Part shown: one piece after another, positions 1 through 64,000 of the stretch
Numbering within the stretch: position 1 is the stretch's first letter
Layout: the number at the start of each line of letters is the position of its first letter
NCBI GenBank assembly: GCA_035502185.1
Contig: DATJUT010000101.1
Coordinates: forward strand, 24,300 to 88,299
Source: Gemmatimonadales bacterium
GTDB lineage: Bacteria; Gemmatimonadota; Gemmatimonadetes; Gemmatimonadales; JACORV01
DNA: 64,000 nt
Direction: 5' to 3'
The notes under the pieces: model-generated
Databases searched by the model: none
What the model was told of the DNA's origin: nothing
The model's input: only the letters and a program-made list of their open reading frames with translations
Program-made: the position numbers and the translations under genes

Positions 1-1655
1 TCGAGCGGCTGCTGCACGACGTGGTGGGCCCGCTGCTCCCCAACGACAACGTCCAGGTCGCGCTGCGCAACGTCATCATCGTCATTCTGGCGGCGATGGT
101 GGCCAAGAACCTGCTGGTGTACTTCTCCCGCGTCAGCATCGCCACGGTGCAGGAGAAGGTGGTGCGCGACATGCGCATCCGGCTGTACGCGCACCTGCAG
201 GGGATGGGCCTCGTCTACTACCAGCAGACCCGGGGCGGTCAGCTGCTGAGCCGGATGCTGGCGGACGCCGAGGCCGTCAAGCCGATCGTCGGCAACGAGG
301 CGCTCAACTTCGTGCAGTCGATCGCCACGCTCGCGGTGTACGTGGTGATGCTGATCGCGCTGTCGTGGCGGCTCACCATCCTGTCGCTGGTCCTGGCACC
401 GGTGCTCATCCTGGGGCTGCGGCCGCTGGTGCGGCGGCTGCACCGCGGGTACCTCCGCACCCTCGACGACCGCGGCGACCTGACGTCGCTGATGCAGGAA
501 ACGGTGTCGGGCGTGCGGCTGGTGAAGTCGTACGCGGCCGAGCCCTACGAGCGGCGCCGGTTCTACGACGCCGCCAACCGCTACGCGCGGGGCGTGATCC
601 GCATGCAGCGCCTGGCGACCCTCGGCGCGCCGATCAGCGAGACCTTCGGCGCCCTCGTCACGGTGGTGCTGCTGTGGGTGGGCGCGCGCATGGCCACGGG
701 CCCGACGGCGTCGATCAGCCCCGAGAGCTTCATCATGTTCCTGTTCGTGGCGCTGCGCCTGCTGGTGCCGCTCAAGTTCCTGTCGAACTGGCCGGCCCAG
801 TTCCAGAACGCCCTCGCGTCGGGCGAGCGGGTTCTCCAGGTGCTCGACGAGCCGGCGACCGAGGCGCAGGCGTCGGGGACCGTCGAGGTGCGCGCGTTCC
901 GCGAGGCCATCATCTTCCGTGACGTGTCGTTCAGCTACGACGGCCAGGCACGGGTGCTCCAGGATCTCTCGCTGGTGGCGCGCCAGGGCGACGTCGTGGC
1001 GATCGTGGGCGCGAGCGGGGCCGGGAAGAGCACCCTGGTGGACCTGCTGCCGCGCTTCTACGAGCCCACCGCGGGCGGCATCAGCCTGGACGGGCGCGAC
1101 CTGCGGGAGATCACGCTGCCCTCGCTCCGCAGCCTGATGGGGATCGTCAGCCAGGAGACGGTGCTGTTCAACGACACCGTGAAGGCGAACATCGCCTACG
1201 GGTCGCTCGACCGGTTCGACGCGGCCGCCATCGAGGGCGCCGCCCGGGCGGCGAACGCCCACGGGTTCATCGCCGCGCTGCCGCAGGGCTACGACACGAT
1301 GCTCGGGGAGCGGGGCACCCGGCTCTCGGGGGGAGAGCGCCAGCGCATCGCGATCGCCCGCGCCCTGCTGCGTGACCCGCCGATCCTGATCCTCGACGAA
1401 GCGACGAGCGCGCTGGACTCGGAGGCCGAGCACCTGGTCCAGGAGGCCATCGACCGCCTGCTGGAGGGCCGCACGGTGTTCGTGATCGCGCATCGCCTGT
1501 CCACGGTCCAGCACGCCACGCAGATCCTGGTGCTCGACCATGGCCGGGTCGTCGAGCGCGGCCGCCACGAGGAGCTGCTCGCCGTCGGCGGGGTCTACCG
1601 CCGGCTTCACAACCTGCAGTTCGGTGGTGAATCCCGTCCGGCCCTCGTGGACTGA
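1..1655 (+). CDS. ABC transporter, fused permease/ATPase, MsbA-like lipid exporter (5' end outside window)
   Basis: ORF 21..1655, with the reading frame open to the window edge. Hydrophobic TM-rich N-terminal half. Walker A GASGAGKST, ABC signature LSGGERQRIAIARAL, Walker B ILILDEATSALD, H-loop AHRLS. Sits next to lipid A genes. Confidence 0.85.
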   Translation, partial: ERLLHDVVGPLLPNDNVQVALRNVIIVILAAMVAKNLLVYFSRVSIATVQEKVVRDMRIRLYAHLQGMGLVYYQQTRGGQLLSRMLADAEAVKPIVGNEALNFVQSIATLAVYVVMLIALSWRLTILSLVLAPVLILGLRPLVRRLHRGYLRTLDDRGDLTSLMQETVSGVRLVKSYAAEPYERRRFYDAANRYARGVIRMQRLATLGAPISETFGALVTVVLLWVGARMATGPTASISPESFIMFLFVALRLLVPLKFLSNWPAQFQNALASGERVLQVLDEPATEAQASGTVEVRAFREAIIFRDVSFSYDGQARVLQDLSLVARQGDVVAIVGASGAGKSTLVDLLPRFYEPTAGGISLDGRDLREITLPSLRSLMGIVSQETVLFNDTVKANIAYGSLDRFDAAAIEGAARAANAHGFIAALPQGYDTMLGERGTRLSGGERQRIAIARALLRDPPILILDEATSALDSEAEHLVQEAIDRLLEGRTVFVIAHRLSTVQHATQILVLDHGRVVERGRHEELLAVGGVYRRLHNLQFGGESRPALVD

Positions 1656-2778
1656 TCGCGCCCCCGGCGTCGATCCCCGTCGGGGCGCCGCCGGGGCCGA
1701 GGCGCTCACCATCCTGCACCTGACCCATCAGGGCGACGGGGCCGGCTCGACCATCTCGATCGCGGCGCTGGCCGCCGCTCAGCGGGACGCGGGGCACCGG
1801 GTGATCGTGGGCTGCCGGCCCGAGAGCCTGCTGGCGGCGACCGCGCACGACACGGGGCTCGAGGTGGTGCCGCTGGCCTTCGAGCGTCCGGCGCGGTTGG
1901 CACTCGAGATCGCCGGCGTGGCGCGGCAGGCCGCTGCGGACGTGGTGAACTCCCACGCGGCGCGCGATCGCGCCGCCTGCCGCCTGGCGCGGCTCGCGGG
2001 CCGCCTGCCGGCCGCGTGCGTGATGACCCGGCGCCAGATGCCGCGGTCACTCCCGCTGTCCGTGATGCTCAACGGCTTCGTCGCCGACCGCACCATCGCG
2101 GTGAGCCGCGCCGTGGCGCGCGCACTGGTCCGGCGGGGCGCGCCGCCGTGGCGGGTGAGCGTGGTGCCCAACGGCGTGGACCTCGCGCGGATCGACCGTG
2201 ACGTGCCCGGCGGCGCGATCGAAACCGCGCGCGTGCTGGCGGGATGGCGTCCGTGGCGGCCCACCGTCGGCGTGGTGGCGCGGCGCAAGGACCACGCGGT
2301 GCTGCTGCGGGCGCTGCCCGCGCTCGAGCGGCCGATCACCCTGACGCTGGTGGGCGTGGCGCCGGACCCGGAGATCCTGGCCCTCGCCGCGGCCGCACCG
2401 CAGCACGAGGTGCGCTGCGTGCCGTTCCGTCCCGACGTCCTCGCCTTCTACCGGCTGTTCGACGTCGTGGTCCTTCCCTCGCGCCGCGAAGGCCTGTCGC
2501 AGGCGCTGCTGGAGGCGATGGCCCTGGGGTTGCCGGTGGTGGCGTCGCGGGCCGGCGGCAACGTCGACCTCGTCAGCCACGGGGAGGACGGGTGGCTGGT
2601 GCCGTCGCGCGACAGCCTGGCCTTCGCCGGCGCCCTGTCGCGCCTGCTCGGCGACGCCGGGCTGCGCGCGCGCCTTGGCGCCCGCGCCCGCCAGACAGCC
2701 CGGGGGCGGTACGCGCTGGCGCGGACCGCCGCCGCGACCGAGGCGGCCTACCGGGTCGCGCTGGCGCAGCGGCGATGA
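1624..2778 (+). CDS. Glycosyltransferase family 1 (GT4-type)
   Basis: ORF 1540..2778. N-terminal ILHLTHQGDGAGS and C-terminal REGLSQALLEAMALGLPVVASRAGGN (E-x7-E region). Start uncertain: GTG 1624/1627 or ATG 1540, all overlapping the upstream gene end. Confidence 0.8.
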   Translation: MVNPVRPSWTDRAPGVDPRRGAAGAEALTILHLTHQGDGAGSTISIAALAAAQRDAGHRVIVGCRPESLLAATAHDTGLEVVPLAFERPARLALEIAGVARQAAADVVNSHAARDRAACRLARLAGRLPAACVMTRRQMPRSLPLSVMLNGFVADRTIAVSRAVARALVRRGAPPWRVSVVPNGVDLARIDRDVPGGAIETARVLAGWRPWRPTVGVVARRKDHAVLLRALPALERPITLTLVGVAPDPEILALAAAAPQHEVRCVPFRPDVLAFYRLFDVVVLPSRREGLSQALLEAMALGLPVVASRAGGNVDLVSHGEDGWLVPSRDSLAFAGALSRLLGDAGLRARLGARARQTARGRYALARTAAATEAAYRVALAQRR

Positions 2779-3677
2779 GGCGGCGCAGCGACTTTCCGGC
2801 CTACCTGCTGATGCGCGCGGCGCTCGGGCTCGTCGGTCCGCTGCCGCGGGCCGCCGCGCTCGCGACCGGTGCCGCGCTCGGCCGGCTGGCCCGCACCCCG
2901 CTGGGTCTGAGGCGGGAGGTCGCCGACCGCAACATCGCCGCGGCCTTCCCGGCGCTGTCGGCGGCCGAGCGGGAGACCATGGCGCGCCGGATGTACGCGC
3001 ACTTCGGGCGGGTGGCCATGGACTCGCTGCGGCTCACGGCCGGCGGCGCGCGCGCCGTCGTGCCCCTGATGCAGAGCTTCGAGGGCGAGGACGTGCTGCG
3101 GTCGGCGATCGCCCGCGGTCGCGGGCTCATCATGCTCACCGGCCATCTCGGCAACTGGGAGGCGGGCGCCGCCTGCGTCGCGGCCAAGGGGTTGCCGTTC
3201 GCCGCGGTGGTCAAGCCGCCGTCGAATCCCTGGGTGGCCGCGTACGTCGAGCGGTCGCGGCGCCGCGCCGGGGTCGAGCCGATCCCGATGCCCGAGGCGC
3301 GATCCGCGGTCCTGGGGGCGCTCGCGGCGGGGAAGGTGGTCGGCCTGGTCGCCGACCAGGGCGCGATGCGCAGCCCGGTCTGGGTCCCGTTCTTCGGCAA
3401 GCCCACGCAGACGCCGGTGGGCCCCGGCCTGTTCGCGGCCAGGAGCGGCGCGCCGGTGATGTTCGGAAGCACGACGGCGGTGCCGGGCGGCGGCTACCGC
3501 ACCGTGGTCGAGATGCTCGACGAGCGTCCGGGGGGAGACGTGGAGGAGATGGTGGTCCGGATCGCGACGATGTTCCGCCGGCGACTCGAGGCGGCCGTCA
3601 GGCTCGCGCCCGAGCAGTACCTGTGGACCCACCGCCTGTGGGACCGCCAGCCGCCTCCCGCATCGGGTGGGCCGTGA
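2775..3677 (+). CDS. Lipid A biosynthesis acyltransferase family (LpxL/HtrB-like)
   Basis: ATG 2775 overlaps the GT stop (ATGA). HLGNWE acyltransferase motif. About 300 aa. The upstream 177 codons of ORF 2244..3677 are an R/G/P-rich shadow of the GT gene. Confidence 0.8.
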   Translation: MRRRSDFPAYLLMRAALGLVGPLPRAAALATGAALGRLARTPLGLRREVADRNIAAAFPALSAAERETMARRMYAHFGRVAMDSLRLTAGGARAVVPLMQSFEGEDVLRSAIARGRGLIMLTGHLGNWEAGAACVAAKGLPFAAVVKPPSNPWVAAYVERSRRRAGVEPIPMPEARSAVLGALAAGKVVGLVADQGAMRSPVWVPFFGKPTQTPVGPGLFAARSGAPVMFGSTTAVPGGGYRTVVEMLDERPGGDVEEMVVRIATMFRRRLEAAVRLAPEQYLWTHRLWDRQPPPASGGP

Positions 3678-4710
3678 TGGCGTAGGTCGGGCAGTGGCAG
3701 ACGACGCCGCCGCTGATGGGCGACCACTCCTGCGGGGCCGACGGGCCGACGGCCTTCCCGCTCGCGTCCATGCGGAAGGTCCCCGGAGGTCCGAGCGCCA
3801 CGCACGCCCCGCACCCGATGCAGCGCTCGCGATCGACCGCGACCTCCACCAGCCGCCTGGGGAAGATGCCGCCCGTGGCGCGGCGCACCGCCTCGGCCTG
3901 GTCGAGGGCGGCGGCGGTGGCGCGATGCCCCTCGTCGATCAGCTCGCGGTTGTGGGCGAACGAGAACATCGGGACGTGCTCGACCCGCGGCTGCACGAGC
4001 AGCATCGGGGGGCTGGTCCAGTGGGCCAGCCGCAGCTCCAGCATGTGGTGGAAGACGATCTCGGAGCCGCGGGCCACCACCGAGGCGAAGCCGGACTCCT
4101 GCACCTCGGCGCGCAGCACGCCCGAGGAGCCCACGTCCACCGCGACGATGCCCTCCACGTCCTGCGCGGCCGCGACCGCGACCGGCAGGTTGTCCACCAG
4201 CGCGCCGTCCACCAGGAAACGGTCGTGGATCTCGCGGGGCGGGAAGAAGCCGGGCAGTGCGCACGAGGCGAACACCGCGTCCGCCACGGAGACGTCGCGG
4301 AGGCCGGGCAGCCCCCAGTACAGCGCCGTGCCGCTGTTCACGTCCACCGAGGCGACGATCAGGCGCCGGGGCAGCTCGTCGAACGTCGCGTCGCCGAGGA
4401 TGCCGCGCACCAGGTCCTCGAGCGGCTCGCCCTTGTAGATGCCGGGCGCCCGGAGGCGCCGCGCCGCCATCTCGCTGCGCGCGATGGCGAACACGTCGCG
4501 GCGCTGCATGCTGAGGGCGACCGCCTCGAGCTCGGCGACGGTGAAGTCGGAGGCCCACGCCGCGCCGACCAGCGCCCCGATGCTGTTGCCGACCACCACG
4601 TCGGGCGTCCACTCCCGCTCGGCGAGCGCCCGGAGCACGCCGACGTGGGCGAGTCCCTTGGTCCCGCCGCCGCCCAGGACGAGCGCGAAGCGCCAGCCGG
4701 CCGCCGTCAT
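3598..4710 (-). CDS. Patatin-like phospholipase with C-terminal 4Fe-4S ferredoxin-like domain
   Basis: Start MTAAGWRFALVLGGGGTKG (oxyanion Gly-rich loop). GNSIG nucleophile elbow and DGA(L) Asp motif. C-terminus has CIGCGAC...CHCP. Alternative start at 4761. Confidence 0.8.
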   Translation of the reverse strand: MTAAGWRFALVLGGGGTKGLAHVGVLRALAEREWTPDVVVGNSIGALVGAAWASDFTVAELEAVALSMQRRDVFAIARSEMAARRLRAPGIYKGEPLEDLVRGILGDATFDELPRRLIVASVDVNSGTALYWGLPGLRDVSVADAVFASCALPGFFPPREIHDRFLVDGALVDNLPVAVAAAQDVEGIVAVDVGSSGVLRAEVQESGFASVVARGSEIVFHHMLELRLAHWTSPPMLLVQPRVEHVPMFSFAHNRELIDEGHRATAAALDQAEAVRRATGGIFPRRLVEVAVDRERCIGCGACVALGPPGTFRMDASGKAVGPSAPQEWSPISGGVVCHCPTYAITAHPMREAAGGPTGGGSTGTARARA

Positions 4711-4779
4711 CGCCGCTTGCCGCGTCCGCTCATGAGGGGTTAACGTAGCCGCCGCACCCATGCCAGCGCCACTTTCGCG

Positions 4780-5964
4780 ATGACCGACATCGCGCCCGCG
4801 CCTCGGCTCGGCGAGCTCGTGCGCGAGCTCCGGAACCGCGAGTTCCCGTGGACCGCCGAGACCATCTACCTGGCGGCCGCCTCGGTCGGTCCGCTGCCCG
4901 AGCGCGCGCGGCTCGCGATCGAGGCGTTCAACGCCAAGCGCACCGCGCCCCACCTGCTGCCGGACCGCGAGCTGAACGCGGTGGCCGCCGCGGCCCGCAG
5001 CGCGGCCGCGCAGCTGGTGCACGCCGAGCCCGAGGAGATCGCGCTCGTCCCGAACACGTCCACGGGCCTCCAGGCCGCGGCCGGCGCGCTTCCGCTCGGC
5101 GCCGGCGACGTCGTGCTGGTGAGCGATCGCGAGTTCCCGGCGAACGTGTATCCCTGGCTGGCCCGGCGCCGGAACGGCGTGATCGTGGAGCGGGTGCCCG
5201 TGACGCCGGAGGGATTCCCCGACGAGGACCGGCTGGTCGAGCGCGTGGCGGACCCGCGCGTCAAGGTGCTCGCGGTCTCCGCCGTGCAGTTCTCCAACGG
5301 GTACCGGGCCGACCTGGCCCGCCTGGGCGCCGCCTGCCGGGCGGGCGGAGCCTGGCTGGTGGTGGATGCCATCCAGGCGCTCGGCGCCGTGCCGGTGGAC
5401 GTGCGCGCGGTACCGGTGGACCTGATGGCCTGCGGTGGGCAGAAGTGGCTGCTGGGGCCCTGGGGCTCGGGGTTCTGCTACGTGCGCCGCGACCTGGTGG
5501 GCCGGTTGGTGCCGCCGATGTCCGGATGGATGTCCTATCGGGGCATGGAGGACTATTCCAACCTGCTGAGCTACGACGAGCGCCTGGTGGACGACGCGCG
5601 GCGGTTCGAGGCGGCGGGACCCGCGACCCAGGACCAGCTGGGCCTGACGGCCTCCATCGGGCTGCTGCTCGAGCTGGGCGTGGAGGCGATCGCGGTCTAT
5701 CTCCGCTGGCTGGGGGAGCCGGTGCTGGCATGGGCGGCCAGCCGCGGCGTCCGGATCAGCTCGCCGACCGACCCGCGCCACCGCTCCCAGATCGTGTGCC
5801 TGGCGCCTCCCGACGCCCGGGAGGCGCACCGCCGCCTGCGGCAGGCCGGGGTCGTCTCGTCGCTGCGCGAGGGCGCGATCCGGCTGGCCCCGCACTGCTA
5901 CAACACGATCGAGGAGATGGAGAAGGTGGTGGAGGTGCTGGAGGGGATGATGCGGGAGCGATGA
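4780..5964 (+). CDS. Class V aminotransferase / cysteine desulfurase-like PLP enzyme
   Basis: 394-aa ORF with fold-type I class V features. Putative PLP-Lys in GGQKWLLGPWGSG, and a typical C-terminal LRLAPHCYNT segment. Confidence 0.75.
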   Translation: MTDIAPAPRLGELVRELRNREFPWTAETIYLAAASVGPLPERARLAIEAFNAKRTAPHLLPDRELNAVAAAARSAAAQLVHAEPEEIALVPNTSTGLQAAAGALPLGAGDVVLVSDREFPANVYPWLARRRNGVIVERVPVTPEGFPDEDRLVERVADPRVKVLAVSAVQFSNGYRADLARLGAACRAGGAWLVVDAIQALGAVPVDVRAVPVDLMACGGQKWLLGPWGSGFCYVRRDLVGRLVPPMSGWMSYRGMEDYSNLLSYDERLVDDARRFEAAGPATQDQLGLTASIGLLLELGVEAIAVYLRWLGEPVLAWAASRGVRISSPTDPRHRSQIVCLAPPDAREAHRRLRQAGVVSSLREGAIRLAPHCYNTIEEMEKVVEVLEGMMRER

Positions 5965-5967
5965 AGC

Positions 5968-6015
5968 GTGAGAGGTGAGGGGTGAGACGTGAGAGGTTCA
6001 GGTGAGCGGTGAGAT
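5968..6015. repeat. About seven tandem heptamers GTGAGNN between convergent genes
   Basis: GTGAGAG GTGAGGG GTGAGAC GTGAGAG GTTCAG GTGAGCG GTGAGAT read directly. The last units pair with TCTCACCGTCACC inside the tyrS 3' end. Confidence 0.8.
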
Positions 6016-7232
6016 CACTTCTCACCGTCACCGATCACCACGTCCGCGAACTTCAGCTTGCCGTACTTGACCACGTACGACCCCGCCTCCAGCACCCGGT
6101 TCGCGTCCTCGACCTTCGCGCCGTCGAGCTGTACGCCGCCCTGGGCCGCCATCCGGCGGGCCTCGCCGAGGGAAGCCGCGAAGCCGATGTCCTTGAGCAC
6201 CTGGGCCAGCGATGCCGGACCGTGTGCGAAGTGCGGCCGCTCGGCCGGCGCCTGCTTGGCCTTGAACAGCCGGTCGAAGTGCGCCGCCGCCTGCACGGCC
6301 GCTGCGGCGCCGTGGAACTGCGTCACGACGTCGGCCGCGAGCCACCGCTTGGCGGCATACGGCTCCGCGCGGCAGCGCGCCAGCGCCGCGGCCAGATCGC
6401 CCGTCGAGCCCGCGGTGGAGACCAGGGTCGTCCACTCCTCGAGCAGCGTGTCCGGAATGGACATCGTCTTGCCGTACTGGCTCTCCGGCGGCTCGGTGAT
6501 GCCGACGTAGTTGTCGTACGACTGGGACATCTTCCGCTCGCCGTCGGTGCCGCGCAGCAGCGGCATCACCAGGCACACCTGCGGCTCCAGGCCCAGGCGC
6601 TCCATTAGCGTGCGGCCGACCAGCAGGTTGAACTTCTGGTCGGTGCCGCCGAGCTCGACGTCGGCCTTGAGGGCCACGGAGTCGTAGCCCTGCAGCAGCG
6701 GATAGAGGAACTCCGCGAGCGTGATCGGAGCCTCGGCCGCGTAGCGCTTGGCGAAGTCGTCGCGCTCGAGCAGCCGCGCGACGGTGTAGTGGCCGGCCAT
6801 CCGGGTCAGCGCGTCCCGGAGCGACATCGCGCCGTGCCATTCGCTGTTGCGACGCAGCGTCGTGCCGCGCGCATCGAGCATCTTGAGCGCCTGCTCGCGG
6901 TAGGTGGCGGCGTTCGCCTCGACCTCCGCCGCCGTGAGCGGCGGGCGGGTCTCGCTCCGACCGCTGGGGTCGCCGACCATCGCGGTGAAGTCACCCACCA
7001 GGAAGGTGACGCTGTGGCCGAGCTCCTGGAACGTGCGCAGCTTCCGGAGCGAGACCACGTAACCGAGATGCAGGTGGGGCCGGGTCGGGTCGAAGCCCTG
7101 CTTGACGTTCAGCGGGACGCCGGTCTTCGCGGAGCGCTCCAGCTTGCGCGCGAGGTCGTCCTCGGGGATGATCTCCACCGCGCCGCGGCGGATCGCGTCC
7201 ATCTGCTCGTTCACGGGCGGAAAGACGGGCAT
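6015..7232 (-). CDS. tyrS: Tyrosine--tRNA ligase
   Basis: HLGY (HIGH-type) and KMSQS (KMSKS) class I motifs, a C-terminal S4-like domain, 405 aa. Confidence 0.95.
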
Positions 7233-7299
7233 GCGCTATCGTAGCCGCGGCACCCGCCCGCTGGCAAGCGCACCGCCGTCCCGGTAACTTCCGCAGCCC

Positions 7300-9483
7300 A
7301 TGCTGGATACACGTTTCGGCAACCACCTCCGGCGGTGGTTCGCACCGGACCGGGCGCGCCGGACGGTCACCTACCTGCTGCTCGTCGTCGGCTTCCTGCT
7401 CGGGCTCGCCTACGGAAGTTGGACCCGCGTGTGCGCGGGCCGGGCGTGCCCCTCGATCGCCATCCTGGACGTGTACCGCCCGCAGATGGCGTCGAAGGTC
7501 TACGCGATGGACGACCGGCTGATCACCGAGCTCGGCTACGAGCGGCGGACCGTGATCCCCCTGCAGGAGATGCCCCCGTACCTGCGCGAGGCGTTCATCG
7601 CGGTCGAGGACAAGCACTTCTACCAGCACCACGGCATCGACTACTCGCGGATCCTCGGCGCGCTGAAGGCCGACATCCTGTCGCGCTCGTTCTCGCAGGG
7701 CTTCTCGACGATCACGATGCAGCTGGCGCGCAACGTCTTCCAGGACCGTCTCACGCGCGAGAAGACGCTGGTGCGCAAGCTCCGGGAGGTGCGCGTCGCG
7801 CTGGAGCTGGAGCGGACGTACTCCAAGGACCGCATCCTCGAGCTGTACCTGAACCAGATCAACCTGTACGGCGCCTACGGCGTGGAGTCGGCGGCCCAGC
7901 GCTATTTCGGCAAGTCGGCCCGCGACCTGAACGTGTCCGAGGCGGCGATCCTCGCCGCGCTGCCCAAGGGACCGGGGTTCTACAACCCGCGCCGCCACCC
8001 CGCACGCGCGATCCAGCGCCGCAACCTGGTGCTCGACCTGATGCGGGAGCAGGGCTACCTCACCCCCGCGCAGGCGGAGGAGGCCAAGGCCTACCCCCTC
8101 GCCCTGTCCGCGCGCGCGGACTACGGCGACGTCGCGCCCTACTTCGTCGAGTGGATCCGCGAGCAGCTCGACGCGCAGTTCGGGCGCGACCTGTACGAGA
8201 AGGGCTACCGCATCTACACCACCCTCGACCTCGACATGCAGCAGGCCGCCGAGCGGACGCTCGAGGGACAGCTCGAGGCGATCGAGGGGGGCGCCTACGG
8301 CCGGTTCCCCCACAAGACCTACGCGCAGTACCTCGAGAGCGACGCCGCCACCGCCGGCGCTGAGGAGCAGACCTCGACGCCCTACCTGCAGGGCGCGATG
8401 GTCGCGATGGACACGTCGGGCGCGGTGCGGGCGATGGTGGGCGGTCGCGACTTCGACGACTCGAAGTTCAACCGCGCCACCCAGGCGGAGCGGCAGCCCG
8501 GCTCGACCTTCAAGCTGTTCGTGTACTCGGCGGCGATCCGCTCGGGCCACTCGCCGGAGGAGCTGCTCCCCGACTCCGCCATCTCGCTGCCGATGTCGGA
8601 CGGCACCATCTGGGAGCCGCACAATTTCGAGGAAGAGGACTTCAAGGGCCTCATCACGCTGCGGCGCGCCCTGGCGCTGTCCATCAACCTGGTCGCGATC
8701 CGCCTGGGCATGGAGCTCGGGGTGGACGCGGTGGTGGACGAGGCGCGCCGCTACGGCATCACCACGCAGGTCCCGGCGGTGCCGTCGATGTTCATCGGCT
8801 CGGCCAGCGTGATCCCGCTCGAGATGGTGTCGGCCTACACGGCGCCGGCCACCCTCGGCGTGCGGGCCGCGCCGTTCGCGGTGACCCGGGTCGAGGACGC
8901 GGACGGTAAGGTGCTGTGGCAGCAGCAGCCGCGCCGCGAGCGGGTGATGTCCACCGACGAGGCGTACGTCCTCAACGACATGCTGCGCGACGTGCTCCGC
9001 TACGGCACCGGGGCCGGCGCGGTGAGGCGGTCGGGAATCGACCTCCCGGTCGCCGGCAAGAGCGGCACGACCAACGACTACACCGACGTGTGGTTCATCG
9101 GCTACACCCACGAGCTGGTGGCCGGCTTCTGGATGGGGTTCGACAACCCGCAGACCATCAAGAGCAACGCGCAGGGCGGCCTGCTGGTCGCGCCCGCGTG
9201 GGCGAACTTCATGAAGGAGGTCTACGAGCGCCGGCCTCCCGCGGCGGACTGGGTGCGGCCCACGGGCATGGTGCAGCGCGAGATCGACGTGACCACCGGG
9301 AAGCTGGCGACGCCCTATTGCCCGCCGGCCGTGCGCCGCTGGGAGGTGTTCGCGCCCGACGCCGTGCCCACCGAGTTCTGCCCGCTCCACACCGGCCCCG
9401 GAGCCGCCCCGGCGGCGGCGGCGCCGCCGCCCGCCGATGGCGGCGTCAAGCCCCCGAAGCGTCCGGCGCACACCGGCGGCTGA
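7300..9483 (+). CDS. mrcA: Penicillin-binding protein 1A (bifunctional transglycosylase/transpeptidase)
   Basis: N-terminal TM helix. GT51 motif EDKHFYQHHGID. Transpeptidase motifs STFK and KSGTT. Confidence 0.93.
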   Translation: MLDTRFGNHLRRWFAPDRARRTVTYLLLVVGFLLGLAYGSWTRVCAGRACPSIAILDVYRPQMASKVYAMDDRLITELGYERRTVIPLQEMPPYLREAFIAVEDKHFYQHHGIDYSRILGALKADILSRSFSQGFSTITMQLARNVFQDRLTREKTLVRKLREVRVALELERTYSKDRILELYLNQINLYGAYGVESAAQRYFGKSARDLNVSEAAILAALPKGPGFYNPRRHPARAIQRRNLVLDLMREQGYLTPAQAEEAKAYPLALSARADYGDVAPYFVEWIREQLDAQFGRDLYEKGYRIYTTLDLDMQQAAERTLEGQLEAIEGGAYGRFPHKTYAQYLESDAATAGAEEQTSTPYLQGAMVAMDTSGAVRAMVGGRDFDDSKFNRATQAERQPGSTFKLFVYSAAIRSGHSPEELLPDSAISLPMSDGTIWEPHNFEEEDFKGLITLRRALALSINLVAIRLGMELGVDAVVDEARRYGITTQVPAVPSMFIGSASVIPLEMVSAYTAPATLGVRAAPFAVTRVEDADGKVLWQQQPRRERVMSTDEAYVLNDMLRDVLRYGTGAGAVRRSGIDLPVAGKSGTTNDYTDVWFIGYTHELVAGFWMGFDNPQTIKSNAQGGLLVAPAWANFMKEVYERRPPAADWVRPTGMVQREIDVTTGKLATPYCPPAVRRWEVFAPDAVPTEFCPLHTGPGAAPAAAAPPPADGGVKPPKRPAHTGG

Positions 9484-9493
9484 GGTGCCGCCG

Positions 9494-10840
9494 ATGCTGC
9501 GCGTGAGCGCGCGCTGGGTGGTGCCGGTGAGCGGCCCGCCCGTCGCGGACGGCGCCGTCCTGGTCGGCGCCGACGGCCGGATCGCGGCGGTGGGTCCGGA
9601 CGCGGCGGTGCCGCGGCCGGACGGCGCGGCGCACCTGGCCCTCGGCGACGCGGCCCTCCTCCCCGGACTGGTGAACGCCCACAGCCACCTCGAGCTCACC
9701 GCGCTGCGGGGCCTGGTGCGCGGTCTCCCGTTTCCCGCCTGGCTGCAGACCGTGCGCGCCCTCAAGCGCGCGGTGGACGAGGAAGGTCTCCGCGCCTCGG
9801 CGCGCTGGGGCGTGCTCGAGGGCTTCGCCGCGGGCATCACCACGACGGGCGACACCGGCTCGGGGCGGCAGGTCGCGCCCGCCCTCGCCGAGCTGGGCGG
9901 CCGCGGCGTCGCCTACCACGAGGTGTACGGGCCGGACCCCGCGCAGTGCACGGAGGTGGTGGCGGACCTGGAAGGCGCGCTGGACGGCCTGGCGGCGTGC
10001 GAGTCGGACCGGGTGACCGTGGGCCTCGCCCCGCACGCGCCGTACACGGTCTCCGAGCCGCTGCTCGCTGCGATCGTGGCGGTGGCGACCGCCCGGCGCC
10101 TCAAGACCGCGATGCACGTCGCGGAGTCGGGCGAGGAACGGGCGCTGGTGGAGGAGGGACGCGGGCCGTTCGCCGACGACCTGCGCTCGCGCGGGATCCG
10201 GGTGCAGGCCCGCGGCTGCTCGACGGTGAGCTGGCTCGAGCGCGTCGGCCTGCTGGCCTGCCGGCCGCTGTTGATCCACTGCGTCACGGCGGGCTCGGAC
10301 GACTTCCGGATCGCGCGCCGCTGGGGCGCGACCGCGGTGCACTGCCCGTGGTCCAACGCGGTGCTCGGCCACGGCCGGGCCGACCTGGCGGCGATGCGCG
10401 AGGCGGGTCTCGCCGTCGGCCTCGGCACCGACTCGGTGGCGGCCGGAGGACGGCTCGACCTGTTCGCCGAGGCGCGGTTCGCCGCGCTCGGCGCGGAGCT
10501 GTCGCCGCGGGAGATGTTGCGCCTGGTGACGGCCGACGGCGCGGCCGCGCTGGGGCTGGAGGGCGTGGGCACGCTGGAGCGCGGCGCTTGGGCCGACCTG
10601 GCGGCCGTGGGGCTCGCGGCGCCGGCGTTCGCGGCGGCCCGCGACCCCGAGGAGGCGGTGGCGTGGGGCGCCACCGCGGCCGACGTGGTCTTCGCGGCGG
10701 TCGCGGGCCGGGTGGTCTACGACCACGGCCGCTGGCCCGGTGTGGCGCTCGCGGCGGAGCGCGATGGCTACGCGCGCGCGGCGGCGGCCGCGGCCGTGTC
10801 GCGTCCACCCGTCCCGGGCGGTATGTTGGCCCGGTCCTGA
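9494..10840 (+). CDS. Amidohydrolase family protein (chlorohydrolase/deaminase-like)
   Basis: ATG 9494 gives MLRVSARWVVPV. Metal-binding LVNAHSHLE (HxH). Conserved HCV..., and GTDS near the C-terminus. Confidence 0.75.
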   Translation: MLRVSARWVVPVSGPPVADGAVLVGADGRIAAVGPDAAVPRPDGAAHLALGDAALLPGLVNAHSHLELTALRGLVRGLPFPAWLQTVRALKRAVDEEGLRASARWGVLEGFAAGITTTGDTGSGRQVAPALAELGGRGVAYHEVYGPDPAQCTEVVADLEGALDGLAACESDRVTVGLAPHAPYTVSEPLLAAIVAVATARRLKTAMHVAESGEERALVEEGRGPFADDLRSRGIRVQARGCSTVSWLERVGLLACRPLLIHCVTAGSDDFRIARRWGATAVHCPWSNAVLGHGRADLAAMREAGLAVGLGTDSVAAGGRLDLFAEARFAALGAELSPREMLRLVTADGAAALGLEGVGTLERGAWADLAAVGLAAPAFAAARDPEEAVAWGATAADVVFAAVAGRVVYDHGRWPGVALAAERDGYARAAAAAAVSRPPVPGGMLARS

Positions 10841-10853
10841 CGGCGAGGAGCGG

Positions 10854-11309
10854 ATGAAAGCCCAGCGGCACGCGGTCATCCTGCGCCTGGTGCGCGAGCA
10901 CTCCATCCGGAGCCAGGAGCGGCTGCGTGCACTGCTGACGCATGCCGGGTTCGACGTGACGCAGGCCACGCTCTCCCGCGACATCCACGAGCTGGGGCTG
11001 GTGAAGCAGCAGGATGCCGCCGGCACGCCGTGCTACGCCGCGCCGCCCGACGAGACCGTCCCCGCCCCCACCCTCGCCGGCTTCCTGCCCACGCTGCTGC
11101 TCCGCGCCGACGGGGTCGGCCCCCTGCTGGTGATCCGCACCCCGACCGGGGGCGCGGGCGCGCTGGCCGCGGCGCTCGACCGCGAGGCCTGGCCCGAGGT
11201 GCTCGGCACCCTGGCCGGCGACGACACCGTCCTGATCGTGACCCGCAGCCCCGCGGCCCGGCGCAAGCTGGCGCGGCGGCTCGCCGCCTACACCGCGCCC
11301 AGGCATTGA
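10854..11309 (+). CDS. argR: Arginine repressor
   Basis: ATG 10854. Winged-helix N-terminus IRSQERLRALLTHAGFDVTQATLSRDIHELGLVK. C-terminal oligomerisation domain with GTLAGDDTVLIV. Confidence 0.88.
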   Translation: MKAQRHAVILRLVREHSIRSQERLRALLTHAGFDVTQATLSRDIHELGLVKQQDAAGTPCYAAPPDETVPAPTLAGFLPTLLLRADGVGPLLVIRTPTGGAGALAAALDREAWPEVLGTLAGDDTVLIVTRSPAARRKLARRLAAYTAPRH

Positions 11310-11334
11310 ACCGGCCGCCGCGCGCCTGTATGTT
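11306..11334 (+). promoter_or_regulatory. Sigma-70-like promoter of argG (TTGAAC-N17-TATGTT)
   Basis: Hexamers and 17-nt spacer read directly. The -35 overlaps the argR stop. This is the only AT-rich patch upstream of argG. Confidence 0.45.
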
Positions 11335-11356
11335 TATGCGTCGTTCTGCATAAACA
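11331..11356. promoter_or_regulatory. Candidate ArgR operator: perfect 9-bp inverted repeat TGTTTATGC-N8-GCATAAACA
   Basis: Palindrome read directly. It overlaps the predicted -10/TSS, lies between argR and argG, and is AT-rich in a GC-rich genome. Confidence 0.6.
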
Positions 11357-11383
11357 GCCATTTCCCCAGCGAGGGTCGCGGTC

Positions 11384-12609
<1,226 letters not shown>

Positions 12610-12613
<4 letters not shown>

Positions 12614-13455
12614 GCCCGAGGCCCGTTCGCGCGCTCGTCGTCGGCGCGTCGGGCTTCCTGGGCTCGCGCCTCCTGGCGCTTGCCCCCCGCGACGTGGAGC
12701 TGGCCGGCACCGGTGGACGCCGGCCGGTGCGGCCCGGCAACTGGAAGGAGCTGCACCTCGACCTCGCCGCGCCCTCGGCCGCGCGGGCCCTCGTGGAGCA
12801 GGAACGCCCCTCCACCGTCTTCTTCTGCGCCTACGACAAGAGCAACCCCGCCGTCACCGTGGACGCGGCCGTCGCCACCGCCCGGGCCGCGCTCGCCGGC
12901 GGCGCGCGGTACGTCCTGTTCTCGACCGACATGGTGTTCGACGGCCGGACCGGCGGCTACTCCGAGCAGAGCGTGGCCACGCCGATCGAGTCCTACGGCG
13001 CGATGAAGGCGGAAGCCGAGGCGCTGGTGCGCGCCGAGCATCCGAACGCGCTGGTGATCCGCACGTCGCTGCTCGTCGGCGAGAGCGGGATCATGCTGCG
13101 CCCCGCCTACGAGTGCGAGAGCCTGATGCGGGGCCGCCCCGTGAGCCTGTACCGCGACGAGTGGCGCTGCCCCACGCACGTGGACGACGTCGCCCGCGCC
13201 GCGTGGGAGCTGGCCGCCATGGAGGTGGCCGGCGTCTATCACGTGGCGGGCCCGGAGCGCCTGTCGCGCCTGGAGCTGGGCCGCGTCGTATGCGACCTGT
13301 TTCACTTCGATCCCGCGCTGATCCGCGAGGCCGACCGGCCGCCGTCGCGACCGCGGGACACCTCGCTCGACTGCCGCCGCGCGATGACGCTGCTCGGCTG
13401 GGCCCCACGGTCCCTGTCCGAGCTGGCCCGCGTCCCCGTCGCCGCCCGTGCCTGA
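12610..13455 (+). CDS. NAD(P)-dependent epimerase/reductase, dTDP-4-dehydrorhamnose reductase (RmlD)-like
   Basis: Rossmann motif VVGASGFLGS and catalytic YGAMK (YxxxK). No ATG/GTG/TTG lies between the argG stop and the Rossmann motif. The CTG at 12610 (CTGA overlap with the argG stop) is the nearest candidate, so the start is uncertain. Confidence 0.65.
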
Positions 13456-14830
13456 TTCGTCCCACGTCATGTGGGGCGGTCGCTTCGCGGGAGCGATGGA
13501 TCCGCGGCTCGACCGCCTCAACCGCAGCCTGCCCGTGGACCGCCGGCTGTGGCGCGAGGACCTGGCCACCAACCGGGCGTGGGTGTGCGCGCTCGAGCGC
13601 TGCGGCGTGCTCGGCGCGGCCGACCGGGAGACGCTGCTGGGCGGCCTGGCGAAGGTCGAGGCGGCGCTCGCCGGCGGCGCCGCCGACGCCGCGCCGGACG
13701 AGGACATCCACTCGCTGATCGAGCGGCTGCTCGGCGAGGCCGTGGGCCCCCTGGCGGGGAAGCTGCACACGGGCCGCTCCCGCAACGACCAGATGGCCAC
13801 GGACCTCCGGCTGTGGACGGTGGGCGCCCTCGCGCGCCTGGACGCCGCCCTGGCCGGGCTCGGCCGCGCGCTGATCGGGCAGGCGGAGCGCGGCATCGAC
13901 GTGCTGATGCCGGCCTACACGCATACCCAGCGCGCGCAGCCGGTGCGGCTGGCGCACTGGGCGTTGTCGCACGTGTGGCCGCTGGCGCGCGACCGCGGCC
14001 GCATCCGGGAGGCGGGGCGGCGCACCGCGGTGCTCCCGCTCGGGTCCGGCGCCATCGCGGGGTCCGGCTTCGCCGTGGACCGGCACCGGCTCGCGGCGGA
14101 CCTGGGCTTCGCCGAGGTGAGCGCGAACTCGATGGACGCGGTCGGAGACCGGGACTTCGCGGTGGAGACGGTGTTCGCGGCGACGCTGTCCGGCACGCAC
14201 CTGTCGCGGCTCGCCGAGGACCTGGTGCTGTTCTCGTCGGCCGAATTCGGCTTCGTGCGGCTCGCCGAAGCGTTCACGACCGGCAGCAGCCTGATGCCGC
14301 AGAAGCGGAATCCCGATTCGCTCGAGCTGGTGCGGGGGGCCGCCGGCCAGCTCCTGGGCCGGCTGGTCGGCCTCCTGGCCACGCTGAAGGCGATGCCGAC
14401 CGGCTACCAGAAGGACCTCCAGGAGAACAACGCCGGGCTGTTCGACGCCCTTGACCTGGCGGAGCAGGCGGCCGGGCTGCTGGCCGGGGTGGTCGAGACC
14501 ATGGTGCCGGACGCCGCGCGGATGGCGGCGGCGCTGGAGCCGGCGGTGCTCGCGACGGACCTGGCCGACCTCCTGGTGCAGTCGGGCATGGCGTTCCGCG
14601 AGGCGCACGCGCTGGTGGGCGCCCTGGTGCGCCGGGCCGAGGAGCTCGGCGTTCCGCTCGACCGCGTGGGAGCGGCCGAGGCGGCGCGCCTGGGCCCGGC
14701 GCTGCCGGCAGCGCTCGCCGCGTTGGGCGGGCCGGAAGCGGCGGTGGAGCGGCGCGCGCTTCCCGGAGGCACCGGCCGGAGCGCCGTGGCCGCCCAGCTC
14801 GCCGCCGCCCGGGAGGCTTTTCCCGCCTAG
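13448..14830 (+). CDS. argH: Argininosuccinate lyase
   Basis: MWGGRF N-terminus. Fumarate-lyase signature GSSLMPQKRNP. The start is GTG 13448 or ATG 13469. Confidence 0.95.
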   Translation: MPDSSHVMWGGRFAGAMDPRLDRLNRSLPVDRRLWREDLATNRAWVCALERCGVLGAADRETLLGGLAKVEAALAGGAADAAPDEDIHSLIERLLGEAVGPLAGKLHTGRSRNDQMATDLRLWTVGALARLDAALAGLGRALIGQAERGIDVLMPAYTHTQRAQPVRLAHWALSHVWPLARDRGRIREAGRRTAVLPLGSGAIAGSGFAVDRHRLAADLGFAEVSANSMDAVGDRDFAVETVFAATLSGTHLSRLAEDLVLFSSAEFGFVRLAEAFTTGSSLMPQKRNPDSLELVRGAAGQLLGRLVGLLATLKAMPTGYQKDLQENNAGLFDALDLAEQAAGLLAGVVETMVPDAARMAAALEPAVLATDLADLLVQSGMAFREAHALVGALVRRAEELGVPLDRVGAAEAARLGPALPAALAALGGPEAAVERRALPGGTGRSAVAAQLAAAREAFPA

Positions 14831-14858
14831 CGGCGCCGCCCCGGCGCGGCCCGGGCGC

Positions 14859-14887
14859 TTGCCGCCGGGCCGCCGGCGCGCTAGAAT
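14859..14887 (+). promoter_or_regulatory. Sigma-70-like promoter (TTGCCG-N17-TAGAAT) upstream of the HNH gene
   Basis: Hexamers read directly. Followed by a 7-bp hairpin (14895..14914) and a leader of about 128 nt. Confidence 0.35.
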
Positions 14888-15021
14888 CAAGCACGGGTGC
14901 CGGGTAGGGCACCCTTGGGACGTGGCGAAGACATCCGTAGCACCCACAGACATCCCGTCCCGTTCGCCGTGAGCGAGGCGGGTTTTCTTGTGTCCGTGGG
15001 TGTGCGGCTGAGCCTCGGAGG

Positions 15022-15582
15022 GTGTTCCGGGTGCGATGCCTCGCGTTGAATGCGTCGTTCGAGCCGCTCACCATGGTTCCGGTGCGGCGGGCGTTGAGAC
15101 TCGTCATCGACGGCAAGGCTGAGATCGTCGAGTCCGACGCCGGCCGCCTGGCGCGCTCGGCGCATCTCGCCATTCCGCGGCCGGCGGTGATCCGGCTCGT
15201 CAAGTTCGTCCACGTGCCCCGGCGGTTCCGCCGGCAGGTGACCAACACCTTCCTGTTCGCCCGCGACGGCTATCGCTGCCAGTTCTGCGCGCGGACCACG
15301 GCGCAGCTGCGGCCGCGCGAATGCCTCACCCGCGACCACCTGGTGCCCCTCTCCCGCGGTGGCACCAACGCCTGGGCGAACGTCGTGACGGCCTGCTCGA
15401 GCTGCAACGCCCGCAAGGGCAGCCACCTGCCCGAGGAGCTGGGCATGCACCCGCTCCGGCCGCCGGTCGAACCGCACTTCGTGCATCTCGCGTGGGCGGT
15501 GCGCCGCCTCACGCCGACGCAGGCCAAGTACATCCGCCTCTTCTACGGGGCCGAAGTCCTCGCGGAGCTGGCCGTCCTGTAG
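15022..15582 (+). CDS. HNH endonuclease family protein
   Basis: GGAGGG Shine-Dalgarno sequence before the GTG. CQFC...DHLVPLSRGGTNAWANVVTACSSCNARK (Cys4 plus HNH/N core). Confidence 0.8.
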   Translation: MFRVRCLALNASFEPLTMVPVRRALRLVIDGKAEIVESDAGRLARSAHLAIPRPAVIRLVKFVHVPRRFRRQVTNTFLFARDGYRCQFCARTTAQLRPRECLTRDHLVPLSRGGTNAWANVVTACSSCNARKGSHLPEELGMHPLRPPVEPHFVHLAWAVRRLTPTQAKYIRLFYGAEVLAELAVL

Positions 15583-15619
15583 CCTCGCCGCCTCGCCGCC
15601 GACCGATCCCGAAAACGAA

Positions 15620-15645
15620 GGTGCCCGACTCGGAAGTCGGGCACC
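15620..15645. terminator. Hairpin between convergent genes (11-bp perfect stem, CGGA loop)
   Basis: GGTGCCCGACT cgga AGTCGGGCACC. On the minus strand it is followed by TTCGTTTTC, which fits an intrinsic terminator for the minus-strand gene. Confidence 0.6.
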
Positions 15646-15673
15646 GCACGGCTGGCCGCAGTCAATTGCTGAC

Positions 15674-16468
15674 TTAGCCCTTGCGTGCGGCGCCCGATGC
15701 TTCCGACGGTGGGGTGATGACGGTGCTCGGGCCCTTCTCGGGATGGACCGACAGGGACGGGGCCGGGAATGCGAGCACCGGGCAGGAACATGCAGCGATC
15801 ACGCGCTCGAACGCGTGACCGGACAATTCGGGACCGGCGACGAGCAGCGACGCGTCCGACGGAACGGACTCGTCGGGGCCGAACGCCGCGACGCGCAGCG
15901 GCACGGGGATGAGCGCCCGCGCCAGTGACTCGAGCGCGGCGCTGCTGCGGCCCTTCGAGAGCAGAACCGGCTGCTCGAACAGGCGTCGCGCCGCGGGGTC
16001 GAACGGCCCCGGGAGCACGAGCAGCGGCACGTGCGACTCCTCGAGCAGCAGCCGCAGGGTCGAGCCGATGGTGCGCTCGTTCGAGGCCAGGGAGCAGCGC
16101 ACGCCGACGACCAGCACCTGGCAGGTCCGGAGCTCGGCGAGCGACGTGAGCCAGCGCACCCGGTCGCCGCGCTTGAGGGCGATGTCCGCTTCCACCTCGC
16201 GCGCCGACAGCTGAACCGCGAGGCGGTCGAGCCTCGGACGGAGAGCGTCCAGCTCCTTCACGCAGTCCTCGCCGACCGCTTCGATGGCGTGGAACAGCGT
16301 GGCCCGGCGCACGCCGGCGCTCACCAGGTCGGGCAGCCATCCGGCCACGCGATCCGCGAAGGGCGCGGCGTCCACGGCGATCAGCAGCGACTCGATCACG
16401 CCTCCCAGCGTTGCGCATCGCGTACCACGGGAGCCAATCGCCGCCGGATTCGTAACTCGTTGACGCAC
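15674..16468 (-). CDS. Tandem universal stress protein (USP)-like protein
   Basis: Two repeats ending in the USP-like segments GSTLRLLLEESHVPLLVLP and ERVIAACSCPVLAFP. Alternative GTG start at 16399. Confidence 0.55.
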   Translation of the reverse strand: MRQRVTNPAAIGSRGTRCATLGGVIESLLIAVDAAPFADRVAGWLPDLVSAGVRRATLFHAIEAVGEDCVKELDALRPRLDRLAVQLSAREVEADIALKRGDRVRWLTSLAELRTCQVLVVGVRCSLASNERTIGSTLRLLLEESHVPLLVLPGPFDPAARRLFEQPVLLSKGRSSAALESLARALIPVPLRVAAFGPDESVPSDASLLVAGPELSGHAFERVIAACSCPVLAFPAPSLSVHPEKGPSTVITPPSEASGAARKG

Positions 16469-16481
16469 AGGTCGTTACGAC

Positions 16482-16511
16482 GAGGCCCCGGCGATCCTCC
16501 GCCGGGGCCTC
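16482..16511 (-). terminator. GC-rich hairpin (12-bp perfect stem) between the response regulator and the USP gene
   Basis: GAGGCCCCGGCG atcctc CGCCGGGGCCTC read directly. No U-tract follows, so terminator function is uncertain. Confidence 0.35.
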
Positions 16512-16558
16512 GGAAACCCATGAGACAACTTTACCGCGCCGGACGGGCGCAGGCGTAT

Positions 16559-17999
<1,441 letters not shown>

Positions 18000-18007
<8 letters not shown>

Positions 18008-19082
18008 GCGTCACCGCTGCGGGAATCCGGATGGTGAAGGTCGCCCCTTGGCCGACCTGGGAGGCGACGTCGATCGTCCCCCGGTGCGCCTTGACGATCT
18101 GCGCCGCCAGCGCGAGGCCGAGGCCCGTGCCGCCGGAGCGCGAGAAGAAGGGCGTGAAGATGTGCGGCAGGTCCGCCTCGGCGATGCCGGGGCCGTTGTC
18201 GGCGACGAGGATCTCGACGGTGTCGCCGCCGTCCGCGAGGGTCGAGACCCGGAGCGTGCCCCCCGACTCGGCCATGGCCCGCTGCGCGTTGAGGAACAGG
18301 TTGATCAGCACCTGCTGGAGCTGGGCCTCGTCCGCGTGGATCGCGCGGAGGTCCTTCGCCAGGTCCAGCTCCAGCCGGATGCGGTGCCGGCCGAGCTGCG
18401 GCTGCACCAGGCTGGTGGCCTGCTCCACCACCTCGTTGACGCTCGTCGGCATGAACACCAGGCCCGCGGGCTTGGCGAGGTTCACCAGCCGGCGCGCCAG
18501 CTTGGCGATGCGGTCGGTCTGCGACAGCAGCACCTGCATCTCCTCGCCGCCGCCGCAGAAGTTGCAGCGGGACTGGAGCATGTGGTCCACCGCGACCGAG
18601 ATGGCCGTCAGCGGCGCCCCGATCTCGTGCGCGACGCCCGCGGCGACCTGGCCCGCCGTCGCCAGCCGCTCCGCCGTCAGCAGCTGCCGCTCGATGCGCT
18701 TGCGATCGGAGATGTCGCGCAGAATCGCCGAATAGCCGATCAGGTTGCCGGAATCGTCGTGGACGGCCGTGCGGGTGATGCTCACCTCGATGATGCGGCC
18801 GTCCTTCGTCTTGCGCCGGGTCTCGTAGTCGCGGATCGATCCGTGGGCGATCGTGGTCCGGCGCATCCAGTCGATTTCCCCGCGCGCCAGCTCCTCCTCC
18901 GGCAGCAGCACCGCGAACGGCTGGCCCGCCAGCTCCTGGGCCGTCCAGCCGAACATCCTCTCCGCCCCCCGGTTGGCCGAGAGGATGAGGTCGTCCGGGC
19001 TGACACAGACGATGGCATCCGCGGCCATGTCCACGATGGCGGCGATGAGAGCGGGATCCGGCTGGGTCGCGGTGTGAGTCAT
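18000..19082 (-). CDS. PAS-domain sensor histidine kinase
   Basis: ATG 19082 (MTHTATQ). PAS domain (FGWTAQELAGQPF), H-box AHEIGAPL, N/G boxes (NLFLNA, DNGPGI, GTGLGL). 8-nt overlap with the regulator gene. Confidence 0.88.
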
Positions 19083-19289
19083 CCTGTCCCGAAAGCTGGT
19101 CAGTTTGCGGCAGTCTCGCAATAATGGTGTCTCAGAAGCTCCCGTTTGAGACTCGCGCCCGGGGCAGCTGTCGCGCTCAGGACTCAGCCACCAGCGCTCG
19201 GGAATCGTCCTCACTCGGCTGGAGCTGACGAGGCACTTCCGCGTCCAGGGGGCGTCCAGGGGATGGAAGGGAATGGGCGCTTCGCCGAG

Positions 19290-19304
19290 CGGCATGGAAG
19301 GTGC
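19290..19304 (+). promoter_or_regulatory. Candidate sigma-54 (-24/-12) promoter CGGCATGGAAGGTGC
   Basis: GG-N10-GC spacing as in the TGGCACG-N4-TTGC consensus. 138 nt upstream of the cytochrome c ATG. Nearly identical to the boxes at 29926 and 35855. Confidence 0.5.
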
Positions 19305-19441
19305 CCTTCTCGAACGATCGTTCAGGTGCTACTTTGGCTTGGCGTCGTCCCGACGCCATTTCACTGCCTGGCCATGACCACGCCACGCATCGGCGCCGGG
19401 ATGGGCAGGCCGGACGTGAACCGCTGCAGCCGGAGGTGCTC

Positions 19442-19774
19442 ATGGTGGGCAGGATCCTGGTTCTATCCGCGGTAGTGGGGTTGGCGGCCGCCGGGTCGCT
19501 GGCGGCGCAGCAGCCCGCCGACGGCGCGGGGACGTACGCGAAGATGTGCGCATCGTGCCACGGGCCGCAGGGCACGCCGAGCGCCGCGATGGCGCGCGCC
19601 ATGGCGGGGTTGCCGGACTTCGCCGCCGCGGCGATGGCATCGGTGCCTGACAGCACGCTGCGAGGCGTCATCATGAACGGCAAGGGCCGGATGATGGCGG
19701 CGTACAAGAGCCGGCTGACGCCGGAGCAGATCACGGCGGTGCTGGCCTACCTTCGCACGCTCGCCAAGCACTAG
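19442..19774 (+). CDS. Monohaem class I cytochrome c
   Basis: GGAGGTG Shine-Dalgarno sequence. Signal peptide, single CASCH, distal Met region (MNGKGRMMAAYK). Confidence 0.85.
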   Translation: MVGRILVLSAVVGLAAAGSLAAQQPADGAGTYAKMCASCHGPQGTPSAAMARAMAGLPDFAAAAMASVPDSTLRGVIMNGKGRMMAAYKSRLTPEQITAVLAYLRTLAKH

Positions 19775-19806
19775 CGGCCGCGCCCGCGGCCGGTGGCGGA
19801 GGGACC

Positions 19807-20631
19807 ATGACCGTGGAACGCCTGGCGTTCGCGCTGGCGCTGTGCGTTTCCGCCGGCGTGGGGGTGGGGTTCGCCCAGCAGCCGAGCGGTGCGGGCGGTC
19901 CCACCGATCGCCGTGCGGCGAATCAGTGCGTCGCGTGTCACGGCGGTCTGAGCGACGCCACGGGTGCCGGGCACGGGTTCGCGGCGTGGCGGCAGTCGCC
20001 GCACGCGGCGGCCGGGGTGGGATGCGAGGCGTGCCACGGTGGGGATCCGACGGCGCGCGACCGGCTGGCGGCGCACCGCGGGGTGGTCGTGTCCACCGAC
20101 CCGGAGAGTCGGCTGTACTTCGTGCGCGTCCCCGACACCTGCGGCCGCTGCCACGCCTCCGAGGTCGGCTACTTCCGCACCAGCCTCCACTACGCGCGGC
20201 TCCGTGCCGACGGGCGTGGCCCGAACTGCGTGACCTGCCACGGTGCCATGGCCACCTCGGTGCTCACGCCGGAGCGCCTGCTCGGGACCTGCTCGGCCTG
20301 CCACATGGCGGGCGGCCTGGCGCCGCCGGACAAGGCGCGGGAGGCGGCACAGGTGCTCGCCCTGGCGCGGGTCGAGAACGTCCTGTTCGACGTCGTGGCG
20401 GCGCAGGCGGCGGCGCAGCGCGCGGCGCGGGGGGCGAGCCGGGCGCGCATCATGCTCGATGAAGCGGAGCGCCATCTGACGGCGGCGGCTGAGATCTGGC
20501 ACAGCTTCCGGCTCGACTCGGCCTCGGCGCGGCTTGGCGACGCCCGCGAGAACCTGGTGGCGGCCTGGGTCGCTCTCGGCCACGCGGCACCGCTCGAGGC
20601 CCGGCAGGGCCGCGCCGGCGGCGAGCGGTGA
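19807..20631 (+). CDS. Pentahaem cytochrome c
   Basis: Signal peptide. CVACH, CEACH, CGRCH, CVTCH and CSACH. The C-terminal ~100 aa are haem-free and helical. Confidence 0.85.
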   Translation: MTVERLAFALALCVSAGVGVGFAQQPSGAGGPTDRRAANQCVACHGGLSDATGAGHGFAAWRQSPHAAAGVGCEACHGGDPTARDRLAAHRGVVVSTDPESRLYFVRVPDTCGRCHASEVGYFRTSLHYARLRADGRGPNCVTCHGAMATSVLTPERLLGTCSACHMAGGLAPPDKAREAAQVLALARVENVLFDVVAAQAAAQRAARGASRARIMLDEAERHLTAAAEIWHSFRLDSASARLGDARENLVAAWVALGHAAPLEARQGRAGGER

Positions 20632-21629
20632 AGGAGCCGGACCGGGTTCCCAGGCTGGCACTGGCCGGCGGTCTGACGCTGGCCGTGTTGCTGGCCTTCA
20701 CGCTGCACCTGCCGCAGCGGCTGCTGTCGGTCGCGGGGCGTGGCGCGGCGCACCGCCTCGACGGCCGGGCCGCCCCCGGGGAGTACCGATTCCGGTGGTC
20801 CGACGACGCCAGCAAGCTGGTCTTCCAGTGGAGCATCGTCGGCGACCGCCTGATCGGCGCGGTGACGTCCCCCGACACCGGCTGGGTGGCGGTCGGATTC
20901 GGGGGCGAAGGGCCGCTGATGTACGGCGCGGACATCGTGATCGGCTTCGTGGACGCGCACGGCGCGCACCTGGAGGATCACTTCGCGAACACGCCTACGA
21001 GCCACGTCGCGGACGTCACGCTGGGCGGTCGGGACGACATCCTGGGCGGCGCCGGTCTCAAGACCGCTTCGGGAACGACGATCGAGTTCGAGCGGCCGCT
21101 GGCGGCACGCGACAGCACCGACCGCCCGATCGTCGCGGGCCAGATGAAGGTCATCGTGGCCTCCTCCGAGTCGCCGGACCCGATGGCGTATCACGTCGAG
21201 GGCCACAAGGCGGTCGCGCTGCTCGACCTGTTCAACGGGCCGCCCGCGGTTGCGGGGGCCGGCGCGCCGCTGCCGGACCACCTCACCGACGTCCAGATCA
21301 CGCTCGCGGCGTGGATGGCGATCCTGCTCATCATCGGGCTGCACGGGGTGGCGTCGACGTATGCGGAGGGACGGGCCCATCCGTCCGGTGGCGGGGCGGA
21401 CGAGCGGACGGCGGTGGCGGTCACGCTGATGGTGGTGCTGTTGCTGGTGGAGCTGGCGGCCCTTGGGTCCTTCGCCGTGGGCGTCGTGGTGGCGTGGCCG
21501 GTGTGGTTCCTCGGCGCGTCACTGGCGGTCGGCATGCTCGCCCTGGCCGGGATCGTGGTGCTGTACAGCCGGGCGTTCGTGCACTGGGAGACGAGGCGCG
21601 CGGAGCGCGACGACGGGATCCCGTGGTGA
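20628..21629 (+). CDS. Membrane protein with DOMON-like domain and C-terminal TM helices
   Basis: GTG overlaps the upstream stop (GTGA). DOMON-like pattern FQWSI...GWVAVGFGG...GADIVIGFV...TIEFERPL. 3-4 hydrophobic helices at the C-terminus. Confidence 0.6.
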   Translation: MKEPDRVPRLALAGGLTLAVLLAFTLHLPQRLLSVAGRGAAHRLDGRAAPGEYRFRWSDDASKLVFQWSIVGDRLIGAVTSPDTGWVAVGFGGEGPLMYGADIVIGFVDAHGAHLEDHFANTPTSHVADVTLGGRDDILGGAGLKTASGTTIEFERPLAARDSTDRPIVAGQMKVIVASSESPDPMAYHVEGHKAVALLDLFNGPPAVAGAGAPLPDHLTDVQITLAAWMAILLIIGLHGVASTYAEGRAHPSGGGADERTAVAVTLMVVLLLVELAALGSFAVGVVVAWPVWFLGASLAVGMLALAGIVVLYSRAFVHWETRRAERDDGIPW

Positions 21630-21677
21630 GGGCGCGCCGGCGCGGGGCAGCGTCGCCGGGCGCGGAGGGGGAGGCGC

Positions 21678-22250
21678 GTGGATCGTAGGCGCTTTGCCGA
21701 GCGGTCGCTGGTGGCCGCCATCGTGGCGGCGGTCGCCTCGGTGATTCCGGGCGTCCTGACGCTGCGCGGGCGCTCGCACTCGGCGGCGACCAAGGGCATC
21801 GAGGCCGGGGACCGTCTGGTGTTCGCGCTCGGGCAGAACGCGGGCCAGGCCATCACGGACGGGAGCTTCAGCCAGAACGAGGCCGTGCTCGCGTACCCCG
21901 ACGGGAAGTCCGACAACCACGAGAATCTGGTGCTGGTGTGCAAGCTGGACCCCGCGGCGCTCAAGCCGCCGCTGGACCTCGCCGGCGCCGCGCACGGGGT
22001 CGTCGCGTACAGCGCGATCTGCACGCACCTCGGCTGCACGGTGCGGTTCTCCGAGGAACCGATGGACCAGGCGCCGTTCCCGCACATCCACTGCCCGTGC
22101 CACGGCGCGATGTTCGATCCGCAGCGCGGAGGCATCGTCCTCGGCGGGCCGCCGCCGCGCCCGCTGCCCCAGCTCCCGATCAGGCTGAACGACAAGGGCG
22201 AGGTGCTGGTGGCCGGTCCGTTCGTCGCGCCCGTCGGCGTGAAGGCCTAG
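21678..22250 (+). CDS. Rieske [2Fe-2S] subunit of a cytochrome bc-type complex
   Basis: Twin-arginine signal MDRRRF. Cluster boxes CTHLGCTV and CPCHGAMF. Confidence 0.9.
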   Translation: MDRRRFAERSLVAAIVAAVASVIPGVLTLRGRSHSAATKGIEAGDRLVFALGQNAGQAITDGSFSQNEAVLAYPDGKSDNHENLVLVCKLDPAALKPPLDLAGAAHGVVAYSAICTHLGCTVRFSEEPMDQAPFPHIHCPCHGAMFDPQRGGIVLGGPPPRPLPQLPIRLNDKGEVLVAGPFVAPVGVKA

Positions 22251-22265
22251 GGAGCGGCGCGCCCC

Positions 22266-23522
22266 GTGACCATCCCCCGCTGGTTCGAGGAGCGCCTCGC
22301 GCTCGAGCGGTTCAAGGCGAAGTACCTGGGCAAGCCGTTCCCGGTCCACTCCACCTTCTTCCTCGGCGAGATTGCGCTGTTCTGCTTCGTGGTGCTGGTC
22401 GGCACCGGCTTGTACCTGGCTCTGTTCTACGAGCCGTCGGCGGCGCTGGTGGCGGCCGACGGGGGCCGGCTCCCGGCCGCGTACGCGAGCACGCTGGCCA
22501 TCGACGCCCAGCCGTTCTCCGCCCTGATGCGGCGGATCCACCACTGGGCGGCGCACCTGATGATCGCCGCCATGCTGCTGCACCTCGTGCGCGTCTACTT
22601 CACCGCCGCGTACAAGCGGCCCCGCGAGGCGAACTGGGTGCTGGGGCTGGGGCTGCTCGGCATGACCGTCGCGGCGTCGTTCGCCGGCTACCTGCTGCCG
22701 TACGACCAGTTCTCGGTCACGGCGACGGCGATCGGATACGGCATTGCGCGGTCGGTGCCGTGGATCGGGCCGACGCTGGCCGACTACGTGTTCGCCGGCC
22801 GGTTCCCGTCGCCGGAGACGGTGCCGCGGTTCTTCGCCTACCATGTGGTGCTGGCGCCGCTCGCCCTGAGCGCGCTGGTGGGGCTGCACCTCCTCATCGT
22901 GCTGAAGCAGAAGCACACCGAGCTCGGCGCCGCCGGCCGCCCCGATCCCGTCGAGGGGAAGTGGATCCGGGGCATTCCGCTGTGGCCCGAGCAGACCGCG
23001 CTGATGGGCGTGCTGTTCCTCGTGATCGTCGCCGTCGCGGCGGCGCTGGCGGCGTTCCTGCCCGTGCACCCCTCCGCGTTCTTCGGGCCGCCGCAGCCGG
23101 CGACGCCCGACGTCAAGCCGGACTGGTACCTGCTGTGGATCTACGGTGCGCTGCGGCTGATCCCTGGCACGCTGAGCTTCCGCATCCTGGGGGCGACGAT
23201 CGGGCCGGAGGCGATCGGCGCCATGCTGGTGCCCGGGATCATCGGCCTGATCGTCGTCCTCGTGCCGTGGATCGACCGCACGCCGTCGTCGCTCTACTAC
23301 GCCGAGGCGCCGACGGCGGGCCCGCGCCGCCTCGCGCTGGGGCTGGCGGTGGTGGTGTTGTTGCTGGCGCTCTCGCTCGCCGGTTTCGGGACGGAGCTGG
23401 GCCTCGGGGTGCCGGTGCTGTGGGGCATCACCGTGGCGGCGCCCGTCGCGACGGCGGTCGGCGCGAGCGCCCTGGCGCGGCGGCGGGCGGAAAAGGCAAT
23501 GCAGGGAGCAGGGGTGCGGTAA
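22266..23522 (+). CDS. Cytochrome b (fused b6/subunit IV-length) of a bc-type complex
   Basis: 418 aa, multiple TM helices. Haem-ligand His pairs in HHWAAHLMIAAMLLH and the following helices. PEWY-region-like motif PDWYLLW. Confidence 0.9.
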   Translation: MTIPRWFEERLALERFKAKYLGKPFPVHSTFFLGEIALFCFVVLVGTGLYLALFYEPSAALVAADGGRLPAAYASTLAIDAQPFSALMRRIHHWAAHLMIAAMLLHLVRVYFTAAYKRPREANWVLGLGLLGMTVAASFAGYLLPYDQFSVTATAIGYGIARSVPWIGPTLADYVFAGRFPSPETVPRFFAYHVVLAPLALSALVGLHLLIVLKQKHTELGAAGRPDPVEGKWIRGIPLWPEQTALMGVLFLVIVAVAAALAAFLPVHPSAFFGPPQPATPDVKPDWYLLWIYGALRLIPGTLSFRILGATIGPEAIGAMLVPGIIGLIVVLVPWIDRTPSSLYYAEAPTAGPRRLALGLAVVVLLLALSLAGFGTELGLGVPVLWGITVAAPVATAVGASALARRRAEKAMQGAGVR

Positions 23523-23525
23523 GCA

Positions 23526-23669
23526 GGGCAGTTGCCAGACGGCAAGTTGCCAGTGGTTCCAAGCGGCAAGTCAGAAGGGGTCAGCCCAGATGCCAGTACT
23601 GACAACTGGGCTGGCCCCTCATGACTTGCGTCTGGCAACCACTGGCAACTTGCCGTCTGGCAACTGCCC
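23526..23669. repeat. Long nearly perfect hairpin element (copy 1) between convergent operons
   Basis: The 33-nt arm GGGCAGTTGCCAGACGGCAAGTTGCCAGTGGTT is perfectly complementary to 23637..23669. The inner 24-nt arms (23566..23589 and 23606..23629) have 21 Watson-Crick pairs plus 1 G-U. The loop is 16 nt. Confidence 0.85.
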
Positions 23670-23687
23670 CGCACCCTGCGCCTCCGT

Positions 23688-25130
23688 CTACTGGGCCGGT
23701 ATCCCGGTCGTATGGCAGATCAGGCACATCGCCCGGTTCTTGCTCGCGACCGACGGGTTGAAGCCGGCGCCGTGCGGGTCGATGTGCTGGCCGCTCGTGG
23801 CCGAGTGGCAGCGGAGGCAGAAGTCCTGCGCGTGGCAGCTGGCGCAGGTCTCGATCGCGCGGCGCGCGACGCCGCCGTGCCCGAACAGCCACCCCGGCTG
23901 CTTGTCGTGATAGCCCGCGCTGACGGGCGTGGTGGCGCTGGAGCGCCCGAGCGCCTGGTGGCAGTCGTGGCAGAACACCTGGGTCTGGTGGCAGGCCGCA
24001 CACTCGGCCTCCGCCGCATAGGCCTGGGTCGCGTGCCGCAGCACGAAGTTCGGGCCGTGGAACGCGGGCGCCTTCGCCGCGGCATGGCAGGTCGTGCAGT
24101 ACGACGGCCGGTGGCAGGTCGCGCAGCTGGCCGTTCCGCCCGCGGCCATCTCCCGGTGGTGCAGCAGCTGGTCGGGCAGGTGGTCGGCCGGCTTGAGACC
24201 GGCCAGGTTGACGCCGAAGGCGCCGCCCGCCGCGCGGCGGGGCAGGGCGGCGATCGCCGGCACGCGCTCCTGCACGCGGTGGCAGCCGATGCACGACTCC
24301 TGGGCGTGGCAGTTGGCGCATTCGACGACGCCGGCGCGCGCGACGACGCCGTGGCGTCGCGTCCAGTCGCTGGCTTCGTGCGACGGCGGCCGCGGGTAGG
24401 CGAACGTGAGCGTCCGCACCAGCTCGGCCTCCCGGTCGTCGGCCGGGAGGTCGCGGATCGCCTGCACCGCACGCGCATTGACGTGGCAGGCGGCGCAGAA
24501 CTGCTGCGCGTGGCACACCGCGCAGGTCGGGCCCGCCGCCGCGGTCTGGTGGTGCAGGATCCAGCTCGAGTCGTGCGACGGCGGCTTGGGAAAGGCGCGG
24601 ATCGTCTCGACGCTCAGCGCCGCGGCGTCGTGCAGCGTGGCGTGGCACGGCTGGCACGACTCCTGGGCGAGGTGGCTCGGCGCGCCCTGGCCGTGGCAGG
24701 AAACGCACCGCGCCGGGTTCGCGCGGCCGACCTCCATGTACGGCAGGGAGTCGGCGCTGGCGTGGCACTTCTGGCAGTTGGCGCCCCCGCTGTCCATCGC
24801 CTCGAACATCGCGACGTGGGGGACGTGGTCGAACGTCAGGTTGGTGGCCCGTCGCTGGGGCGGCGTCCAGCTCACCGGGCGTGCGAGGTCGCCGTTGTGG
24901 CAGCCGGCGCACAGCTGCGGCGACGGCCAGACGTCGGCGGTGTCGCCGGTCGCGATGCCCGCGTGGCACGCGGCGCAGGTGGTGAACAGCCGGGCGTGGC
25001 GGGCGTGCGGGAACGTGTCGGTGGCGAAGCGGGCGGCGGCCGCGGGCCGCGGCCGGACGCTGCGGGGAGCCCACGCGCCGGCCAGCAGCGCCGACAACGC
25101 GAGCAGGGCGGAGGCGGCGCGCGCGATCAC
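23688..25130 (-). CDS. Periplasmic multihaem cytochrome c (16 CXXCH)
   Basis: GTG 25130 (GTGA overlap with the upstream gene). Signal peptide ALLALSALLAGAWA. 16 CXXCH motifs by my count, many as doubled CXXCH-x3/4-CXXCH pairs. Confidence 0.9.
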   Translation of the reverse strand: MIARAASALLALSALLAGAWAPRSVRPRPAAAARFATDTFPHARHARLFTTCAACHAGIATGDTADVWPSPQLCAGCHNGDLARPVSWTPPQRRATNLTFDHVPHVAMFEAMDSGGANCQKCHASADSLPYMEVGRANPARCVSCHGQGAPSHLAQESCQPCHATLHDAAALSVETIRAFPKPPSHDSSWILHHQTAAAGPTCAVCHAQQFCAACHVNARAVQAIRDLPADDREAELVRTLTFAYPRPPSHEASDWTRRHGVVARAGVVECANCHAQESCIGCHRVQERVPAIAALPRRAAGGAFGVNLAGLKPADHLPDQLLHHREMAAGGTASCATCHRPSYCTTCHAAAKAPAFHGPNFVLRHATQAYAAEAECAACHQTQVFCHDCHQALGRSSATTPVSAGYHDKQPGWLFGHGGVARRAIETCASCHAQDFCLRCHSATSGQHIDPHGAGFNPSVASKNRAMCLICHTTGIPAQ

Positions 25131-26527
25131 TGGTAGCTCCCGACGCGATCGGCGTCGGCCCCGATGGTCCAGTCGAAGGTGACCGAGGCGCGGGTCTGGT
25201 TCCAGTCGAGCCCGGTTGAGCCCGTCTGACGCCGCTGGAAGTAGCGCATCAGGTCCACCTTGAGCCCGACGCGACGGTCCAGTGCCGTCCCGAAGTCCGC
25301 GCCGAGCCCGTAGACGGTGCCCCCGGCGACCCGGAACATGTCGGTCTGCTGGAACGCGGTGGTCTGGACGCCGGCGTGCCATCCGCCGCCGGGAGACCAG
25401 GCGGCCCGGAGGTCCCCTCCGCTCTGGTCGCCGCCGAAGCCCAGCTCGAGGTGGTAGTCCCCGTCGATCGTGTAGGCGCCCCGCCGCACGTGCACGCCGG
25501 CCGTGGCCTCCTTCTGGTCGTTGCCGACGTCCACCAGGAACGGCGAGCCGCTGCTCAGCGGCTGCCAGCGCCGGTAGGTGAAGGCGCCGGACAGCGACAC
25601 GTCGCGCGCGGCCGCCACGTTGACGGTCGCCGACACGCCGTAGTGCGACTCGGGCGAGAACACGCCCCAGATGGTCGAGAGATCCAGCGTCGGCCGGTAC
25701 TGGAACGCCTCGAGCTGGACCGAGTTGCCGTTCCCGAGCAGCACCGTCGCGCTGATGCGCGCCTTGCCCCATTGCTGCCGCGCCACGTCGGCGTCGGCCG
25801 ATCCCGCCAGCACCACCCGGGAGCCCACCCCCAGGCGGCCGTCGAACGCTGCGCGCTCGGACACCAGCCCGCTGCGGTCGGACAGCAGCTCGCGCTGGTA
25901 GATGGCCGAGAAGCTCGAGCGCGGCGAGGGCGCCGCCCACAGCGACGCACCGAGCAGGATGGTGCCGTGATCTTGCTGCAGCGGGTCGAGCGAGGTGATG
26001 GCCGAGCTGTTGGGCGCGTCGAGCGACGCGCGCGCCAGGCCGCGACCTCCGTAGCCCTCGATCCGCAGCGCCGCGAGGGGCCTCCAGCTGGCCGTCAGGC
26101 CGTCGAAGGCGTACCACCCGAGCCCGGACGCGCGCTGCTGCCGGCCGCCGCGCAACAGGTAGTGCGGCCGCTCCAGCTCGAGGTAGGCGTACATGGTCTG
26201 GAAGTGCTCGTCGGACTCGGGCCAGATCAGGCCGGAGCCGAGAGCGGCGCGGCCCCGCACGAGCGCGTACGCCCGCAGGCCCTCGATGCCCAGACCCCAC
26301 GCCGAGACCTCGAGGTCCTGGGTGAACGGCGCCGCGTAGGTGGCCGGCAGCGACACGAAGGCGCCCGTATCGTTGTTGGCCGCCGAATCGAACGCGATCG
26401 GCCGCAGTTGCACGTACTGGGTCGTGGTCGTGCCGTGTACGCGGATGTCCTGGCCGCGGAGCGCGGGGGCGCGGGCCGCGGCGAGCGCGAGCAGGACGGG
26501 GGCGATCCGTAGGAGCGGGTAGCGCAT
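25127..26527 (-). CDS. Outer-membrane beta-barrel protein (porin of a porin-cytochrome module)
   Basis: Signal peptide MRYPLLRIAPVLLALAAARAPALRGQ. No Cys. Alternating amphipathic segments rich in G/Y/W/R/D. Embedded between multihaem cytochrome genes. Confidence 0.7.
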   Translation of the reverse strand: MRYPLLRIAPVLLALAAARAPALRGQDIRVHGTTTTQYVQLRPIAFDSAANNDTGAFVSLPATYAAPFTQDLEVSAWGLGIEGLRAYALVRGRAALGSGLIWPESDEHFQTMYAYLELERPHYLLRGGRQQRASGLGWYAFDGLTASWRPLAALRIEGYGGRGLARASLDAPNSSAITSLDPLQQDHGTILLGASLWAAPSPRSSFSAIYQRELLSDRSGLVSERAAFDGRLGVGSRVVLAGSADADVARQQWGKARISATVLLGNGNSVQLEAFQYRPTLDLSTIWGVFSPESHYGVSATVNVAAARDVSLSGAFTYRRWQPLSSGSPFLVDVGNDQKEATAGVHVRRGAYTIDGDYHLELGFGGDQSGGDLRAAWSPGGGWHAGVQTTAFQQTDMFRVAGGTVYGLGADFGTALDRRVGLKVDLMRYFQRRQTGSTGLDWNQTRASVTFDWTIGADADRVGSYQ

Positions 26528-26529
26528 CG

Positions 26530-28188
26530 TCAGCTCCGGGCCGTGACCTTGTGGCATTGTTCGCACGCCTGTCCCGGGACGTGACGTGCCTGCGACGTGT
26601 GGCACGCCAGGCACATCTCGCGGGTGGCCGGCAGGTTGGCCGCACGGGCGCCGTGACAGGCGGCGCTCGCGCAGTTGGGGTGGTCGGCGGCCTTGTGGTC
26701 GGCGAGGGCGTTGGCGCCGGCGTGGCACGCCACGCAGTTCGCCGCGGGCCGGTGGTGGGCGACGTGGCACGACGCGCAATCGGCGCCATCCGGGGCGCGG
26801 GAGACCGGATCGGTATGACACTGCACGCAGGCGATGCCGCCGTGGCGCTGGTGCTCGAACGGCAGCCGCCGGGTCACCGTCCCGCGCTTGGCCGCGATCT
26901 CGAAGGTCCGCAGCGGCTGCAGCACCGCCCGGCCCAGCGCCGCCACGTCGTGGCACGTCGCGCACTGCACGCGCTCCGGGCCGCTGTGATGGCACCGCTG
27001 GCAGTCCGCGGCCGAGTGGACCAGCAGCTCCCCGTGGCGCACGCGGCTCGAATGACAGCTCGAACACGCCTGCCCGCGGTGGTCGCCGTGCGAAAAGCGC
27101 GGCACGGGGCCCGCACTCACCGCGGGTTGCTGCGCTCCCCGGAGCTGCGCCTCCGGCTCCCACACCGTCCCGGTCGAGGCGAAGTCCGCGACCGCGGTGG
27201 GCACGTCCAGCCTGCTGCGGGGCGCCCAGCTCACCCGTCGCCCGCGGGTCGGTGCCTCACGGGGGATGTTCGCGTGGCACCTCGTGCAGTTCTCTCCCTC
27301 CACCCGCCAGCTGTGCGGCTGATGGCAGGTCGTGCAGCGGTCGGGGTGCGGCACGCCCACGTGGAAGCTGACCCGCTGCCAGCCGGCATGGCAGCCGGCG
27401 CTGGTGCAGCTCACGTCCTGCGGCTTGGTCTGGGTGTGCGGGTTGTGGCAGTCGCCGCAGACGCCGTTGTGCGGGTCGCGCCCGACGTCCATCCGCTGCA
27501 ACCGCTGCTGCATCGCGTGGCACGACAGGCACTGGGCCGCCGCGGGCGTCAGCGGCTTGCCGAGCGAGTCCACCGCGAAGGTGCGCGCCTCCGCGAGGAA
27601 GTTGTGGCACGTGGTGCAGTGCAGCTCGCTCAGCTCCCCCATCTTCCCCAGGTGGATCGCGTTGTGGTCGTGGCAGCCCGACCGGCCGCAGGTCTGGTCC
27701 ACCGAGGCGAACTCGTGCAGGGAGACCCCGTGGCACTCCACGCATCGCATGCCCTTGAGCCTCGGGTCCTTCGACTCGAGGTGGATGCGGTGCCCGGCCG
27801 TGGCGGCGATGATCTTCCACTTGGTGGAGTCGCCGGTGACGTGGCACCTGGCGCAGACCTCGTTGGGCACGCGCGCGTGGCGGCCGATGCTGGTCGGGTT
27901 TGCGACGGCGGTCAGCCACAGCTGATGCAGCTGCTCCGGAATCCTGCCCTCGTGGCAATTGTGACACTCGAGCTTCGCATGAGCGCTCCGGCTGAAGCGC
28001 TGGAACGGATCGACCATCAGGTGGCACGACGTGCAGAACCGGTTGTCGTGCTGCATGTAGTGCCACTGGCGGTAGCCGGCAACCGACGTTCCGGCCACCA
28101 CCAGCGTGACGCCGGCCGCAAGACCGATCCGCCACGCCGGCGTCAGCCGCCGCCACGCCTTCAGGACCCACTCGTAGTATCGCGTCAT
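26530..28188 (-). CDS. Membrane-anchored NapC/NirT-type tetrahaem quinol dehydrogenase fused to a long multihaem extension
   Basis: One N-terminal TM helix, then CTSCH..CHNCH..CARCH..CVECH in the NapC/NirT pattern. A further 13 CXXCH and 3 CX4CH (CGRSGCH, CTSAGCH, CASAACH). Alternative start at 28221. Confidence 0.9.
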   Translation of the reverse strand: MTRYYEWVLKAWRRLTPAWRIGLAAGVTLVVAGTSVAGYRQWHYMQHDNRFCTSCHLMVDPFQRFSRSAHAKLECHNCHEGRIPEQLHQLWLTAVANPTSIGRHARVPNEVCARCHVTGDSTKWKIIAATAGHRIHLESKDPRLKGMRCVECHGVSLHEFASVDQTCGRSGCHDHNAIHLGKMGELSELHCTTCHNFLAEARTFAVDSLGKPLTPAAAQCLSCHAMQQRLQRMDVGRDPHNGVCGDCHNPHTQTKPQDVSCTSAGCHAGWQRVSFHVGVPHPDRCTTCHQPHSWRVEGENCTRCHANIPREAPTRGRRVSWAPRSRLDVPTAVADFASTGTVWEPEAQLRGAQQPAVSAGPVPRFSHGDHRGQACSSCHSSRVRHGELLVHSAADCQRCHHSGPERVQCATCHDVAALGRAVLQPLRTFEIAAKRGTVTRRLPFEHQRHGGIACVQCHTDPVSRAPDGADCASCHVAHHRPAANCVACHAGANALADHKAADHPNCASAACHGARAANLPATREMCLACHTSQARHVPGQACEQCHKVTARS

Positions 28189-28323
28189 CCCTGCCCGGGC
28201 ACTCTCCCGAAGTTCCCGCACGGCAAGCGGGCCGGCCCCTGGTGCTGGACCGACCCGCTAAGCTTCGCTGGGCATCGAACGCCGTGCAATCCGGCGCCGG
28301 TCCCTGTCCTCCGGCGCCCCGGT

Positions 28324-29823
28324 TCAGCGCTGGGCGATCCTCACGCCGAGCCGGGCCGCCTCGGCGGCGATCCGGGCTTGGGCGGCCGGCGGCGCGGTCA
28401 GCGCGTACTGCGCCTGCACCGCCTGGATGGTGGCGATCAGGAGCGCCCGCAGGTACGGCGCGTTGTGGGCGCCGTGCGAGCGGTCGGCGGTGATCAGCTG
28501 CACGTTGAACCGCCCGCCCTCCGCCACCGTGTACGGCAGGGTGTTGTTGACCGTGGCGCTCCGGGTCTTGAACTCCGTGGCCGGCACCTTGGTCAGCAGC
28601 CCGGTGTCGACCGAGTCGATCTTGCCGTTGCCGTTGACGTCCGTCCAGATGATCCCGGCCAGATACTGCAGCTCGGTCGACGTCGCCTGGAACACCGTGC
28701 GCGCCGCGGCCTCGGACGAGTGGCATCCGCTGGTCGCGCACGCGGCGAAGCTGCGCACGGAGACGTCGCACGAGTTGGTGGAGTCGATGCCGGCGGTGTC
28801 CACGCACGGGATCGCGTAGAAGCTGTGGCCCGTGTAGTGCCAGGCCAGCTGGCCCTTGGAGTCGTTCACGTCGAGCGTCGCCAGATGGCAGGTCGCGCAC
28901 AGCTGGGGATTCGCGGTGGAATTCGAGTGCGTCGTGACGCTGGTCGAGTCCCACACGAAGCCGGCCGGCCGCCACCCGGCCGTGCCCAGGAACGTCGGAC
29001 CCTGCGGCGAATGCGGGCCGCTGGCCGACGTCAGGTCGGGCACCGAGCGCCGGTGGTGGCACTGGATGCACAGGTTCATCGTGTCCGCGGTCGTGATGGA
29101 CGCCCGCAGTTCGTGCGTGTTGGCGCTGCCGTGCGGATTGTGGCAGCTGGTGCAGCCGATCGGGTAGGCCGTCGTGCTCCCCGCCTCGAGGTACACGTCA
29201 CTGCCACCGAACCGCTGCATCACGGTCTTGCCCTCGTGACACTGGATGCAGGTCCCGCTGGTGTTCGAAATGGCCGGCGCCTCGATGATCCCGTGCGCGC
29301 CGCGCGACCAGTCCTCGTAGAACGGGTTGTGCGGCGGGCCGCTGTGGCACTCACCGCAACCGACGCCCCTGGTCGAGTCGTACGAAACGAACGAGGGAAT
29401 CGGCTGGGTCTCGTCCGGGGTGGCGACGTGCAGCTGCCCCGGCCCGTGACAGGCCTCGCACTGCACGTCCTGGTAGTACTTCTGCGCGGTCGCCGAGGCG
29501 CTCGGGAAGCCCGCCGTGTCGGCACCGAGGTTCGTCGCGCCGCTGGTGGTATGGCACTTGTTGCAGCTGCTGTTCGCGTGCCCGCTCGCCTGCAGGTCCT
29601 TCCAGGCGTTGGCGTGCCCGGTCTGGATCCAGCTCGCCTGCTTCAGGACGTGGCAGTTGCCGCACGTCGTCTGCTTCGTGTCCGGGTTGCTGTACCCGAC
29701 GAAGGCGGCATCCTTGGCGTTGACCCCGGACGGCGAGGTGGTGTTGTCCTTCACGCACCCGGCTGCCGCAAGGGCGAACGCCGTACCCAGCACCAGATGT
29801 CCGACGCGGATCGCGTGTCTCAT
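28324..29823 (-). CDS. Lipoprotein multihaem cytochrome c (8 CXXCH + 1 CX4CH)
   Basis: GAGGAA Shine-Dalgarno sequence. Signal peptide with lipobox LAAAGC. CGNCH, CNKCH, CEACH, CGECH, CIQCH, CTSCH, CIQCH, CATCH and CATSGCH. Confidence 0.88.
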   Translation of the reverse strand: MRHAIRVGHLVLGTAFALAAAGCVKDNTTSPSGVNAKDAAFVGYSNPDTKQTTCGNCHVLKQASWIQTGHANAWKDLQASGHANSSCNKCHTTSGATNLGADTAGFPSASATAQKYYQDVQCEACHGPGQLHVATPDETQPIPSFVSYDSTRGVGCGECHSGPPHNPFYEDWSRGAHGIIEAPAISNTSGTCIQCHEGKTVMQRFGGSDVYLEAGSTTAYPIGCTSCHNPHGSANTHELRASITTADTMNLCIQCHHRRSVPDLTSASGPHSPQGPTFLGTAGWRPAGFVWDSTSVTTHSNSTANPQLCATCHLATLDVNDSKGQLAWHYTGHSFYAIPCVDTAGIDSTNSCDVSVRSFAACATSGCHSSEAAARTVFQATSTELQYLAGIIWTDVNGNGKIDSVDTGLLTKVPATEFKTRSATVNNTLPYTVAEGGRFNVQLITADRSHGAHNAPYLRALLIATIQAVQAQYALTAPPAAQARIAAEAARLGVRIAQR

Positions 29824-29925
29824 AGGCGGTTCCTCGCGCTTCCCAGACGTGTTCGCTGCTCAGCCCCAAGAGTCCAGCGCCCGTATGTGCTGTGCCGGGA
29901 GCTAGGTAGTCGTACGGACGTATGG

Positions 29926-29940
29926 GCATCGGCCATGCCA
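29926..29940 (-). promoter_or_regulatory. Candidate sigma-54 (-24/-12) promoter TGGCATGGCCGATGC
   Basis: The minus strand reads CCTGGCATGGCCGATGCCC, with correct GG-N10-GC spacing. About 100 nt upstream of the lipoprotein cytochrome ATG. An AT-rich region lies further upstream. Confidence 0.55.
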
Positions 29941-30319
29941 GGTGGTGGAGCACCGTAACCAATTGAAATAGAACGTGTTATGATGCAGTTCTTCAGTTGA
30001 AACCAGGTAAGCGAATCTCTTGTGTCCGAATTCACAAACTCGCGGTGGACAGATTGCGACAAGGGTTGGCTGGGGTACCGATGCGTGTCCGCCCGGGCCC
30101 GAGCGGTCAATGCCGACTGGGCGCGGATGAAAGGCAGGGGGCCGGGGTAGAAGCTGCGCGGGAGCAGGCTCCGAGGCTGGTGGTACGGCCGGGCAGGACT
30201 GGAAGGACGGCCACCGAGCTGGAACCTCGTCAGCCGCAGAAGCCCGGCTCCCCGACCCTGCCGGGCCGAGCTGGCCCGCGCTGCGGTTCCGACCTCACTT
30301 CCTCCGACGGAGCAAACCG

Positions 30320-30841
30320 ATGAGAGCGACGGCGTGGCTGATCTTCCTTGCCGCGGCAGCGACACCGCTGGCGGCGCAGCAGCATCCGGCTCCCCACCCC
30401 ATGGCGTCGGGCGGGATGATGCGCGATGACATGATGCGAGGCATGGACTCGATGATGGCGCCGGTGATGCGCGTGATGGCGTACGCGCCCGAGCACCTGT
30501 TGAAGCAGAAGACCGCGCTGCACCTGACGGCCGACGAGGTGACGCTGCTCACCAGCCTGGGCGACTCGGCGAAGGCGGCGCACGACGCCGCGGCGGGCCA
30601 GGCGCGGATGCACCTCGGGGAGATGGAGCAGGTGATGCACACGGCGGCCCCCGACACGGCCGCGGTCAAGGCGCACTTCGACGCCGCGCACCGCCTCATG
30701 GGGGACGCGATGTGGGCGATGCTGCGCGCGGCGGCGCAGGCGCGGGCGCTGCTGACCGACGCGCAGCGGAGCCAGGTGGACGCGATGGCGAAGGCGCCGA
30801 TGCGGCACGGCATGGCCCATCACGACTCGGCGGGCCACTAG
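30320..30841 (+). CDS. Periplasmic Met/His-rich Spy/CpxP/ZraP-like protein (LTxxQ family)
   Basis: Signal peptide ending AAQQ. Met-rich run GGMMRDDMMRGMDSMMAPVMRVM. LTDAQR (LTxxQ) motif. His-rich C-terminus MRHGMAHHDSAGH. Confidence 0.6.
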   Translation: MRATAWLIFLAAAATPLAAQQHPAPHPMASGGMMRDDMMRGMDSMMAPVMRVMAYAPEHLLKQKTALHLTADEVTLLTSLGDSAKAAHDAAAGQARMHLGEMEQVMHTAAPDTAAVKAHFDAAHRLMGDAMWAMLRAAAQARALLTDAQRSQVDAMAKAPMRHGMAHHDSAGH

Positions 30842-30842
30842 C

Positions 30843-31529
30843 CTAGCGCAGCACCTCGCTGAAGAAGCGGTGGAGGATGCCGCGGCCGGTCCGTTCGACG
30901 GCCGCGCGCCGTTTCTCGTCGATCGCGAACGCGCGCGGGCGCGCCGCCGCCCAGTCGCGCGCCAGACCGGCGTCGAGCTCGACGTGGAACTGCAGCGCGT
31001 AGGTCCGGGTGCCGACGCGGAACGCCTGGTGGGGATAGGCGGCGCTGGTGGCGAGGTGCGCGGCGTCCGGCGGCAGGTCGAAGGTGTCGCCGTGCCAGTG
31101 GAAGGCCTGGAACGCGGGCCCCGACGGCCCGAGCACCGGGTCGCGCTTGCCCTCCGGGGTGAGCCGGACCTCCCCGACGCCGATCTCGGGCGCCGCGCCC
31201 GGGTACACCCGCGCGCCGAGCGCGGCCGCGACGAGCTGCGCGCCGAGACACACGCCGAGGACGGGCAGGCCCCGTGCGCAGGCTTCGGCGAGCAGGCGCT
31301 GCTCGTCGGCCAGGTGCGGGTGGGCCTGGTCCTGGTAGACGCCCATGGGACCGCCGAGCACCACGACGCCGTCCAGGTCCCGCGCCGACGGCAGGCGCTC
31401 TCCGAGGTCGAGCCGCCGGACGTCCAGCGACACGTCGTGCACGGGGGCCACGGCCGCGATGAGACCCGGGCCCTCGGCGGCCACGTGCTGGATGACGGTG
31501 AAGCGGCGCGCCGGGCTCACGCCAGGCAA
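30843..31529 (-). CDS. Class I glutamine amidotransferase-like protein
   Basis: GATase1 nucleophile elbow GVCLGAQL and a downstream His/Glu region (QFHVE). 228 aa. Confidence 0.85.
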   Translation of the reverse strand: MPGVSPARRFTVIQHVAAEGPGLIAAVAPVHDVSLDVRRLDLGERLPSARDLDGVVVLGGPMGVYQDQAHPHLADEQRLLAEACARGLPVLGVCLGAQLVAAALGARVYPGAAPEIGVGEVRLTPEGKRDPVLGPSGPAFQAFHWHGDTFDLPPDAAHLATSAAYPHQAFRVGTRTYALQFHVELDAGLARDWAAARPRAFAIDEKRRAAVERTGRGILHRFFSEVLR

Positions 31530-31613
31530 GCTCGGCCGCGCCGGGGGAATGTCAAGCCGCCCACCTTGCGGCCCGGCTCGGCCCCCGCAAGGTTAGCGTC
31601 GGGAAGTCCGGGA

Positions 31614-32477
31614 GTGCCCGTGCCTCGCGACCTGCTGCCCGTGGTGCAAAGCGCGCTGGGCGATCGTTACGCGGTGGAGCGCGAGATCGCCCGCGGCGGC
31701 GCCGCGCGCATCTTCCTGGCGCGCGATCGGTCCGGCACGCCGGTCGCCCTGAAGGTCCTGCACCCCGAGCTGGCGGTCTCGCTGACGGCCGAGCGCTTCC
31801 TCCGGGAGATCAGCCTGCTCTCGCGCATCGAGCACCCGCGCATCTGCCGGCTCCTGGACTACGGCGAGCGGGATTGGCTGGTGTACTTCGTCATGTCCTA
31901 CGTCGAGGGCCCGACCCTCCGGCAGTACCTCGAGCGGGTGCGGCGGGCCCCGATCGAGGACACGCTCCGCGGCACCTCGGACGTGCTCGAGGCGCTCGCG
32001 TACGCGCACGGCCTCGGCGTGGTGCACCGCGACGTCAAGCCCGAGAACATCAAGCTGTCGCCGGCCGGCGCGGTGCTGATGGACTTCGGGATCGCCAAGG
32101 CGGTGGCCGCGTCGGCCGTGGGCAGCGCCCGGCTCACCCGCTCCGGGTTCACGGTCGGCACGTCGGCGTACATGAGTCCCGAGCAGGTCGCGGGGCAGCA
32201 GACGATCGATCATCGCAGCGACCTGTATTCGGTGGGGTGCGTGATCTACGAGTGCCTGACCGGCGCGCCCCCCTTCGAGCACTCCGACGACCGTCTGGTG
32301 CTCGGGATGCACATGCGCAGTGCGATCCCCGACGCCCGCAAGCGCCGCGCCGACACCCCGCCCAAGCTCGCGAAGCTCGTCACCCGGGCGCTGGCGAAGA
32401 ACCCCGGGGACCGGTGGCAGACGGCGGCCGAGATGGCGGCCGCGCTGCGCGAGTGCGCCGGCCAGCCGCCCGCCTGA
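31614..32477 (+). CDS. Serine/threonine protein kinase (kinase domain only)
   Basis: GTG 31614. VALK, HRDVKPENI, DFG and SPEQ motifs. No extra sensor domain. Confidence 0.88.
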   Translation: MPVPRDLLPVVQSALGDRYAVEREIARGGAARIFLARDRSGTPVALKVLHPELAVSLTAERFLREISLLSRIEHPRICRLLDYGERDWLVYFVMSYVEGPTLRQYLERVRRAPIEDTLRGTSDVLEALAYAHGLGVVHRDVKPENIKLSPAGAVLMDFGIAKAVAASAVGSARLTRSGFTVGTSAYMSPEQVAGQQTIDHRSDLYSVGCVIYECLTGAPPFEHSDDRLVLGMHMRSAIPDARKRRADTPPKLAKLVTRALAKNPGDRWQTAAEMAAALRECAGQPPA

Positions 32478-32542
32478 GCGGCGCTTCCACGCGGCAGGTC
32501 CGGGTCGTTAGCTTGCGGGCGTTCCCGCCCGCGAGGACCGAG

Positions 32543-32950
32543 TTGCTGCTGACGCTCTGCAAGGCGAAGCTGCACCGCGCCACCGTGACCGAAGCCAACC
32601 TCCACTACGTCGGCAGCATCACGATCGACGTGGCGCTTATGGAGGCGGCCGGCATCGTGCCGTTCGAGCGGGTACAGGTGGTGGACGTGGCGAACGGCGC
32701 GCGGTTCGAGACGTACGTGGTCGAGGGAGGCCGCCGTTCCGGGACCGTGTGCCTGAACGGCGCGGCCGCCCGCCTGGTGCACGTGGGCGACCCCGTGATC
32801 ATCATCGCGTACGCGCAGATGACGCCCGAGGAGGCGCGGGCGCATCGGCCGACCATCGTGCTGCTGAAGCCCGACAACACGGTGCTGGAGACGCTGCGGC
32901 CCGAGCGCGGCTCCGAGCTGGCGGAGCGGTCGGACGCACTGGACGCCTGA
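32543..32950 (+). CDS. panD: Aspartate 1-decarboxylase
   Basis: The TTG start gives (M)LLTLCKAKLHRATVTEANLHYVGSITID, with the self-cleavage Gly-Ser site. About 135 aa. Confidence 0.9.
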   Translation: MLLTLCKAKLHRATVTEANLHYVGSITIDVALMEAAGIVPFERVQVVDVANGARFETYVVEGGRRSGTVCLNGAAARLVHVGDPVIIIAYAQMTPEEARAHRPTIVLLKPDNTVLETLRPERGSELAERSDALDA

Positions 32951-32957
32951 GGGCGGA

Positions 32958-33374
32958 GTGGGAGGTCGGATGGCGAACAGCAAGCTGCCGTGGCTCGTGG
33001 CCGGCGTCGCGGTCGTCGCGACGGCGGCGATCCTGGTGGCGACCCGGGGCGCGGGCGGAGGGCATCATCCGACGCCGCGCCCGGGCATCACCGGCGCGAG
33101 GGTGCTGCCGGCCTCGACGTTCGGCGAGGACGAGCGCCTGGTGCGGGCCTACGAGGCGGCGCGGGCGATGCCCGAGCTGTTCGACGGCCTGTACTGCTAC
33201 TGCCACTGCAAGGAAGACATGGGCCACGTCTCGCTGCTGACGTGCTACGAGTCCGAGCACGCGGCGTCGTGCGACATCTGCCTGGGCGAGGCGGCGATCG
33301 CGGTTCAGATGCACGCGGCCGGCGCGTCGCTGGAGGAGATCCGGCGCGCGATCGACGCGCGCTACAAGACCTAG
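32958..33374 (+). CDS. Membrane-anchored CYCxC-motif (PCYCGC-like) protein
   Basis: N-terminal TM helix. The motif LYCYCHC is followed by LLTCYESEHAASCDIC. Confidence 0.55.
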   Translation: MGGRMANSKLPWLVAGVAVVATAAILVATRGAGGGHHPTPRPGITGARVLPASTFGEDERLVRAYEAARAMPELFDGLYCYCHCKEDMGHVSLLTCYESEHAASCDICLGEAAIAVQMHAAGASLEEIRRAIDARYKT

Positions 33375-34039
33375 CGGCCCGCGGTGAAGGTCGGGGTCCG
33401 CGCCTCCAGGCGGCGGTGCGGCAGCCCCGACAGGCGGATCAGGAGGCGGCGCGCCCCGACGGCCAGCGCGCCCCCCAGCCCGCCGCGGCTGGAGATGGCC
33501 GGCCCGACGTCGCCCCGCAGCCACCGCTCGACCTCGTCGAGATCCGATTGCGACAGCGACGTGATGTCGAGGGTCGCGAGGTAGTAGTAGCGGGTCTGGG
33601 GCCCCGCGGCCGGGGGCACCATCTCGACGGTGAACGCCTTCGCCATGGCCCGGCTCACCACATCCATGGCCGTGAAATGCGCCACGTCGCCGCCGGTGCG
33701 GATCAGGTCGAACTCCCCGGACAGCGGATCGAGGCGGACGACCGCGTCCCACTCGACTTCGCCCTGCAGGTGGTCGAGCAGCGGCGCCTGTCTCCACAGC
33801 TCCAGACGGAAGTGGAACCGGACCGAGAACCCGTTCCGCAGGGCCCCATCGAAGACGCCGTCTTCGAGGAGGCGCTCGGCGCGGACGACCGGGGGCAGCA
33901 GTTGCGCCTCCGAGTCGCGCGACAGCGTGATGGTGAGGTGCGGCGGGACGGGGGGGGCGCGCTCGCGGACTTCCTGGGCGCGGACCGCGGTGCCGGCGCT
34001 CACGATCAGCGCGAGCAGGAGCCCCGCGGCCCGGTTCAC
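33371..34039 (-). CDS. Periplasmic protein, DUF4390-like
   Basis: Signal peptide. Overall pattern (ALRNGFSVRFHFRLELWR...YYYLATLD) is recalled as DUF4390-like. Family assignment is from memory only. Confidence 0.45.
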   Translation of the reverse strand: MNRAAGLLLALIVSAGTAVRAQEVRERAPPVPPHLTITLSRDSEAQLLPPVVRAERLLEDGVFDGALRNGFSVRFHFRLELWRQAPLLDHLQGEVEWDAVVRLDPLSGEFDLIRTGGDVAHFTAMDVVSRAMAKAFTVEMVPPAAGPQTRYYYLATLDITSLSQSDLDEVERWLRGDVGPAISSRGGLGGALAVGARRLLIRLSGLPHRRLEARTPTFTAGR

Positions 34040-34043
34040 CCTC

Positions 34044-35819
34044 CTAGAAGCGCCGGCCCATCCGCACGGTGAAGGTCACCGCGCGGTTGGCTTGGTCGAG
34101 CGGCTTGGCCAGGTAGAAGCCGAGCGGGCCGAAGTCCAGCCCGAGGCCGATGTCGGTCCGGAGCGAGCTCAGCGAAGGCAGCTTGTCGGCGGGAATCTGG
34201 TCCGGCCCCACGTTCCCGTCGCGGGCGACCGACCACGCCCGGCCCGCGTCGGCGAACACCACGAGGTCGGGTCCGCTGACGTGGAAGGGCTCGTAGTGCT
34301 CGTCGCGGGCGTCGCCCCAGTCGCTCGCCCACTTCGGCCCGAAGTCGAAGCCGAGGTGGGTCCGGAACTCCGCCTGGGCCACGATCGCCCGGTCGCACAG
34401 CGCCGGGTCGCCCAGTACGCCGGTGCCGCCGCACGAGAACTGGCGCCAGCCGTAGCCCGGCAGCGGATCGGGGTAGCCCAGCGACAGACGCCGCTGGAGC
34501 GGCAACGGCTCGCCGCCCAGCCAGCCGCCCCCGGCCAGGCGCAGGTCGAGCCGGCCGGTCGGCGAGAGGCGCAGGTAGCGGCGCGCGTCGAACGCCATCC
34601 GCTCGAAGCCCAGGTTGCCGTCGGCGAGGGCCGGATCGACGCACGGGACGGTGATGCAGGCCCGCGGGCCCAGGCTCCCGGTGACGTCGCCGCCGTGGCT
34701 CAGCTCGTACTCGCCGGTGACGAACCAGCCGGCGCTCGGCGAGCCCGCGTCGTTGCGGGTGTCGAGGCGGAACGACGTGATCAGCGAGCGGTACTTGCCG
34801 TCGGTGACGGCGGGATTGACGCGCCAGGGCTCGTCGCTCCGGAACAGCGTCCAGGGCGTCCGCGCCTCGAGCGACGACTCGCGCTCGTCGCGCCCTTCGG
34901 CCGTGACCGACAGCTGTGGCGAGAGCCGCAGCGTCGCGTACAGGCTCCCGCCGTGGCGCCGGTAGTAGTCGCGGTAGTCGCGGTGGAACAGGAAGGACGC
35001 CCAGCCGACCTCGAAGTCCTTGAGCGGCCAGGCCTCGACCGGCGCGACCGCGTCGAAGCCCCGTACGCCCAGGCCCAGGTTGCGGGCCGCGCCGCCCAGC
35101 ACGAACTCCGCCCGCGCGTTGTACCCGATGTCGTCGCCGTCGAGGGAAATGTCGCTGGTGCGGACGATCGCTGTCGCGTCGGCCTGGAACCGCACGCGGT
35201 CGGCGACCCGCAGGTCGGCGCGCGGGCCGAACAGGATGGGCAACCCCTCGATGCGGTTGTACGTCCCCGCGAGCGCCAGGAGGATCCCGGTGTTGTTGGC
35301 CTGGTCCTGGCCCCAGTCGTACTGCTGGATCCAGCGCGGCGGCTGGAACGCCCGCTCCGGCGCGTACACCAGTTGGTCGCCCTGCCGGTGGTAGCGCAGG
35401 GGGTCGCGGTACCAGCGGACCTCGCCCTGGATGCTCGCCTGGTCCGCGCCCTGGACGACGCCGCCGACCACCAGCACCGTGCCGCCGACCGTGGCGCCCG
35501 GCTCGAAGATCACGTCGCCGTTCACCACCACCAGCGCGCCGCTGATGCGGCCGCCGACCACCACCGGTCCGCCGAGGACCGCGAGGTCGCCGTCGATGCC
35601 CCGCGCCGCGGGGATGCGCGTCGAGCCGGTGAGGCGGATCGTGCTGTCGGCGTTGAACAGCCCGATGACTTCCTCGGCGACGTCGCGCGGCAGCTCCCGC
35701 GGCGAGAGTCGCGCGGCCGCCCCGGGCTGCGCCGGCCGGATCCTGATGGTGCTGTCCTGGCCACGCGCCGGTGCCGCCGCCACGAGGGCCAGCAGTGCTG
35801 CCAGTGCCGCCTTGCTCAT
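34044..35819 (-). CDS. Omp85/surface-antigen-type outer-membrane barrel with N-terminal bactofilin-like beta-helix repeats
   Basis: Signal peptide ...APARGQD. Gly/Val-rich repeats GDLAVLGGPVVVGGRISGALVVVNGDVIFEPGATVGGTVLVVGG. C-terminal barrel ending TFTVRMGRRF. Confidence 0.7.
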   Translation of the reverse strand: MSKAALAALLALVAAAPARGQDSTIRIRPAQPGAAARLSPRELPRDVAEEVIGLFNADSTIRLTGSTRIPAARGIDGDLAVLGGPVVVGGRISGALVVVNGDVIFEPGATVGGTVLVVGGVVQGADQASIQGEVRWYRDPLRYHRQGDQLVYAPERAFQPPRWIQQYDWGQDQANNTGILLALAGTYNRIEGLPILFGPRADLRVADRVRFQADATAIVRTSDISLDGDDIGYNARAEFVLGGAARNLGLGVRGFDAVAPVEAWPLKDFEVGWASFLFHRDYRDYYRRHGGSLYATLRLSPQLSVTAEGRDERESSLEARTPWTLFRSDEPWRVNPAVTDGKYRSLITSFRLDTRNDAGSPSAGWFVTGEYELSHGGDVTGSLGPRACITVPCVDPALADGNLGFERMAFDARRYLRLSPTGRLDLRLAGGGWLGGEPLPLQRRLSLGYPDPLPGYGWRQFSCGGTGVLGDPALCDRAIVAQAEFRTHLGFDFGPKWASDWGDARDEHYEPFHVSGPDLVVFADAGRAWSVARDGNVGPDQIPADKLPSLSSLRTDIGLGLDFGPLGFYLAKPLDQANRAVTFTVRMGRRF

Positions 35820-35854
35820 GCCACGCTCCTGCAGGAGTGCCGCGCCGCATCAAG

Positions 35855-35869
35855 GCACGGCCCATGCCG
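35855..35869 (-). promoter_or_regulatory. Candidate sigma-54 (-24/-12) promoter CGGCATGGGCCGTGC
   Basis: The minus strand reads GCGGCATGGGCCGTGCCTT. The -12 GC lies about 36 nt upstream of ATG 35819, with a GGAG Shine-Dalgarno sequence between them. Directly downstream of a sigma-54 activator gene. Confidence 0.5.
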
Positions 35870-35964
35870 CAGTCCGGCCCACCTCAAGTCAAATGAATCC
35901 CACCACTTGGCGTCCCGCAACCGGCTGCCCGCTCGTGCGGCTGTCTCCTCGCGGTCCACCGGCC

Positions 35965-35981
35965 CGTGTCGTTCCGACACG
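35965..35981. promoter_or_regulatory. Palindrome CGTGTCG-TTC-CGACACG, candidate enhancer-binding-protein site (or weak terminator)
   Basis: Perfect 7-bp inverted repeat about 100 bp upstream of the sigma-54 box at 35855..35869. Confidence 0.3.
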
Positions 35982-37358
35982 TCAGGACGATGGCTCGATG
36001 CCGAGCCGCTTCATCCTTCTATAGAGGTTGGCCCGGTCGGTCGAGAGGGTGCGCGCGGCCTCGGCCACGCTGCCGCCCGCGGCCGAGAGCGCCCGCGTGA
36101 TGAGGACGCGCTCGAACCGGTCGAGCTCGTCGCTCAGGGGCAGCGTCATGGCGGCCGGATGCGGGAGCGGCTCCTCCCGGCCGTCGCCGGCGGGCAGCGC
36201 GGCTGCGACGTCGGCCTCGCCGATCGTGCTGCGCGAGGAGAGGATGATCAACCGCTCGACGATGTTGGCCAGCTCGCGCACGTTGCCCGGCCACGGATGC
36301 CGCACCAGCCGGTCCATCGCGTCGGCGGTCACGGTGACGGCGGGCCGGCCGATGCGCCGGGTCACCAGGCCGGCGAAGTGCGCCACCAGCTCGGGGATGT
36401 CGCCGGGCCGCTCGCGCAGCGGGGCGATGACGATCGGAAAGACGTTGAGCCGGTACAGCAGGTCCTCGCGGAAGGGGCCGTCCCGGGTGGCGCGCTCCAG
36501 GTCCTTGTTGGTGGCCGACACCACCCGCACGTCGACCGGGATCGGCCGGTCGCCGCCGACCCGCTCGACCTCTCCGCCCTCGAGCGCGCGGAGCAGCTTG
36601 GCCTGCGCCTCGGGCGAGAGGTCGCCCACCTCGTCGAGGAACAGGGTGCCGCCGTCCGCCTGCTCGAAGCGGCCGAGGCGCCGCTCGGTCGCCCCGGTGA
36701 ACGAGCCGCGCTCGTGGCCGAACATCTCCGATTCCACCAGCTCGCGCGGGATGGCGGCGCAGTTCACGCGGACGAACGGCGCGTCGGCGCGGGCGCTCGC
36801 CGCGTGGATGGCGCCGGCCACCAGCTCCTTGCCGGTGCCCGATTCGCCGGAGACCAGCACCCGGGCCTCGGTGGGGGCGACGCGGGCGATGAGCGAGCGG
36901 AGCTCGGTCATCTGCGGACTCGAGCCCACCAGCGTGGCCGTCGGGCCGAGGGCCTCGCGCAGCGCCATGGCTTCGGCGCGGGCGCGGGCCAGCTCGAGGG
37001 CCGAGTGGAGCGTCAGCAGCACCGCCTCGGGGGCGAGCGGCTTCTCCAGGAAGTGGTAGGCGCCGAGCTTGGTGGCGCGCACGGCGTCGGCGAGCCCCGC
37101 GCGTCCGCTCATCATGATCACGGGGACGCCCGGCACCTCGGCGCCGAGGCGCTCGAGCGTCTCCAGGCCGTCGGGGCCGCCGGGCATGGAAAGGTCGAGG
37201 AACACGGCGTCGGGGCGCCGGCGCTGCGCGGCGGCGACCGCATCCGTGCCCGAGGCGGCCTCGGCGGTGCGGTAGCCGTCCGAGGCGAGGACCGCGCACA
37301 GCATCCGCCGGAGGTTCGCCTCGTCGTCCACCACGAGCACCACGGGGTGCCGGGTCAC
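35982..37358 (-). CDS. Sigma-54-dependent response regulator (NtrC/NtrX-like)
   Basis: GTG 37358 (GTGA overlap with the kinase stop). Receiver VLVVDDE...DLSMPG. AAA+ domain with GESGTGKE, ESEMFGH and GSFTGA. C-terminal HTH. Confidence 0.92.
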   Translation of the reverse strand: MTRHPVVLVVDDEANLRRMLCAVLASDGYRTAEAASGTDAVAAAQRRRPDAVFLDLSMPGGPDGLETLERLGAEVPGVPVIMMSGRAGLADAVRATKLGAYHFLEKPLAPEAVLLTLHSALELARARAEAMALREALGPTATLVGSSPQMTELRSLIARVAPTEARVLVSGESGTGKELVAGAIHAASARADAPFVRVNCAAIPRELVESEMFGHERGSFTGATERRLGRFEQADGGTLFLDEVGDLSPEAQAKLLRALEGGEVERVGGDRPIPVDVRVVSATNKDLERATRDGPFREDLLYRLNVFPIVIAPLRERPGDIPELVAHFAGLVTRRIGRPAVTVTADAMDRLVRHPWPGNVRELANIVERLIILSSRSTIGEADVAAALPAGDGREEPLPHPAAMTLPLSDELDRFERVLITRALSAAGGSVAEAARTLSTDRANLYRRMKRLGIEPSS

Positions 37359-38590
37359 GCGCGCGCCACCGGCAGCGTGACGGTGAACGTGGTGCCGCGG
37401 CCGGGCTCGCTCGTGACGCCGATCGAGCCGCCGTGATCGTGGATCGTCTGCCGCACCAGCGCGAGCCCCAGGCCGGTGCCCTTCGCCTTGGTGGTGAAGT
37501 AGGGCTCGAAGATCCGTTCCAGCCGCTCCGCGGGGATCCCGACGCCGTTGTCGCGCACGGCGATCTCGACGGCCGGGGCCGCACCGTTGGGCGCCGCGCG
37601 CAGCGCGACCGTGATCTCGCCGCCTCGCGGCGGCGCCTTCCCGGGCCCGGCGGGCGCGGCATCGCGGCAGGCGTCGCAGGCGTTGAGGACGAGGTTGTGC
37701 AGCGCGCGGCGCAGCGGCTCGTAGTGGGCGCTCACCAGTGGCAGGTCCGGCGCGCTCTCCACCCGGACGGCGATCTCGGGGGGCACGGTCCCCTTCACCA
37801 GGGTCTCCACCAGCTCGACGAGGTCCACGGGCGCCGGCGGGCCCTCCGGGAGCCGGCCCAGCGTGGCGAAGTCGCGCGCCATCTGCTCGATGCGCTCGCT
37901 CTCGCCCTCCACGATCTCGAGCAGCTCCCGCTGGTCCGGTCGCGCGTCCTGGGCGAGGCGCGAGGTGGCGAAGCGGAGCGGCGTCAGCGGGTTCTTCAGC
38001 TCGTGGGCCACCTGGCGCGCCAGGTCGCGGAAGGCCCGGAGCTGGGCCGCCTCCACCTCGCGCGCCCGGGCGGCGGCGAGGTCCGTCGCCATCGCGCGGA
38101 AGGCATTGCGCAGCACGTCGAATTCGGGAGCGCCCTTGGCCGGGGGGGCGACCGGGAGCGGCTCGCCGCGCGTCAGGCGTCCCGTCCAGGCGATCAGCTC
38201 GTCGATGGGGCGGGACAGCTGCCGCGACAGGTGGCCGGCGAGACGGACGGTGCCGAGCGCCACCAGGGCGGCGAGGGCGGCGGCGAAGCCGGCGAGCGCG
38301 CGCGCGAACGTGTCCCGAACGGTCTGGCTCCGCCGCGCGAGGGTCAGCGAGTTGCTCAGGTCGTCGGCATGGTGGCGCAGAGCGGCGCGGGCGGCAGGCG
38401 TGAGCGGCTGGCGGGCCAGCGCGCGCTGGGCCTCGAGCCAGGTGCTCGCGGCGCGGTCCCAGGCGGCGACGCCGCCGACCGGCGCCGCGATCCGCGGCGC
38501 CAGCAGCGAGACGGCCACGCCGACCCCGGCGGGGATCGCCGCGACCGCGACGAGCCACGCGAAGAGGCTGCGACGGAAGGCGAGGGCCAC
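37355..38590 (-). CDS. Membrane sensor histidine kinase with HAMP domain (NtrY-like)
   Basis: Two TM segments and a HAMP-like linker. H-box AHELKNPLTPL. N/G boxes NLVLNA, DNGVGI, GTGLGL. Confidence 0.88.
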   Translation of the reverse strand: MALAFRRSLFAWLVAVAAIPAGVGVAVSLLAPRIAAPVGGVAAWDRAASTWLEAQRALARQPLTPAARAALRHHADDLSNSLTLARRSQTVRDTFARALAGFAAALAALVALGTVRLAGHLSRQLSRPIDELIAWTGRLTRGEPLPVAPPAKGAPEFDVLRNAFRAMATDLAAARAREVEAAQLRAFRDLARQVAHELKNPLTPLRFATSRLAQDARPDQRELLEIVEGESERIEQMARDFATLGRLPEGPPAPVDLVELVETLVKGTVPPEIAVRVESAPDLPLVSAHYEPLRRALHNLVLNACDACRDAAPAGPGKAPPRGGEITVALRAAPNGAAPAVEIAVRDNGVGIPAERLERIFEPYFTTKAKGTGLGLALVRQTIHDHGGSIGVTSEPGRGTTFTVTLPVARA

Positions 38591-38650
38591 GCGCCAAAGG
38601 TGGGGCTGCGCACCGTCAGTCTCAAGAGTGGAGTAAATGACGGTGGGCAG

Positions 38651-38791
38651 AACAGTTGCGAGACGCCGAGTTGCGAGTGGTCGTGAGTGGGCAGCTGGGA
38701 GGGGCGAGACCAGTTGTCAGGTACTGCCCACTGGCCTGCAGTCCGTTCACTCAGGACTCGTAACCACCCGCAACCCGGCGTCTCGCAACTG
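38651..38791. repeat. Hairpin element (copy 2), diverged and inverted relative to 23526..23669
   Basis: The arm ACAGTTGCGAGACGCCGAGTTGCGAGTGGT pairs with 38762..38791 at 28 of 30 positions. The core matches copy 1 in reverse complement (CAGTAC(C)TGACAACTGG.CT.GCCCCTC). Confidence 0.8.
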
Positions 38792-38868
38792 TACTCGCTC
38801 TCACCACTTACGTCTCTCTCCGGGAACAGAAACTGGCCCGCGCGTCGTGGCATGGGTATCATTGAAAG

Positions 38869-40461
38869 TTGGGCTTGATTGGGGGCACGCTTCTGGGTTC
38901 GGCACATCTCGCGGACGTATTCGATGCCGCCGCGGCGCGCGCTCCCGAGCGGCTGCTGGCGGTAGCCGGGGAGCGGCGCTACAGCTACGCGCAGCTCGGC
39001 CGGGAGGCGGAATCCCTCGCCGCGGCGTTGGCGGACCTCGGCATCGAGGCCGGTGACACCATCGCGGTCTGCCTGCCCAACCGGCCGGAGTGGCTGGCGA
39101 CGGCGGTGGCCGCAGCACGGCTGGGCGCCGTCCTGGTTCCCGTCAATCCCGGCCTCGGACACCACGAGCTCACCTACCAGCTGCGCCATGCCGAGGCGTC
39201 GGTGGTGGTGACCGCCGAGAGCTACGGCGACCGGGACTTCGTCGAGCTGTTCGACGAGCTGGTCGGCGACCTCCCCGACGTGCAGTACCTCGTGGCCGTC
39301 GGCAGCGGCGACTACTGGTACGACGACCGGGTGTTCCCCTATCGGGACCTCGTGTCGAGGGGCGGGCGGCTCGCCGCGCCGTCGGGGGCGCGGGACGCGG
39401 ACGGGCTGTTCGCCATCCTCTACACGTCGGGCACCATGGGGAAGCCCAAGGGGGTACGCCTGACGCACCGGAACGTGGTCGGCACGGCGGCCGCGGTGAA
39501 CGAGGTGCTCGCACTCACGGGCGAGGACGTGGTGCTGGCGGCGGTGCCGTTCTTCACGATCTTCGGCACCAGCGTCGCCGCCGGGGCCGTCGCGGCGGGT
39601 GCGGGCCTGGTGCTCGACGAGCGGTTCGACCCGGCCGCGGCGGTCGCGCTGATGGCGCGGGAGCGGGTGACTGTGTGTCACGGCGTGCCCACGATGTTCC
39701 ACCTCCTGGTGCGGGAGCGCGGCTTCGCGCGCTCCGCCCTGCCGCTGCTGAGGACCGGCATCGTGGCGGGGAGCCCGGTGCCTCCCGACCTGCTGGCGGC
39801 GGTCCGGCGCACCTGCGACGTGGAGGTCGCTTACGGCCTGACCGAGACCGGGCCGACGGTGACGATCACGCGGCCGGGCGATGCCCCGGTGCATCGGGCC
39901 GAGACTGTGGGGCGGGCGCTGCCCGGGGTCGAGCTCAAGATCGTGGACGTGGGCACCGGGGAGCTGCACGGCGAGGAGGCGGTGGGAGAGCTCGCCGTGC
40001 GGGGCCCGAACGTGATGACGGGCTACCACCGGATGCCGGGCGAGACGCGACGGTCGTTCACGCCGGAGGGGTTCTTCCTCACCGGCGACCTGGCGATGCT
40101 GGAAGCGGACGGGTACGTGCGGATCGTCGGCCGCCGCAAGGAGATGATCATCCGCGGTGGCTACAACATCTACCCGCGCGAAGTGGAAGACGTGTTGCGG
40201 GCGCATCCGGGCGTCGCGGAGGTCTGCGTGGTGGGCATTCCCCACGAGGTCCTCGGCGAGGCGGTGTGCGCCTGTGTCGTACCGACCGAGGGCGCCATCC
40301 TGCGGGGCGAGGACATCACCGAGTTCGCCCGGCGGCAGATGGCCGACTACAAGGTGCCCGACCTGGTGCGGTTCTTCGACGTGCTCCCGCTGACGGCGAG
40401 CGGGAAGGTGAAGCGTCGGGAGCTGGCCCAGGTGGTGGCACTCGAACACACAGCCTCCTGA
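38869..40461 (+). CDS. AMP-dependent acyl-CoA synthetase/ligase
   Basis: AMP-binding signature [20 protein letters not shown], and the C-terminal lysine region [11 protein letters not shown] start. Confidence 0.9.
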
Positions 40462-40469
40462 AGGAGTCC

Positions 40470-42053
40470 ATGACCTTTCCGCCACCGCGCCAGGCGAGCA
40501 AGCAGCCGCCGGCGCATGCGCCGAACGCCGCACTGATGATCGACTTCGACAACGTGACGATGGGCATCCGCTCCGACCTCCAGGTCGAGCTGCGCAAGCT
40601 CATGAACTCGGACATCATCCGGGGGAAGGTGGCGGTCCAGCGTGCCTACGCCGACTGGCGCCGCTACCCGCAGTACATCGTCCCGCTGTCGGAAGCGTCC
40701 ATCGACCTCATCTTCGCGCCGGCCTTCGGCTCCAACAAGAAGAACGCCACCGACATCCGGCTGGCCATCGACGCCGTGGAGCTGGTCTTCACGCGGCCCG
40801 AGATCGGGACCATCATCCTCCTCTCGGGCGACTCCGACTTCTCCTCGCTGGTGATCAAGCTGAAGGAGTACGGCAAGTACGTGATCGGGGTGGGGATCCG
40901 CGAGTCGGCCTCCGACCTGCTGATCCAGAACTGCGACGAGTACTACTCGTACAACGAGCTCGCGGGCCTGGCGCGCGAAGGCGAGAGCGAGGGCAAGCGG
41001 CGCGACCCGTGGGAGCTGGTGGTGGACGCCGTGCTCGAGATGAAGAAGCGCAGCGACGTGATGCGCTCGGACCGGCTGAAGCAGGTGATGCAGGAGCTGG
41101 ACCCGTCGTTCGACGAGAAGAACGTGGGGATGAGCCGGTTCTCGAAGTTCGTGGACGAGGCCAAGCGCCGCGGCCTGCTCACCGCCACCAAGCTCGAGAA
41201 CGGGCAGTACGAGATCGACCTGGGCGCGTCGGCGCCGGGCGGCGAGCGGGCGCTGCCCCCGATCCCCGGGGGAGCCGACGAGCGCCGCGGGCAGGAGCGC
41301 GCCGAGCACGAGCGGGCGGCGGGCGGCGGGCGTTCGCGGCGCGGCCGTCGCGGCGGCAGGGGAGCCGCGGCCGAGCCGGCACCCGAGGCGCCGGCGGGGG
41401 CCGCGGCCGGTACGCCGCTCTCCCTCGCGGAGGCGTTCGAGCTGTTGAAGCGGGCGCTGCGCGAGGTCGGAGCGTTCGCGCCGACCACGGTGAACGAGGA
41501 CATCGTGCGCGAGCGGATGACGGCGATGCACGGTGGTGGCCAGGATCCGCTGTTTCATCGCCCCCGGTTCGGGCGTCTGCTGCGGCAGGCGCACGACGCG
41601 GAGATCGTGGACCTGTCGAAGGACGAGCGCGGCTTCGAGGTCGCCTTGCGGGCGGAGGCGGCGTCGGCGCCGGCCGAAGAGGCGGCGCCTCAGGTGCCGG
41701 CCGGCCGCGGCGGGCGACGCGGCCGTGGGAGGGGGCGCGGTGCGCCCGCGGCGGCCGAGCCGCCGGCGGAGAGTGCCGCGCCGCCGGCGACCACCGCTCC
41801 GGCGCCGCCGGCCGCGTCCGCTCCGGCCGGGCACACGCGCGGGATCCGGTATCGCCGCGGGTCGGTGCGGGCACCGGCGCCGGCCGCCGGCGTGCCGCTG
41901 GTGGGCGTGGTGGAGATCGAGGCGGCCGAGCCGGCCGAGCCGGCGGAGTCGAAGACCCGGGCACGCCGCCGGCTCCGGGGCGGCGCCGGTCGCCGACCGA
42001 GCGGGCGGAGCCGGACCAGGAAGAAGCCCGAGGAGCCCTCCTCGGAGTCGTGA
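40470..42053 (+). CDS. NYN-domain (LabA/DUF88-like) protein with OST-HTH/LOTUS-like region and Arg/Gly-rich tail
   Basis: AAGGAG Shine-Dalgarno sequence. NYN core ALMIDFDNV...ILLSGDSDFSSLVIKLKEYGKYVIGVG. Followed by helical modules and RGG-rich low complexity. Confidence 0.8.
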   Translation: MTFPPPRQASKQPPAHAPNAALMIDFDNVTMGIRSDLQVELRKLMNSDIIRGKVAVQRAYADWRRYPQYIVPLSEASIDLIFAPAFGSNKKNATDIRLAIDAVELVFTRPEIGTIILLSGDSDFSSLVIKLKEYGKYVIGVGIRESASDLLIQNCDEYYSYNELAGLAREGESEGKRRDPWELVVDAVLEMKKRSDVMRSDRLKQVMQELDPSFDEKNVGMSRFSKFVDEAKRRGLLTATKLENGQYEIDLGASAPGGERALPPIPGGADERRGQERAEHERAAGGGRSRRGRRGGRGAAAEPAPEAPAGAAAGTPLSLAEAFELLKRALREVGAFAPTTVNEDIVRERMTAMHGGGQDPLFHRPRFGRLLRQAHDAEIVDLSKDERGFEVALRAEAASAPAEEAAPQVPAGRGGRRGRGRGRGAPAAAEPPAESAAPPATTAPAPPAASAPAGHTRGIRYRRGSVRAPAPAAGVPLVGVVEIEAAEPAEPAESKTRARRRLRGGAGRRPSGRSRTRKKPEEPSSES

Positions 42054-42640
42054 GCGCGCGGCCCCTCCCGCCGACGTTCTACGCGCGGGACACCGCGACC
42101 GTCGCGCGGGCGCTGCTGGGGCAGCTGCTGGTCTCCTCGGTCGGAGGCCGGCGCTGCCTCGCGCGCATCGTGGAGACCGAGGCCTACGTCGGGCCCCACG
42201 ATCCGGCGTGCCACGCCGCCGGCTGGCGGCGGACGCCGCGCAACGAGGTGCTGTACGGGTCGCCGGGCCTGGCCTACGTCTACTTCACCTACGGCATGCA
42301 CTGGTGCGTGAACGTCGTGACCGAGCGGGAGGGCTACCCGGCGGCGGTCCTGCTGCGTGCCGTCGAGCCGCTGCGCGGCCTGGCCGCCATGCGGCTGCGC
42401 CGCGGCCCCGTGCCCGACCTGGCGCTCGCCTCGGGGCCGGCGCGGCTCACCCAGGCGCTCGGCATCGACCGCAGCCTGAACGGCCACCGCCTCTCGGCGC
42501 GGCCGCTGTGGATCGCCGCCGGCCCGCCGGTGCCGCCGCGCCGAGTGGCCGCGGGTCCGCGCGTCGGCATCCGCGTGGCGACGGACTGGAAGCTCCGCTT
42601 CTGGATCCGCGACAACCCGTTCGTGAGTCCTGCCCGGTAG
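42050..42640 (+). CDS. mpg: DNA-3-methyladenine glycosylase (Mpg/AAG family)
   Basis: GTG overlaps the upstream stop (GTGA). IVETEAYVGPHDPACHA and GLAYVYFTYGMHWC blocks. Confidence 0.88.
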   Translation: MSARPLPPTFYARDTATVARALLGQLLVSSVGGRRCLARIVETEAYVGPHDPACHAAGWRRTPRNEVLYGSPGLAYVYFTYGMHWCVNVVTEREGYPAAVLLRAVEPLRGLAAMRLRRGPVPDLALASGPARLTQALGIDRSLNGHRLSARPLWIAAGPPVPPRRVAAGPRVGIRVATDWKLRFWIRDNPFVSPAR

Positions 42641-42722
42641 CCGCAGCCGCTCGGCATCACGGCCCGGAAACACGAGCGGCCAGCCGGTCACCGGCTGGCC
42701 GCTCGCTGCCCGGAGCGCCGGC

Positions 42723-43361
42723 TCAGTGCTGGAAGGCCGAGGTCCCCGACTCGCGCGAGCCGAGGAAGGCGTACCGGACGCCGGCCTCGAACGACGCCGA
42801 GCCATTGGGCAGCATGAAGCCGCGGCCCTGCGGGCTGAACTGCGCCTGGCCGAACACCGCCAGCTTGCCGACCCGGATCTGGACGCCGCCCATCGCCAGC
42901 GCGAAGCCCCCGGACGAGTTCTGATCCACGAACTGGTTCTGGACGGTGGTGGGCGTGGTGCTGTTGACCGCCGCGTTGCTGAGCGTCTCGATCACGAAGC
43001 CGCCGCCGACGTAGGGCTGCACCGGGCCGTTCCACGGCAGCACGAGAATGGCCACCTGGATGCGCTGCATCGCGTCGAACACGACCGGCACGGTGGTGCC
43101 GGTGGAGGTGGTGAAGGTGTCGCCGTCCTTGGTGAACGAGGTGGAATACGCCACGTACAGGGCGGTGCGCCGCGCCGTGATGAGCCACTCCCCGCCGACC
43201 TGCGGGTGGTTGACCTTGCCGGACGGCAGCGAGTAGTTGATCAAGCCGCCCTTGGCCCCCCAGTACCACTGGTATTGCCAGTCCTGGATCTGCGCCGCGA
43301 GGGGCGCAACCGAGGCGAGCATCAGCAGGGCGGCGATCGCCAGCGAGCGGTGTCGCGTCAT
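42723..43361 (-). CDS. Small outer-membrane beta-barrel protein
   Basis: Signal peptide ...APLAAQ. Alternating beta-strand pattern, aromatic girdle residues, about 190 mature aa. Confidence 0.65.
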   Translation of the reverse strand: MTRHRSLAIAALLMLASVAPLAAQIQDWQYQWYWGAKGGLINYSLPSGKVNHPQVGGEWLITARRTALYVAYSTSFTKDGDTFTTSTGTTVPVVFDAMQRIQVAILVLPWNGPVQPYVGGGFVIETLSNAAVNSTTPTTVQNQFVDQNSSGGFALAMGGVQIRVGKLAVFGQAQFSPQGRGFMLPNGSASFEAGVRYAFLGSRESGTSAFQH

Positions 43362-43492
43362 GGCTTCCTCTGTGACGGGTCGGCGGACCAAGGGCTCAAG
43401 ATAGGAAACCGGGGGGAAAAAGGCGAGAGCCGGAGCCGTCCGGCGCCTCGTTCCACCCCCCGTCGGCGCGGCGGACGCGCCGCCGGGCGGCG

Positions 43493-44698
43493 CTACCGGA
43501 CGACGCCCAGCTGCCGGCCGACCTTCTTGAACGCCGCCAGCGCCTGTTCCAGGTGCTCCCGCGTATGGGCCGCGGACACCTGGCAGCGCACCCGCGCCTG
43601 GCCCTGGGGCACGACCGGGTAGCCGAACCCGGTGACGAACACGCCCTCCTCCAGCAGCGCGTCGCTCATCCGGATGGCGAGCGCCGTCTCGCCGAGAATC
43701 ACCGGGATGATCGGCGTCTCGCCTTCGAGCGGCTGGAAACCCGCCTCGCGCAGCGCCCCGCGGAACCAGCGCGCATTCTCGTGCAGGCGCGTCACCAGCT
43801 CCGGATGCGCGCGCAGCACGCGCACCGCGGCCAGCGCGCTGGCCGCGACCGTGGGCGGCAGCGCGTTGGAGAACAGCTGCGGCCGTGAGCGCTGGGTGAG
43901 GTAGTCGCACAGCGCCGCCGAGGAGGCGGTGAACCCTCCGGCCGCTCCCCCCAGCGCCTTGCCGAGCGTGCTGGTGATCACGTCCACCTGCCCCGGCAGG
44001 CCGGCCGCCTCCGCCGTGCCGCGTCCCGTCGCCCCCAGCACCCCGGTCGCGTGCGAGTCGTCCACGGCCACCACCGCGTCGTAGCGGCGCGCCAGCTCGC
44101 AGATGTCGGCGAGCTTCGCCACGTCGCCTTCCATCGAGAACACGCCGTCGGTGAAGATCAGCCGGGTGCGCGCGCCCCTGGCCGCCTCGAGCTTCTCCCG
44201 GAGATCCGCCATGTCCGAGTGCCGGTAGACCAGCGACTGGCACTTGGTGATCTGGCGGGCGAGACGCACCGAATCAATGATGGAGGCGTGGTTGAGCTGG
44301 TCGGAGATGACCGCGTCGTTCTCGCCGAGGATGGTGGCGCAGAGGCCTTCGTTCGCGTTCCAGCACGACACGTAGCTGAGCGCGGCCTCGAGGCCCACCA
44401 GATCGGCCAGCGCCGCCTCCAGCTCGCGGTGGACGGTGAAGGTCCCGCAGATGAACCGCACCGACCCGGTGCCGGCGCCGTAGCGATCGAGCCCCGCCTT
44501 GCCCGCGGCGACCACCTCGGGATGGTTGCACAGCCCGAGGTAGTTGTTGGACGAGAGGATCACGACGTCGCCGCGTCCCTCCATCACCGTGCGCGCGCCC
44601 TGCGGCGCGTCGAGGTGGTTGAGGCGCTTGTAGACCCCGGTGCGCTTGAACTCGTCGAGCTCCGCCTGGAGGCGGGCGGTGAAGGCGGATCCGGTCAT
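43493..44698 (-). CDS. kbl: Glycine C-acetyltransferase (2-amino-3-ketobutyrate CoA ligase)
   Basis: Typical Kbl N-terminus (EFKRTGVYKRL, ILSSNNYLGL). PLP-Lys region TSTLGKALGG. Adjacent to tdh. Confidence 0.9.
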   Translation of the reverse strand: MTGSAFTARLQAELDEFKRTGVYKRLNHLDAPQGARTVMEGRGDVVILSSNNYLGLCNHPEVVAAGKAGLDRYGAGTGSVRFICGTFTVHRELEAALADLVGLEAALSYVSCWNANEGLCATILGENDAVISDQLNHASIIDSVRLARQITKCQSLVYRHSDMADLREKLEAARGARTRLIFTDGVFSMEGDVAKLADICELARRYDAVVAVDDSHATGVLGATGRGTAEAAGLPGQVDVITSTLGKALGGAAGGFTASSAALCDYLTQRSRPQLFSNALPPTVAASALAAVRVLRAHPELVTRLHENARWFRGALREAGFQPLEGETPIIPVILGETALAIRMSDALLEEGVFVTGFGYPVVPQGQARVRCQVSAAHTREHLEQALAAFKKVGRQLGVVR

Positions 44699-44705
44699 GG
44701 GCTCC

Positions 44706-45737
44706 TTATCCGATGTCGAGGATCACCTTGCCGGCGTCGCCACTGCGGATGGCGGCGATCGCCTCGTCGATCTTTTCGAGCGGGAAGCGATGGGTGATGG
44801 TCGGACGGGGATCGAATTGCCCCGAGCGCAGGAAGCGCTGCATGAGATGCCAGGTCTCGTACATCTTGCGGCCGATGACGCCGTAGATGGTGATCCCCTT
44901 GAACACGATCTCGTTGGCGAAGTCGATCGGCACGTCGCCGTCCGGGATGCCGAGCAGGTGCACCCGCCCGCCGTAGCGCACCACCTTGAAGCCGGTGTGC
45001 AGCGCGCTCGGCGCGCCCGACATCTCGCACACCAGGTCGGCGCCGTCGCCCTTCGACAGCTCGAGCACCGCGGCCTCCACGTCGTCGGTCTTCGGGTTCA
45101 GCACCCGGGTCGCGCCCATCTTCCGCGCCAGCTCGAGCCGCTTCGGATTCACGTCCACCGCGATCACGGCGGCGGCGCCGGCGGCCTTCGCGATGCCGAC
45201 CGCGAAGCAGCCGATCGGGCCGCAGCCCAGGATCAGCACGACGCTGCCCGACACCTCGGTGCTCAGCACGGTGTGGAACGCGTTCCCCATCGGGTCCATG
45301 ATGCCGCCGATTTCGGTGGGGATGCCGTCCAGGAGCATCACGTTGCTCGAAGGCATGACGATGTACTCGGCGAAGCACCCGTTGCGGTCCACGCCGATGA
45401 TCGAGGTGCGCTTGCACACGTGGCCGTTGCCGGTCCGGCACTGCAGGCAGTGGCCGCAGATGATGTGGCCTTCCGCCGTGACCAGCTGGCCCTTCTTGAA
45501 ATCGTCGTGCACGTCGCTGCCGACCTCGACGATCTCGCCCGCGAACTCGTGCCCGACCGTGAACGGCGGCTTGCAGCGGCCCTGGGCCCACGGATTCCAG
45601 TCGTAGATGTGGAGGTCGGTGCCGCAGACACCGGCGTGGTGCACGCGGATCAGGATGTCCGACGGTCCGCAGGTCGGCTTCGGGACATCGCGAACGACGA
45701 GACCCGGCCCGGCGGCCGCCTTGACGATCGCTTTCAT
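44706..45737 (-). CDS. tdh: L-threonine 3-dehydrogenase
   Basis: Zn-ADH family with GVCGTDLHIYDW and a GCGPIG Rossmann motif. Conserved kbl-tdh pairing. Confidence 0.92.
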   Translation of the reverse strand: MKAIVKAAAGPGLVVRDVPKPTCGPSDILIRVHHAGVCGTDLHIYDWNPWAQGRCKPPFTVGHEFAGEIVEVGSDVHDDFKKGQLVTAEGHIICGHCLQCRTGNGHVCKRTSIIGVDRNGCFAEYIVMPSSNVMLLDGIPTEIGGIMDPMGNAFHTVLSTEVSGSVVLILGCGPIGCFAVGIAKAAGAAAVIAVDVNPKRLELARKMGATRVLNPKTDDVEAAVLELSKGDGADLVCEMSGAPSALHTGFKVVRYGGRVHLLGIPDGDVPIDFANEIVFKGITIYGVIGRKMYETWHLMQRFLRSGQFDPRPTITHRFPLEKIDEAIAAIRSGDAGKVILDIG

Positions 45738-45761
45738 GACTCCTCGGAACGCAGAAGGAGG

Positions 45762-46553
45762 TTAGACAATACTGCGGAGGTAGCCACCGTCCACGGCAAG
45801 AACTGCGCCGGTAATATAGGACGCGCGCTCCGAAGCGAGAAACGCGACGGCGGATGCGAGCTCGTCCGGGTCGCCCATCCGACCCACGGGGATGGCGGCG
45901 ACCTGCCGGCTCAGGATCGCTTCGGGGGTGGAGCCTTCGCGCCGGGCCCGGTCGGCCGCGAGATCGGTGACCCGATCGGTGCGGAACCAGCCGGGAAGGA
46001 CGGTCGTGACCAGAATGCCGTGGCCCGCCACCTCGTCGGCGAGGGACTTGGCGAAGCCGAACACGGCGGCCCGAGCCGTGGTGGACAGGATGAGGTTCGG
46101 CATCGGCTGGCGGGCGGCGAACGACGTCATGCAGACGATCCGGCCCCAGTGTCGCTGCGCCATCAGCGGCACGGCGGCGCGGCACAGGTGCACCGTGGAC
46201 ATGAGGTTGAGGTCGAGCGCGCGTTGCCAGGCGTCGGGCGGGGCCTCGGCGAAGGTCGTGGCCGGCGGGCCACCCGCGTTGCACACCAGGACGTCGAGCC
46301 GGCCGAACCGCGCGGCGACGGCGCGGACCAGGGTCTCCGCGGCCCGGGGGTCGCTCACGTCGGCGGCGAACGCGACCGCCTCCCCGCCCGTGTCTGCCCG
46401 GATGCCCGCGGCCGCGCCCTCGGCCTTCGCGGCGTCGCGGCCGTTCACGGCGACCCGCGTGCCCTCGGCCGCCAGCCGCTGCGCGACCGCGCGTCCCAGG
46501 CCCGCCGACGAGCCGCACACCAGGGCCGCCCGGTCCCTGAGGCCGAGGTCCAC
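45762..46553 (-). CDS. Short-chain dehydrogenase/reductase (SDR)
   Basis: GTG 46553. GSSAGLG cofactor motif and NAGG motif. About 263 aa. The upstream part of ORF 45762..49520 is a shadow frame. Confidence 0.85.
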   Translation of the reverse strand: MDLGLRDRAALVCGSSAGLGRAVAQRLAAEGTRVAVNGRDAAKAEGAAAGIRADTGGEAVAFAADVSDPRAAETLVRAVAARFGRLDVLVCNAGGPPATTFAEAPPDAWQRALDLNLMSTVHLCRAAVPLMAQRHWGRIVCMTSFAARQPMPNLILSTTARAAVFGFAKSLADEVAGHGILVTTVLPGWFRTDRVTDLAADRARREGSTPEAILSRQVAAIPVGRMGDPDELASAVAFLASERASYITGAVLAVDGGYLRSIV

Positions 46554-46555
46554 CG

Positions 46556-49486
46556 CTAGTCCCGCGGCTCGACCCGCACGGCGGTCACCTTGAACTCCGG
46601 GATCTTGGCATAGGGGTCGAGCACGGTGTTGGTGAGCAGGTTGGCGGCCGCCTCGCGGAAGTGGAACGGCACGAACACCTGCCGGGGCCGCACCCGGTCC
46701 GAGAGGCGCGCGGCGATCACCATCGAGCTGCGCCGCGAGGTCACGCGCACTTCCTGGCCGTCGCGGACGCCGAGGGCGGCGGCGTCGGCCGGATTCAGCT
46801 CGATGGTCGGCACCGGCTCGCGCGAGTCGAGCCCCTTGGAGCGGCGCGTCATCGTCCCGGTGTGCCAGTGGTAGAGCTGCCGCCCGGTATTCATGACGAA
46901 CGGGTACTCGTCGTCCGGCAGCTCGGCGGGCGGCAGGTATTCCACGGCGACCATCGTCCCGCGCCCGTCGGCGGTGGGGAACCGGTCGCCGAACAGATAG
47001 TCGGTGCCCGGACTCGCGGCGTCGGGGACCGGGTACTGGAGGCCGGCCATGTCGAGGCGTCCATAGGTCACGCCGGCCCACGACGGCGTGACCGACGCGA
47101 TCTCCCGCATCACGCTCTCGGCGTCCCGGAACGGCGTCCGGAACCCCACCCGCTCCGACAGCTCGAGCAGGATGTCGAGATCGGCGCGGGCCCGACCGGG
47201 CGGCGTGCACGCCCTGCGCACCCGCTGGATGCGGCGCTCGGTGTTGACGAAGGTCCCCTCCTTCTCGGCGAACGAGGTGCCGGGCAGCACCACGTCGGCG
47301 AAGCGGGCCGTCTCGGTGAGGAACAGGTCCTGGACGGCCAGGAACTCGAGCCCGAGGAACCAGTCCTCCGCGTGGGCGACGTTGGGGTCGGAGATGACGG
47401 GGTTCTCCCCGAAGATGTACATGCCCGCCACCGGCGACTCGGCGCCGACGATCTCCGTGACCTTGAGGCCCGGCGTGAGGGACAGCGCCTCGTCCCCGAC
47501 GCCCCAGGCGGCGGCGAACCGGTGGCGGACCGCGGGGTCGTTGACCGGCTGGTAGTCGGTGTACGACATCGGGATCCCGCCGACGTCGGACGCGCCCTGC
47601 ACGTTGTTCTGGCCGCGGATCGGGATCATCGCGGCGCCCCACCGCCCGATCATCCCGGTGGCGAGGATGAGGTTGAGGAGGGCGGTGACGATGTCGGTCC
47701 CGGTCGAGTGCTGGGTGAGGCCCATCGCCCACAGGGTCGAGGTCCGCGGCCCCCGCGCGTACGCCTCGGCCGCCCGCGCGATGTCCGCGGCCTTCACCCC
47801 GGTGATGGCCTCCGCCCGCTCCAGCGTGTAGGGCTGCACCGCGGCCGAGACCGCCTCGAAGCCGTGGGTGCGCCGGCCGATGAAGTCCCGGTCGTGGAGC
47901 CCGCTCGCCACGATGTGGCGCAGCATCGCGTTGAAGAGCACCACGTCGGTGCCCGGCAGGAGCTGCAGGTGGATGTCCGCCCGGCGCGCCAGCTCGATCC
48001 CGCGGGGCTCGGCCACGATGAGCGTGGCGCCGCGCCGCTGGGCGCGCTTCAGGGCGGCGCCGAAGACGGGGTGCGCCTCGGTCACGTTGGCGCCGGCGAC
48101 GAAGATGACGTCGGCCTCGTGCTCCACCTCGCGCATCGAGCCCGAGGCGGCGGACGTGCTGAGCGCGCGCTGCATCGCCGCCACCGACGACGAGTGGCAC
48201 AGCCGGGTGCAGTGGTCCACGTTGTTGGTGCCGAACCGGCCGCGGAAGATCCGCTGCAGGACGTAGTTCTCCTCGTTGGTGCACTTGGCCGAGCAGAAGA
48301 CGGCCAGCGCCTCGGGGCCGCGCTCGCGGTGGAGCCGCACCAGCTCCTGGGCGGCCAGCTCCAGGGCCTCGTCCCAGGTCGCCTCGCGGAACGGCTCGTA
48401 CCAGTCGGCCGGGGTCGCCACCCGGTCGCGCACGTCCTCCGCGCCCCGCGGGGCGCGGGCGATCTCGCCGAGCGACTTGCCGACCGAGCGCACCGGCGGC
48501 CGGGCCTTGGCGCGAGCACCCTCGGCCTCGATCGTGAGCCACGGGCCCCGGCGGCGCACGCCCGACGCGGCGCCCTCCCACACCCACCGGTCCCCGCGCT
48601 TCGTCCAGCCGCGGCGGATCAGCGGCGCGGTGAGGCGGTCGCGGTGCTGGGGGAAGTCGTAGCCGAACCGGCCCTTCACGCAGGTGGAGCCGAGGTTGGG
48701 GGTGTCCTCCTCGATCCACGGGCTGGTGACCCGGACCACCTGCTCGTCGGCCACGTGGAGGTCCACCTGGCACCCGACGCCACAGTAGGGGCAGACCGAC
48801 CGGACGACCCGGTCCGGCTCCGCGATCTGGCGGGCCGTGAACTTCTCGGCCGGCAGCACCTCGTGGATCGCCCCGGTGGGGCAGACCCGCACGCACTCGC
48901 CGCACCAGGTGCAGGCCGCGTGGTCGGGATCGCCGTCGCCGCCCACGACGATCTCGGCGTGCTCGCCGCGCTGCGCCACGTCCAGCACGCCCACCACCTG
49001 GATGTCGGCGCACGCCCGGACGCAGCGCGTGCACAGGATGCAGGTGCTCATGTCGTGCCGGATCATCGGGTCGCCGGGGCGCTCGTCGCCGTGCCGGAGG
49101 CCGAGGGCGTGCTCGCGCTGTGGCCGCGGGCGCACGCCGTAGCGGCGGACCAGCCGCTCGAACTCGTTCGGGTGCTCGCCGTCGCCGATCAGGCGGTCGG
49201 TGGGGTAGCGCTGGAGCAGGAGGTCGAGCACGCTGCGGCGGTTGGCGACGGCGGCCGGCGTCTCCGTGCCGACCACCATGCCGCTCTGGGCGGCGGTGGC
49301 GCACGCGGCGACGAGCTTGGGCGCGCCTTCGACGCTCACCAGGCAGATCCGGCACGAGCCGACGACCGGCAGCGTCGGGTACCAGCACAGCGTCGGGATC
49401 TCGATGCCGAGGGACCGCGCGGCCTCGAGGATCGTCGTGTCTTCGGCCACGTGCACCGGCCGGCCATCCACCGTCAGCGTGATCAT
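46556..49486 (-). CDS. Formate dehydrogenase alpha subunit-like molybdopterin oxidoreductase with N-terminal Fe-S domains
   Basis: N-terminal 2Fe-2S (CRIC) and 4Fe-4S motifs (CILCTRCVRAC, CTWCGECVRVCPTGA). MopB core with Cys (LCHSSS) and no in-frame TGA. Start 49486, or 49513/49540. Confidence 0.9.
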   Translation of the reverse strand: MITLTVDGRPVHVAEDTTILEAARSLGIEIPTLCWYPTLPVVGSCRICLVSVEGAPKLVAACATAAQSGMVVGTETPAAVANRRSVLDLLLQRYPTDRLIGDGEHPNEFERLVRRYGVRPRPQREHALGLRHGDERPGDPMIRHDMSTCILCTRCVRACADIQVVGVLDVAQRGEHAEIVVGGDGDPDHAACTWCGECVRVCPTGAIHEVLPAEKFTARQIAEPDRVVRSVCPYCGVGCQVDLHVADEQVVRVTSPWIEEDTPNLGSTCVKGRFGYDFPQHRDRLTAPLIRRGWTKRGDRWVWEGAASGVRRRGPWLTIEAEGARAKARPPVRSVGKSLGEIARAPRGAEDVRDRVATPADWYEPFREATWDEALELAAQELVRLHRERGPEALAVFCSAKCTNEENYVLQRIFRGRFGTNNVDHCTRLCHSSSVAAMQRALSTSAASGSMREVEHEADVIFVAGANVTEAHPVFGAALKRAQRRGATLIVAEPRGIELARRADIHLQLLPGTDVVLFNAMLRHIVASGLHDRDFIGRRTHGFEAVSAAVQPYTLERAEAITGVKAADIARAAEAYARGPRTSTLWAMGLTQHSTGTDIVTALLNLILATGMIGRWGAAMIPIRGQNNVQGASDVGGIPMSYTDYQPVNDPAVRHRFAAAWGVGDEALSLTPGLKVTEIVGAESPVAGMYIFGENPVISDPNVAHAEDWFLGLEFLAVQDLFLTETARFADVVLPGTSFAEKEGTFVNTERRIQRVRRACTPPGRARADLDILLELSERVGFRTPFRDAESVMREIASVTPSWAGVTYGRLDMAGLQYPVPDAASPGTDYLFGDRFPTADGRGTMVAVEYLPPAELPDDEYPFVMNTGRQLYHWHTGTMTRRSKGLDSREPVPTIELNPADAAALGVRDGQEVRVTSRRSSMVIAARLSDRVRPRQVFVPFHFREAAANLLTNTVLDPYAKIPEFKVTAVRVEPRD

Positions 49487-49558
49487 CGACGCGCTTGGAA
49501 GGGTCACGGGCATTGTACACCGGAGGAGGGGAACCGGCAAAATCGTCGCTCCAACCTA

Positions 49559-49586
49559 TTGCGCGTCCGAAGGACTCTTATATATT
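49559..49586 (+). promoter_or_regulatory. Sigma-70-like promoter TTGCGC-N16-TATATT
   Basis: Read directly in a low-GC intergenic patch. It would drive a transcript with a leader of about 220 nt ahead of the microORF. Confidence 0.35.
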
Positions 49587-49815
49587 GGCGCTTAAGGGTT
49601 TGCGCACTGATGGAGAAACCTGTTTGGAATTAGCCCCAAAATCTCTCGACATCGCAATGTCGATCGCGCGTCTGGCGCCGGTCGCGGCGTCCCTTGTCGG
49701 CTCGCGCGATGTCTCCTCCGACCTCCGCTCTTCCACCACCTACAGCGCTGATCATGGTGTCTGACCGTCGGCCACTTCGGGCCGCCGGAATGTTTCACCA
49801 TTTCGAGGAGGCTGT

Positions 49816-49878
49816 ATGGCGATGAAGAAGAAGAAGGCCGCCAAGAAGACGGCGAAGAAGTCCAAGAAGAAGAAGTAG
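49816..49878 (+). CDS. Lysine-rich 20-aa microprotein MAMKKKKAAKKTAKKSKKKK
   Basis: GAGGAGG Shine-Dalgarno sequence 4 nt upstream. ATG, 13 Lys codons all AAG, TAG stop. Followed by a hairpin. Below the ORF-track length cutoff. Confidence 0.4.
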   Translation: MAMKKKKAAKKTAKKSKKKK

Positions 49879-49896
49879 TTTCTGCTTGGATGCACA

Positions 49897-49920
49897 GGGG
49901 CCGGCGATTTTGCCGGCCCC
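49897..49920 (+). terminator. Hairpin GGGGCCGGC-gatttt-GCCGGCCCC downstream of the microORF
   Basis: Perfect 9-bp GC stem. The downstream sequence is only modestly T-rich (GCGCATTTCC). Confidence 0.5.
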
Positions 49921-49945
49921 GCGCATTTCCGTATATTGCGCCGCC

Positions 49946-51712
49946 GTGATCCTCCACCACGAGCAGCGCAACCGCGACCTGGCGGTGGACGGCCCCTCCG
50001 CGCGACTCGGCCGCGACCCGACCCTGGAGCTCAGCTTCGATCCCGACGACGACGTCGTCAGCGCGGTCCACGCCCGCGTGTGGCGCGACGCGGACGGGTC
50101 GTGGTGGCTGGAAGACCTGGGCAGCACCAACGGCACCTGGCTCAACGGCCGGCGGATGGCCGCGGCCGAACCGCTGCGCTCCGGGGACCGGTTCACGCTC
50201 GGGCAGCGCGGGCCGGCGCTGCGCGCGACCGTGCCGGGCGAGCCCGTGCGCACCCGGGTCGAGCGCGCGGCGGACGCGGCGCCGCCCGTTCTCAAGCTGC
50301 GCCGGGTCGCGGGCGGGGAAGACCTCGTGGCCCTGGGCGCCGAGATCCTGCTCGGCCGCGCCGCCACCTGCACCATCCCGCTCCGGACCGTGGCCGACAC
50401 GGTGGTCTCGAAGCGGCACGCGACGGTCGCGTTCGACGAGGCCGGGGCCGCGACGGTCACCGACCTCCACAGCCGCAACGGGACCTACGTCAACGGGCAG
50501 CGGGTCCGCGGGCCGGCGATGCTGAAGCTGGGCGACCGCATCATGCTCGGCTGGCACGGCCCGCTGTTCGAGGTGCGCGTCCTCGGCACCACCACCCTCC
50601 CGGAGGGGCAGGGCGCCGAATACCGGCCGCAGCTGCAGCCGGCCAAGACGCTGGGGGGCATCGTCCAGGCGGCCCGCGGCGAGGCCGGGACGGCGCACAG
50701 CGCGCGGGCGGCGGTGTTCGCCCGCTCGCTCGCCCGGCAGCTGGCCCGGGAATCGTCGGCCGCGCTCAAGGTGGCGACCGCCGTCGTCGTCGCCGCGCTG
50801 GTGCTTGCGGTGCTGCTGGTCTACCGCTCGGCGTCGCGGGAGCGCGCCGAGGCGGATGAGCGGCTCGCCAGCGCCGAGCGGGCGTTCGCCGCCCAGCTGC
50901 AGGCGGCGAGCGAGTCGCAGCTGCGCGCCGACTCGGTCATCATGCGGCTCCGGCACGATCTCCAGGTCGCCCGGAGCTCGAGCGTCCCGCGCGCCGTCGT
51001 CGAGAGCCTTGAGGCCCAGCTGAGCGGCGCGGAGCAGCGCGCCGGCGGCGCGCTCGGCCCGACCACCGTGGCGGACTTCTCGCGGGTCTCGGAGGAGAAC
51101 CAGGCCGCGGTGGGCATGGTGATCGCCCGCTATCCGTTCGACTCGGTGATGGGCAGCGGCTTCGTGATCACGCCCTCGGGCTACCTGCTGACCAACGGAC
51201 ACGTGGTGCGGGACTCGAGCCGGGGTCGGCCGCGGGCCATCGAGGTCGTGATGGCGGACACCCGGACGCCGCTCCTGGCGGACGTCGTCGCCACCAGCGA
51301 CGTGCCCGATCAGGACATCGCCGTGGTGAAGATCAGGGGGTACCACGGGGCGGTGGTCCGCGCCGTCGATTGGGCGGGTCGCGGCGTGCGCCAGGGCGCG
51401 GCCGCGGCGCTGATCGGCTTCCCGCGCGGCACGCAACTGGCCTTCGATCCCAACGGTTTCGTCCGGACCACGATGTTCGCGGGCGTCATCGCCAAGGCCA
51501 CCAGCGAGTGGATCCAGTTCGCCGGCTCCACCGACGCCGGCTCGTCCGGCAGTCCGGTGTTCGACGCCGCGGGCGCCGTCATCGGCATCCACTACGGCGC
51601 CTTCGCGGCGCCCGGCGGCGAGAGTGGCTCGCTCCCGCTCGGCTTCGCCATCCCCATCGGGCGGGCACGACGCTGGCTGCCCCCCGAAGCCAAGGCGGAG
51701 CTGGGCCTGTGA
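49946..51712 (+). CDS. FHA-FHA-TM-trypsin-like serine protease
   Basis: Two FHA domains (GRDP...STNGTWLNG and GRAA...SRNGTYVNG). One TM helix (VATAVVVAALVLAVLLVY) and a coiled coil. S1-type triad TNGHVV / DIAVVK / GSSGSPVF. The start is GTG 49946 or TTG 49886. Confidence 0.8.
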   Translation: MILHHEQRNRDLAVDGPSARLGRDPTLELSFDPDDDVVSAVHARVWRDADGSWWLEDLGSTNGTWLNGRRMAAAEPLRSGDRFTLGQRGPALRATVPGEPVRTRVERAADAAPPVLKLRRVAGGEDLVALGAEILLGRAATCTIPLRTVADTVVSKRHATVAFDEAGAATVTDLHSRNGTYVNGQRVRGPAMLKLGDRIMLGWHGPLFEVRVLGTTTLPEGQGAEYRPQLQPAKTLGGIVQAARGEAGTAHSARAAVFARSLARQLARESSAALKVATAVVVAALVLAVLLVYRSASRERAEADERLASAERAFAAQLQAASESQLRADSVIMRLRHDLQVARSSSVPRAVVESLEAQLSGAEQRAGGALGPTTVADFSRVSEENQAAVGMVIARYPFDSVMGSGFVITPSGYLLTNGHVVRDSSRGRPRAIEVVMADTRTPLLADVVATSDVPDQDIAVVKIRGYHGAVVRAVDWAGRGVRQGAAAALIGFPRGTQLAFDPNGFVRTTMFAGVIAKATSEWIQFAGSTDAGSSGSPVFDAAGAVIGIHYGAFAAPGGESGSLPLGFAIPIGRARRWLPPEAKAELGL

Positions 51713-51730
51713 TCCGACCGGAAACGAAAC

Positions 51731-51754
51731 GGGGCCCGGCAACCGCCGGACCCC
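51731..51754. terminator. Hairpin between convergent genes
   Basis: GGGGCCCGGC aacc GCCGGACCCC (one mismatch), preceded by GAAACGAAAC, which gives a U-rich tail on the minus strand. Confidence 0.45.
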
Positions 51755-51779
51755 GGATGGTCGGTGGAGCGCGAGCGGA

Positions 51780-51929
51780 CTAGTTCCGCTCCCGCCACTC
51801 CTCCACGTCGTTCGCCTCTTCTTCGTCGGCCCAGAACCACATCAGGATGCGCGGTGCGCGGTGCACGTCCGCCCCGTCCCGGATCACGATGCCCACCGGC
51901 TCCGTCGCCGCCAAGATCGCTGTCGCCAT
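51780..51929 (-). CDS. Hypothetical 49-aa protein
   Basis: ATG..TAG ORF MATAILAATEPVGIVIRDGADVHRAPRILMWFWADEEEANDVEEWRERN. Strong G/C third-position bias and no recognised motif. Confidence 0.3.
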   Translation of the reverse strand: MATAILAATEPVGIVIRDGADVHRAPRILMWFWADEEEANDVEEWRERN

Positions 51930-52082
51930 TCGACGCCCGCCTCACGATAGGAACGACCACCGCGCGGACCAAGCCCGCCCGCTGTTGCTAAGGCATTCCT
52001 CGTGCCTGACGCTCGAGTTACGGAAGTCGTTATCGGCGAAGGAATTACGCGTAAAGCCAGCAAGCGAATGTCGGATTGTGTG

Positions 52083-52931
52083 TCAGTCTGACACTGAGTC
52101 CATCGTTTCACTCTGACTCGGATTGAGGCCCGGGTGGGAGGCCAGGAAGCCGACGTTGCGCGGGCGGCGCGCACTCGGCGCCGGTGGCTGCGCGCGCGCG
52201 ATGGTCCAGTCGGCGTACAGGGAGCGGAGGGCGTCACTCGAGACCGGCGGGGCCTTGGCCCCGGCGCCGACGGCGGGCATCACCGCGTGGTGGGCCCCCG
52301 GGGCGGTGACGGCCTTGAGCCGGCGGATGAGGTCCGCGCGGTCGCCGGCCGCGAGCGCGGCGAGCGCCGTCGTTTCGATCACGCACCCCTCGATCGCGCC
52401 GTCCGGCGTCCACGACTCGAGCGGCGCGACGAGACACTCGATGCGGCTGCCGAGCTGCTCGGCCATGGCGCGGTTCTCGAGCCCCTCGATGCCGGCGAGG
52501 TCGGGGTCCGCGACCAGGACGGTCGCGCCGCGCGCGGCGAGGAACAAGGCGCAGGCGCCGTCGGCCGCGCCGACCACCACGACCCGGTCCCGGTCCCCGA
52601 TGCGCTCGGCCAGCGCGACGACCGGGTCGTGCGGGGCGAGCCCCCAGTGCGAGGGCTCCACCTGTGCGGCCCGCAGGGCCAGGTGGCGCTCGCGCCAGCG
52701 GCGGTAGGACGGCAGCCTGAGGCGCCGGCGGATGATGGTATCCACCTGCTCCTGGAGCAGAACCTCGGTGAGCTGGTACTGCTCGGTGCGGGTCAGCTCC
52801 TGCACCGCCTCGTCGCCGATGCCGAGGATGGACGCCCGCGGCAGGCCGTCCTTGTACTCCTCGATGCGCTGCTCAATGAACTCCTCGTACTCCGAGCGGA
52901 GGCTGCGCGGTGCGCGGGCGGCTCGTTCCAC
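52083..52931 (-). CDS. Hypothetical protein, possible Rossmann-fold methyltransferase-like domain
   Basis: GTG start 5 nt after the CDF stop. VVVVGAADGACALFLAARGATVLVADPD resembles SAM-methyltransferase motif I. The function call is weak. Confidence 0.5.
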   Translation of the reverse strand: MERAARAPRSLRSEYEEFIEQRIEEYKDGLPRASILGIGDEAVQELTRTEQYQLTEVLLQEQVDTIIRRRLRLPSYRRWRERHLALRAAQVEPSHWGLAPHDPVVALAERIGDRDRVVVVGAADGACALFLAARGATVLVADPDLAGIEGLENRAMAEQLGSRIECLVAPLESWTPDGAIEGCVIETTALAALAAGDRADLIRRLKAVTAPGAHHAVMPAVGAGAKAPPVSSDALRSLYADWTIARAQPPAPSARRPRNVGFLASHPGLNPSQSETMDSVSD

Positions 52932-52936
52932 GGCGC

Positions 52937-53815
52937 TCAGGCCGGCTCGATGTGCACGACGACGCGGTCGAGCTTGAGGTCGTCCTTGAGCTGGTGCTCG
53001 ACCGCGTCGGCGATGTCGTGCGCGTCGTCCACGGACAGGCGGCCCGAGACCCGGATGGTGAGCTCGGCCAGGGCGACCCCGGCGGCCAGGCGCGAGCGGA
53101 TGTCGTACGCGGAGCGGACTCCCTCCACGCCCTCGGCGGAGCGGCGCACCGCCTCGGGCGCCTGGGCGGCCTGGTCCACGAGCACCGGGACGCCGCGGCG
53201 CAGGATCTGGTAGGCGACGCGCCCGATCATGAGCACGACCACGAGCGTCACGATCGGGTCCACGTGGCGGATGCCGGCGCGCGACAGCACGCTGCCGGCG
53301 ATCACGCCGGTCGTGATCATCACGTCCACCCGGGTGTGGGCGGCGTCGGCCAGCAGCAGGTCGCTCGAGAACTCGTGCCCCTTGCGGGCCTCGAGCCAGG
53401 CGACCCAGAGGTTCACCACCAGCGTGCCGGCCAGCAATCCGAGGTCAATCCCGGTCAGAACCGGTGGCGGCGCCTGGGACACGAGCCGGGCGAGCGCGCT
53501 CTTGAGCAGCTCGAACGACGCGATCGCGAGAAAGATGACGATGCTCAGGGCGCCGAGCACCTCGAACTTGCCGTGCCCGTACGGGTGGTTGGCGTCCGCC
53601 TCGGCACCGGCATACCGCATCAGCACCACGAACACCATGTTGTTGAGGGCGTCCACCGAGGAGTGGATGGCGTCGCTGATGACGGAGAGGGAGCCGGCCC
53701 GGATGCCGATGGTGGCCTTGACCCCCACGACCACCAGATTGGCGGCGAGAAGGCCGAAGAACACGCGCTGGATGGAAGCCGTGCGGTCGCGCCCGGGGGC
53801 GCCGGCCACTGCCAT
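52937..53815 (-). CDS. Cation diffusion facilitator (CDF) family metal efflux transporter
   Basis: TM2 motif SDAIHSSVDALNN, TM5 LLADAAHTRVD, and a C-terminal cytoplasmic domain. Alternative start at 53893. Confidence 0.88.
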   Translation of the reverse strand: MAVAGAPGRDRTASIQRVFFGLLAANLVVVGVKATIGIRAGSLSVISDAIHSSVDALNNMVFVVLMRYAGAEADANHPYGHGKFEVLGALSIVIFLAIASFELLKSALARLVSQAPPPVLTGIDLGLLAGTLVVNLWVAWLEARKGHEFSSDLLLADAAHTRVDVMITTGVIAGSVLSRAGIRHVDPIVTLVVVLMIGRVAYQILRRGVPVLVDQAAQAPEAVRRSAEGVEGVRSAYDIRSRLAAGVALAELTIRVSGRLSVDDAHDIADAVEHQLKDDLKLDRVVVHIEPA

Positions 53816-53909
53816 GCGGGCAAGCTGAGGATCGCCTTCCCCGCTGTCAACTCCCTTGTTGGCGTTTCCGGTGCTCCGTAGGTTGCGTTTCACGGAGGCA
53901 GCGGCCGAG

Positions 53910-54725
53910 ATGCACCTGGATCTCCACGTTCATTCGACCTGTTCCGACGGGACGCTCGCGCCGGCCGCGGTGGTCGGCGCGGCGCAGCGGGCGGGACTCG
54001 GGATGATCGCGCTGGCCGACCACGACACCGACGCCGGGGTCGGGCCGGCGCGGGCCGCGGCGGCGGGCTCCGGCGTGGCGGTCCTGGCGGCGATCGAGAT
54101 CACCTGCCTGAGGGACGGGCGGGAGCTGCACCTGTTGGGGTACGGCTTCCGCCCCGGGGACCCGGGCATCGCCGCGCTCTCCGCGCGGGCGGCCGGGGCT
54201 CGGCGCGAGCGCATCGCCGCGCTGGTCGAGCGTCTCGCGGCGCTCGGGGTGCGGATGGCCGTCGCCGACGTCACGACCGGGCCCGAGTGCGTCTCCGTCG
54301 GCCGCCTCCACCTGGCGCGCGCGCTGGTGCGCCGCGGCCACGCCGGGTCCATCTCCGACGCGTTCGCGCGGTTCATCGGGGACGGCGCTCCCGGCTGGGT
54401 GCCGAGCCGTGGCCCGGACGTCGCCGCCGCCATCGGCACGGTCGTCGCCGCCGGCGGGTGCCCGGTGTGGGCGCATCCCGCGCTCGAGGATGCGCGACAC
54501 TTCCCCGCGCTCGCCGAGCGCGGGCTCGCCGGCGTCGAGGCGCTGCGGCCGGCGCTGGACCCGCACGGCTCGGTGCAGCTCGAGCAGGCGGCGCGCGCCG
54601 CCGGCCTCGTGGTGACGGGCGGCTCCGACTGGCACGGCACGACGCGGCCGGCGCTGGGCAGCTGGTTCGTGACTGAGAAGCACGTGGGCGCGTTTCTCGA
54701 GCGTCTCGGGATCAGCCCGCCGTGA
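53910..54725 (+). CDS. PHP-domain phosphoesterase (TrpH/YciV-like)
   Basis: GGAGG Shine-Dalgarno sequence. MHLDLHVHSTCSDG metal-binding motif, ALADHD, and GGSDWHG near the C-terminus. Confidence 0.85.
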   Translation: MHLDLHVHSTCSDGTLAPAAVVGAAQRAGLGMIALADHDTDAGVGPARAAAAGSGVAVLAAIEITCLRDGRELHLLGYGFRPGDPGIAALSARAAGARRERIAALVERLAALGVRMAVADVTTGPECVSVGRLHLARALVRRGHAGSISDAFARFIGDGAPGWVPSRGPDVAAAIGTVVAAGGCPVWAHPALEDARHFPALAERGLAGVEALRPALDPHGSVQLEQAARAAGLVVTGGSDWHGTTRPALGSWFVTEKHVGAFLERLGISPP

Positions 54726-54758
54726 CCTGAGCGGACCGCATACCAAAAGGATGGCATC

Positions 54759-56339
54759 GTGCGCATCGCCGAATGGTTGGTCGCGACCGTCGCCGTGACG
54801 GCCCTCCCTCTCGACCTGCTCGCGCAGACGGGCGCCTACCGGACCACGGCGAACGGGCAGGAGATCGCCGCCGAGGCGTACCGCTGGAGCGGCAGGATCC
54901 TGGACGCGACGGTGGACGTGCCCGTGGCGGGGCACCGGATCGTGACGCGGACCGTGTACGACGCCGCGTTCGAGCCGCTGTCCTACGACCTCCGGGTCTA
55001 CGCTCTCGCCACCGGCGCCGAGCAGCAGGTCGTGCACGTGACCTTCGGCGATTCGGTCCGCTGGTCGGCCGAGGGGCACGCGGCCGGGGGCTCGCGGGCG
55101 CTCGACCGCCCGCGCGCGGTGATGCAGAACCTGCTGTGGAGCCACATGGCGGCGATGGCCCGCCGGCTGCCGGCGGGAGACGCGACGCTGACGCTGCACA
55201 CCTTCCTAGTGGACAACGCGATGGCCATCGAGGTCACCCTGGCGCGGCGTTCGGGCCGCGTGACGGCCACGTCGCTGGCCGGCGGCCGGGAGACGGAGGT
55301 GGAGCTCGCGCTGACCGCGGACGGCGACATCGACACCGCGGCGGTCCCGAGCCAGGCCCTGGTGATCCGCCGGGTGAGCGCGGACAGTGTCTCGGCCTCG
55401 CACCCGCTGGTGGTGCACGCGCCCACCCCGCCGCCCGCCGGGGTGGCGGAGGAGCCGTACGCCTGGAGCGACGGACCGCAGCCGCTCGCCGGCACGCTGG
55501 CGCGGCCGGCGCAGGCGCCGGGCCGGATCCCCGTCGCGCTGATCATCGCCGGCTCCGGACCGACCGACCGCGACGGGAATTCGCAGCTCGGCTTCCACAT
55601 GGACGTGTACAAGAAGCTCGCGTGGGCGCTGGCCCAGCAGGGCATCGCGAGCGTGCGCTACGACAAGCGCGGCATCGGGGCTTCGCCGTTCACCGGTGAT
55701 CGCTCGATGGTGGCCTTCGACGACTTCACCGACGACGCGGTGGCGGGCGCCCGGGCGCTGGCGGCAGACCCCCGCTTCTCCAGGGTGGTGCTGATCGGGC
55801 ACAGCGAGGGTGCGCTGCTGGCCGAGCGCGCGGCCAACGCCGGCGCGCCGGTGGCGGGCGTGGTGATGCTCGCGGGGATGGGCCGGCGCTTCACCGTGGT
55901 GCTGCACGAGCAGATGGCGCAGCAGCTCGACGGCGCCCGGCTCGCGGCTTACGACAGCCTGATGGCGCTGTTCCTGGGCTCCGGCCCGATGCCGGAGGTG
56001 CCGGCCGACCTCCGCAGCCTGCTGCATCCGTCGGTCCGCCGGTTCATCCAGACCGAAAGCGCGGTGGATCCGGCCGCTGAAGCCCGGCGGCTCCCGGTGC
56101 CGCTGCTGGTGGTGCAGGGCGCCACGGACATCCAGGTCAGCGTGCGGGACGCGGAGGCGCTGCGGGCGGCGCAGCCGGCAGCCGAGGTGCACATCCTGCC
56201 CGAGGCCAACCACCTGTTCGTGCACATCGCCACGCGCGACCGCGCGGCGCAGCTCGTCACCTACAACGACCCGTCGCTGCCGCTGGTGCCGGAGCTGGTG
56301 CCGCTGGTGGCGGCGTTCGTGGAGCGGGTGGCGCGCTAG
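54759..56339 (+). CDS. Secreted alpha/beta hydrolase with N-terminal uncharacterised domain
   Basis: Signal peptide. GHSEG nucleophile elbow. LVVQGATD and ANHLF (Asp/His regions). Confidence 0.8.
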   Translation: MRIAEWLVATVAVTALPLDLLAQTGAYRTTANGQEIAAEAYRWSGRILDATVDVPVAGHRIVTRTVYDAAFEPLSYDLRVYALATGAEQQVVHVTFGDSVRWSAEGHAAGGSRALDRPRAVMQNLLWSHMAAMARRLPAGDATLTLHTFLVDNAMAIEVTLARRSGRVTATSLAGGRETEVELALTADGDIDTAAVPSQALVIRRVSADSVSASHPLVVHAPTPPPAGVAEEPYAWSDGPQPLAGTLARPAQAPGRIPVALIIAGSGPTDRDGNSQLGFHMDVYKKLAWALAQQGIASVRYDKRGIGASPFTGDRSMVAFDDFTDDAVAGARALAADPRFSRVVLIGHSEGALLAERAANAGAPVAGVVMLAGMGRRFTVVLHEQMAQQLDGARLAAYDSLMALFLGSGPMPEVPADLRSLLHPSVRRFIQTESAVDPAAEARRLPVPLLVVQGATDIQVSVRDAEALRAAQPAAEVHILPEANHLFVHIATRDRAAQLVTYNDPSLPLVPELVPLVAAFVERVAR

Positions 56340-56382
56340 CGGGCGCGGCGCCGCGGCGGCGGCGCGGTTCCCGGACCGGGAC

Positions 56383-57552
56383 CTAGTCCGCGGCGCGCAG
56401 CAGGGCGGCCTTGAGGTAACCCGTCTCGGGGATCGTCACGATCTCGGGGTGGTCGGCCGCGGCGCCGCGGATCTCGAGCAGCTGCAGGCGGCGGCCGCTG
56501 TCGGCAGCGGCGTCGGCGAGCATCGCGAAGAAATCGCCGCGGTGCACGTGGTGCGAGCACGAGGCGGTGAACAGCAGCCCGCCGGGTGCGAGCAGTTGCA
56601 TCGCCCGGAGGTTCACTTCCTTGTAGCCGGAGAGGGCGCGGGGCAGCGAGCGACGGTCGCGGGCGAAGGCCGGTGGGTCGAGCACCACGACGTCGAAGCG
56701 CTCGCCGGCTGCCGCGGTCTCCTTCAGCCAGTCGAACGCGTTCGCCTCGACGGTGCGCACCGACGCGAGCCCGTTCAGCGCGGCGTTGCGGGCGATCCGG
56801 CCCACCGCATCGGCCGAGATCTCGACGGCGACGACTTCCCGCGCGCCGCCCGCCGCCAGGTGGAGCGCGAACCCGCCGTGGTACGCGAAGGCGTCGAGGC
56901 ATCGTCCGCGGGCCAGCGAGCCCACGAGCCGCCGGTTGTCGCGCTGGTCGAGGAACGCCCCCGTCTTCTGGCCGGTCCACGGCGCGGCGAGAAAGCGGAC
57001 GCCGGGCGCCTCGGTGATCTCGATCTCCTGGGGCACCTCCCCGAAGGCGAGCGTGGTCTCCCTGGGCAGCCGCTCGCGCTCCCGCACGGCGGCGTCGTTC
57101 CGCAGCAGCAGGCCGCTCGGCGCGAGCACCTCGCGGATGGCGGCGATCACGTCGTCCCGCACGGCGTCGAGGCCCGCCGAGAGGAGCTGCGCCACCGCGC
57201 AGTCGCCGTAGCGGTCCACGATCAACGACGGGAGCCCGTCGCCCTCGGCGTGCACCACCCGGAACGCACCGTCGCCGGTGTCCCCGCGGCGCTCCGCCGC
57301 CGCGGCGATCATCGCCGCCCACCAGGAGCCGGCCACGGTGGTGCCTTCGGGGGCGAGCCAGCGGGCGCGAATCTCCGAGGCCGGCGAGAACAGCGCGGTG
57401 CCGAGGCCCTTGCCGCGCTCGTCCACGAGTCTGGCGAGCCCGGGCTCCGCGGAGTCGGCCTCGCGAACGTCGGAGCGGAAGATCCAGGGGTGGCCGGCCC
57501 GCAGGCGCCCCACGCCGCGGGGAGCGACGACCAGCGTCGTGTGGGAAGTCAT
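56383..57552 (-). CDS. rlmI: Class I SAM-dependent rRNA methyltransferase, RlmI-like
   Basis: N-terminal PUA-like region with GHPWIFRSDV. Methyltransferase core CLDAFAYHGGFALH and VVLDPPAF. Confidence 0.8.
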   Translation of the reverse strand: MTSHTTLVVAPRGVGRLRAGHPWIFRSDVREADSAEPGLARLVDERGKGLGTALFSPASEIRARWLAPEGTTVAGSWWAAMIAAAAERRGDTGDGAFRVVHAEGDGLPSLIVDRYGDCAVAQLLSAGLDAVRDDVIAAIREVLAPSGLLLRNDAAVRERERLPRETTLAFGEVPQEIEITEAPGVRFLAAPWTGQKTGAFLDQRDNRRLVGSLARGRCLDAFAYHGGFALHLAAGGAREVVAVEISADAVGRIARNAALNGLASVRTVEANAFDWLKETAAAGERFDVVVLDPPAFARDRRSLPRALSGYKEVNLRAMQLLAPGGLLFTASCSHHVHRGDFFAMLADAAADSGRRLQLLEIRGAAADHPEIVTIPETGYLKAALLRAAD

Positions 57553-58181
57553 CGGCCGAGGGCGGCCCGCAGGTCGCGCGCAGCGCGCGCCGGGTCCGGG
57601 GCGTCGAGGACGGCCCTGATCACTGCGACGCCGCCGGCTCCGGCGGCCACCAGCGCCGGCACCAGCGCCGCGGTGACGCCGCCGATCGCGACCGCCGGGA
57701 CGCCGGGCGCGGCGGCGTGGATCCGGCGGAACCCATCCACCCCGATGGACGCACCGGCGTCCGCCTTGCTGGCGGTCGGGGCGACCGCGCCGATGCCCAG
57801 GTAGTGGGCGCCGGCGGCCGCCGCGCGCACCGCCTCCTCCGGGGTGCCGGCCGAGCCGCCGAGCCAGAAGCCGGCGGGCGCCAGGGCGAGCGCCGCGTCG
57901 ATCGGGAGGTCGTCCTGTCCCAGGTGGCAGCCGGCCGCGCCGGTGGCGAGGGCGACGTCGAGCCGGTCGTTCACCACGACCGGCAGGGGGGCGGCTCGCA
58001 TCACCCGGTGGACCAGGTCTGCGAGGTCGCGGGCCGGGGCGTCCTTCGCTCGCACCTGGAGCATCGTCGCGCCGCCCTCGGCGGCACGTGCGCCGATCGC
58101 CGCGAGGTCGCGGCCCTTGCCGACCCCGACGTCGAGGATCACGACCAGGCGCAGCGCGTCCGCCAGCGGCGGCGCGCTCAC
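57549..58181 (-). CDS. thiE: Thiamine-phosphate synthase
   Basis: GTG 58181 (GTGA overlap). LQVRAKD, VNDRLDVALA, HLGQDDLP, and the GGV..A.. C-terminal blocks. Confidence 0.88.
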   Translation of the reverse strand: MSAPPLADALRLVVILDVGVGKGRDLAAIGARAAEGGATMLQVRAKDAPARDLADLVHRVMRAAPLPVVVNDRLDVALATGAAGCHLGQDDLPIDAALALAPAGFWLGGSAGTPEEAVRAAAAGAHYLGIGAVAPTASKADAGASIGVDGFRRIHAAAPGVPAVAIGGVTAALVPALVAAGAGGVAVIRAVLDAPDPARAARDLRAALGR

Positions 58182-59380
58182 GGGAGGGGCGGGTGCGTCG
58201 CGGCGCTGTCCAATCTGGCCGGCCCGCCGGCGACGGGCGGCGGCAGCCGGCGCAGCTGCTGGGCGGCGCGGATCGCCGCGATGCTGTCGTGCCGCGCGAC
58301 CCTCAGGCTCTCCGCTCTCGCGGCGATGGCGGCGGCGCGCAGCTGGCGGGCGACGCGCACCGAATCGGCGTGTTGTGCGGCGGTCGCGCTGAACATGTGG
58401 GTCCCGTCGGGACGCGCCACGAAGAACAGGAAGTCGTGCTTGGCGGGCCACAGCACCGCGAGGATGCTGGCGCGACCGGGCGAGTCGATCGGCCCGGGCG
58501 GCAGTCCCGTGTGGAGGTAGGTGTTGTACGGGGACCGCACCTGGAGATCCCGGAGCAACACCCGGTTGACGTGGCGGCCGAGCGCGTAGATGACCGTGGG
58601 GTCGGCCTCCAGCTTCATCGGGTGCCTGCGCGTGAGCCGGTTGTAGTAGACGCCGGCGATCAGCTGGCGCTCGAAGTGGCGCCGCGCCTCCGCCTCGACG
58701 ATGCTTGCGAGCGTGACGACCTGGTGCCGGGTGAGTCCCAGCTGCCGGGCACGAGCGTCCCAGGCGGTGTCCCACTGCGACGCGAACTGCTGCACCATCT
58801 GGGCGACCAGCTGCTCGGCCGAGGCGCCGAACACCACCCGGTACGTCTCCGGGAAGAGGTAGCCCTCCAGGGTGGGATCGTTCGGCGGGATGCCGAGCGA
58901 GGCCCGCAGCGCGGGATCCCGCGTGGCCGCCAGGAAGGCGGCGGTGTCCATCCCGAGCCGCTGCGCCGCCGCCTCGGCCATCTCGCGGATGGTGTAGCCC
59001 TCGGGCACGGTGAACAGGTCGTCGTCGGTGCGGCCCGTGATCATGGCGCCGAGAATGGTGCGCGTCCGCTCGCCGACGGGGAAGTCGTAGCGTCCGGGCC
59101 GCAGGTGGCGGTCGAGGCCGCGGTACTGGCCCACGAACAGCGCGAGCAGGCGGGCCTGGAGCAGGAAGCGGCCCGGCGAGGCGATGATGCGGTGGGCGGC
59201 GAGCGATTCGGCCACCGTTCTCAGGGAGGCCCGCTTGGGCACGATGATGCGGTCGTGCGGGGCGTTGGCCGCGGGCCCGCAGGCGGCCAGCAGCAGGCAC
59301 AGCGCGAGGCGCGAGGCCGCGCCGGGGCCGCGGCGGCCGGCCCGCCCGGGGACGTGGCCGGGAGCCGGCGGGGTCCTCAC
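58178..59380 (-). CDS. mltG: Endolytic murein transglycosylase MltG (YceG-like)
   Basis: N-terminal anchor. ASIVEAE catalytic region and [18 protein letters not shown] signature. Confidence 0.88.
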
Positions 59381-59811
59381 GCGTCCGTCGCGGGCATCCG
59401 GGTGTGCCGCTGCGCGTCGAGGAAGTGCTGGAGGATGGCCACCGCGGCCATCTGGTCGATCCGCTCGCGCGAATCCCGGTCCTTGACGCCCGCCGCGCGG
59501 GCCGAGCGCAGGGCCGCGGCGGTCGAGAGCCGCTCGTCCCAGTAGGTCACGGGCACGCCGGAGCGGCGCGTCACGGCCTCGCCCACCTCGCGCGCCGCGC
59601 GTGCGGCGTCGCCCTCGGCGCCGTCCGGGTCGAGCGGCAGGCCCACCACCACCAGCGTGACCTGGTGGCGCCGGGCGAGGTCGACGATGTCGGCGACGGG
59701 AGCGCGGTGGTTGGCGCGGCGGGTCAGGGTGACGAGGGGTTGGGCGATGAGCCGGGTCGGATCGGAGAGGGCGAGGCCGAAACGCCTGCGGCCCCAGTCC
59801 ACGGCCAGCAC
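59377..59811 (-). CDS. ruvX: Holliday junction resolvase-like pre-16S rRNA nuclease RuvX/YqgF
   Basis: (M)[17 protein letters not shown]-terminus, VVGLPL, and DERLST...IDQMAA blocks. Alternative GTG start at 59865. Confidence 0.85.
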
Positions 59812-59870
59812 GCGTCCGCCCCCCGGATCCCCGTCTCCCGCCGGCCGCGACTCTCCGGGCGACACCGGGG

Positions 59871-61121
59871 CTACCCCTGGGCCATCGTCGCGAAGAATTC
59901 CTTGTTGTTCTTGGTCCGCTTCATCCGCTCGATCAGGAACTCGATGGCCTCGACCGGCGGCATGTCGGCCAGGAACTTCCGCAGCAGGTACATCCGGTTC
60001 AGCTCGTCGGGCGGCAGCAGCAGCTCTTCCTTCCGGGTGGCGCTCTTCTGCACGTCGATCGCGGGCCAGATCCGCCGCTCGCTGATCTTGCGGTCCAGCA
60101 CCAGCTCCATGTTGCCGGTGCCCTTGAACTCCTCGAAGATCACCTCGTCCATCCGGCTGCCGGTCTCGATCAGCGCGGTGCCGACGATGGTGAGCGACCC
60201 GCCGCCCTCGATGTTGCGTGCGGCCCCGAAGAACCGCTTGGGCTTGTGCAGGGCGTTGGCGTCCACGCCGCCGGAGAGGATCTTGCCCGAGTGCGGGACC
60301 ACCACGTTGTGGGCCCGTGCCAGGCGCGTGATCGAGTCCAGCAGGATCACCACGTCCTTGCCGGACTCCACCAGCCGCTTGGCCTTCTCCAGCACCATGT
60401 CCGAGACCTGCACGTGCCGGTCGGCCGGCTCGTCGAAGGTCGAGGAGATCACCTCGGCCTTCACGTTCTCCTCCATGTCCGTCACTTCCTCGGGCCGCTC
60501 GTCGATCAGCAGCACGATGAGGACGCACTCGGGATGATTCTCGGTGATGGAGTTCGCCAGCTTCTGCAGCAGGATCGTCTTGCCGGCCTTGGGCGGCGAG
60601 CTGATCAGCGCCCGCTGACCCTTGCCGATCGGCGCCAGCATGTCGATCACCCGCATCGAGAGGTCGTTGTCCTTGCGCTCGAGGCGCAGCCGCTCGTCGG
60701 GGTAGCGCGGGCGCAGGTTGTCGAACGCGATGCGGTGCTTGGCCTTCTCCGGCTCGTCGCCGTTGACCGTCTCGACCTTGAGCAGGGCGAGGTAGCGCTC
60801 GCCCTCCTTGGGCGGCCGGACCTGGCCGAGGATCGTGTCGCCGGTGCGGAGGTCGAAGCGCTTGATCTGGCTGGGGGAGACGTAGATGTCGTCGGGGCCG
60901 TACAGGTAGTTCCAGTCCTGGCTGCGGAGGAACCCGTAGCCCTCCGGGAGGATCTCCAGCACCCCCTCGCCGCGCAGGACCGTGTCGGAGTCGAGCAGGT
61001 TCTGCTCGATCCGGAAGATCAGGTCCTGCTTCCTGAGGCCCGAGTAGTTGGTGATGTTCAGCTCTTCCGCCATCGCGTGCAGCTCCGCGACGGACTTCTT
61101 CTTGAGTTCGGCGATGTCCAC
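59871..61121 (-). CDS. rho: Transcription termination factor Rho
   Basis: N-terminal [18 protein letters not shown], an RNA-binding OB domain, Walker A PPKAGKT and a RecA-type core. 416 aa. Confidence 0.97.
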
Positions 61122-61263
61122 GGGATGGAGACTCCGGGTGTGGTGCGGGAGGCGGAGGGCTCAGCCCTCTGCCCGGTGAACCCTCACAGTGTGGAAGCGC
61201 GAGGCCGGCAGCGCGGCCAGCCCAGAAAGCAGTGCGGTAGTGGGGTTGGTTTGCGAGCAACTG

Positions 61264-61292
61264 ATTATAGAGCAGCGAGATAGGGTGGTCAA
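61264..61292 (-). promoter_or_regulatory. Sigma-70 promoter of rho (TTGACC-N17-TATAAT)
   Basis: The minus strand reads TTGACCaccctatctcgctgctcTATAAT. This implies a rho leader of about 135 nt. Confidence 0.55.
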
Positions 61293-61367
61293 GAGCGGCG
61301 CGCGCCGGACGCGCGCGCTCGTCGGGCGGCCGGGGCCGGCGGGCCGGCGATCTCCGGTTCCGGAATA

Positions 61368-61395
61368 TTGCGTGGGTCTCGTAACTCGTTATATT
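61368..61395 (+). promoter_or_regulatory. Sigma-70-like promoter TTGCGT-N16-TATATT
   Basis: Read directly, about 70 nt upstream of ATG 61465. Confidence 0.4.
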
Positions 61396-61464
61396 GCTTC
61401 AAACTCGGACCTTCCGGCGGTTCAGGTCCGGGTTCGGACGCCCCCTCACGCTTCGGAGCCTCCG

Positions 61465-61752
61465 ATGCCGCTGCCACAGCCGCGCCCCAGCGCCCCCGAT
61501 CCCACCGAGCCGGTGTTGCACGACCTGGCCCCCATCCGCTACGAGGGGGTCGCCATCGGCGTCCAGCTCGGCGTGCGCAGGAGCGAAGACGGCATCTGGC
61601 GCGGCCGGCTGCACTTCTTCGAGAGCGGCGCGATCGACGAGCGGGTCACCGCCGAGATCTTCTGCGCCACTTCGGAGCAGGACCTGTGGCAGGCGGTGCG
61701 CGACCTCCGGGAGCACCACCTTCGCGACCTCTACCGCTCGCTGGCGACGTAG
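61465..61752 (+). CDS. Hypothetical 95-aa protein
   Basis: ATG with an upstream GGAG. MPLPQPRPSAPDPTEPVLHDLAPIRYEGVAIGVQLG.... Coding-type codon bias and no recognised motif. Confidence 0.5.
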   Translation: MPLPQPRPSAPDPTEPVLHDLAPIRYEGVAIGVQLGVRRSEDGIWRGRLHFFESGAIDERVTAEIFCATSEQDLWQAVRDLREHHLRDLYRSLAT

Positions 61753-61760
61753 CGCCCGCG

Positions 61761-61961
61761 ATGCCGGCCCCGGAATCCGACGTCATCCGCAAGCTGCGGC
61801 ACGATCTCTCGAACCCGCTGGCCGCGATCCTCGCCGAGGCGCAGCTGCTGCTGTTGAACGAGGCCACGCTCGACGCCGAGACGGTCGAGGGTCTCCGCGA
61901 GATCGAGAGCCTGGCGCGGCGGATGCGGGAGATGCTCGCCGCGACCCGGACGGCGGACTAG
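61761..61961 (+). CDS. Stand-alone HisKA (DHp) domain microprotein, 66 aa
   Basis: H-box KLRHDLSNPLAAILAEAQLL followed by a second helix. No ATPase domain, TM helix or receiver. Confidence 0.6.
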   Translation: MPAPESDVIRKLRHDLSNPLAAILAEAQLLLLNEATLDAETVEGLREIESLARRMREMLAATRTAD

Positions 61962-62000
61962 CCACGCCGAACCTGCCCGCGCCCCCGGCGCATCCGCGCG

Positions 62001-64000
62001 ATGACTGACGATCTGCTGACCACCACCCGGGACGACCTCAGGGCGTGGGACGTGCCGCGCCACGCGCCGCTGGTGGCGCTGCGGTCGACCCACGTCTTCC
62101 CGCTGGGCGTGGCCGCGGTGCAGGTCACCAGCGGCACCAACGTCGCGGCCATCCGCTCGCTGTCGCGCGCGCAGAGCGTGGTGGTGATCGTGCGCGGCGA
62201 CGCGGCCGGCGCCGCGCCGGCGGCGTTCGTCGGGAAGATCGGCGTGGCCGCCGGGGTGCTGGACCGGATGAACCTCGCCGACGAGGCGGTGCAGGTCACC
62301 TTCCAGGGCAAGCGCCGGGTGCGCATCGCGGGGGTCTCGACCGACGGGCCGTGGCCGGTGGCGGAGGTCGTCCCGGTGCCGCCGCTGGAGGAGTCGCGGC
62401 CGGAGCTGGACCAGCGCATCGGCGCGGTGCTGCGGCTGGCCGAGACGCTGGCGGCGCTGGACCCGGCGGTGAACGCGGACCTGGTCGAGAACCTGCGGGC
62501 CAACGTGGAGGACGCGAGCCACTTCGCGGACCTCGTGGCGCAGCAGCTGCCCTTCTCGCTGGTGCAGCGCGACCGGATCGTGGCGGAGCCCGCGGCGGCG
62601 GTGCGCCTCGACCTGCTGGCGGACTTCCTGGCCGCGGCGGTCGAGCGCGCCGAGGTGCAGCGGGAGGTGGACCGGCTGACGACCCTGCAGGTGGAGCGCG
62701 GGCGGCGCGAGTACCTGCTGCGGCAGCAGCTCGAGGCGATCCGCGCGGAGCTGGGGGAGGACGACGCCCTCCGCGAGGCCCGGGAGCTCAAGGCGCGGCT
62801 CGAGGGGCTGAAGATGCCGGAGACCGCCCGCGCCGAGGCGATGCGCGAGGTCGACCGGCTCGGCCGGCTCACGCCCGCGTCGGCCGAGTACCAGGTGTCG
62901 CGCACCTACGTGGACTGGATCCTCGCCCTGCCGTGGGGGGTCGAGGTGGAGGAGCGGCACCCCGACCCGTCGGCGGTGCGCGCCGTCCTGGATCTCGGGC
63001 ACCTCGCCCTCGAGGAGGCGAAGCAGCGCATCGTCGAGTACCTCGCGGTGCGCCGGCTCGCGCCCGAGGCGCGGCCGCCGATCCTGTGCTTCGTCGGGCC
63101 GCCCGGCGTGGGGAAGACGTCGCTGGGGCGCGCGATCGCCGACGCGATGGGGCGGCCGTTCGGGCGGATGAGCCTGGGGGGCGTCGACGACGAGGCGGTG
63201 ATTCGCGGCCACCGGCGCACCTACGTGGGCGCGATGCCCGGCAAGATCGTGCAGGAGGTGAGCCGCGCCGGGGCCATGAACCCCGTGCTGATGATCGACG
63301 AGATCGACAAGCTCGGCGCCGACCGGCCCGGGCACGGGAGCCCGTCGGCGGCGCTGCTCGAGGTGCTCGACCCCGAACAGAACGTCGCCTTCGTGGACCA
63401 CTACCTCAACGTCCCGTTCGACCTGTCGCACGTGCTGTTCATCGCGACCGCCAACGCCGAGCCGCAGATCCCGGAGCCGCTGCTGGACCGGATGGAGGTC
63501 ATCGAGATTCCGGGCTACACGCCGGAGGAGAAGGTGGCGATCGCCCGCAAGTTCCTGCTGCCCGAGCTGCTGCCCGAGCACGGGCTGGGCCAGGCGGAGA
63601 TCGCGATCGACGACGACTGCCTCACGCTGCTGGTGCTCGGGTACGCCCGCGAGGCGGGGGTGCGGGGCCTCAAGCGCGACCTCGCCGCGCTGCTCCGGCA
63701 CGTCGCGACCCGCAAGGCGGCGGGCGCGGCGGGGCCGTGGACGGTGGACGCCAAGCTGATCGACGAGGTGCTCGGCCAGCCGTGGTACGTGGACGAGCGC
63801 GCGCAGGCGGTGCCCGCGGTCGGCGTCGCGAACGGCCTCGCCTGGACGGCCACCGGCGGCGATCTCCTGCCGGTCGAAGCGATCGCCATGCCCGGCACCG
63901 GCCAGTTCCAAGTCACGGGCCAGCTCGGCTCGGTGATGATGGAGTCGGTGCAGGCGGCGCTGTCGTGGGTCCGCAGCCGGGCGGACGATCTCGGGGTCCC
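62001..64000 (+). CDS. lon: ATP-dependent Lon protease (3' end outside window)
   Basis: My translation from ATG 62001 gives a Lon N-terminal domain, then Walker A GPPGVGKTS and Walker B LMIDEIDKL. The frame stays open to the window edge, and it is absent from the ORF track because no stop falls inside the window. Confidence 0.95.
   Translation, partial: MTDDLLTTTRDDLRAWDVPRHAPLVALRSTHVFPLGVAAVQVTSGTNVAAIRSLSRAQSVVVIVRGDAAGAAPAAFVGKIGVAAGVLDRMNLADEAVQVTFQGKRRVRIAGVSTDGPWPVAEVVPVPPLEESRPELDQRIGAVLRLAETLAALDPAVNADLVENLRANVEDASHFADLVAQQLPFSLVQRDRIVAEPAAAVRLDLLADFLAAAVERAEVQREVDRLTTLQVERGRREYLLRQQLEAIRAELGEDDALREARELKARLEGLKMPETARAEAMREVDRLGRLTPASAEYQVSRTYVDWILALPWGVEVEERHPDPSAVRAVLDLGHLALEEAKQRIVEYLAVRRLAPEARPPILCFVGPPGVGKTSLGRAIADAMGRPFGRMSLGGVDDEAVIRGHRRTYVGAMPGKIVQEVSRAGAMNPVLMIDEIDKLGADRPGHGSPSAALLEVLDPEQNVAFVDHYLNVPFDLSHVLFIATANAEPQIPEPLLDRMEVIEIPGYTPEEKVAIARKFLLPELLPEHGLGQAEIAIDDDCLTLLVLGYAREAGVRGLKRDLAALLRHVATRKAAGAAGPWTVDAKLIDEVLGQPWYVDERAQAVPAVGVANGLAWTATGGDLLPVEAIAMPGTGQFQVTGQLGSVMMESVQAALSWVRSRADDLGV

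What the first reader, a model, noticed from the sequence alone, without database searches (positions are those of the whole stretch)
19290..35869. Three near-identical sigma-54-type -24/-12 boxes tie two NtrC-family systems to the redox and envelope operons
Each box is read on its coding strand.
- P(bc), 19290..19304 (+): CGGCATGGAAGGTGCCC
- P(pcc), 29940..29926 (-): TGGCATGGCCGATGCCC
- P(omp85), 35869..35855 (-): CGGCATGGGCCGTGCCT

All three keep the invariant GG-N10-GC spacing of the TGGCACG-N4-TTGC consensus and share GGCATGG-N4-xTGCC. Each lies in an intergenic region 36-140 nt upstream of a start codon that has a Shine-Dalgarno sequence. Two GAFTGA/GSFTGA enhancer-binding response regulators (16559..18007 and 35982..37358), each with a cognate kinase, lie immediately next to P(bc) and P(omp85). 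This implies sigma-54-gated expression of the whole electron-transfer locus.
Basis: partly seen in the sequence, partly recalled or inferred. Interest (0 to 1): 0.68.

Follow-up and report, generated by a model that had tools for sequence, protein, structure and literature searches.

The report
Conserved sigma-54 promoters in a Gemmatimonadales genome
The three short boxes are very probably real sigma-54 promoters, conserved across dozens of related soil bacteria, that switch on respiratory cytochrome operons and an outer-membrane protein operon; this confirms the finding, but the regulatory design is a textbook one.

Summary
The three boxes exist as quoted, apart from small coordinate and notation slips. 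A generic sigma-54 matrix does not single them out. Comparative data does. The window is from a Gemmatimonadales MAG. In 8 (P(bc)), 14 (P(pcc)) and 23 distinct (P(omp85)) orthologous sequences, the GGCA-N7-TGC core is 100% invariant, against 9-23% invariant non-coding columns around it.

Relatives often carry the canonical TTGC. The -11 base varies (C/T/G), which rules out a symmetric operator and fixes the orientation towards the downstream genes.

Both neighbouring regulators are complete NtrC-class activators (GAFTGA, GSFTGA).

I found two more promoters of the same kind:
- A conserved box at 52007..51992 before a conserved 49-aa gene.
- A weaker candidate at 16427..16412 before a USP gene.

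P(omp85) and the 49-aa gene promoter share the upstream palindrome GTGTC-N5-GACAC. Its only two copies in 64 kb lie 105 and 81 nt upstream of the GG, which points to EBP2 driving both. P(pcc) has its own 46-nt conserved enhancer-like block, and its activator is unassigned.

rpoN could not be checked in this MAG, but Gemmatimonas aurantiaca has it. The closest precedent is Geobacter BccR/cbcBA. Verdict: confirmed; a new member of a known kind; modest interest.

The parts
16412..16427 (-). P(usp): candidate fifth -24/-12 box, TGGTACGCGATGCGCA. GG-N10-GC spacing is kept; it deviates from consensus at -23 (T) and -14 (C). It lies about 13 nt upstream of the conserved GTG/ATG start of the USP gene (15674..16399).
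   Evidence: Matrix hit. Invariant in 10 of 10 genomes.
16482..16511 (-). GC-rich terminator-like hairpin after the EBP1 stop codon. It separates the HK1-EBP1 operon from P(usp).
   Evidence: Alignment A7: stem maintained with changes on both arms in L003/L013. Coordinates.
16559..18007 (-). EBP1: NtrC-class response regulator (REC, sigma-54 interaction AAA+ with GAFTGA, HTH_8).
18000..19082 (-). HK1: PAS-domain histidine kinase. The true start is ATG 19082, not the longest-ORF start at 19295.
   Evidence: Pfam. Conserved start codon in A1.
19105..19121 (.). Palindrome TTGCG-N7-CGCAA (family form TTGC-N9-GCAA). Apart from the box, it is the only conserved island in the HK1/bc divergent region. 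Candidate EBP1 binding site and/or HK1 operator.
   Evidence: GCAA invariant. Unique in the window.
19290..19305 (+). P(bc): -24/-12 box CGGCATGGAAGGTGCC.
   Evidence: Conserved as CGGCAyrGAAnTTGCC in 8 genomes, plus L010.
19442..23522 (+). bc-type operon: cytochrome c (19442-19774), 5-heme c7-type cytochrome (19807-20631), DOMON protein (20628-21629), Rieske protein (21678-22250), cytochrome b (22266-23522).
   Evidence: Pfam. Heme counts. Synteny.
23688..29823 (-). Multiheme operon: MHC1 lipoprotein with 8 CXXCH (28324-29823), MHC2 with 17 CXXCH (26530-28221), a 466-aa secreted protein with no family match that is an unverified porin candidate (25127-26527), and MHC4 with 16 CXXCH (23688-25130).
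   Evidence: The AF2 model is uninformative.
29902..29918 (-). Conserved block TCCGTACGACTACCTAG spanning the predicted transcription start of P(pcc). Its function is unknown.
   Evidence: No RNA structure is supported.
29925..29940 (-). P(pcc): -24/-12 box TGGCATGGCCGATGCC.
   Evidence: TGGCA-N7-TGC invariant in 14 genomes.
29955..29966 (-). IHF-like core TCAATTGGTTAC (AA-N4-TTA). Its TT lies 18 nt upstream of the GG.
   Evidence: Conserved A...TT columns in A4. Same motif and spacing at P(small), and spacing +10 at P(usp).
30015..30061 (-). Enhancer-like block TGTCGCAATCTGTCCA-N8-TTGTGAATTCGGACACAAGAGAT. It contains TTGTG-N8-CACAA and TGT-N10-ACA.
   Evidence: Nearly invariant in 14 genomes. 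Unique in the window.
33371..35819 (-). Envelope operon: Omp85-family protein (34044-35819) and a 222-aa secreted protein of unknown family (33371-34039).
35854..35869 (-). P(omp85): -24/-12 box CGGCATGGGCCGTGCC.
   Evidence: Present in all 26 related loci that include the upstream region. 23 distinct sequences. Alignment A3.
35966..35980 (.). Palindrome GTGTC-N5-GACAC, 2 nt after the EBP2 stop codon. Its centre is 105 nt upstream of the GG of P(omp85). Proposed EBP2 enhancer site.
   Evidence: Arms invariant and spacer variable in 15 aligned loci. One of only 2 copies in the window. Present in all omp85 loci.
35982..37358 (-). EBP2: NtrC-class response regulator with GSFTGA.
37355..38590 (-). 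HK2: HAMP-domain membrane histidine kinase.
51730..51755 (-). Intrinsic-terminator-like hairpin that ends the small-gene transcription unit.
   Evidence: Conserved in A5.
51780..51929 (-). Conserved 49-aa protein gene (MATAILAATEPVGIVIRDGADVHRAPRILMWFWADEEEANDVEEWRERN).
   Evidence: 12 homolog clusters at 71-94% identity.
51992..52007 (-). P(small): fourth -24/-12 box AGGCACGAGGAATGCC, 62 nt upstream of the 49-aa ORF.
   Evidence: GGCACG-N4-ATGC invariant in 8 loci.
52080..52094 (.). Second copy of the palindrome GTGTC-N5-GACAC. Its centre is 81 nt upstream of the GG of P(small), and it overlaps the stop codon of the upstream methyltransferase gene.

Best explanation
The boxes are genuine sigma-54 (RpoN) -24/-12 promoters of a Gemmatimonadales bacterium. 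The window holds at least four of them and probably five. Sigma-54 holoenzyme would sit at each box as a closed complex and fire only when an NtrC-class activator, phosphorylated by its kinase, binds an upstream enhancer and remodels the complex by ATP hydrolysis through its GAFTGA loop.

Proposed wiring:
- HK2 (HAMP sensor) and EBP2 act through the palindrome GTGTC-N5-GACAC. They would drive the adjacent Omp85-family/222-aa operon and also a 49-aa protein gene 16 kb away.
- HK1 (PAS sensor) and EBP1 drive the divergently transcribed cytochrome c / c7 / DOMON / Rieske / cytochrome b operon, probably through the TTGC-N9-GCAA palindrome.
- The multiheme (porin-cytochrome-like) operon has its own sigma-54 promoter with a large dedicated enhancer-like block and an IHF-like bend site. 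Its activator is not identified; EBP1 is the candidate by conserved synteny only.

Shown here: the sequences, their positions, their invariance across genomes, their strand asymmetry, the activators' domain content, and the shared palindrome. Inferred: sigma-54 binding, transcription start sites, which activator binds which site, the sensed signals, and IHF involvement.
For: (1) GG-N10-GC is kept in all boxes, with 8-9 of 12 consensus positions matched in the window and 9-10 of 12 in orthologs.
(2) Footprinting: the seven core columns GGCA..TGC are 100% invariant in 8 (bc), 14 (pcc), 15 (omp85) and 8 (small) aligned genomes. Background invariant fractions are 0.09-0.23 and mean non-coding identity is 0.63-0.72.
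(3) Asymmetry: G at -25 is invariant, but its palindromic partner at -11 is C, T or G. Where it is T, the reverse strand reads AGCA, so only the forward orientation survives.
(4) All four a-priori pattern sites in the window are intergenic and face a start codon. Across 535 kb of related DNA there are 70 intergenic against 6 coding hits (orthologous sites, so not independent).
(5) Negative controls: non-strict intergenic matrix hits at 23522 and 49535 are not conserved.
(6) Both activators have REC + AAA+ (Walker A, GAFTGA/GSFTGA) + HTH_8. EBP1-HK1 next to the bc operon and EBP2 directly upstream of omp85 are conserved in all loci.
(7) GTGTC-N5-GACAC occurs exactly twice in 64 kb (0.13 expected). 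Both copies lie 81-105 nt upstream of a box and are conserved in every orthologous locus of both promoters.
(8) Natural decay: in L009 the -24 GG is GA and the downstream cytochrome c ORF is truncated.
(9) No sigma-70-type consensus lies in the pcc and omp85 intergenic regions.
(10) Sigma-54 is present in Gemmatimonas aurantiaca T-27 (PMC3162934, additional file 1).
(11) Precedent: the Geobacter cbcBA bc-cytochrome operon has a sigma-54 promoter and needs the divergently encoded activator BccR (bioRxiv 10.1101/2021.04.15.440034).
Against: There is no experimental start site or rpoN dependence. The window copies have non-canonical -15/-14/-11 bases (GTGCC, ATGCC) and score modestly with a generic matrix. 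The enrichment statistics use orthologous loci and a partly post hoc motif. The TTGC-N9-GCAA palindrome sits 23 nt from the HK1 start and may simply be the HK1 promoter or operator. P(bc) and P(pcc) share no upstream element. In L008 the best box near HK1 faces the kinase rather than the bc operon, so the wiring is not identical in all relatives. P(usp) deviates at -14 and leaves almost no leader.
Confidence: 0.82

Rival explanations
1. The sigma-54 promoters are real, but the adjacent activators are not the ones that fire them. Other enhancer-binding proteins encoded elsewhere in the genome would bind the conserved upstream elements, and the neighbouring two-component systems would regulate something else. 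This rival is strongest for P(pcc).
For: The P(pcc) enhancer-like block resembles neither the GTGTC-N5-GACAC nor the TTGC-N9-GCAA element. G. aurantiaca is listed with about a dozen activators, so many candidates exist. The 49-aa gene promoter works 16 kb from any activator gene, showing that adjacency is not required.
Against: Activator-promoter adjacency is conserved in every genome examined. The EBP2 stop codon is 2 nt from the palindrome in all omp85 loci. Cis-linkage of an activator gene to its target is the common pattern and holds for BccR/cbcBA.
Confidence: 0.12
2. The boxes are operators for a dimeric transcription factor that recognises the inverted repeat GGCA-N7-TGCC, and they only mimic a -24/-12 promoter.
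For: All window copies are palindromic (GGCA-N7-TGCC, with 5-bp arms in some), and several read as acceptable -24/-12 sites on both strands.
Against: Conservation is asymmetric. G at -25 is invariant, while its symmetric partner at -11 is C/T/G. Orthologs drift toward TTGCT, the sigma-54 consensus, which destroys the palindrome. The sigma-54 consensus itself contains GGCA-N7-TGC. Separate conserved upstream palindromes occupy the usual enhancer distance.
Confidence: 0.04
3. The similarities are chance matches in a 73% G+C genome, or RNA-level hairpins in read-through transcripts, with no promoter function.
For: A generic matrix gives equal or better scores to many coding sites. The relaxed pattern is not enriched overall. 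GGCAU..GUGCC could form a short hairpin in an EBP2-omp85 read-through RNA.
Against: The same seven bases are invariant at four unlinked loci in 8-23 diverged genomes. Sequence is conserved rather than covarying. The non-conserved look-alikes serve as controls. P(bc) and P(pcc) lie in divergent regions, where no read-through transcript exists.
Confidence: 0.02

Closest known systems
Geobacter sulfurreducens BccR / cbcBA (bc-type cytochrome operon with a sigma-54 promoter and a divergently transcribed response-regulator activator)
   Same: A response-regulator enhancer-binding protein (REC + sigma-54 interaction + HTH) is encoded divergently from a b/c-type cytochrome quinol-oxidoreductase operon that carries a -24/-12 promoter. 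In both cases the operon sits in a genome with large multiheme cytochrome sets.
   Different: The cargo is not homologous. CbcB is a thiosulfate-reductase-like di-heme b protein paired with a 7-heme CbcA. Here the cargo is a cytochrome b6/bc1-type protein (PF00033/PF13631) with Rieske, DOMON, c7-type and mono-heme c subunits. A PAS kinase is co-encoded here. The phylum differs, and this system has no experimental data.
Classical NtrC/NtrB-glnAp2-type sigma-54 promoters (enhancer 80-150 bp upstream, optional IHF bend, -24 GG / -12 GC)
   Same: GG-N10-GC spacing; palindromic upstream sites 81-178 nt from the GG; an AA-N4-TTA island between enhancer and promoter; an activator with GAFTGA; and a two-component kinase.
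   Different: The -12 element in this genome is G/ATGCC rather than TTGCW. The enhancer half-sites (GTGTC, TTGC) differ from NtrC's TGCACC. The targets are respiratory and envelope genes, not nitrogen assimilation genes. Neither activator reaches any NCBIfam equivalog cutoff.
Sigma-54 as 'controller of the bacterial exterior' (Francke et al. 2011, PMC3162934)
   Same: One regulon here is an Omp85-family outer-membrane protein operon, and another encodes lipoprotein and outer-membrane-associated multiheme cytochromes. Both fit the reported link between sigma-54 and envelope functions in diderm bacteria.
   Different: That study is a cross-phylum statistical association. As far as I could find, it did not describe these Gemmatimonadales promoters or their enhancer sites.
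Geobacter RpoN regulon promoters (consensus TTGGCACGGTTTTTGCT)
   Same: Sigma-54 promoters in front of extracellular-electron-transfer cytochrome genes. Verified promoters there match 9-11 of 13 consensus bases, comparable to 8-10 of 12 here.
   Different: The Gemmatimonadales boxes prefer GGCAYR and a G/C-rich spacer, with -11 often C.

Membership tests
Sigma-54 (RpoN)-dependent -24/-12 promoter | GG and GC dinucleotides separated by exactly 10 nt | tested here: met
   All three reported boxes and the two additional ones keep the spacing. GG and GC are invariant in every ortholog except L009, where the downstream gene has decayed.
Sigma-54 (RpoN)-dependent -24/-12 promoter | Resemblance to the extended consensus TGGCACG-N4-TTGCW (Barrios et al., as quoted in PMC2725144) | tested here: met
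   8-9 of 12 positions in the window and 9-10 of 12 in orthologs, several of which have TTGC. A generic matrix alone is not discriminating.
Sigma-54 (RpoN)-dependent -24/-12 promoter | Intergenic location, oriented toward a downstream gene | tested here: met
   35-137 nt from the GC to start codons that have SD sequences. Orientation is fixed by orthologs with -11 = T.
Sigma-54 (RpoN)-dependent -24/-12 promoter | A cognate enhancer-binding protein with an intact GAFTGA loop and Walker A motif is present | tested here: met
   EBP1 has GAFTGA and EBP2 has GSFTGA; both have GxxGxGK.
Sigma-54 (RpoN)-dependent -24/-12 promoter | Upstream activator sequence (usually a palindrome) about 80-200 bp upstream | tested here: met
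   GTGTC-N5-GACAC lies 105 and 81 nt upstream of the GG. A 46-nt block lies about 75-120 nt upstream of P(pcc). TTGC-N9-GCAA lies 178 nt upstream of P(bc); this one is a candidate only.
Sigma-54 (RpoN)-dependent -24/-12 promoter | rpoN is encoded in the same genome | not testable with these tools
Sigma-54 is listed for Gemmatimonas aurantiaca T-27, which belongs to the same order.
Sigma-54 (RpoN)-dependent -24/-12 promoter | Transcription starts about 12 nt downstream of the GC and depends on rpoN and on an activator | not testable with these tools
   This needs 5' RACE or dRNA-seq and mutants.
NtrC-class two-component enhancer-binding proteins | REC domain with phospho-acceptor Asp, sigma-54-interaction AAA+ domain, C-terminal Fis-type HTH, and an adjacent histidine kinase | tested here: met
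   Pfam PF00072 + PF00158 + PF02954 in both proteins. Kinase genes overlap them by 4-8 nt. No named equivalog (AtoC, NtrC, ZraR and others) reaches its cutoff.
Geobacter BccR/CbcBA system | Cargo is a CbcB-type (thiosulfate-reductase-like) di-heme b cytochrome plus the 7-heme CbcA | tested here: not met
   The cargo here is cytochrome b/b6 (PF00033, PF13631, PF00032) + Rieske + DOMON + a 5-heme c7-type protein. The resemblance is in regulatory architecture only.
Symmetric (palindromic) transcription-factor operator | Equal conservation of the two half-sites | tested here: not met
   -25 G is invariant, while its symmetric partner at -11 is C/T/G. Orthologs with TGCT or TGCG break the palindrome.
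Porin-cytochrome (Pcc/Mtr-like) outer-membrane conduit (cargo of P(pcc)) | A beta-barrel porin is encoded between periplasmic and outer-surface multiheme cytochromes | tested here: inconclusive
   Three multiheme cytochromes (8, 17 and 16 CXXCH; one has a lipobox) flank a 466-aa secreted protein with no Pfam or NCBIfam hit. The single-sequence AF2 model has pLDDT 30 and is uninformative.

The most novel reading that the evidence does not exclude
A PAS-kinase/EBP1/sigma-54 switch, together with a second dedicated enhancer, gates a complete quinol-to-outer-membrane electron conduit (Rieske/cytochrome b complex plus a porin-cytochrome-like multiheme operon) in soil and peat Gemmatimonadales. This would be functionally parallel to the redox-potential-tuned BccR/CbcBA switch of Geobacter, and would imply conditionally expressed extracellular electron transfer in a phylum not known for it. 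In parallel, a HAMP-kinase/EBP2 regulon would couple an Omp85-family protein to a conserved 49-aa protein as an envelope-remodelling module.
Probability: 0.3. Interest if true: 0.55.

Novelty: new member of a known kind. Interest (0 to 1): 0.35.

Why it matters
The result gives a concrete, testable regulatory map for an uncultured Gemmatimonadales lineage. The map has four to five sigma-54 promoters, a lineage-specific box profile (yGGCAyr-N4-nTGCy), and three distinct enhancer-like elements, one of which links two unlinked operons to one activator. If the cytochrome operons really form an electron conduit to the cell surface, these promoters are the handle for asking when soil Gemmatimonadales use it, since the box and enhancer sequences can be searched in metatranscriptomes. 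Mechanistically it adds nothing new to sigma-54 biology.

Tried and rejected
1. A generic sigma-54 matrix (my own approximation of the Barrios consensus) does not separate P(bc) and P(omp85) from coding background, so motif strength alone was dropped as evidence.
3. The consensus with 2 mismatches gave only coding or irrelevant hits.
4. Rfam on 15000-53000 gave no family.
5. RNA structure in the conserved P(pcc) leader: 4 invariant pairs, no covariation, -1.6 kcal/mol; rejected.
6. A shared enhancer between P(bc) and P(pcc): none beyond chance 8-mers.
7. Other intergenic matrix hits (23522-23537, 49535-49550) are not conserved in orthologs and were rejected as promoters.
8. RpoN-box (ARRTVAKYR) search of all 1.33 Mb held: found only in two Thermomicrobiales loci, none in Gemmatimonadales.
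9. The Francke et al. supplements hold no sigma-54 sequence that could seed a search.
10. The single-sequence AlphaFold model of the porin candidate has pLDDT 30 and is unusable.
11. The sigma-70 consensus scan found nothing in the pcc and omp85 intergenic regions. It found one weak, non-conserved match over the bc palindrome.
12. NCBIfam gave no specific names for the activators, Omp85, the 222-aa protein, the DOMON protein or the 49-aa protein.

Full report
OBSERVATION. The three strings are in the window exactly as quoted: 19290-19306 (+) CGGCATGGAAGGTGCCC, 29940-29924 (-) TGGCATGGCCGATGCCC, and 35869-35853 (-) CGGCATGGGCCGTGCCT. The 'shared' motif was also written one base too long: as literally written it gives 0 hits. 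The correct core, GGCATGG-N4-TGCC, gives exactly these three hits against 0.11 expected. That pattern was derived from the sites themselves.

All three boxes keep GG-N10-GC. The window is 72.8% G+C. My GC3-based gene map agrees with the gene calls on an identical metagenome contig, ENA ERZ27256617.

- PAS histidine kinase HK1 and NtrC-class activator EBP1 (16559-18007).
- Divergent from them, an operon of cytochrome c, a 5-heme c7-type cytochrome, a DOMON protein, a Rieske protein and cytochrome b.
- A minus-strand operon of three multiheme cytochromes (8, 17 and 16 CXXCH) plus a 466-aa secreted protein with no family match.
- An Omp85-family gene followed by a 222-aa gene, directly downstream of the HAMP kinase HK2 and activator EBP2 (35982-37358).

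EBP1 carries GAFTGA and EBP2 carries GSFTGA, and both have Walker A motifs. The longest ORF of HK1 would swallow P(bc), and the CAT inside GGCATGG is that ORF's ATG. The conserved start is ATG 19082, so the box is intergenic.

IS IT MORE THAN CHANCE? Motif strength alone does not show it. A generic sigma-54 matrix (my own approximation of the published consensus mrNrYTGGCACG-N4-TTGCWNNw, quoted in PMC2725144) ranks P(pcc) second in the window at 13.2 bits. It gives P(bc) and P(omp85) only 8.6 bits, which is no better than many coding sites, and total hits equal shuffle expectation.

The a-priori pattern GGCAYG-N5-TGC gives 5 hits at 4 sites against 3.6 expected. However, all four sites lie in the 7.3% of the window that is intergenic, and each faces a start codon.

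COMPARATIVE EVIDENCE. A genome scan with the cytochrome b protein shows the source is a Gemmatimonadales bacterium and returned about 15 related Gemmatimonadota loci. Synteny is conserved: USP-EBP1-HK1, then divergently cyt c-c7-DOMON-Rieske-cyt b, then the convergent multiheme operon. A metagenome scan with the Omp85 protein returned 36 loci, and EBP2 is directly upstream wherever the contig reaches that far.

At the position of P(bc), seven other genomes carry CGGCAyrGAAnTTGCC, with the canonical TTGC -12 element. L010 has it too. At P(pcc), 14 genomes keep TGGCA-N7-TGC. At P(omp85), all 26 loci that include the upstream region carry CGGCAyrnnCCnTGCy, in 23 distinct sequences counting the window copy.

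In each alignment the seven core columns (GGCA..TGC) are 100% invariant. Only 9-23% of the other non-coding columns are invariant, and mean non-coding identity is 63-72%.

Across 535 kb of related DNA the a-priori pattern is 86-fold denser in intergenic than in coding sequence: 70 against 6 hits, with 2 of the 6 being a miscalled omp85 box. These are largely orthologous sites, so the count is not independent evidence.

As negative controls, two weaker intergenic matrix hits in the window (23522, 49535) have no counterpart in orthologs. In L009 the -24 GG has become GA, and the cytochrome c ORF downstream is cut by an early stop, so promoter and first gene have decayed together.

SIGMA-54 BOX OR PALINDROMIC OPERATOR? 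The window copies are palindromic (GGCA-N7-TGCC), and several also read as -24/-12 sites on the opposite strand. Conservation, however, is asymmetric. G at -25 never varies, while its symmetric partner at -11 is C, T or G. Where it is T or G the reverse strand reads AGCA or CGCA and loses its GG. This happens in pcc orthologs, in the omp85 clade L074-L077, and in bc L014. It is the pattern expected for sigma-54 (GG and GC invariant, C-23, A-22 and T-14 strong, -11 loose).

ADDITIONAL PROMOTERS. The fourth a-priori hit, 52007..51992 (-) AGGCACGAGGAATGCC, lies 62 nt upstream of a 49-aa ORF (51929..51780, GC3 about 0.92). That ORF is followed by an 11-bp-stem terminator-like hairpin. The small protein is conserved in 12 clusters at 71-94% identity. 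In 7 further loci the GGCACG-N4-ATGC box is invariant.

A fifth, weaker candidate is TGGTACGCGATGCGCA (16427..16412). It sits after a covarying terminator hairpin that closes the HK1-EBP1 operon, and about 13 nt before the conserved GTG/ATG start of a universal-stress-protein gene. It is identical or nearly so in 10 of 10 genomes. It keeps GG-N10-GC but has T at -23 and C at -14, and it would give an almost leaderless mRNA. I rate it about 0.45.

ENHANCER-LIKE ELEMENTS AND WIRING. Upstream of P(omp85), 2 nt after the EBP2 stop codon, the palindrome GTGTC-N5-GACAC has invariant arms and a variable spacer in all aligned loci. The same palindrome sits upstream of the 49-aa gene promoter, overlapping the stop codon of the preceding methyltransferase gene.

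The palindrome occurs exactly twice in the 64-kb window against 0.13 expected; 2 of 100 shuffles reach two copies. The two centres lie 105 and 81 nt upstream of the respective GG. The palindrome is present in every orthologous locus of both promoters. Invariant arms, a free spacer and identical arms at two unlinked loci fit a protein-binding site rather than an RNA hairpin. I infer that one activator serves both promoters, and by conserved adjacency that activator is EBP2.

In the HK1/bc divergent region the only conserved island besides the box is TTGCG-N7-CGCAA (19105-19121; family form TTGC-N9-GCAA). It is unique in the window and its centre lies 178 nt upstream of the GG, but only 23 nt from the HK1 start. 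It may be the EBP1 site, the HK1 operator, or both.

P(pcc) has its own almost invariant 46-nt block at 30061..30015, which contains TTGTG-N8-CACAA and TGT-N10-ACA. It is unique in the window and shares no element with P(bc). Its activator is therefore unassigned.

P(pcc), P(small) and P(usp) all show a conserved AA-N4-TTA island between enhancer and box, with its TT 18, 18 and 28 nt upstream of the GG. This resembles the core of the E. coli IHF consensus WATCAANNNNTTR (my own knowledge), and IHF is typically used at RpoN promoters (abstract of PMC7962754). The 10-nt offset fits helical phasing. This point is inference only.

OTHER CHECKS.
- No Rfam family was found in 15000-53000.
- No sigma-70-type consensus lies in the pcc or omp85 intergenic regions.
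- The strongly conserved block TCCGTAyGAcTACC (29918..29902) spans the predicted start of P(pcc). No RNA structure is supported for it, and its role is unexplained.
- Neither activator reaches any NCBIfam equivalog cutoff; both are generic AtoC/NtrC/ZraR-like proteins.
- rpoN is not in the window or in any held Gemmatimonadales DNA. Sigma-54 (YP_002761129.1) is listed for Gemmatimonas aurantiaca T-27, and sigma-54 is reported to be almost universal in LPS-bearing diderm bacteria (PMC3162934).

COMPARISON WITH THE KNOWN. The architecture is the classical sigma-54 one: an activator, an enhancer, and a -24/-12 promoter. [quoted passage not shown] It needs BccR, a divergently transcribed response-regulator activator, for induction at low redox potential (bioRxiv 10.1101/2021.04.15.440034). 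The resemblance is regulatory, not homologous, because the cargo here is a Rieske/cytochrome b-type complex.

Sigma-54 promoters before electron-transfer cytochrome genes are also part of the Geobacter RpoN regulon (PMC2725144). An Omp85 operon under sigma-54 fits the 'bacterial exterior' theme of Francke et al.. Porin-cytochrome clusters next to bc1-type subunits have already been reported in MAG surveys (PMC13264449).

VERDICT. It is a new member of a known kind, useful as a regulatory map for an uncultured lineage but not surprising to a specialist. I score interest at 0.35. My confidence that the boxes are genuine sigma-54 promoters is about 0.85-0.9. For EBP2 driving P(omp85) and P(small) it is about 0.65, for EBP1 driving P(bc) about 0.6, and for EBP1 driving P(pcc) about 0.35.

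Noticed in passing
window 51780-52094 (-): A compact transcription unit: a GTGTC-N5-GACAC palindrome, a conserved -24/-12 box, a conserved 49-aa protein with an acidic, Trp-rich C-terminus and no family match, and a terminator. It shares its palindrome with the Omp85 promoter 16 kb away.
   Followed up: yes
window 16412-16427 (-): An invariant TGGTACGCGATGCGCA sits about 13 nt upstream of the USP start codon, after a covarying terminator hairpin (16482-16511). It is possibly a sigma-54 promoter that gives a near-leaderless mRNA, though it is atypical at -14.
   Followed up: partly
window 29902-29918 (-): TCCGTAyGAcTACC, plus a downstream yACGGG, is almost invariant in 14 genomes around the predicted start of P(pcc). 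No RNA structure is supported. It may be a second regulator's site or a constraint on the initial transcribed sequence.
   Followed up: partly
window 23523-23672: A 150-nt perfect-register inverted repeat (75-nt arms, 87% complementary, no spacer) fills the convergent gap between cytochrome b and the last multiheme gene. It is built from GGCAAGTTGCCAG-like units and may be a bidirectional terminator or a repeat element. Conservation was not checked.
   Followed up: no
window 49816-49878 (+): A tiny Lys-rich ORF (MAMKKKKAAKKTAKKSKKKK) with a GAGGAGG Shine-Dalgarno sequence and a following GC-rich hairpin with a T-run, in the FdhA-like/FHA divergent region.
   Followed up: no
L009 4530-4720: In this relative the P(bc) box reads cGACATGGAACTTGCC (-24 GG changed to GA), and the cytochrome c ORF downstream is truncated after 10 codons. 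Promoter and first gene appear to have decayed together.
   Followed up: partly
L008 7214-7230 and 7501-7516: In this more distant relative the best box next to HK1 (TGGCATGCCGATTGCC) faces the kinase operon. A second box (GGGCACGGTACCTGCA) sits 84 nt before the c7 gene, and no cytochrome c gene lies between them. This suggests rewiring or bidirectional use of a palindromic box.
   Followed up: partly
window 19290-19306 and 35853-35869: Because the boxes are palindromic, the reverse strands also read as good -24/-12 sites (GGCACC-N4-ATGC and GGCACG-N4-ATGC), pointing toward HK1-EBP1 and antisense into EBP2. The reverse reading is lost in some orthologs, so it is probably not selected.
   Followed up: partly
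L026 about 9030 (-) and L029 about 9230 (-): In two Thermomicrobiales MAGs an rpoN gene (RpoN box ARRTVAKYR) lies within 10 kb of the homologous cytochrome b locus.
   Followed up: no
All Gemmatimonadota loci held (471 kb coding): The a-priori pattern GGCAYR-N5-TGC is rarer in coding DNA (6 hits) than the roughly 26 extrapolated from the window's dinucleotide-shuffle rate. This could reflect codon structure or avoidance of spurious sigma-54 sites.
   Followed up: no

What the first reader, a model, noticed from the sequence alone, without database searches (positions are those of the whole stretch)
23505..23680. Very long, nearly perfect hairpin between the two convergent cytochrome operons
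A 33-nt arm (23526..23558) is perfectly complementary to 23637..23669. After a short internal loop, 24-nt inner arms pair at 21 Watson-Crick positions plus one T-G position. That position is a G-U wobble only in a plus-strand RNA. The loop is 16 nt and contains AGTACT. Each arm carries the internal direct repeat GTTGCCAG twice. Partial complementarity extends into both flanking stop-codon regions. This is far larger than an ordinary intrinsic terminator. It could act as a bidirectional terminator, an RNA stability or processing element, a MITE-like insertion, or a protein-binding cruciform.
Basis: seen in the sequence. Interest (0 to 1): 0.6.

Follow-up and report, generated by a model that had tools for sequence, protein, structure and literature searches.

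The report
Dispersed heptad-repeat palindrome, IVS-like element

Summary
The 33-nt outer arms are perfectly complementary and the whole stem folds at -149.5 kcal/mol (z = -14).

It is not a locus-specific terminator. It is one copy of a dispersed family with at least 134 distinct loci in Gemmatimonadales MAGs and metagenomes, about 26-31 copies per Mb. A second, diverged copy lies in this window at 38625-38819.

Each arm is an array of ~7-nt units ending in CAG around a conserved 29-mer, AGTTGCCAGACGGCAAGTTGCCAGTGGTT. The heptads continue outside the arms into the stop-codon regions. Copies sit mostly just after stop codons.

Every 511-534-nt member encloses a PF05635 (23S-rRNA-IVS / Avd-like) gene between the same arms, and that gene is under purifying selection. 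All nine distant PF05635 loci examined are likewise flanked by lineage-specific 7-8-nt repeat arrays. These include a true 23S IVS and Xanthomonas XCC0516, which carries the known GGGAATC heptamer.

The arms do not covary, so each arm's sequence is conserved rather than the pairing. I found no target-site duplication, no transposase, no U-tract and no Rfam family. The copy here is ancestral to several lineages and was lost once.

Function is inferred only: a transcript barrier or RNase III substrate, and possibly a protein-binding array.

The parts
23502..23693 (.). Full extent of the predicted hairpin: heptad-repeat palindrome including the outer degenerate heptads and both flanking stop codons
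   Evidence: RNAfold pairs 23502..23693, -149.5 kcal/mol, z = -14.2. The same holds on the minus strand and as DNA.
23500..23529 (+). Outer left heptads (..GCAG GGAGCAG GGGTGCGG TAAGCAG GGC). They overlap the last codons and the TAA stop (23520-23522) of cytochrome b.
   Evidence: The family-wide 7-nt CAG periodicity lies outside the conserved arm: distance 7 seen 63 times against 1.6 expected; distances 14 and 21 are also enriched.
23526..23558 (+). Left perfect 33-nt arm. It contains the family's conserved 29-mer AGTTGCCAGACGGCAAGTTGCCAGTGGTT (23530-23558).
23559..23597 (+). Left inner arm: heptads CCAAG CGGCAAG TCAGAAG GGGTCAG CCCAG ATGCCAG, up to the centre
23595..23600 (.). Centre of symmetry AGTACT, within the conserved apical block CCAGNTGYCAGTACTGACAACTGG
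23598..23636 (-). Right inner arm. Read on the minus strand it is the same heptad array.
23637..23669 (-). Right perfect 33-nt arm (29-mer at 23637-23665 on the minus strand)
23666..23695 (-). Outer right heptads (CTG-periodic on the plus strand). They overlap the stop codon (23688-23690) and last codons of the 16-haem cytochrome gene on the minus strand.
38625..38819 (.). Second, diverged copy of the same family in the window. It is the 'GAG-type': every CAG is replaced by GAG. Arms lie at 38654-38682 and 38762-38790. It sits between divergently oriented genes.
   Evidence: nhmmer E = 2e-38; fold -106.8 kcal/mol

Best explanation
SHOWN.
- The hairpin is an ORF-less copy, in the 136-nt size class measured anchor to anchor, of a dispersed palindromic repeat family of Gemmatimonadales.
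- Each arm is an array of roughly 7-nt units ending in CAG, built around a conserved 29-mer.
- The two arms are inverted copies of that array, and this is why the element folds.
- Longer members (511-534 nt) have the same arms and carry one intact, purifying-selected gene for a PF05635 protein. This is the '23S rRNA intervening-sequence protein', a four-helix-bundle homologue of the Avd protein of diversity-generating retroelements.
- The family therefore has the design of a 23S rRNA intervening sequence (terminal inverted repeats, heptamer repeats, optional S23p ORF) but lives between protein-coding genes, mostly just after stop codons.
- The copy at this locus predates the split of lineages whose cytochrome b differs by about 10-13% in amino acids. 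One lineage has lost it.

INFERRED.
- When either convergent cytochrome operon is transcribed into the element, the RNA folds into a stem about 70 bp long with a 33-bp perfect base.
- The most likely molecular consequences are a block to read-through and to 3' exonucleases, and/or cleavage by RNase III, as happens at the terminal stems of rRNA intervening sequences. Either would insulate the two operons from each other.
- What is conserved is each arm's sequence, not the pairing. The arms are therefore probably arrays of binding sites for a sequence-specific factor. The PF05635 protein is the obvious but untested candidate.
- How copies spread is unknown.
For: Family and copy number
- An exact 21-of-23 arm pattern gave 25 loci in GTDB species genomes. 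Nearly all are Gemmatimonadales MAGs, with up to five loci per MAG. It gave 113 metagenome loci.
- After dereplication there are 134 distinct loci: 52 short hairpins, 4 IVP-bearing elements and 78 single arms.
- Copies that were not selected by the search pattern occur at 26 per Mb. The window itself has 2 in 64 kb.
- Arm-to-arm lengths fall in discrete classes: 89, 103-105, 111-114, 120, 135-138, 143-153 and 511-534 nt.

IVP link
- All six 511-534-nt pairs, representing 4 distinct loci, enclose a PF05635 gene (E = 1.1e-25).
- PF05635 genes found through the protein alone also carry the arms (L150, L168, L176; L147 on one side only).
- For these genes pN/pS is 0.08-0.34 while pS is 0.54-0.80.

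Heptads
- CAG spacing of 7, 14 and 21 nt is enriched outside the conserved arm.
- A subfamily replaces every CAG with GAG in concert.

Generality
- All 9 independent distant PF05635 loci examined have 7-8-nt tandem arrays on both sides, mostly inverted. They are Gemmatirosa, Azospirillum (inside a 23S rRNA gene), five cyanobacterial plasmids, Riemerella, and Xanthomonas XCC0516 between accB and accC.
- The Xanthomonas unit is the genome-wide GGGAATC heptamer of PMC4692102.
- The Coxiella IVS has GACAGAT heptamers and a 28-bp stem cut by RNase III (PMC4990558).

Position
- Gene 3' ends face hairpins 47 times against 24 for 5' ends, at a median of about 22 nt.
- Only 1 divergent context was seen, against 12 convergent and 13 tandem.

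Orthology
- The element is present in the window, L031 and L032 and absent in L028, which is sister to L031.
- Orthologous 29-mers match at 56/58 and 50/58 positions. Whole-element identity is 0.80-0.88, against 0.67-0.71 at fourfold sites of cytochrome b.

No structural selection
- 80.4% of cells are paired, against 81.1 +/- 0.7 in shuffles.
- Arm similarity within a copy equals that between copies.
Against: - No mobility mechanism is shown. I found no target-site duplication and no transposase.
- Each PF05635 variant occupies one genomic context in all samples, and copies within a genome are old and diverged. There is therefore no sign of recent transposition.
- The one presence/absence case is best read as a loss.
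- All functional statements (barrier, RNase III, protein binding) are by analogy. There are no expression data.
- Most loci were found with an exact arm pattern, so 29-mer conservation across copies is partly by construction. The unbiased support is limited to orthologous copies, second arms, protein-anchored loci and the flanks.
- Gene context in the census rests on a crude GC3-based ORF caller.
- The distant PF05635 sample is small (9 loci) and comes mostly from plasmids.
Confidence: 0.7

Rival explanations
1. A locus-specific bidirectional intrinsic terminator that evolved in place to stop the two convergent cytochrome operons.
For: It lies exactly between two convergent stop codons. A more distant orthologous locus (L033) has a conventional GC hairpin followed by a T-run at the same place. 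The stem is very stable on both strands.
Against: The same sequence occurs at more than 130 unrelated loci, including tandem and one divergent context. There is no U-tract on either side. The stem is several times longer than terminator stems. There are no compensatory changes. A close relative manages with a 33-nt spacer.
Confidence: 0.08
2. A REPIN, that is a REP doublet mobilised in trans by a RAYT (IS200/IS605-like tyrosine transposase).
For: It is an inverted doublet of a conserved unit forming a long hairpin. It is extragenic, there are many single 'decayed' units, and there is no target-site duplication. This description fits REPINs as given in PMC3116915.
Against: The unit is not a short GC-rich palindrome with a terminal GTAG/CGTC tag. 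It is a roughly 60-100-nt array of direct heptads. The only gene found between arms is PF05635, in 4 of 4 distinct long elements. No Y1 transposase was seen in about 0.9 Mb of flanking DNA, but that DNA was not searched systematically for one.
Confidence: 0.07
3. A classical MITE: a deletion derivative of a transposase-encoding insertion sequence with the same terminal inverted repeats.
For: It has terminal inverted repeats, small discrete size classes, is dispersed and non-coding, and shows presence/absence at an orthologous site.
Against: There is no target-site duplication at any offset. No long element with a transposase lies between facing arms; the one wide arm pair, 4349 nt apart in L075, is more likely two unrelated solo arms and was not examined further. 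The long form carries PF05635 instead. Copies are old, and orthologous copies are more conserved than synonymous sites, which is unexpected for dead MITE copies.
Confidence: 0.1
4. A structured non-coding RNA (sRNA or 3'-UTR stability element) whose fold is the selected feature.
For: Very low folding energy. Placement at 3' ends of genes.
Against: No covariation. Pairing within a copy is no better than between arms of different copies. Single arms are the commonest form. There is no Rfam family; only sub-threshold miRNA-hairpin matches appear.
Confidence: 0.05

Closest known systems
23S rRNA intervening sequences carrying an S23p / PF05635 ORF (Coxiella burnetii, Leptospira; PMC4990558)
   Same: Terminal inverted repeats form a long stem. 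There are short heptamer repeats next to the stem (GACAGAT in Coxiella; GACAGAG/GACGGAG in the Azospirillum IVS seen). A PF05635 gene may sit in the loop, and ORF-less and ORF-bearing forms both exist. The origin is regarded as selfish or unknown.
   Different: This element is not in an rRNA gene. It is present at about 26-31 copies per Mb between protein-coding genes. Its arms are longer and have a 29-mer core. RNase III excision is shown for IVSs but is only inferred here. The PF05635 genes here are under purifying selection, whereas the Coxiella ORF is decaying.
Intergenic heptameric tandem repeats: GGGAATC in Xanthomonas and GGGGAYT in Nostoc (PMC4692102); cyanobacterial STRR heptanucleotides (recalled from memory: Mazel et al. 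1990)
   Same: The unit is 7 nt. The repeats are intergenic and close behind the upstream ORF (a mean of 28 nt in Xanthomonas, about 22 nt here). They frequently occur as convergent inverted pairs. Their position is conserved between related species. No function is known.
   Different: The units here are degenerate (N4-CAG) and surround a conserved non-repetitive 29-mer and a conserved apex. They are not G-quadruplex-type. The link to a PF05635 gene is not noted in PMC4692102; I found it for XCC0516.
REPINs / REP-BIME elements (PMC3116915)
   Same: They are extragenic inverted doublets that form hairpins. Singlets are common, there is no target-site duplication, and there are hundreds of copies.
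   Different: The unit architecture differs and there is no GTAG/CGTC-tagged short palindrome. No RAYT was found. A different associated gene (PF05635) is present.
MITEs such as Correia or ERIC elements (from general knowledge)
   Same: They are 100-150-nt palindromic dispersed repeats that are co-transcribed with neighbouring genes. Correia elements are RNase III substrates.
   Different: No target-site duplication and no transposase partner were found. The arms are built of heptads.

Membership tests
MITE | Terminal inverted repeats, small size, no coding capacity, many dispersed copies | tested here: met
   29-33-nt conserved inverted termini. Sizes of 89-153 nt. 134 distinct loci.
MITE | Target-site duplication flanking each copy | tested here: not met
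   Direct repeats of 3-6 nt at any fixed offset from -8 to +32 are no more frequent than in re-paired controls, across 55 copies.
MITE | Autonomous partner with the same termini encoding a transposase | tested here: not met
   All 4 distinct long elements (511-534 nt) encode only PF05635. Whole genomes could not be scanned.
REP / REPIN | The unit is a 20-40-nt GC-rich imperfect palindrome with a terminal GTAG or CGTC tag | tested here: not met
   The arm is a direct heptad array. Its only internal palindrome is TTGCC-AGAC-GGCAA, 5 bp, with the CGTC complement in the loop.
REP / REPIN | Associated RAYT gene flanked by the repeats | not tested
The loci held (about 0.9 Mb) were not searched for Y1 transposases.
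23S rRNA intervening sequence | Inserted in helix 25 or 45 of a 23S rRNA gene | tested here: not met
   The element lies between a cytochrome b gene and a multihaem cytochrome gene. None of 6 universal rRNA motifs occurs in any fetched locus.
23S rRNA intervening sequence | Terminal inverted repeats forming a long stem, optionally enclosing a PF05635 ORF | tested here: met
   Stem shown. PF05635 in long-form relatives with the same arms shown. This particular copy has no ORF.
23S rRNA intervening sequence | Excision from the transcript by RNase III | not testable with these tools
   No transcript data. The 33-bp perfect duplex exceeds the roughly 20 bp that RNase III needs (general knowledge).
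Intergenic heptameric tandem repeats (Xanthomonas/Nostoc type) | Head-to-tail 7-nt units | tested here: met
   CAG-to-CAG distances of 7, 14 and 21 nt occur 63, 37 and 23 times, against 1.6, 1.2 and 0.9 expected, in flanks outside the conserved arm. The units are degenerate (N4CAG).
Intergenic heptameric tandem repeats (Xanthomonas/Nostoc type) | Intergenic, close behind the upstream ORF, often as convergent inverted pairs | tested here: met
   47 gene 3' ends at a median of about 22 nt. 56 of 134 loci are inverted pairs.
Intrinsic (Rho-independent) terminator | Short GC-rich stem-loop followed by a U-tract | tested here: not met
   No terminator-like site in 23300-23900 on either strand. The flanks are GCCCCGCACCC and GCCCTGCTTACC.

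The most novel reading that the evidence does not exclude
PF05635 proteins (S23p / 'four helix bundle protein', homologues of the Avd protein of diversity-generating retroelements) are the trans-acting partners of lineage-specific 7-8-nt repeat arrays. Under this reading, four things are one superfamily of palindromic heptad-repeat elements: 23S rRNA intervening sequences, the Xanthomonas GGGAATC arrays, the cyanobacterial heptanucleotide arrays, and this Gemmatimonadales family. Each lineage's protein would recognise, maintain or spread its own repeat. The ORF-less hairpins, such as the one in this window, would be the non-autonomous majority.
Probability: 0.3. Interest if true: 0.8.

Novelty: new variant of a known kind. 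Interest (0 to 1): 0.6.

Why it matters
Three puzzles have stood for decades:
- what 23S rRNA intervening sequences are and where they come from;
- what their conserved four-helix-bundle protein does;
- why heptameric tandem repeats accumulate behind genes in Xanthomonas and cyanobacteria.

This locus connects them. In Gemmatimonadales one repeat family exists in both ORF-less and PF05635-bearing forms with the same arms. In every other lineage I sampled, the PF05635 gene is bracketed by that lineage's own 7-8-nt repeat.

If the link holds, it gives a concrete testable hypothesis: protein-repeat recognition, with RNase III processing of the stems. Culturable systems are available to test it in, namely Xanthomonas XCC0516 (PDB 2GSC), Nostoc and Gemmatirosa.

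There is also a practical point for annotation. These elements overlap stop codons, break assemblies, and sit inside operons such as accB-accC, cas10-cmr3 and cas6-cas4.

Tried and rejected
- **Rfam.** No family reached its gathering threshold in the whole window. With permissive thresholds only sub-threshold animal miRNA-precursor models matched, which merely reflects a long hairpin.
- **Viral origin.** The arm pattern is absent from IMG/VR contigs.
- **Target-site duplications.** None found.
- **Structural selection.** No covariation.
- **Sigma-70 promoter and intrinsic terminator scans.** Nothing at the element and nothing above chance across 20 kb.
- **Inspection by eye against consensus sequences recalled from memory.**
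  - Sigma-54 promoter: the GG-N10-GC spacing does not fit.
  - ECF promoter: GGAAC...CGTC has a 14-nt spacer, which is too short.
  - Integron attC: no GTTRRRY / RYYYAAC core.
  - Xer/dif sites: the half-sites here are direct, not inverted.
  - Neisseria DNA-uptake sequence: it shares GCCGTCTG, which I judge a coincidence given the IVP link and the low copy density.
- **rRNA context.** No copy lies in an rRNA gene.
- **Recent mobility.** Three PF05635 variants that occur on many contigs (P0193, P0150, P0215) each occupy a single gene context. No evidence of recent transposition was obtained.
- **Half copies as hidden hairpins.** Sequence downstream of solo arms shows no CTG periodicity and no long fold in general. 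A few are followed by other heptad arrays.
- **Literature.** Searches found no paper linking PF05635 genes with heptad arrays outside rRNA, and none describing palindromic repeats in Gemmatimonadota. The library searched is open-access only.
Full report
**1. The observation.**
The sequence at 23505-23680 is as described.
- Positions 23526-23558 are the exact reverse complement of 23637-23669, 33 nt.
- The next 24 nt on each side give 21 Watson-Crick pairs, one T-G pair and two mismatches.
- AGTACT lies at the centre (23595-23600), and GTTGCCAG occurs twice in each arm.
- The repeat finder reports 75-nt arms that are 87% complementary with no spacer.
- As RNA the plus strand folds at -149.5 kcal/mol (z = -14.2) and the minus strand at -148.0 (z = -13.5). 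As DNA it folds at -85.4 (z = -13.1). No shuffle folded as well.
- Predicted pairing runs from about 23502 to 23693. It therefore includes the TAA stop of the cytochrome b gene (23520-22) and the stop (23688-90) of a minus-strand gene for a 480-aa protein with 16 CXXCH motifs.
- G+C drops to 0.60-0.62 in the element, against 0.72-0.80 around it.

**2. It is a repeat family, not a one-off.**
No further exact copy of the arm exists in the window. However, the only other long inverted repeat in the 64 kb, at 38625-38819, turned out to be a diverged member.
- An exact search for GTTGCCAGNNGGCAAGTTGCCAG found 25 loci in one-genome-per-species bacterial and archaeal genomes. Nearly all are Gemmatimonadales MAGs, with up to five loci per MAG.
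- The same search found 113 metagenome loci and none in viral contigs.
- The window's own contig is from a soil-type ENA metagenome, and its cytochrome b is annotated as Gemmatimonadales.
- After profile searches and dereplication there are 134 distinct loci: 52 short hairpins, 4 long elements and 78 single arms.
- Elements that did not contain the search pattern occur at 26 per Mb in the fetched DNA. The window has 2 in 64 kb. This suggests on the order of a hundred copies per genome, by extrapolation.
- Outer arm-to-arm lengths fall into discrete classes. The 136-nt class, to which this copy belongs, is the commonest.

**3. Anatomy.**
- The arm consensus is ..CAG-nnn-AGTTGCCAG ACGGCAAG TTGCCAG TGGTTACCAG ACGCAAG TGGCCAG GGGCCAG ACCAG, followed by a conserved apex CCAGTTGTCAGTACTGACAACTGG.
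- The arm is thus a run of 7-8-nt units ending in CAG or AAG.
- The periodicity continues outside the conserved 29-mer for at least four units on both sides. In the 45 nt outside the arms, CAG-to-CAG distances of 7, 14 and 21 nt occur 63, 37 and 23 times, against about 1-2 expected. CTG shows nothing on that strand.
- These outer heptads overlap the last codons and stop codons of the neighbouring genes, here and elsewhere.
- A subfamily, which includes the window's second copy, has GAG in place of CAG in every unit.
- Some single arms are followed by other homogeneous heptad arrays: CCCTAAC x4 in L007/L114 and CTCACTC-type in L095.

**4. Where copies sit.**
This part uses a crude GC3-based gene caller.
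- Gene 3' ends face the hairpins 47 times, at a median of about 22 nt from the 29-mer. Gene 5' ends face them 24 times, from farther away.
- Where both sides could be assigned, 12 contexts are convergent (including all 4 long elements), 13 are tandem and 1 is divergent.
- Stop-codon distances cluster with a 7-nt rhythm.
- No target-site duplication of 3-6 nt exists at any fixed offset.

**5. The long form carries a 23S-rRNA-IVS protein gene.**
- In L020 two arms face each other 511 nt apart, each just after the stop codon of a convergent gene. They enclose a 118-aa ORF that matches PF05635 (23S_rRNA_IVP) at E = 1.1e-25.
- Every arm pair of 511-534 nt (L020 = L105, L056 = L102, L141, L059) encloses such a gene. 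The proteins are 72-88% identical to one another.
- Starting from the protein instead, close homologues are numerous. Those fetched also carry the arms on both sides (L150, L168, L176) or on one side (L147). They lie in at least four gene contexts, for example Metallophos/deoxyhypusine synthase and PdxA/HisG.
- These genes are under purifying selection: pN/pS is 0.08-0.34 while pS is 0.54-0.80.
- Each variant was seen in only one context, so I have no evidence of recent movement.

**6. Orthologous loci.**
- Cytochrome b homologues gave the same operon pair in other metagenomes.
- The element is present in L031 (identical to L017) and in L032.
- It is absent from L028-L030, where a 33-nt spacer still shows CAG heptads on the left and CTG on the right.
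- L033 has a conventional GC hairpin followed by a T-run in its place.
- L028 is the closest relative of L031: cytochrome b is 93% identical, against 87-90% for other pairs. The simplest history is that the element was ancestral and was deleted once.
- Orthologous copies are 0.80-0.88 identical overall, and 56/58 and 50/58 in the 29-mers. Fourfold-degenerate sites of cytochrome b are 0.67-0.71 identical.
- The copy is therefore old and is either constrained or homogenised.
- This comparison does not depend on the search pattern. The conservation of the 29-mer across pattern-selected loci is partly by construction.

**7. Pairing is not what is conserved.**
- In 13 distinct 136-nt copies, a fully symmetric structure of 66 pairs has 80.4% of cells paired, against 81.1 +/- 0.7 after shuffling partners among sequences. 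430 of 500 shuffles were at least as high, and no excess of double changes was seen.
- The left arm of a copy is no more similar to its own right arm than to right arms of other copies. For the inner part the values are 0.66 against 0.67, and for the 29-mer 0.90 against 0.91.
- The hairpin is therefore a by-product of two arms that each keep the same sequence.
- The window's copy is simply better preserved than average.
- In two PF05635-bearing elements (L168, L176) both arms share the same departure from the consensus. This is a hint of concerted arms there, but the sample is only two.

**8. Beyond Gemmatimonadales.**
A tblastn search with the PF05635 protein against plasmids found distant homologues at 30-36% identity. 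Together with Xanthomonas XCC0516, reached through PDB 2GSC, I examined nine independent loci. All have 7-8-nt tandem arrays close on both sides, mostly in inverted orientation:

| Organism | Upstream / downstream unit | Context |
|---|---|---|
| Gemmatirosa | GAGGGCAG / CTCCTGCC | plasmid |
| Azospirillum | GAGGACG-GACAGAG / GTCTTCT | inside a 23S rRNA gene |
| Calothrix | TTAGCTG / AGCTAAA | plasmid |
| Pseudanabaena | (AAAAGCT)15 / (AAAAGCC)14 | between cas6 and cas4 |
| Riemerella | GGTTTAA / TAAACCT | plasmid |
| Picosynechococcus | AGGAGATA / ATCTCCTA | between cas10 and cmr3 |
| Nostoc punctiforme | TCAGGAG / CTGACTC | plasmid |
| Leptolyngbya | GAGATAGG / TCTCCGCC | plasmid |
| Xanthomonas citri and campestris | GGGAATC GGGAGTG GAGAATG GGGAATC / CCCACTC CCCATTC TCGACTC CCTATTC | between accB and accC |

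- In the four AT-richer loci that have 8-16 kb of context, such arrays are otherwise rare or absent.
- The Xanthomonas unit is the GGGAATC heptamer that Rehm et al. found at about 186 mostly intergenic sites. Those sites include 70 convergent inverted pairs, lie on average 28 nt behind the upstream ORF, are conserved in position, and have no known function. PF05635 is not mentioned in that paper (PMC4692102).
- The Coxiella 23S IVS has an S23p ORF, a 28-bp terminal stem cut by RNase III, and GACAGAT heptamers (PMC4990558).
- PF05635 is homologous to the Avd protein of diversity-generating retroelements (PMC10053308).

**9. Interpretation.**
Shown:
- the hairpin is an ORF-less member of a palindromic heptad-repeat family;
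- long-form relatives carry a PF05635 gene;
- this design matches rRNA intervening sequences, but the element is located between protein genes.

Inferred:
- In transcripts of either operon, the 33-bp perfect duplex plus the imperfect inner stem would hinder read-through and 3' exonucleases, and would be a good RNase III substrate.
- Sequence-level conservation of each arm, and the concerted CAG-to-GAG switch, suggest an array of binding sites for a sequence-specific factor. PF05635 is the obvious candidate.
- The way copies arise is unknown.
- There is no canonical terminator signature here and no known RNA family.

**10. Novelty.**
Long palindromic intergenic repeats, rRNA IVSs and heptamer arrays are each known. 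I found no description of this Gemmatimonadales family, or of the PF05635-heptad association outside rRNA, in the searchable open-access literature. Subscription-only papers may hold one. I rate it a new variant of a known kind. The specific locus is ordinary in effect. The family-level link is the interesting part.

Noticed in passing
window 38625-38819: A second family member of the 'GAG-type' (AGTTGCGAGACGCCGAGTTGCGAGTGGT...). It fills most of a 278-nt spacer between divergently oriented genes (37355-38590 on the minus strand, 38869-40461 on the plus strand). This is the only divergent context in the census, so both promoters must lie in or around the element.
   Followed up: partly
window 23688-26789 (minus strand): The 1033-aa mechanical ORF is two genes according to the gene calls on the source contig: 480 aa plus about 466 aa, overlapping by 4 nt. 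All 16 CXXCH motifs are in the 480-aa product. The upstream product has no Pfam hit.
   Followed up: partly
window 19807-23522: The plus-strand operon reads cytochrome c, pentahaem cytochrome, DOMON-domain protein, Rieske protein, cytochrome b. This is an unusual bc-type complex with DOMON and multihaem partners, facing a cluster of 16-, 17- and 8-haem cytochromes on the other strand.
   Followed up: no
L007 (about 6540-6600) / L114; L095: Solo arms are followed by homogeneous heptad arrays of other sequence: CCCTAAC x4 (telomere-like GGGTTAG on the other strand) and CTCACTC-type x7. This suggests that heptad arrays can expand or be replaced locally.
   Followed up: no
L159 7986-8342; L157 1201-1560; L164/L165 701-1081: PF05635 genes with their repeat arrays are wedged inside operons: between cas10 and cmr3 (Picosynechococcus), between cas6 and cas4 (Pseudanabaena), and between accB and accC (Xanthomonas). 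This may explain the reported statistical association of '23S rRNA IVP' with CRISPR loci (PMC10910872).
   Followed up: partly
L147-L149 (start of loci): Contigs from many samples end about 180-220 nt upstream of the PF05635 gene, where the 5' arm should be. The repeat seems to break short-read assemblies, so copy numbers in MAGs are probably underestimates.
   Followed up: no
L168 1302-1352 and 1379-1441: A GAG-type solo arm lies directly upstream of the CAG-type arm of a PF05635-bearing element. The two subfamilies are side by side in one spacer.
   Followed up: no
L018 / L129 about 1030-1390; L005 7641-7870: Elements lie next to or between tRNA genes, so placement is not restricted to the 3' ends of protein genes.
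   Followed up: no
L160 3444-3470 and 3586-3618: On the Nostoc punctiforme plasmid an ORF-less inverted pair of a different heptamer (GCAATTC / AATTGCG) lies 4.4 kb from the PF05635 gene.
   Followed up: no
L150 (GCA_035505445.1, labelled Opitutaceae): A PF05635 element with Gemmatimonadales-type arms and gene neighbourhood sits in a MAG labelled Verrucomicrobiota. This is either mis-binning or transfer between phyla.
   Followed up: no
window 23650-23659 and the arm consensus: The arm contains GCCGTCTG, the first 8 bases of the Neisseria DNA-uptake sequence GCCGTCTGAA (recalled from memory). That sequence also occurs as inverted pairs behind genes. I judge this a coincidence.
   Followed up: partly

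What the first reader, a model, noticed from the sequence alone, without database searches (positions are those of the whole stretch)
38640..38800. Second, inverted copy of the hairpin element with compensatory arm substitutions, which defines a structured repeat family
The 30-nt arms 38651..38680 and 38762..38791 pair at 28 of 30 positions. In reverse complement, the centre matches copy 1: CAGTAC(C)TGACAACTGG.CT.GCCCCTC.

The arm word differs between copies, GTTGCGAG here against GTTGCCAG in copy 1. The change is mirrored on the partner arm (CTCGCAAC against CTGGCAAC), so pairing is preserved by covariation.

Both mismatches are A-C on the plus strand and become G-U wobbles in a minus-strand RNA. 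This is consistent with the inverted orientation and with an RNA-level function.

The element lies between the divergent kinase gene (37355..38590) and the acyl-CoA ligase gene.
Basis: seen in the sequence. Interest (0 to 1): 0.62.

Follow-up and report, generated by a model that had tools for sequence, protein, structure and literature searches.

The report
Palindromic heptad-repeat element family in Gemmatimonadales
The hairpin is real and is one copy of an apparently undescribed, roughly 205-bp palindromic intergenic repeat found in at least 13 uncultured Gemmatimonadales species, but its "compensatory" G/C changes are a genome-wide sequence flavour and are not evidence for an RNA structure.

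Summary
The element at window ~38620-38824 is a long imperfect palindrome and a relative of the one at 23496-23699.

A pattern scan of 185,579 species genomes found the arm in 92 eight-kb blocks. All but one record are titled Gemmatimonadales or Gemmatimonadetes MAGs, 13 MAGs in all. With the window this gave 77 full hairpins and 35 strong solo arms.

**Anatomy**
- Each arm is an array of about 12 units of roughly 7 nt ending in AG.
- The arm has a near-invariant 33-nt core, CAGTTGCSAGACGCCRAGTTGCSAGTGGTT.

**Family behaviour**
- Elements usually abut stop codons. They lie mostly between convergent or tandem genes.
- They have no target-site duplication and no neighbouring transposase.
- No two copies in one genome exceed 75% identity.
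- Copies are kept at orthologous sites across species, and occasional empty sites exist.

**The G/C "covariation"**
- It also links direct-repeat positions that cannot pair with each other.
- It is genome-specific and flips at orthologous sites.
- G·U pairs show no sense-strand bias.
- A solo arm keeps its core in four species.

The selected or homogenised unit is therefore the arm sequence. The helix is not the unit.

**Best reading:** an ancient, non-autonomous intergenic repeat in the REPIN/ERIC/Correia style. It is kept in concert by a sequence-specific factor or by gene conversion, and it forms a hairpin in 3' UTRs when transcribed. It is a new variant of a known kind.

The parts
38620..38824 (.). 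Copy 2, whole element (~205 bp): outer heptads, core arm, centre, core arm, outer heptads. The outer limits are approximate.
   Evidence: Inverted repeat 38625-38688 / 38756-38819. Fold z = -7.2 and -6.7. Arm-profile hits at 38635-38713(+) and 38796-38731(-). Orthologous element in L073 and L016. Extent of the inserted unit inferred from the filled/empty comparison L068 vs window.
38653..38687 (+). Copy 2 left core arm, G flavour: CAG|TTGCGAG|ACGCCGAG|TTGCGAG|TGGTCGTGAG
   Evidence: Positions -2..+32 of the family profile, near-invariant in 115 arms.
38757..38791 (-). Copy 2 right core arm. Read on the minus strand: CAGTTGCGAGACGCCGGGTTGCGGGTGGTTACGAG
   Evidence: Pairs with the left core at 30/35 Watson-Crick plus 2 G·T and 3 A·C.
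38688..38756 (.). Copy 2 centre, type A (GGGGCsAGaCCAGTTGTCAG-GTAC-CTGACAACTGG...), apex GTAC at 38721-38724. It is asymmetric, and this is the only thing that gives the element an orientation.
   Evidence: Shared idiosyncrasies with the ortholog L073.
38620..38652 (+). Copy 2 left outer heptads (degenerate N5-AG units). They lie 30 nt from the kinase start codon. The block CAGTCTCAAGAG is conserved in three species.
38792..38824 (-). Copy 2 right outer heptads (CT-N5 units on the + strand).
23496..23699 (.). Copy 1, whole element, C flavour, type A centre (apex GTAC 23596-23599). It lies between the convergent cytochrome b gene (22266-23522, plus strand) and ORF 23688-26789 (minus strand). 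The TAA stop of cytochrome b (23520-23522) lies inside the outer heptads.
23529..23563 (+). Copy 1 left core arm: CAGTTGCCAGACGGCAAGTTGCCAGTGGTTCCAAG
   Evidence: 33/35 Watson-Crick with 23632-23666.
23632..23666 (-). Copy 1 right core arm.

Best explanation
Copy 2 is one member of a clade-restricted family of ~205-bp palindromic intergenic repeats in uncultured Gemmatimonadales.

**Anatomy.** Each arm is an array of about a dozen units of roughly 7 nt ending in AG. The central 33 nt, CAGTTGCSAGACGCCRAGTTGCSAGTGGTT, are almost invariant. The two arms are inverted copies of this same constrained sequence, and that is why they pair.

**History.** Elements entered as whole units, without target-site duplication, into the short spacer after stop codons. 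They have since been inherited vertically for a long time. They are no longer, or only very rarely, copied. Some lost an arm and became solo arms, and some exchanged centres.

**Maintenance (inferred).** The core is kept and changed in concert within each genome, as GAG or as CAG/AAG units. The agent is either a genome-encoded sequence-specific factor that reads the repeated units or frequent short-patch gene conversion among copies. I favour a factor.

**Consequence (inferred).** When transcribed as part of a 3' UTR, the element folds into a long hairpin with ~33 bp of perfect duplex. This would block 3' exonucleases, help 3'-end formation or insulation between neighbouring genes, and be an RNase III substrate, as is known for REP, ERIC and Correia elements.

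**Shown here:** family membership, anatomy, position, age, concerted change, and gain or loss of elements. **Inferred:** the factor, transcription and the RNA effect.
For: **Family and anatomy**
- 92 genome blocks, 91 of them in MAGs titled Gemmatimonadales or Gemmatimonadetes. 206 arms, giving 77 full and 35 strong solo elements.
- 7-nt periodic AG signal from -27 to +58, with an invariant core.

**Position**
- Context of full elements: 23 convergent, 31 tandem, 5 divergent.
- The stop codon lies 0-46 nt from the arm anchor in 65 of 76 gene-3' flanks.
- Neighbouring genes are unrelated housekeeping genes such as RecA, FtsK, PntB and TGT.

**Mobility and age**
- Filled/empty pair: L068 6706-6914 against window ~51719, with insertion between the stop codon and a native hairpin. 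A second pair is L052/L088.
- No target-site duplication at any offset.
- The best same-genome pair is only 75% identical over the unit.
- Orthologous retention in 3-4 species.

**Constraint and concerted change**
- In 16 strict orthologous pairs, identity is 88% in the core, 82% in the flanks, 67% in the centre and 48% at flavour positions.
- Flavour is genome-specific and sits at the same relative place in five units.
- A solo arm is conserved in 4 species inside otherwise unalignable spacer.

**Rearrangement**
- A centre was swapped at one orthologous site.
- Solo arms sit at sites that are full in other species.
Against: - No transcript data exist, so the RNA-level consequence is pure inference.
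- The window copies lack a U-tract, and a simple terminator scan finds nothing at either copy.
- In L068 the element sits next to a retained native terminator-like hairpin, so it is not needed there as the terminator.
- Copy 2 itself lies between divergent genes, which is the rare context (5 of 59 classified). There it must overlap a promoter or 5' UTR and cannot be in a 3' UTR.
- No candidate factor or mobilising enzyme was identified.
- Only 8-kb blocks around perfect-core arms were sampled, so copy numbers, age structure and the absence of a transposase are all lower-bound or biased statements.
- Gene conversion alone could mimic part of the conservation.
Confidence: 0.55

Rival explanations
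1. Structured non-coding RNA. The hairpin is the functional unit, it is transcribed from one strand, and compensatory substitutions preserve the helix.
For: - Very stable folds.
- 95.7% of cells in the core helix form standard pairs, and there are more double-change cells than in shuffles: 36 against 14.7.
- Positions 5, 13 and 20 are Watson-Crick in both variants.
Against: - Covariation is confined to 3-5 two-state flavour positions.
- It is equally strong between non-pairing positions.
- The number of covarying pairs is not above shuffles: 5 against 4.6.
- The RNAalifold covariation term is -0.58 kcal/mol.
- Variable positions outside the core pair at random.
- There is no G·U excess on the sense strand.
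- A solo arm is conserved without a partner.
- Elements occur in both orientations and all gene contexts.
- There is no Rfam family, only sub-threshold miRNA-hairpin noise.
Confidence: 0.08
2. Classical REP/REPIN system. The arms are REP sequences, the full element is a REPIN, and it is mobilised and maintained by a RAYT (TnpA-REP, a Y1 HUH transposase) encoded once per genome.
For: - Extragenic, tens of copies per genome.
- Inverted doublets plus singlets, and no target-site duplication.
- 3'-of-gene bias.
- Vertical persistence, and a genome-specific sequence variant like REP/RAYT pairs.
- For the known system: PMC3116915, PMC3333891, PMC8266576.
Against: - A single arm is not a palindrome and does not fold; z = -0.8 to +0.3. 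REP units are defined as short imperfect palindromes with a GTAG or CGTC tag (PMC3733652, title and abstract).
- No recurrent gene flanked by arms was found in 92 blocks.
- Heptad periodicity is not a REP feature.
Confidence: 0.12
3. Functionless by-product. Polymerase slippage builds heptamer arrays, fold-back events make them palindromic, and ectopic gene conversion homogenises the core. The elements are tolerated only where they do least harm, after stop codons.
For: - The same genomes hold at least 13 other inverted heptamer or octamer-array hairpins: (GGTGAGA)n, (GTGATGAr)n and (GGGTGTA)n.
- Perfect 25-nt tandem triplications of arm ends.
- A centre swapped between elements at one site.
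- Heptameric repeats are over-represented in bacterial intergenic DNA, and slippage has been proposed as the cause (PMC4692102).
Against: - Neutral drive predicts arbitrary fixed differences among genomes. The differences instead fall only on the base before AG in five units, while all other core positions are the same in 13 species.
- Hybrid arms (position 5 differs from position 20) are common in the mixed genome, 10 of 47, which argues against whole-arm conversion tracts.
- The core is more conserved than the coding flanks.
Confidence: 0.17
4. DNA-level site array for a chromosome-organising or DNA-binding protein (in the manner of REP/BIME binding by IHF or gyrase). The inverted arms are two binding arrays and no RNA is involved.
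For: - Sequence conservation, not conservation of pairing.
- Symmetry on both strands.
- No strand bias.
Against: - A 7-bp period does not match the DNA helical repeat.
- Tight abutment to stop codons and avoidance of divergent spacers suggest a transcript-level or promoter-avoidance constraint.
- No candidate protein.
Confidence: 0.08

Closest known systems
REP / REPIN elements with RAYT (TnpA-REP)
   Same: - Short extragenic repeats, tens to hundreds per genome.
- Inverted doublets that form a long hairpin, plus singlets.
- No target-site duplication.
- Preference for gene 3' ends.
- Long vertical persistence and lineage-specific sequence variants.
   Different: - The arm is not itself a palindrome and there is no GTAG/CGTC-tagged stem-loop.
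- The arm is about 90 nt of 7-nt-period units; a REP unit is a 20-40-nt hairpin.
- No RAYT was seen next to any of 112 elements, though sampling was limited.
Correia (nemis) elements of Neisseria and ERIC/IRU of enterobacteria (comparison from my own knowledge)
   Same: - Imperfect palindromes of 100-200 bp in intergenic DNA.
- Co-transcribed with neighbouring genes.
- The long RNA hairpins are RNase III or RNase E targets and change mRNA stability.
- Presence/absence polymorphism between relatives.
   Different: - Correia elements have 26-bp terminal inverted repeats and a TA duplication. This family has no duplication.
- Those families are conserved evenly along their length. Here a 33-nt core is near-invariant while the rest is about 65% identical.
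- The heptad architecture and the genome-wide flavour switch are not described for them.
Intergenic heptameric repeat arrays: Xanthomonas (GGGAATC)n, Nostoc GGGGA(C/T)T, and the three tandem heptanucleotides of Calothrix (PMC4692102)
   Same: - Units of 7 nt in intergenic DNA.
- Often at the same inter-gene positions in related species, with sequence and length variation.
- Some occur as inverted pairs able to form stem-loops.
- Function unknown.
   Different: - Those are homogeneous tandem arrays of one unit. Here the units differ from one another in a fixed order and form a conserved, non-repetitive 33-nt core.
- Only the AG, plus the flavour base before it, recurs.
- True homogeneous arrays such as (GGTGAGA)n also exist in these genomes, as a separate family.
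TRAP and HutP RNA targets: (G/U)AG triplets with 2-3 nt spacers, and UAG triplets with 4-nt spacers (my own knowledge; a resemblance only)
   Same: - Many NAG triplets at a fixed short spacing. The 4-nt spacer and 7-nt period match HutP sites.
- They lie on the 5' side of a hairpin that could act as a terminator.
   Different: - Those are single regulatory leaders of one operon, not a dispersed family of tens of copies at gene 3' ends.
- No TRAP or HutP homologue was looked for or found here.
- The core conserves much more than the triplets.

Membership tests
REP/REPIN-RAYT | Each repeat unit is a short (20-40 nt) imperfect palindrome with a GTAG or CGTC tag | tested here: not met
   Consensus single arms of both flavours and the complementary arm fold no better than shuffles: z = -0.79, +0.15 and +0.29.
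REP/REPIN-RAYT | Two inverted units form a hairpin doublet, and singlets also occur | tested here: met
   77 doublets with anchor-to-anchor modes of 134 and 143-146 nt, and 35 strong singlets.
REP/REPIN-RAYT | A RAYT (Y1 transposase) gene flanked by the repeats in the same genome | tested here: inconclusive
   No recurrent non-orthologous neighbour gene was found. Pfam hits of 81 neighbour ORFs are housekeeping families, but only the top 25 of 125 families were listed. Genes lying between arm pairs are DnaX-like, YraN, RecA, FtsK and 23S_rRNA_IVP. Whole genomes could not be scanned.
MITE (DDE-transposon derived) | Target-site duplication flanking the terminal inverted repeats | tested here: not met
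   No direct repeat of 3 nt or more above background at any of 36 x 36 boundary offsets in 75 elements.
MITE (DDE-transposon derived) | An autonomous partner IS with the same ends | tested here: inconclusive
   None in 92 genome blocks. The arm pattern is absent from IMG/VR viral contigs and copy 1 has no match in PLSDB plasmids.
MITE (DDE-transposon derived) | Presence/absence polymorphism at orthologous sites | tested here: met
   L068 is filled and window ~51719 is empty. L052 is filled and L088 lacks it.
MITE (DDE-transposon derived) | Near-identical copies within a genome (recent amplification) | tested here: not met
   Maximum same-genome identity is 75% over the 205-nt unit among 471 pairs. 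The sample is limited to fetched blocks.
Structured ncRNA family | Covariation that supports the helix beyond shared ancestry | tested here: not met
   Double changes occur only at flavour positions. The count of pairs with double change is 5 against 4.6 in shuffles. Non-pairing positions covary as strongly. Covariation term -0.58 kcal/mol.
Structured ncRNA family | Strand specificity (G·U tolerated on the transcribed strand) | tested here: not met
   Sense-strand G·U 70 against A·C 58 in the core, p = 0.33. Over all positions 265 against 235, p = 0.19.
Structured ncRNA family | Match to a curated Rfam model | tested here: not met
   0 hits at gathering score in the whole window. Only sub-threshold miRNA-precursor hairpins at E up to 10.
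Intrinsic (rho-independent) terminator | G+C-rich hairpin followed by a U-tract | tested here: not met
   No terminator-like site at copy 2 or copy 1. Of two terminator-like-centre copies scanned, one is flagged and the other is not.
Intrinsic (rho-independent) terminator | Position just downstream of a stop codon | tested here: met
   Met for the family: 65 of 76 gene-3' flanks have the stop codon 0-46 nt from the arm anchor. Not met for copy 2 itself, which lies between two gene starts.
Heptameric simple-sequence repeat arrays | Head-to-tail copies of one 7-nt unit | tested here: inconclusive
   The 7-nt periodic AG signal is clear, but the units differ from one another. TRF calls only fragments, e.g. 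L028 AGTTGCC x4.4 and L084 ACTGGCA x4.9.

The most novel reading that the evidence does not exclude
The arms are arrays of roughly 10-12 NAG triplets spaced 7 nt apart. An oligomeric, sequence-specific nucleic-acid-binding protein reads them, following TRAP/HutP-like logic. Its triplet preference differs between genomes: GAG in some, CAG/AAG in others.

Binding to the 5' arm of the transcript would compete with formation of the long hairpin. The family would then be a genome-wide set of protein-controlled 3'-end or terminator hairpins. The concerted GAG-to-CAG switch at orthologous sites would record co-evolution of the protein with dozens of its sites.
Probability: 0.1. Interest if true: 0.85.

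Novelty: new variant of a known kind. Interest (0 to 1): 0.52.

Why it matters
- **An apparently undescribed repeat family.** It belongs to a poorly studied phylum known almost only from metagenomes. I found no description in full-text searches or in Rfam.
- **A caution about "covariation".** Matching changes on the two arms of a palindromic repeat can come from a family-wide sequence variant and say nothing about RNA structure. The test is to compare pairing partners with non-pairing repeat positions.
- **An unusual evolutionary pattern.** Dozens of orthologous, vertically inherited elements have changed the same base in five successive repeat units, on both arms, in a genome-specific way. 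The rest of the core stayed fixed across 13 species. This points to an unidentified recognition factor or an unusually efficient homogenising process, and it makes that question testable.

Tried and rejected
- **Rfam.** Nothing at gathering threshold. At permissive E-value only miRNA-precursor noise.
- **Other collections.** No match to copy 1 in PLSDB plasmids. No arm pattern in IMG/VR viral contigs.
- **Sigma-54 promoter in the TGGCAAC words.** Rejected by eye: the GG-N10-GC spacing does not fit.
- **Integron attC.** Rejected by eye: GTTGCGA does not fit GTTRRRY.
- **Target-site duplication.** Negative at all boundary offsets.
- **Transposase or RAYT between or next to arms.** Only housekeeping genes were found.
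- **G·U against A·C strand-bias test for RNA-level selection.** No bias.
- **Sigma-70 promoter and intrinsic terminator scans at both window copies.** Nothing found.
- **First orthology threshold.** A cut-off of 72% flank identity was too lax for 73% G+C DNA and gave 145 mostly spurious pairs. I redid the analysis with stricter cut-offs, which gave 16 pairs.
- **Literature.** Searches for Gemmatimonadetes with REP or MITE found nothing relevant.
- **Not used.** The metagenome scan, structure prediction and protein homology searches were not run. The genome scan already gave enough copies and no candidate protein emerged.

Full report
**1. The observation**

The region 38620-38824 is a long imperfect palindrome. 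The repeat finder reports arms 38625-38688 / 38756-38819, 64 nt and 73% complementary.

The near-perfect inner arms pair at 27/30 in the register 38653-38682 with 38762-38791, and all three mismatches are A·C on the + strand.

Both strands fold far better than shuffled sequence, with z = -7.2 and -6.7.

"Copy 1" is at 23523-23672, with 75-nt arms, 87% complementarity and no loop (z = -12.2). It shares the arm architecture and, in reverse complement, the centre.

The double-octamer pattern GTTGCSAG-N-GTTGCSAG occurs 4 times in the window against 0 expected.

Copy 2 lies between a divergent histidine kinase and an AMP-binding ligase. Copy 1 lies between the convergent cytochrome b gene and a long ORF.

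**2. It is a real family**

The window is 72.8% G+C and is an ENA metagenome contig.

I scanned one genome per species (185,579 species) with CAGTTGCNAGACGNCNNGTTGCNNGTGG. This found 92 eight-kb blocks in 13 MAGs. Twelve are titled Gemmatimonadales or Gemmatimonadetes and one is titled only 'bacterium'.

A profile of the arm then found 206 arms in the 777 kb held. These make 77 full hairpins and 35 strong solo arms. Anchor-to-anchor length clusters at 134 nt and at 143-146 nt.

Nothing matched in viral contigs, plasmids or Rfam. Literature searches found no description.

**3. Anatomy**

I aligned 115 arms on the G of GTTGC. This shows a 7-nt periodic AG signal from about -27 to +58. The AG falls at -27/-26, -20/-19, -13/-12, -6/-5, -1/0, 6/7, 14/15, 21/22, 31/32, 38/39, 45/46 and 52/53.

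Positions -2..+32 are almost invariant: CAG|TTGCSAG|ACGCCRAG|TTGCSAG|TGGTTnCSAG. The outer and inner units keep little more than the AG.

Centres fall into two classes:
- Type A continues the units to a GTAC apex. Both window copies are type A.
- Type B/C carries a G+C-rich hairpin flanked by AGAA and TTCT.

Both centre types occur with both arm variants.

A single arm does not fold on its own. Some copies carry perfect 25-nt tandem triplications of the arm end.

**4. The "covariation"**

The two arms of an element almost always carry the same variant. At position 5 the pairs are GC 39, CG 32 and non-pairs 4. At position 13 they are GC 37 and AT 30.

Several results show that this is not helix maintenance:

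- **The switch is array-wide.** The variable base is the one before AG in five successive units: positions 5, 13, 20, 30 and, more weakly, 37. G-type arms read GAG throughout, and C-type arms read CAG or AAG.
- **Non-pairing positions are equally linked.** Same-arm direct repeats (L5 vs L20, p = 1e-13) and non-partner cross-arm positions (p = 1e-13 to 1e-14) are associated as strongly as pairing partners (5e-11 to 4e-19).
- **Variable positions outside the core pair at random.** Position 44 shows GG 14, CG 13, GC 12 and CC 10.
- **Formal tests agree.** RNAalifold predicts only the 25 core pairs, with a covariation term of -0.58 kcal/mol. The number of pairs with double changes is 5, against 4.6 in shuffles.
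- **No strand bias.** Oriented by flanking genes, sense-strand G·U (70) is not favoured over A·C (58), p = 0.33.

**5. Concerted, genome-specific evolution**

Variant counts per MAG are:

| MAG | Count |
|---|---|
| CAWETG | 42/44 G |
| CAWDZR | 32/32 G |
| DATKNX | 9/9 C |
| DATKLR | 9/12 C |
| CAVQXV | 30/47 C, with 10 hybrids |
| window | one C element and one G element |

Many elements sit at orthologous sites in different species. Copy 2 has orthologs in L073 (CAVQXV) and L016 (DASPTN). These share the same idiosyncratic centre and flanks but have C-type arms.

In 16 strict orthologous pairs, identity by region is:

| Region | Identity |
|---|---|
| Flanks (mostly coding) | 82% |
| Outer units | 73% |
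| Non-flavour core | 88% |
| Centre | 67% |
| Flavour positions | 48% |

In 9 of the 16 pairs the variant flips, in every case but one to the prevalent variant of each genome.

A solo arm between two tandem genes keeps its core in four species while the surrounding spacer is unalignable. It is C-type in the C-type genome.

The arm sequence is therefore what is constrained or homogenised. The helix is not.

Purely neutral homogenisation would be expected to fix arbitrary differences between genomes. The differences instead lie only at the equivalent position of each unit. I therefore favour recognition by a repeat-reading factor, but short-patch gene conversion is not excluded. A centre swap at one orthologous site shows that elements do recombine.

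**6. Mobility and age**

- One site filled in L068 (6706-6914) is empty in the window at ~51719. The element lies between the stop codon and a retained terminator-like hairpin. L052/L088 is a second case.
- There is no target-site duplication at any boundary offset.
- No same-genome pair exceeds 75% identity.
- Solo arms sit at sites that are full in other species.
- Neighbouring genes are unrelated housekeeping genes, and no transposase or recurrent gene was found.

The family is old and now essentially static.

**7. Position**

Full elements lie between convergent (23) or tandem (31) genes and rarely between divergent ones (5).

In 65 of 76 gene-3' flanks the stop codon is 0-46 nt from the arm anchor, so it is at or inside the outer units. 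For copy 1 the TAA of cytochrome b is 9 nt from the anchor.

This fits residence in 3' UTRs. Neither window copy has a canonical U-tract terminator, and only one of the two other copies scanned does.

Copy 2 is in the rare divergent context. The element fills 205 of the 278 intergenic bases and starts 30 nt from the kinase start codon.

**8. Comparison with known systems**

The family works most like REP/REPIN, ERIC and Correia elements. It fails defining tests for each class considered:
- REP units, because the arm is not a palindrome.
- DDE-type MITEs, because there is no duplication and there are no young copies.
- Structured ncRNAs, as set out in section 4.

The unit periodicity links it to the intergenic heptameric repeats described in Xanthomonas, Nostoc and Calothrix (PMC4692102). 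The same Gemmatimonadales genomes also hold at least 13 hairpins made of homogeneous inverted heptamer or octamer arrays. One arm of such an array lies in the window at 5963-6015.

**9. Verdict**

The RNA-covariation interpretation is not supported.

It is best read as an ancient, non-autonomous palindromic intergenic repeat whose arm core is maintained in concert. Its likely RNA-level consequence at mRNA 3' ends is inferred and was not shown here.

Noticed in passing
window 5963-6015: About seven tandem units of (GGTGAGr) start right after the TGA stop (5962-5964) of the ORF at 4744-5964(+) and run into the convergent ORF 6018-7235(-). In related MAGs the same unit forms complete inverted-array hairpins: L086 7016-7165, L009 641-786, L013 2227-2373, L043 574-721 and L071 7452-7610.
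   Followed up: partly
L093 5040-5133; L029 4090-4230; L044 3493-3590; L077 4058-4153; L081 458-548; L085 6744-6820: Further families of hairpins made of inverted short tandem arrays: (GTGATGAr)n facing (yTCATCAC)n, and (GGGTGTA)n facing (TACACCC)n. Together with the (GGTGAGA)n hairpins, they suggest that this clade builds intergenic hairpins from repeats of 7-8 nt as a general habit. Most units contain a stop codon (TGA or TAG).
   Followed up: partly
L061 6174-6209; L026 6578-6608; L038 5987-6017; L017 5062-5093; L045 711-762; L003 7509-7540: Perfect telomere-like, G-quadruplex-prone heptamer arrays, (CCCCTAG)n and (CCCTAAC)n. In L061 and L026 they sit directly beside a solo arm of the family, in place of the missing second arm.
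   Followed up: no
window 51713-51783: This is an unoccupied site orthologous to the filled site L068 6706-6914. The 67-nt spacer between the convergent FHA/trypsin-like protease gene and its neighbour holds only a terminator-like hairpin, GGGGCCCGG-CAAC-CGCCGGACCCC.
   Followed up: yes
L083 2359-2879: A 170-aa gene of the 23S_rRNA_IVP / four-helix-bundle family (PF05635, E = 7e-26) lies between two inward-facing arms, so it sits inside an element.
   Followed up: partly
L041 4568-4661; L039 6922-7009: Perfect 25-nt tandem repeats (3.5-3.8 copies) of the arm end, CAGTTGCGAGACGCCACGACCAGAA, on one side only. Single extra copies of the same 25-mer occur at unrelated sites (L031, L064, L080, L077, L078). 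This variant therefore either spread as a subfamily or arises repeatedly.
   Followed up: partly
L031 6121-6335 vs L007 3727-3927 and L060 6048-6251: At one orthologous site downstream of a GspF/PilC-like gene, two species carry a type A centre. The third carries a terminator-like centre plus a 25-nt duplication, between the same arms and flanks. This points to recombination between elements.
   Followed up: partly
window 16992-17089 and 36376-36473: A 98-nt direct repeat at 77% identity lies inside two ORFs. The copy at 36376-36473 is in the sigma-54 activator gene next to the kinase of copy 2. The two are probably paralogous NtrC-type regulators.
   Followed up: no
window 23805-24528: Three copies of a ~46-nt repeat (GTGGCAGC...GCGTGGCAG...) lie inside the long minus-strand ORF 23688-26789 next to copy 1. 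They look like repeated CxxCH haem-binding motifs of a multihaem cytochrome, but Pfam found no domain in this ORF.
   Followed up: no
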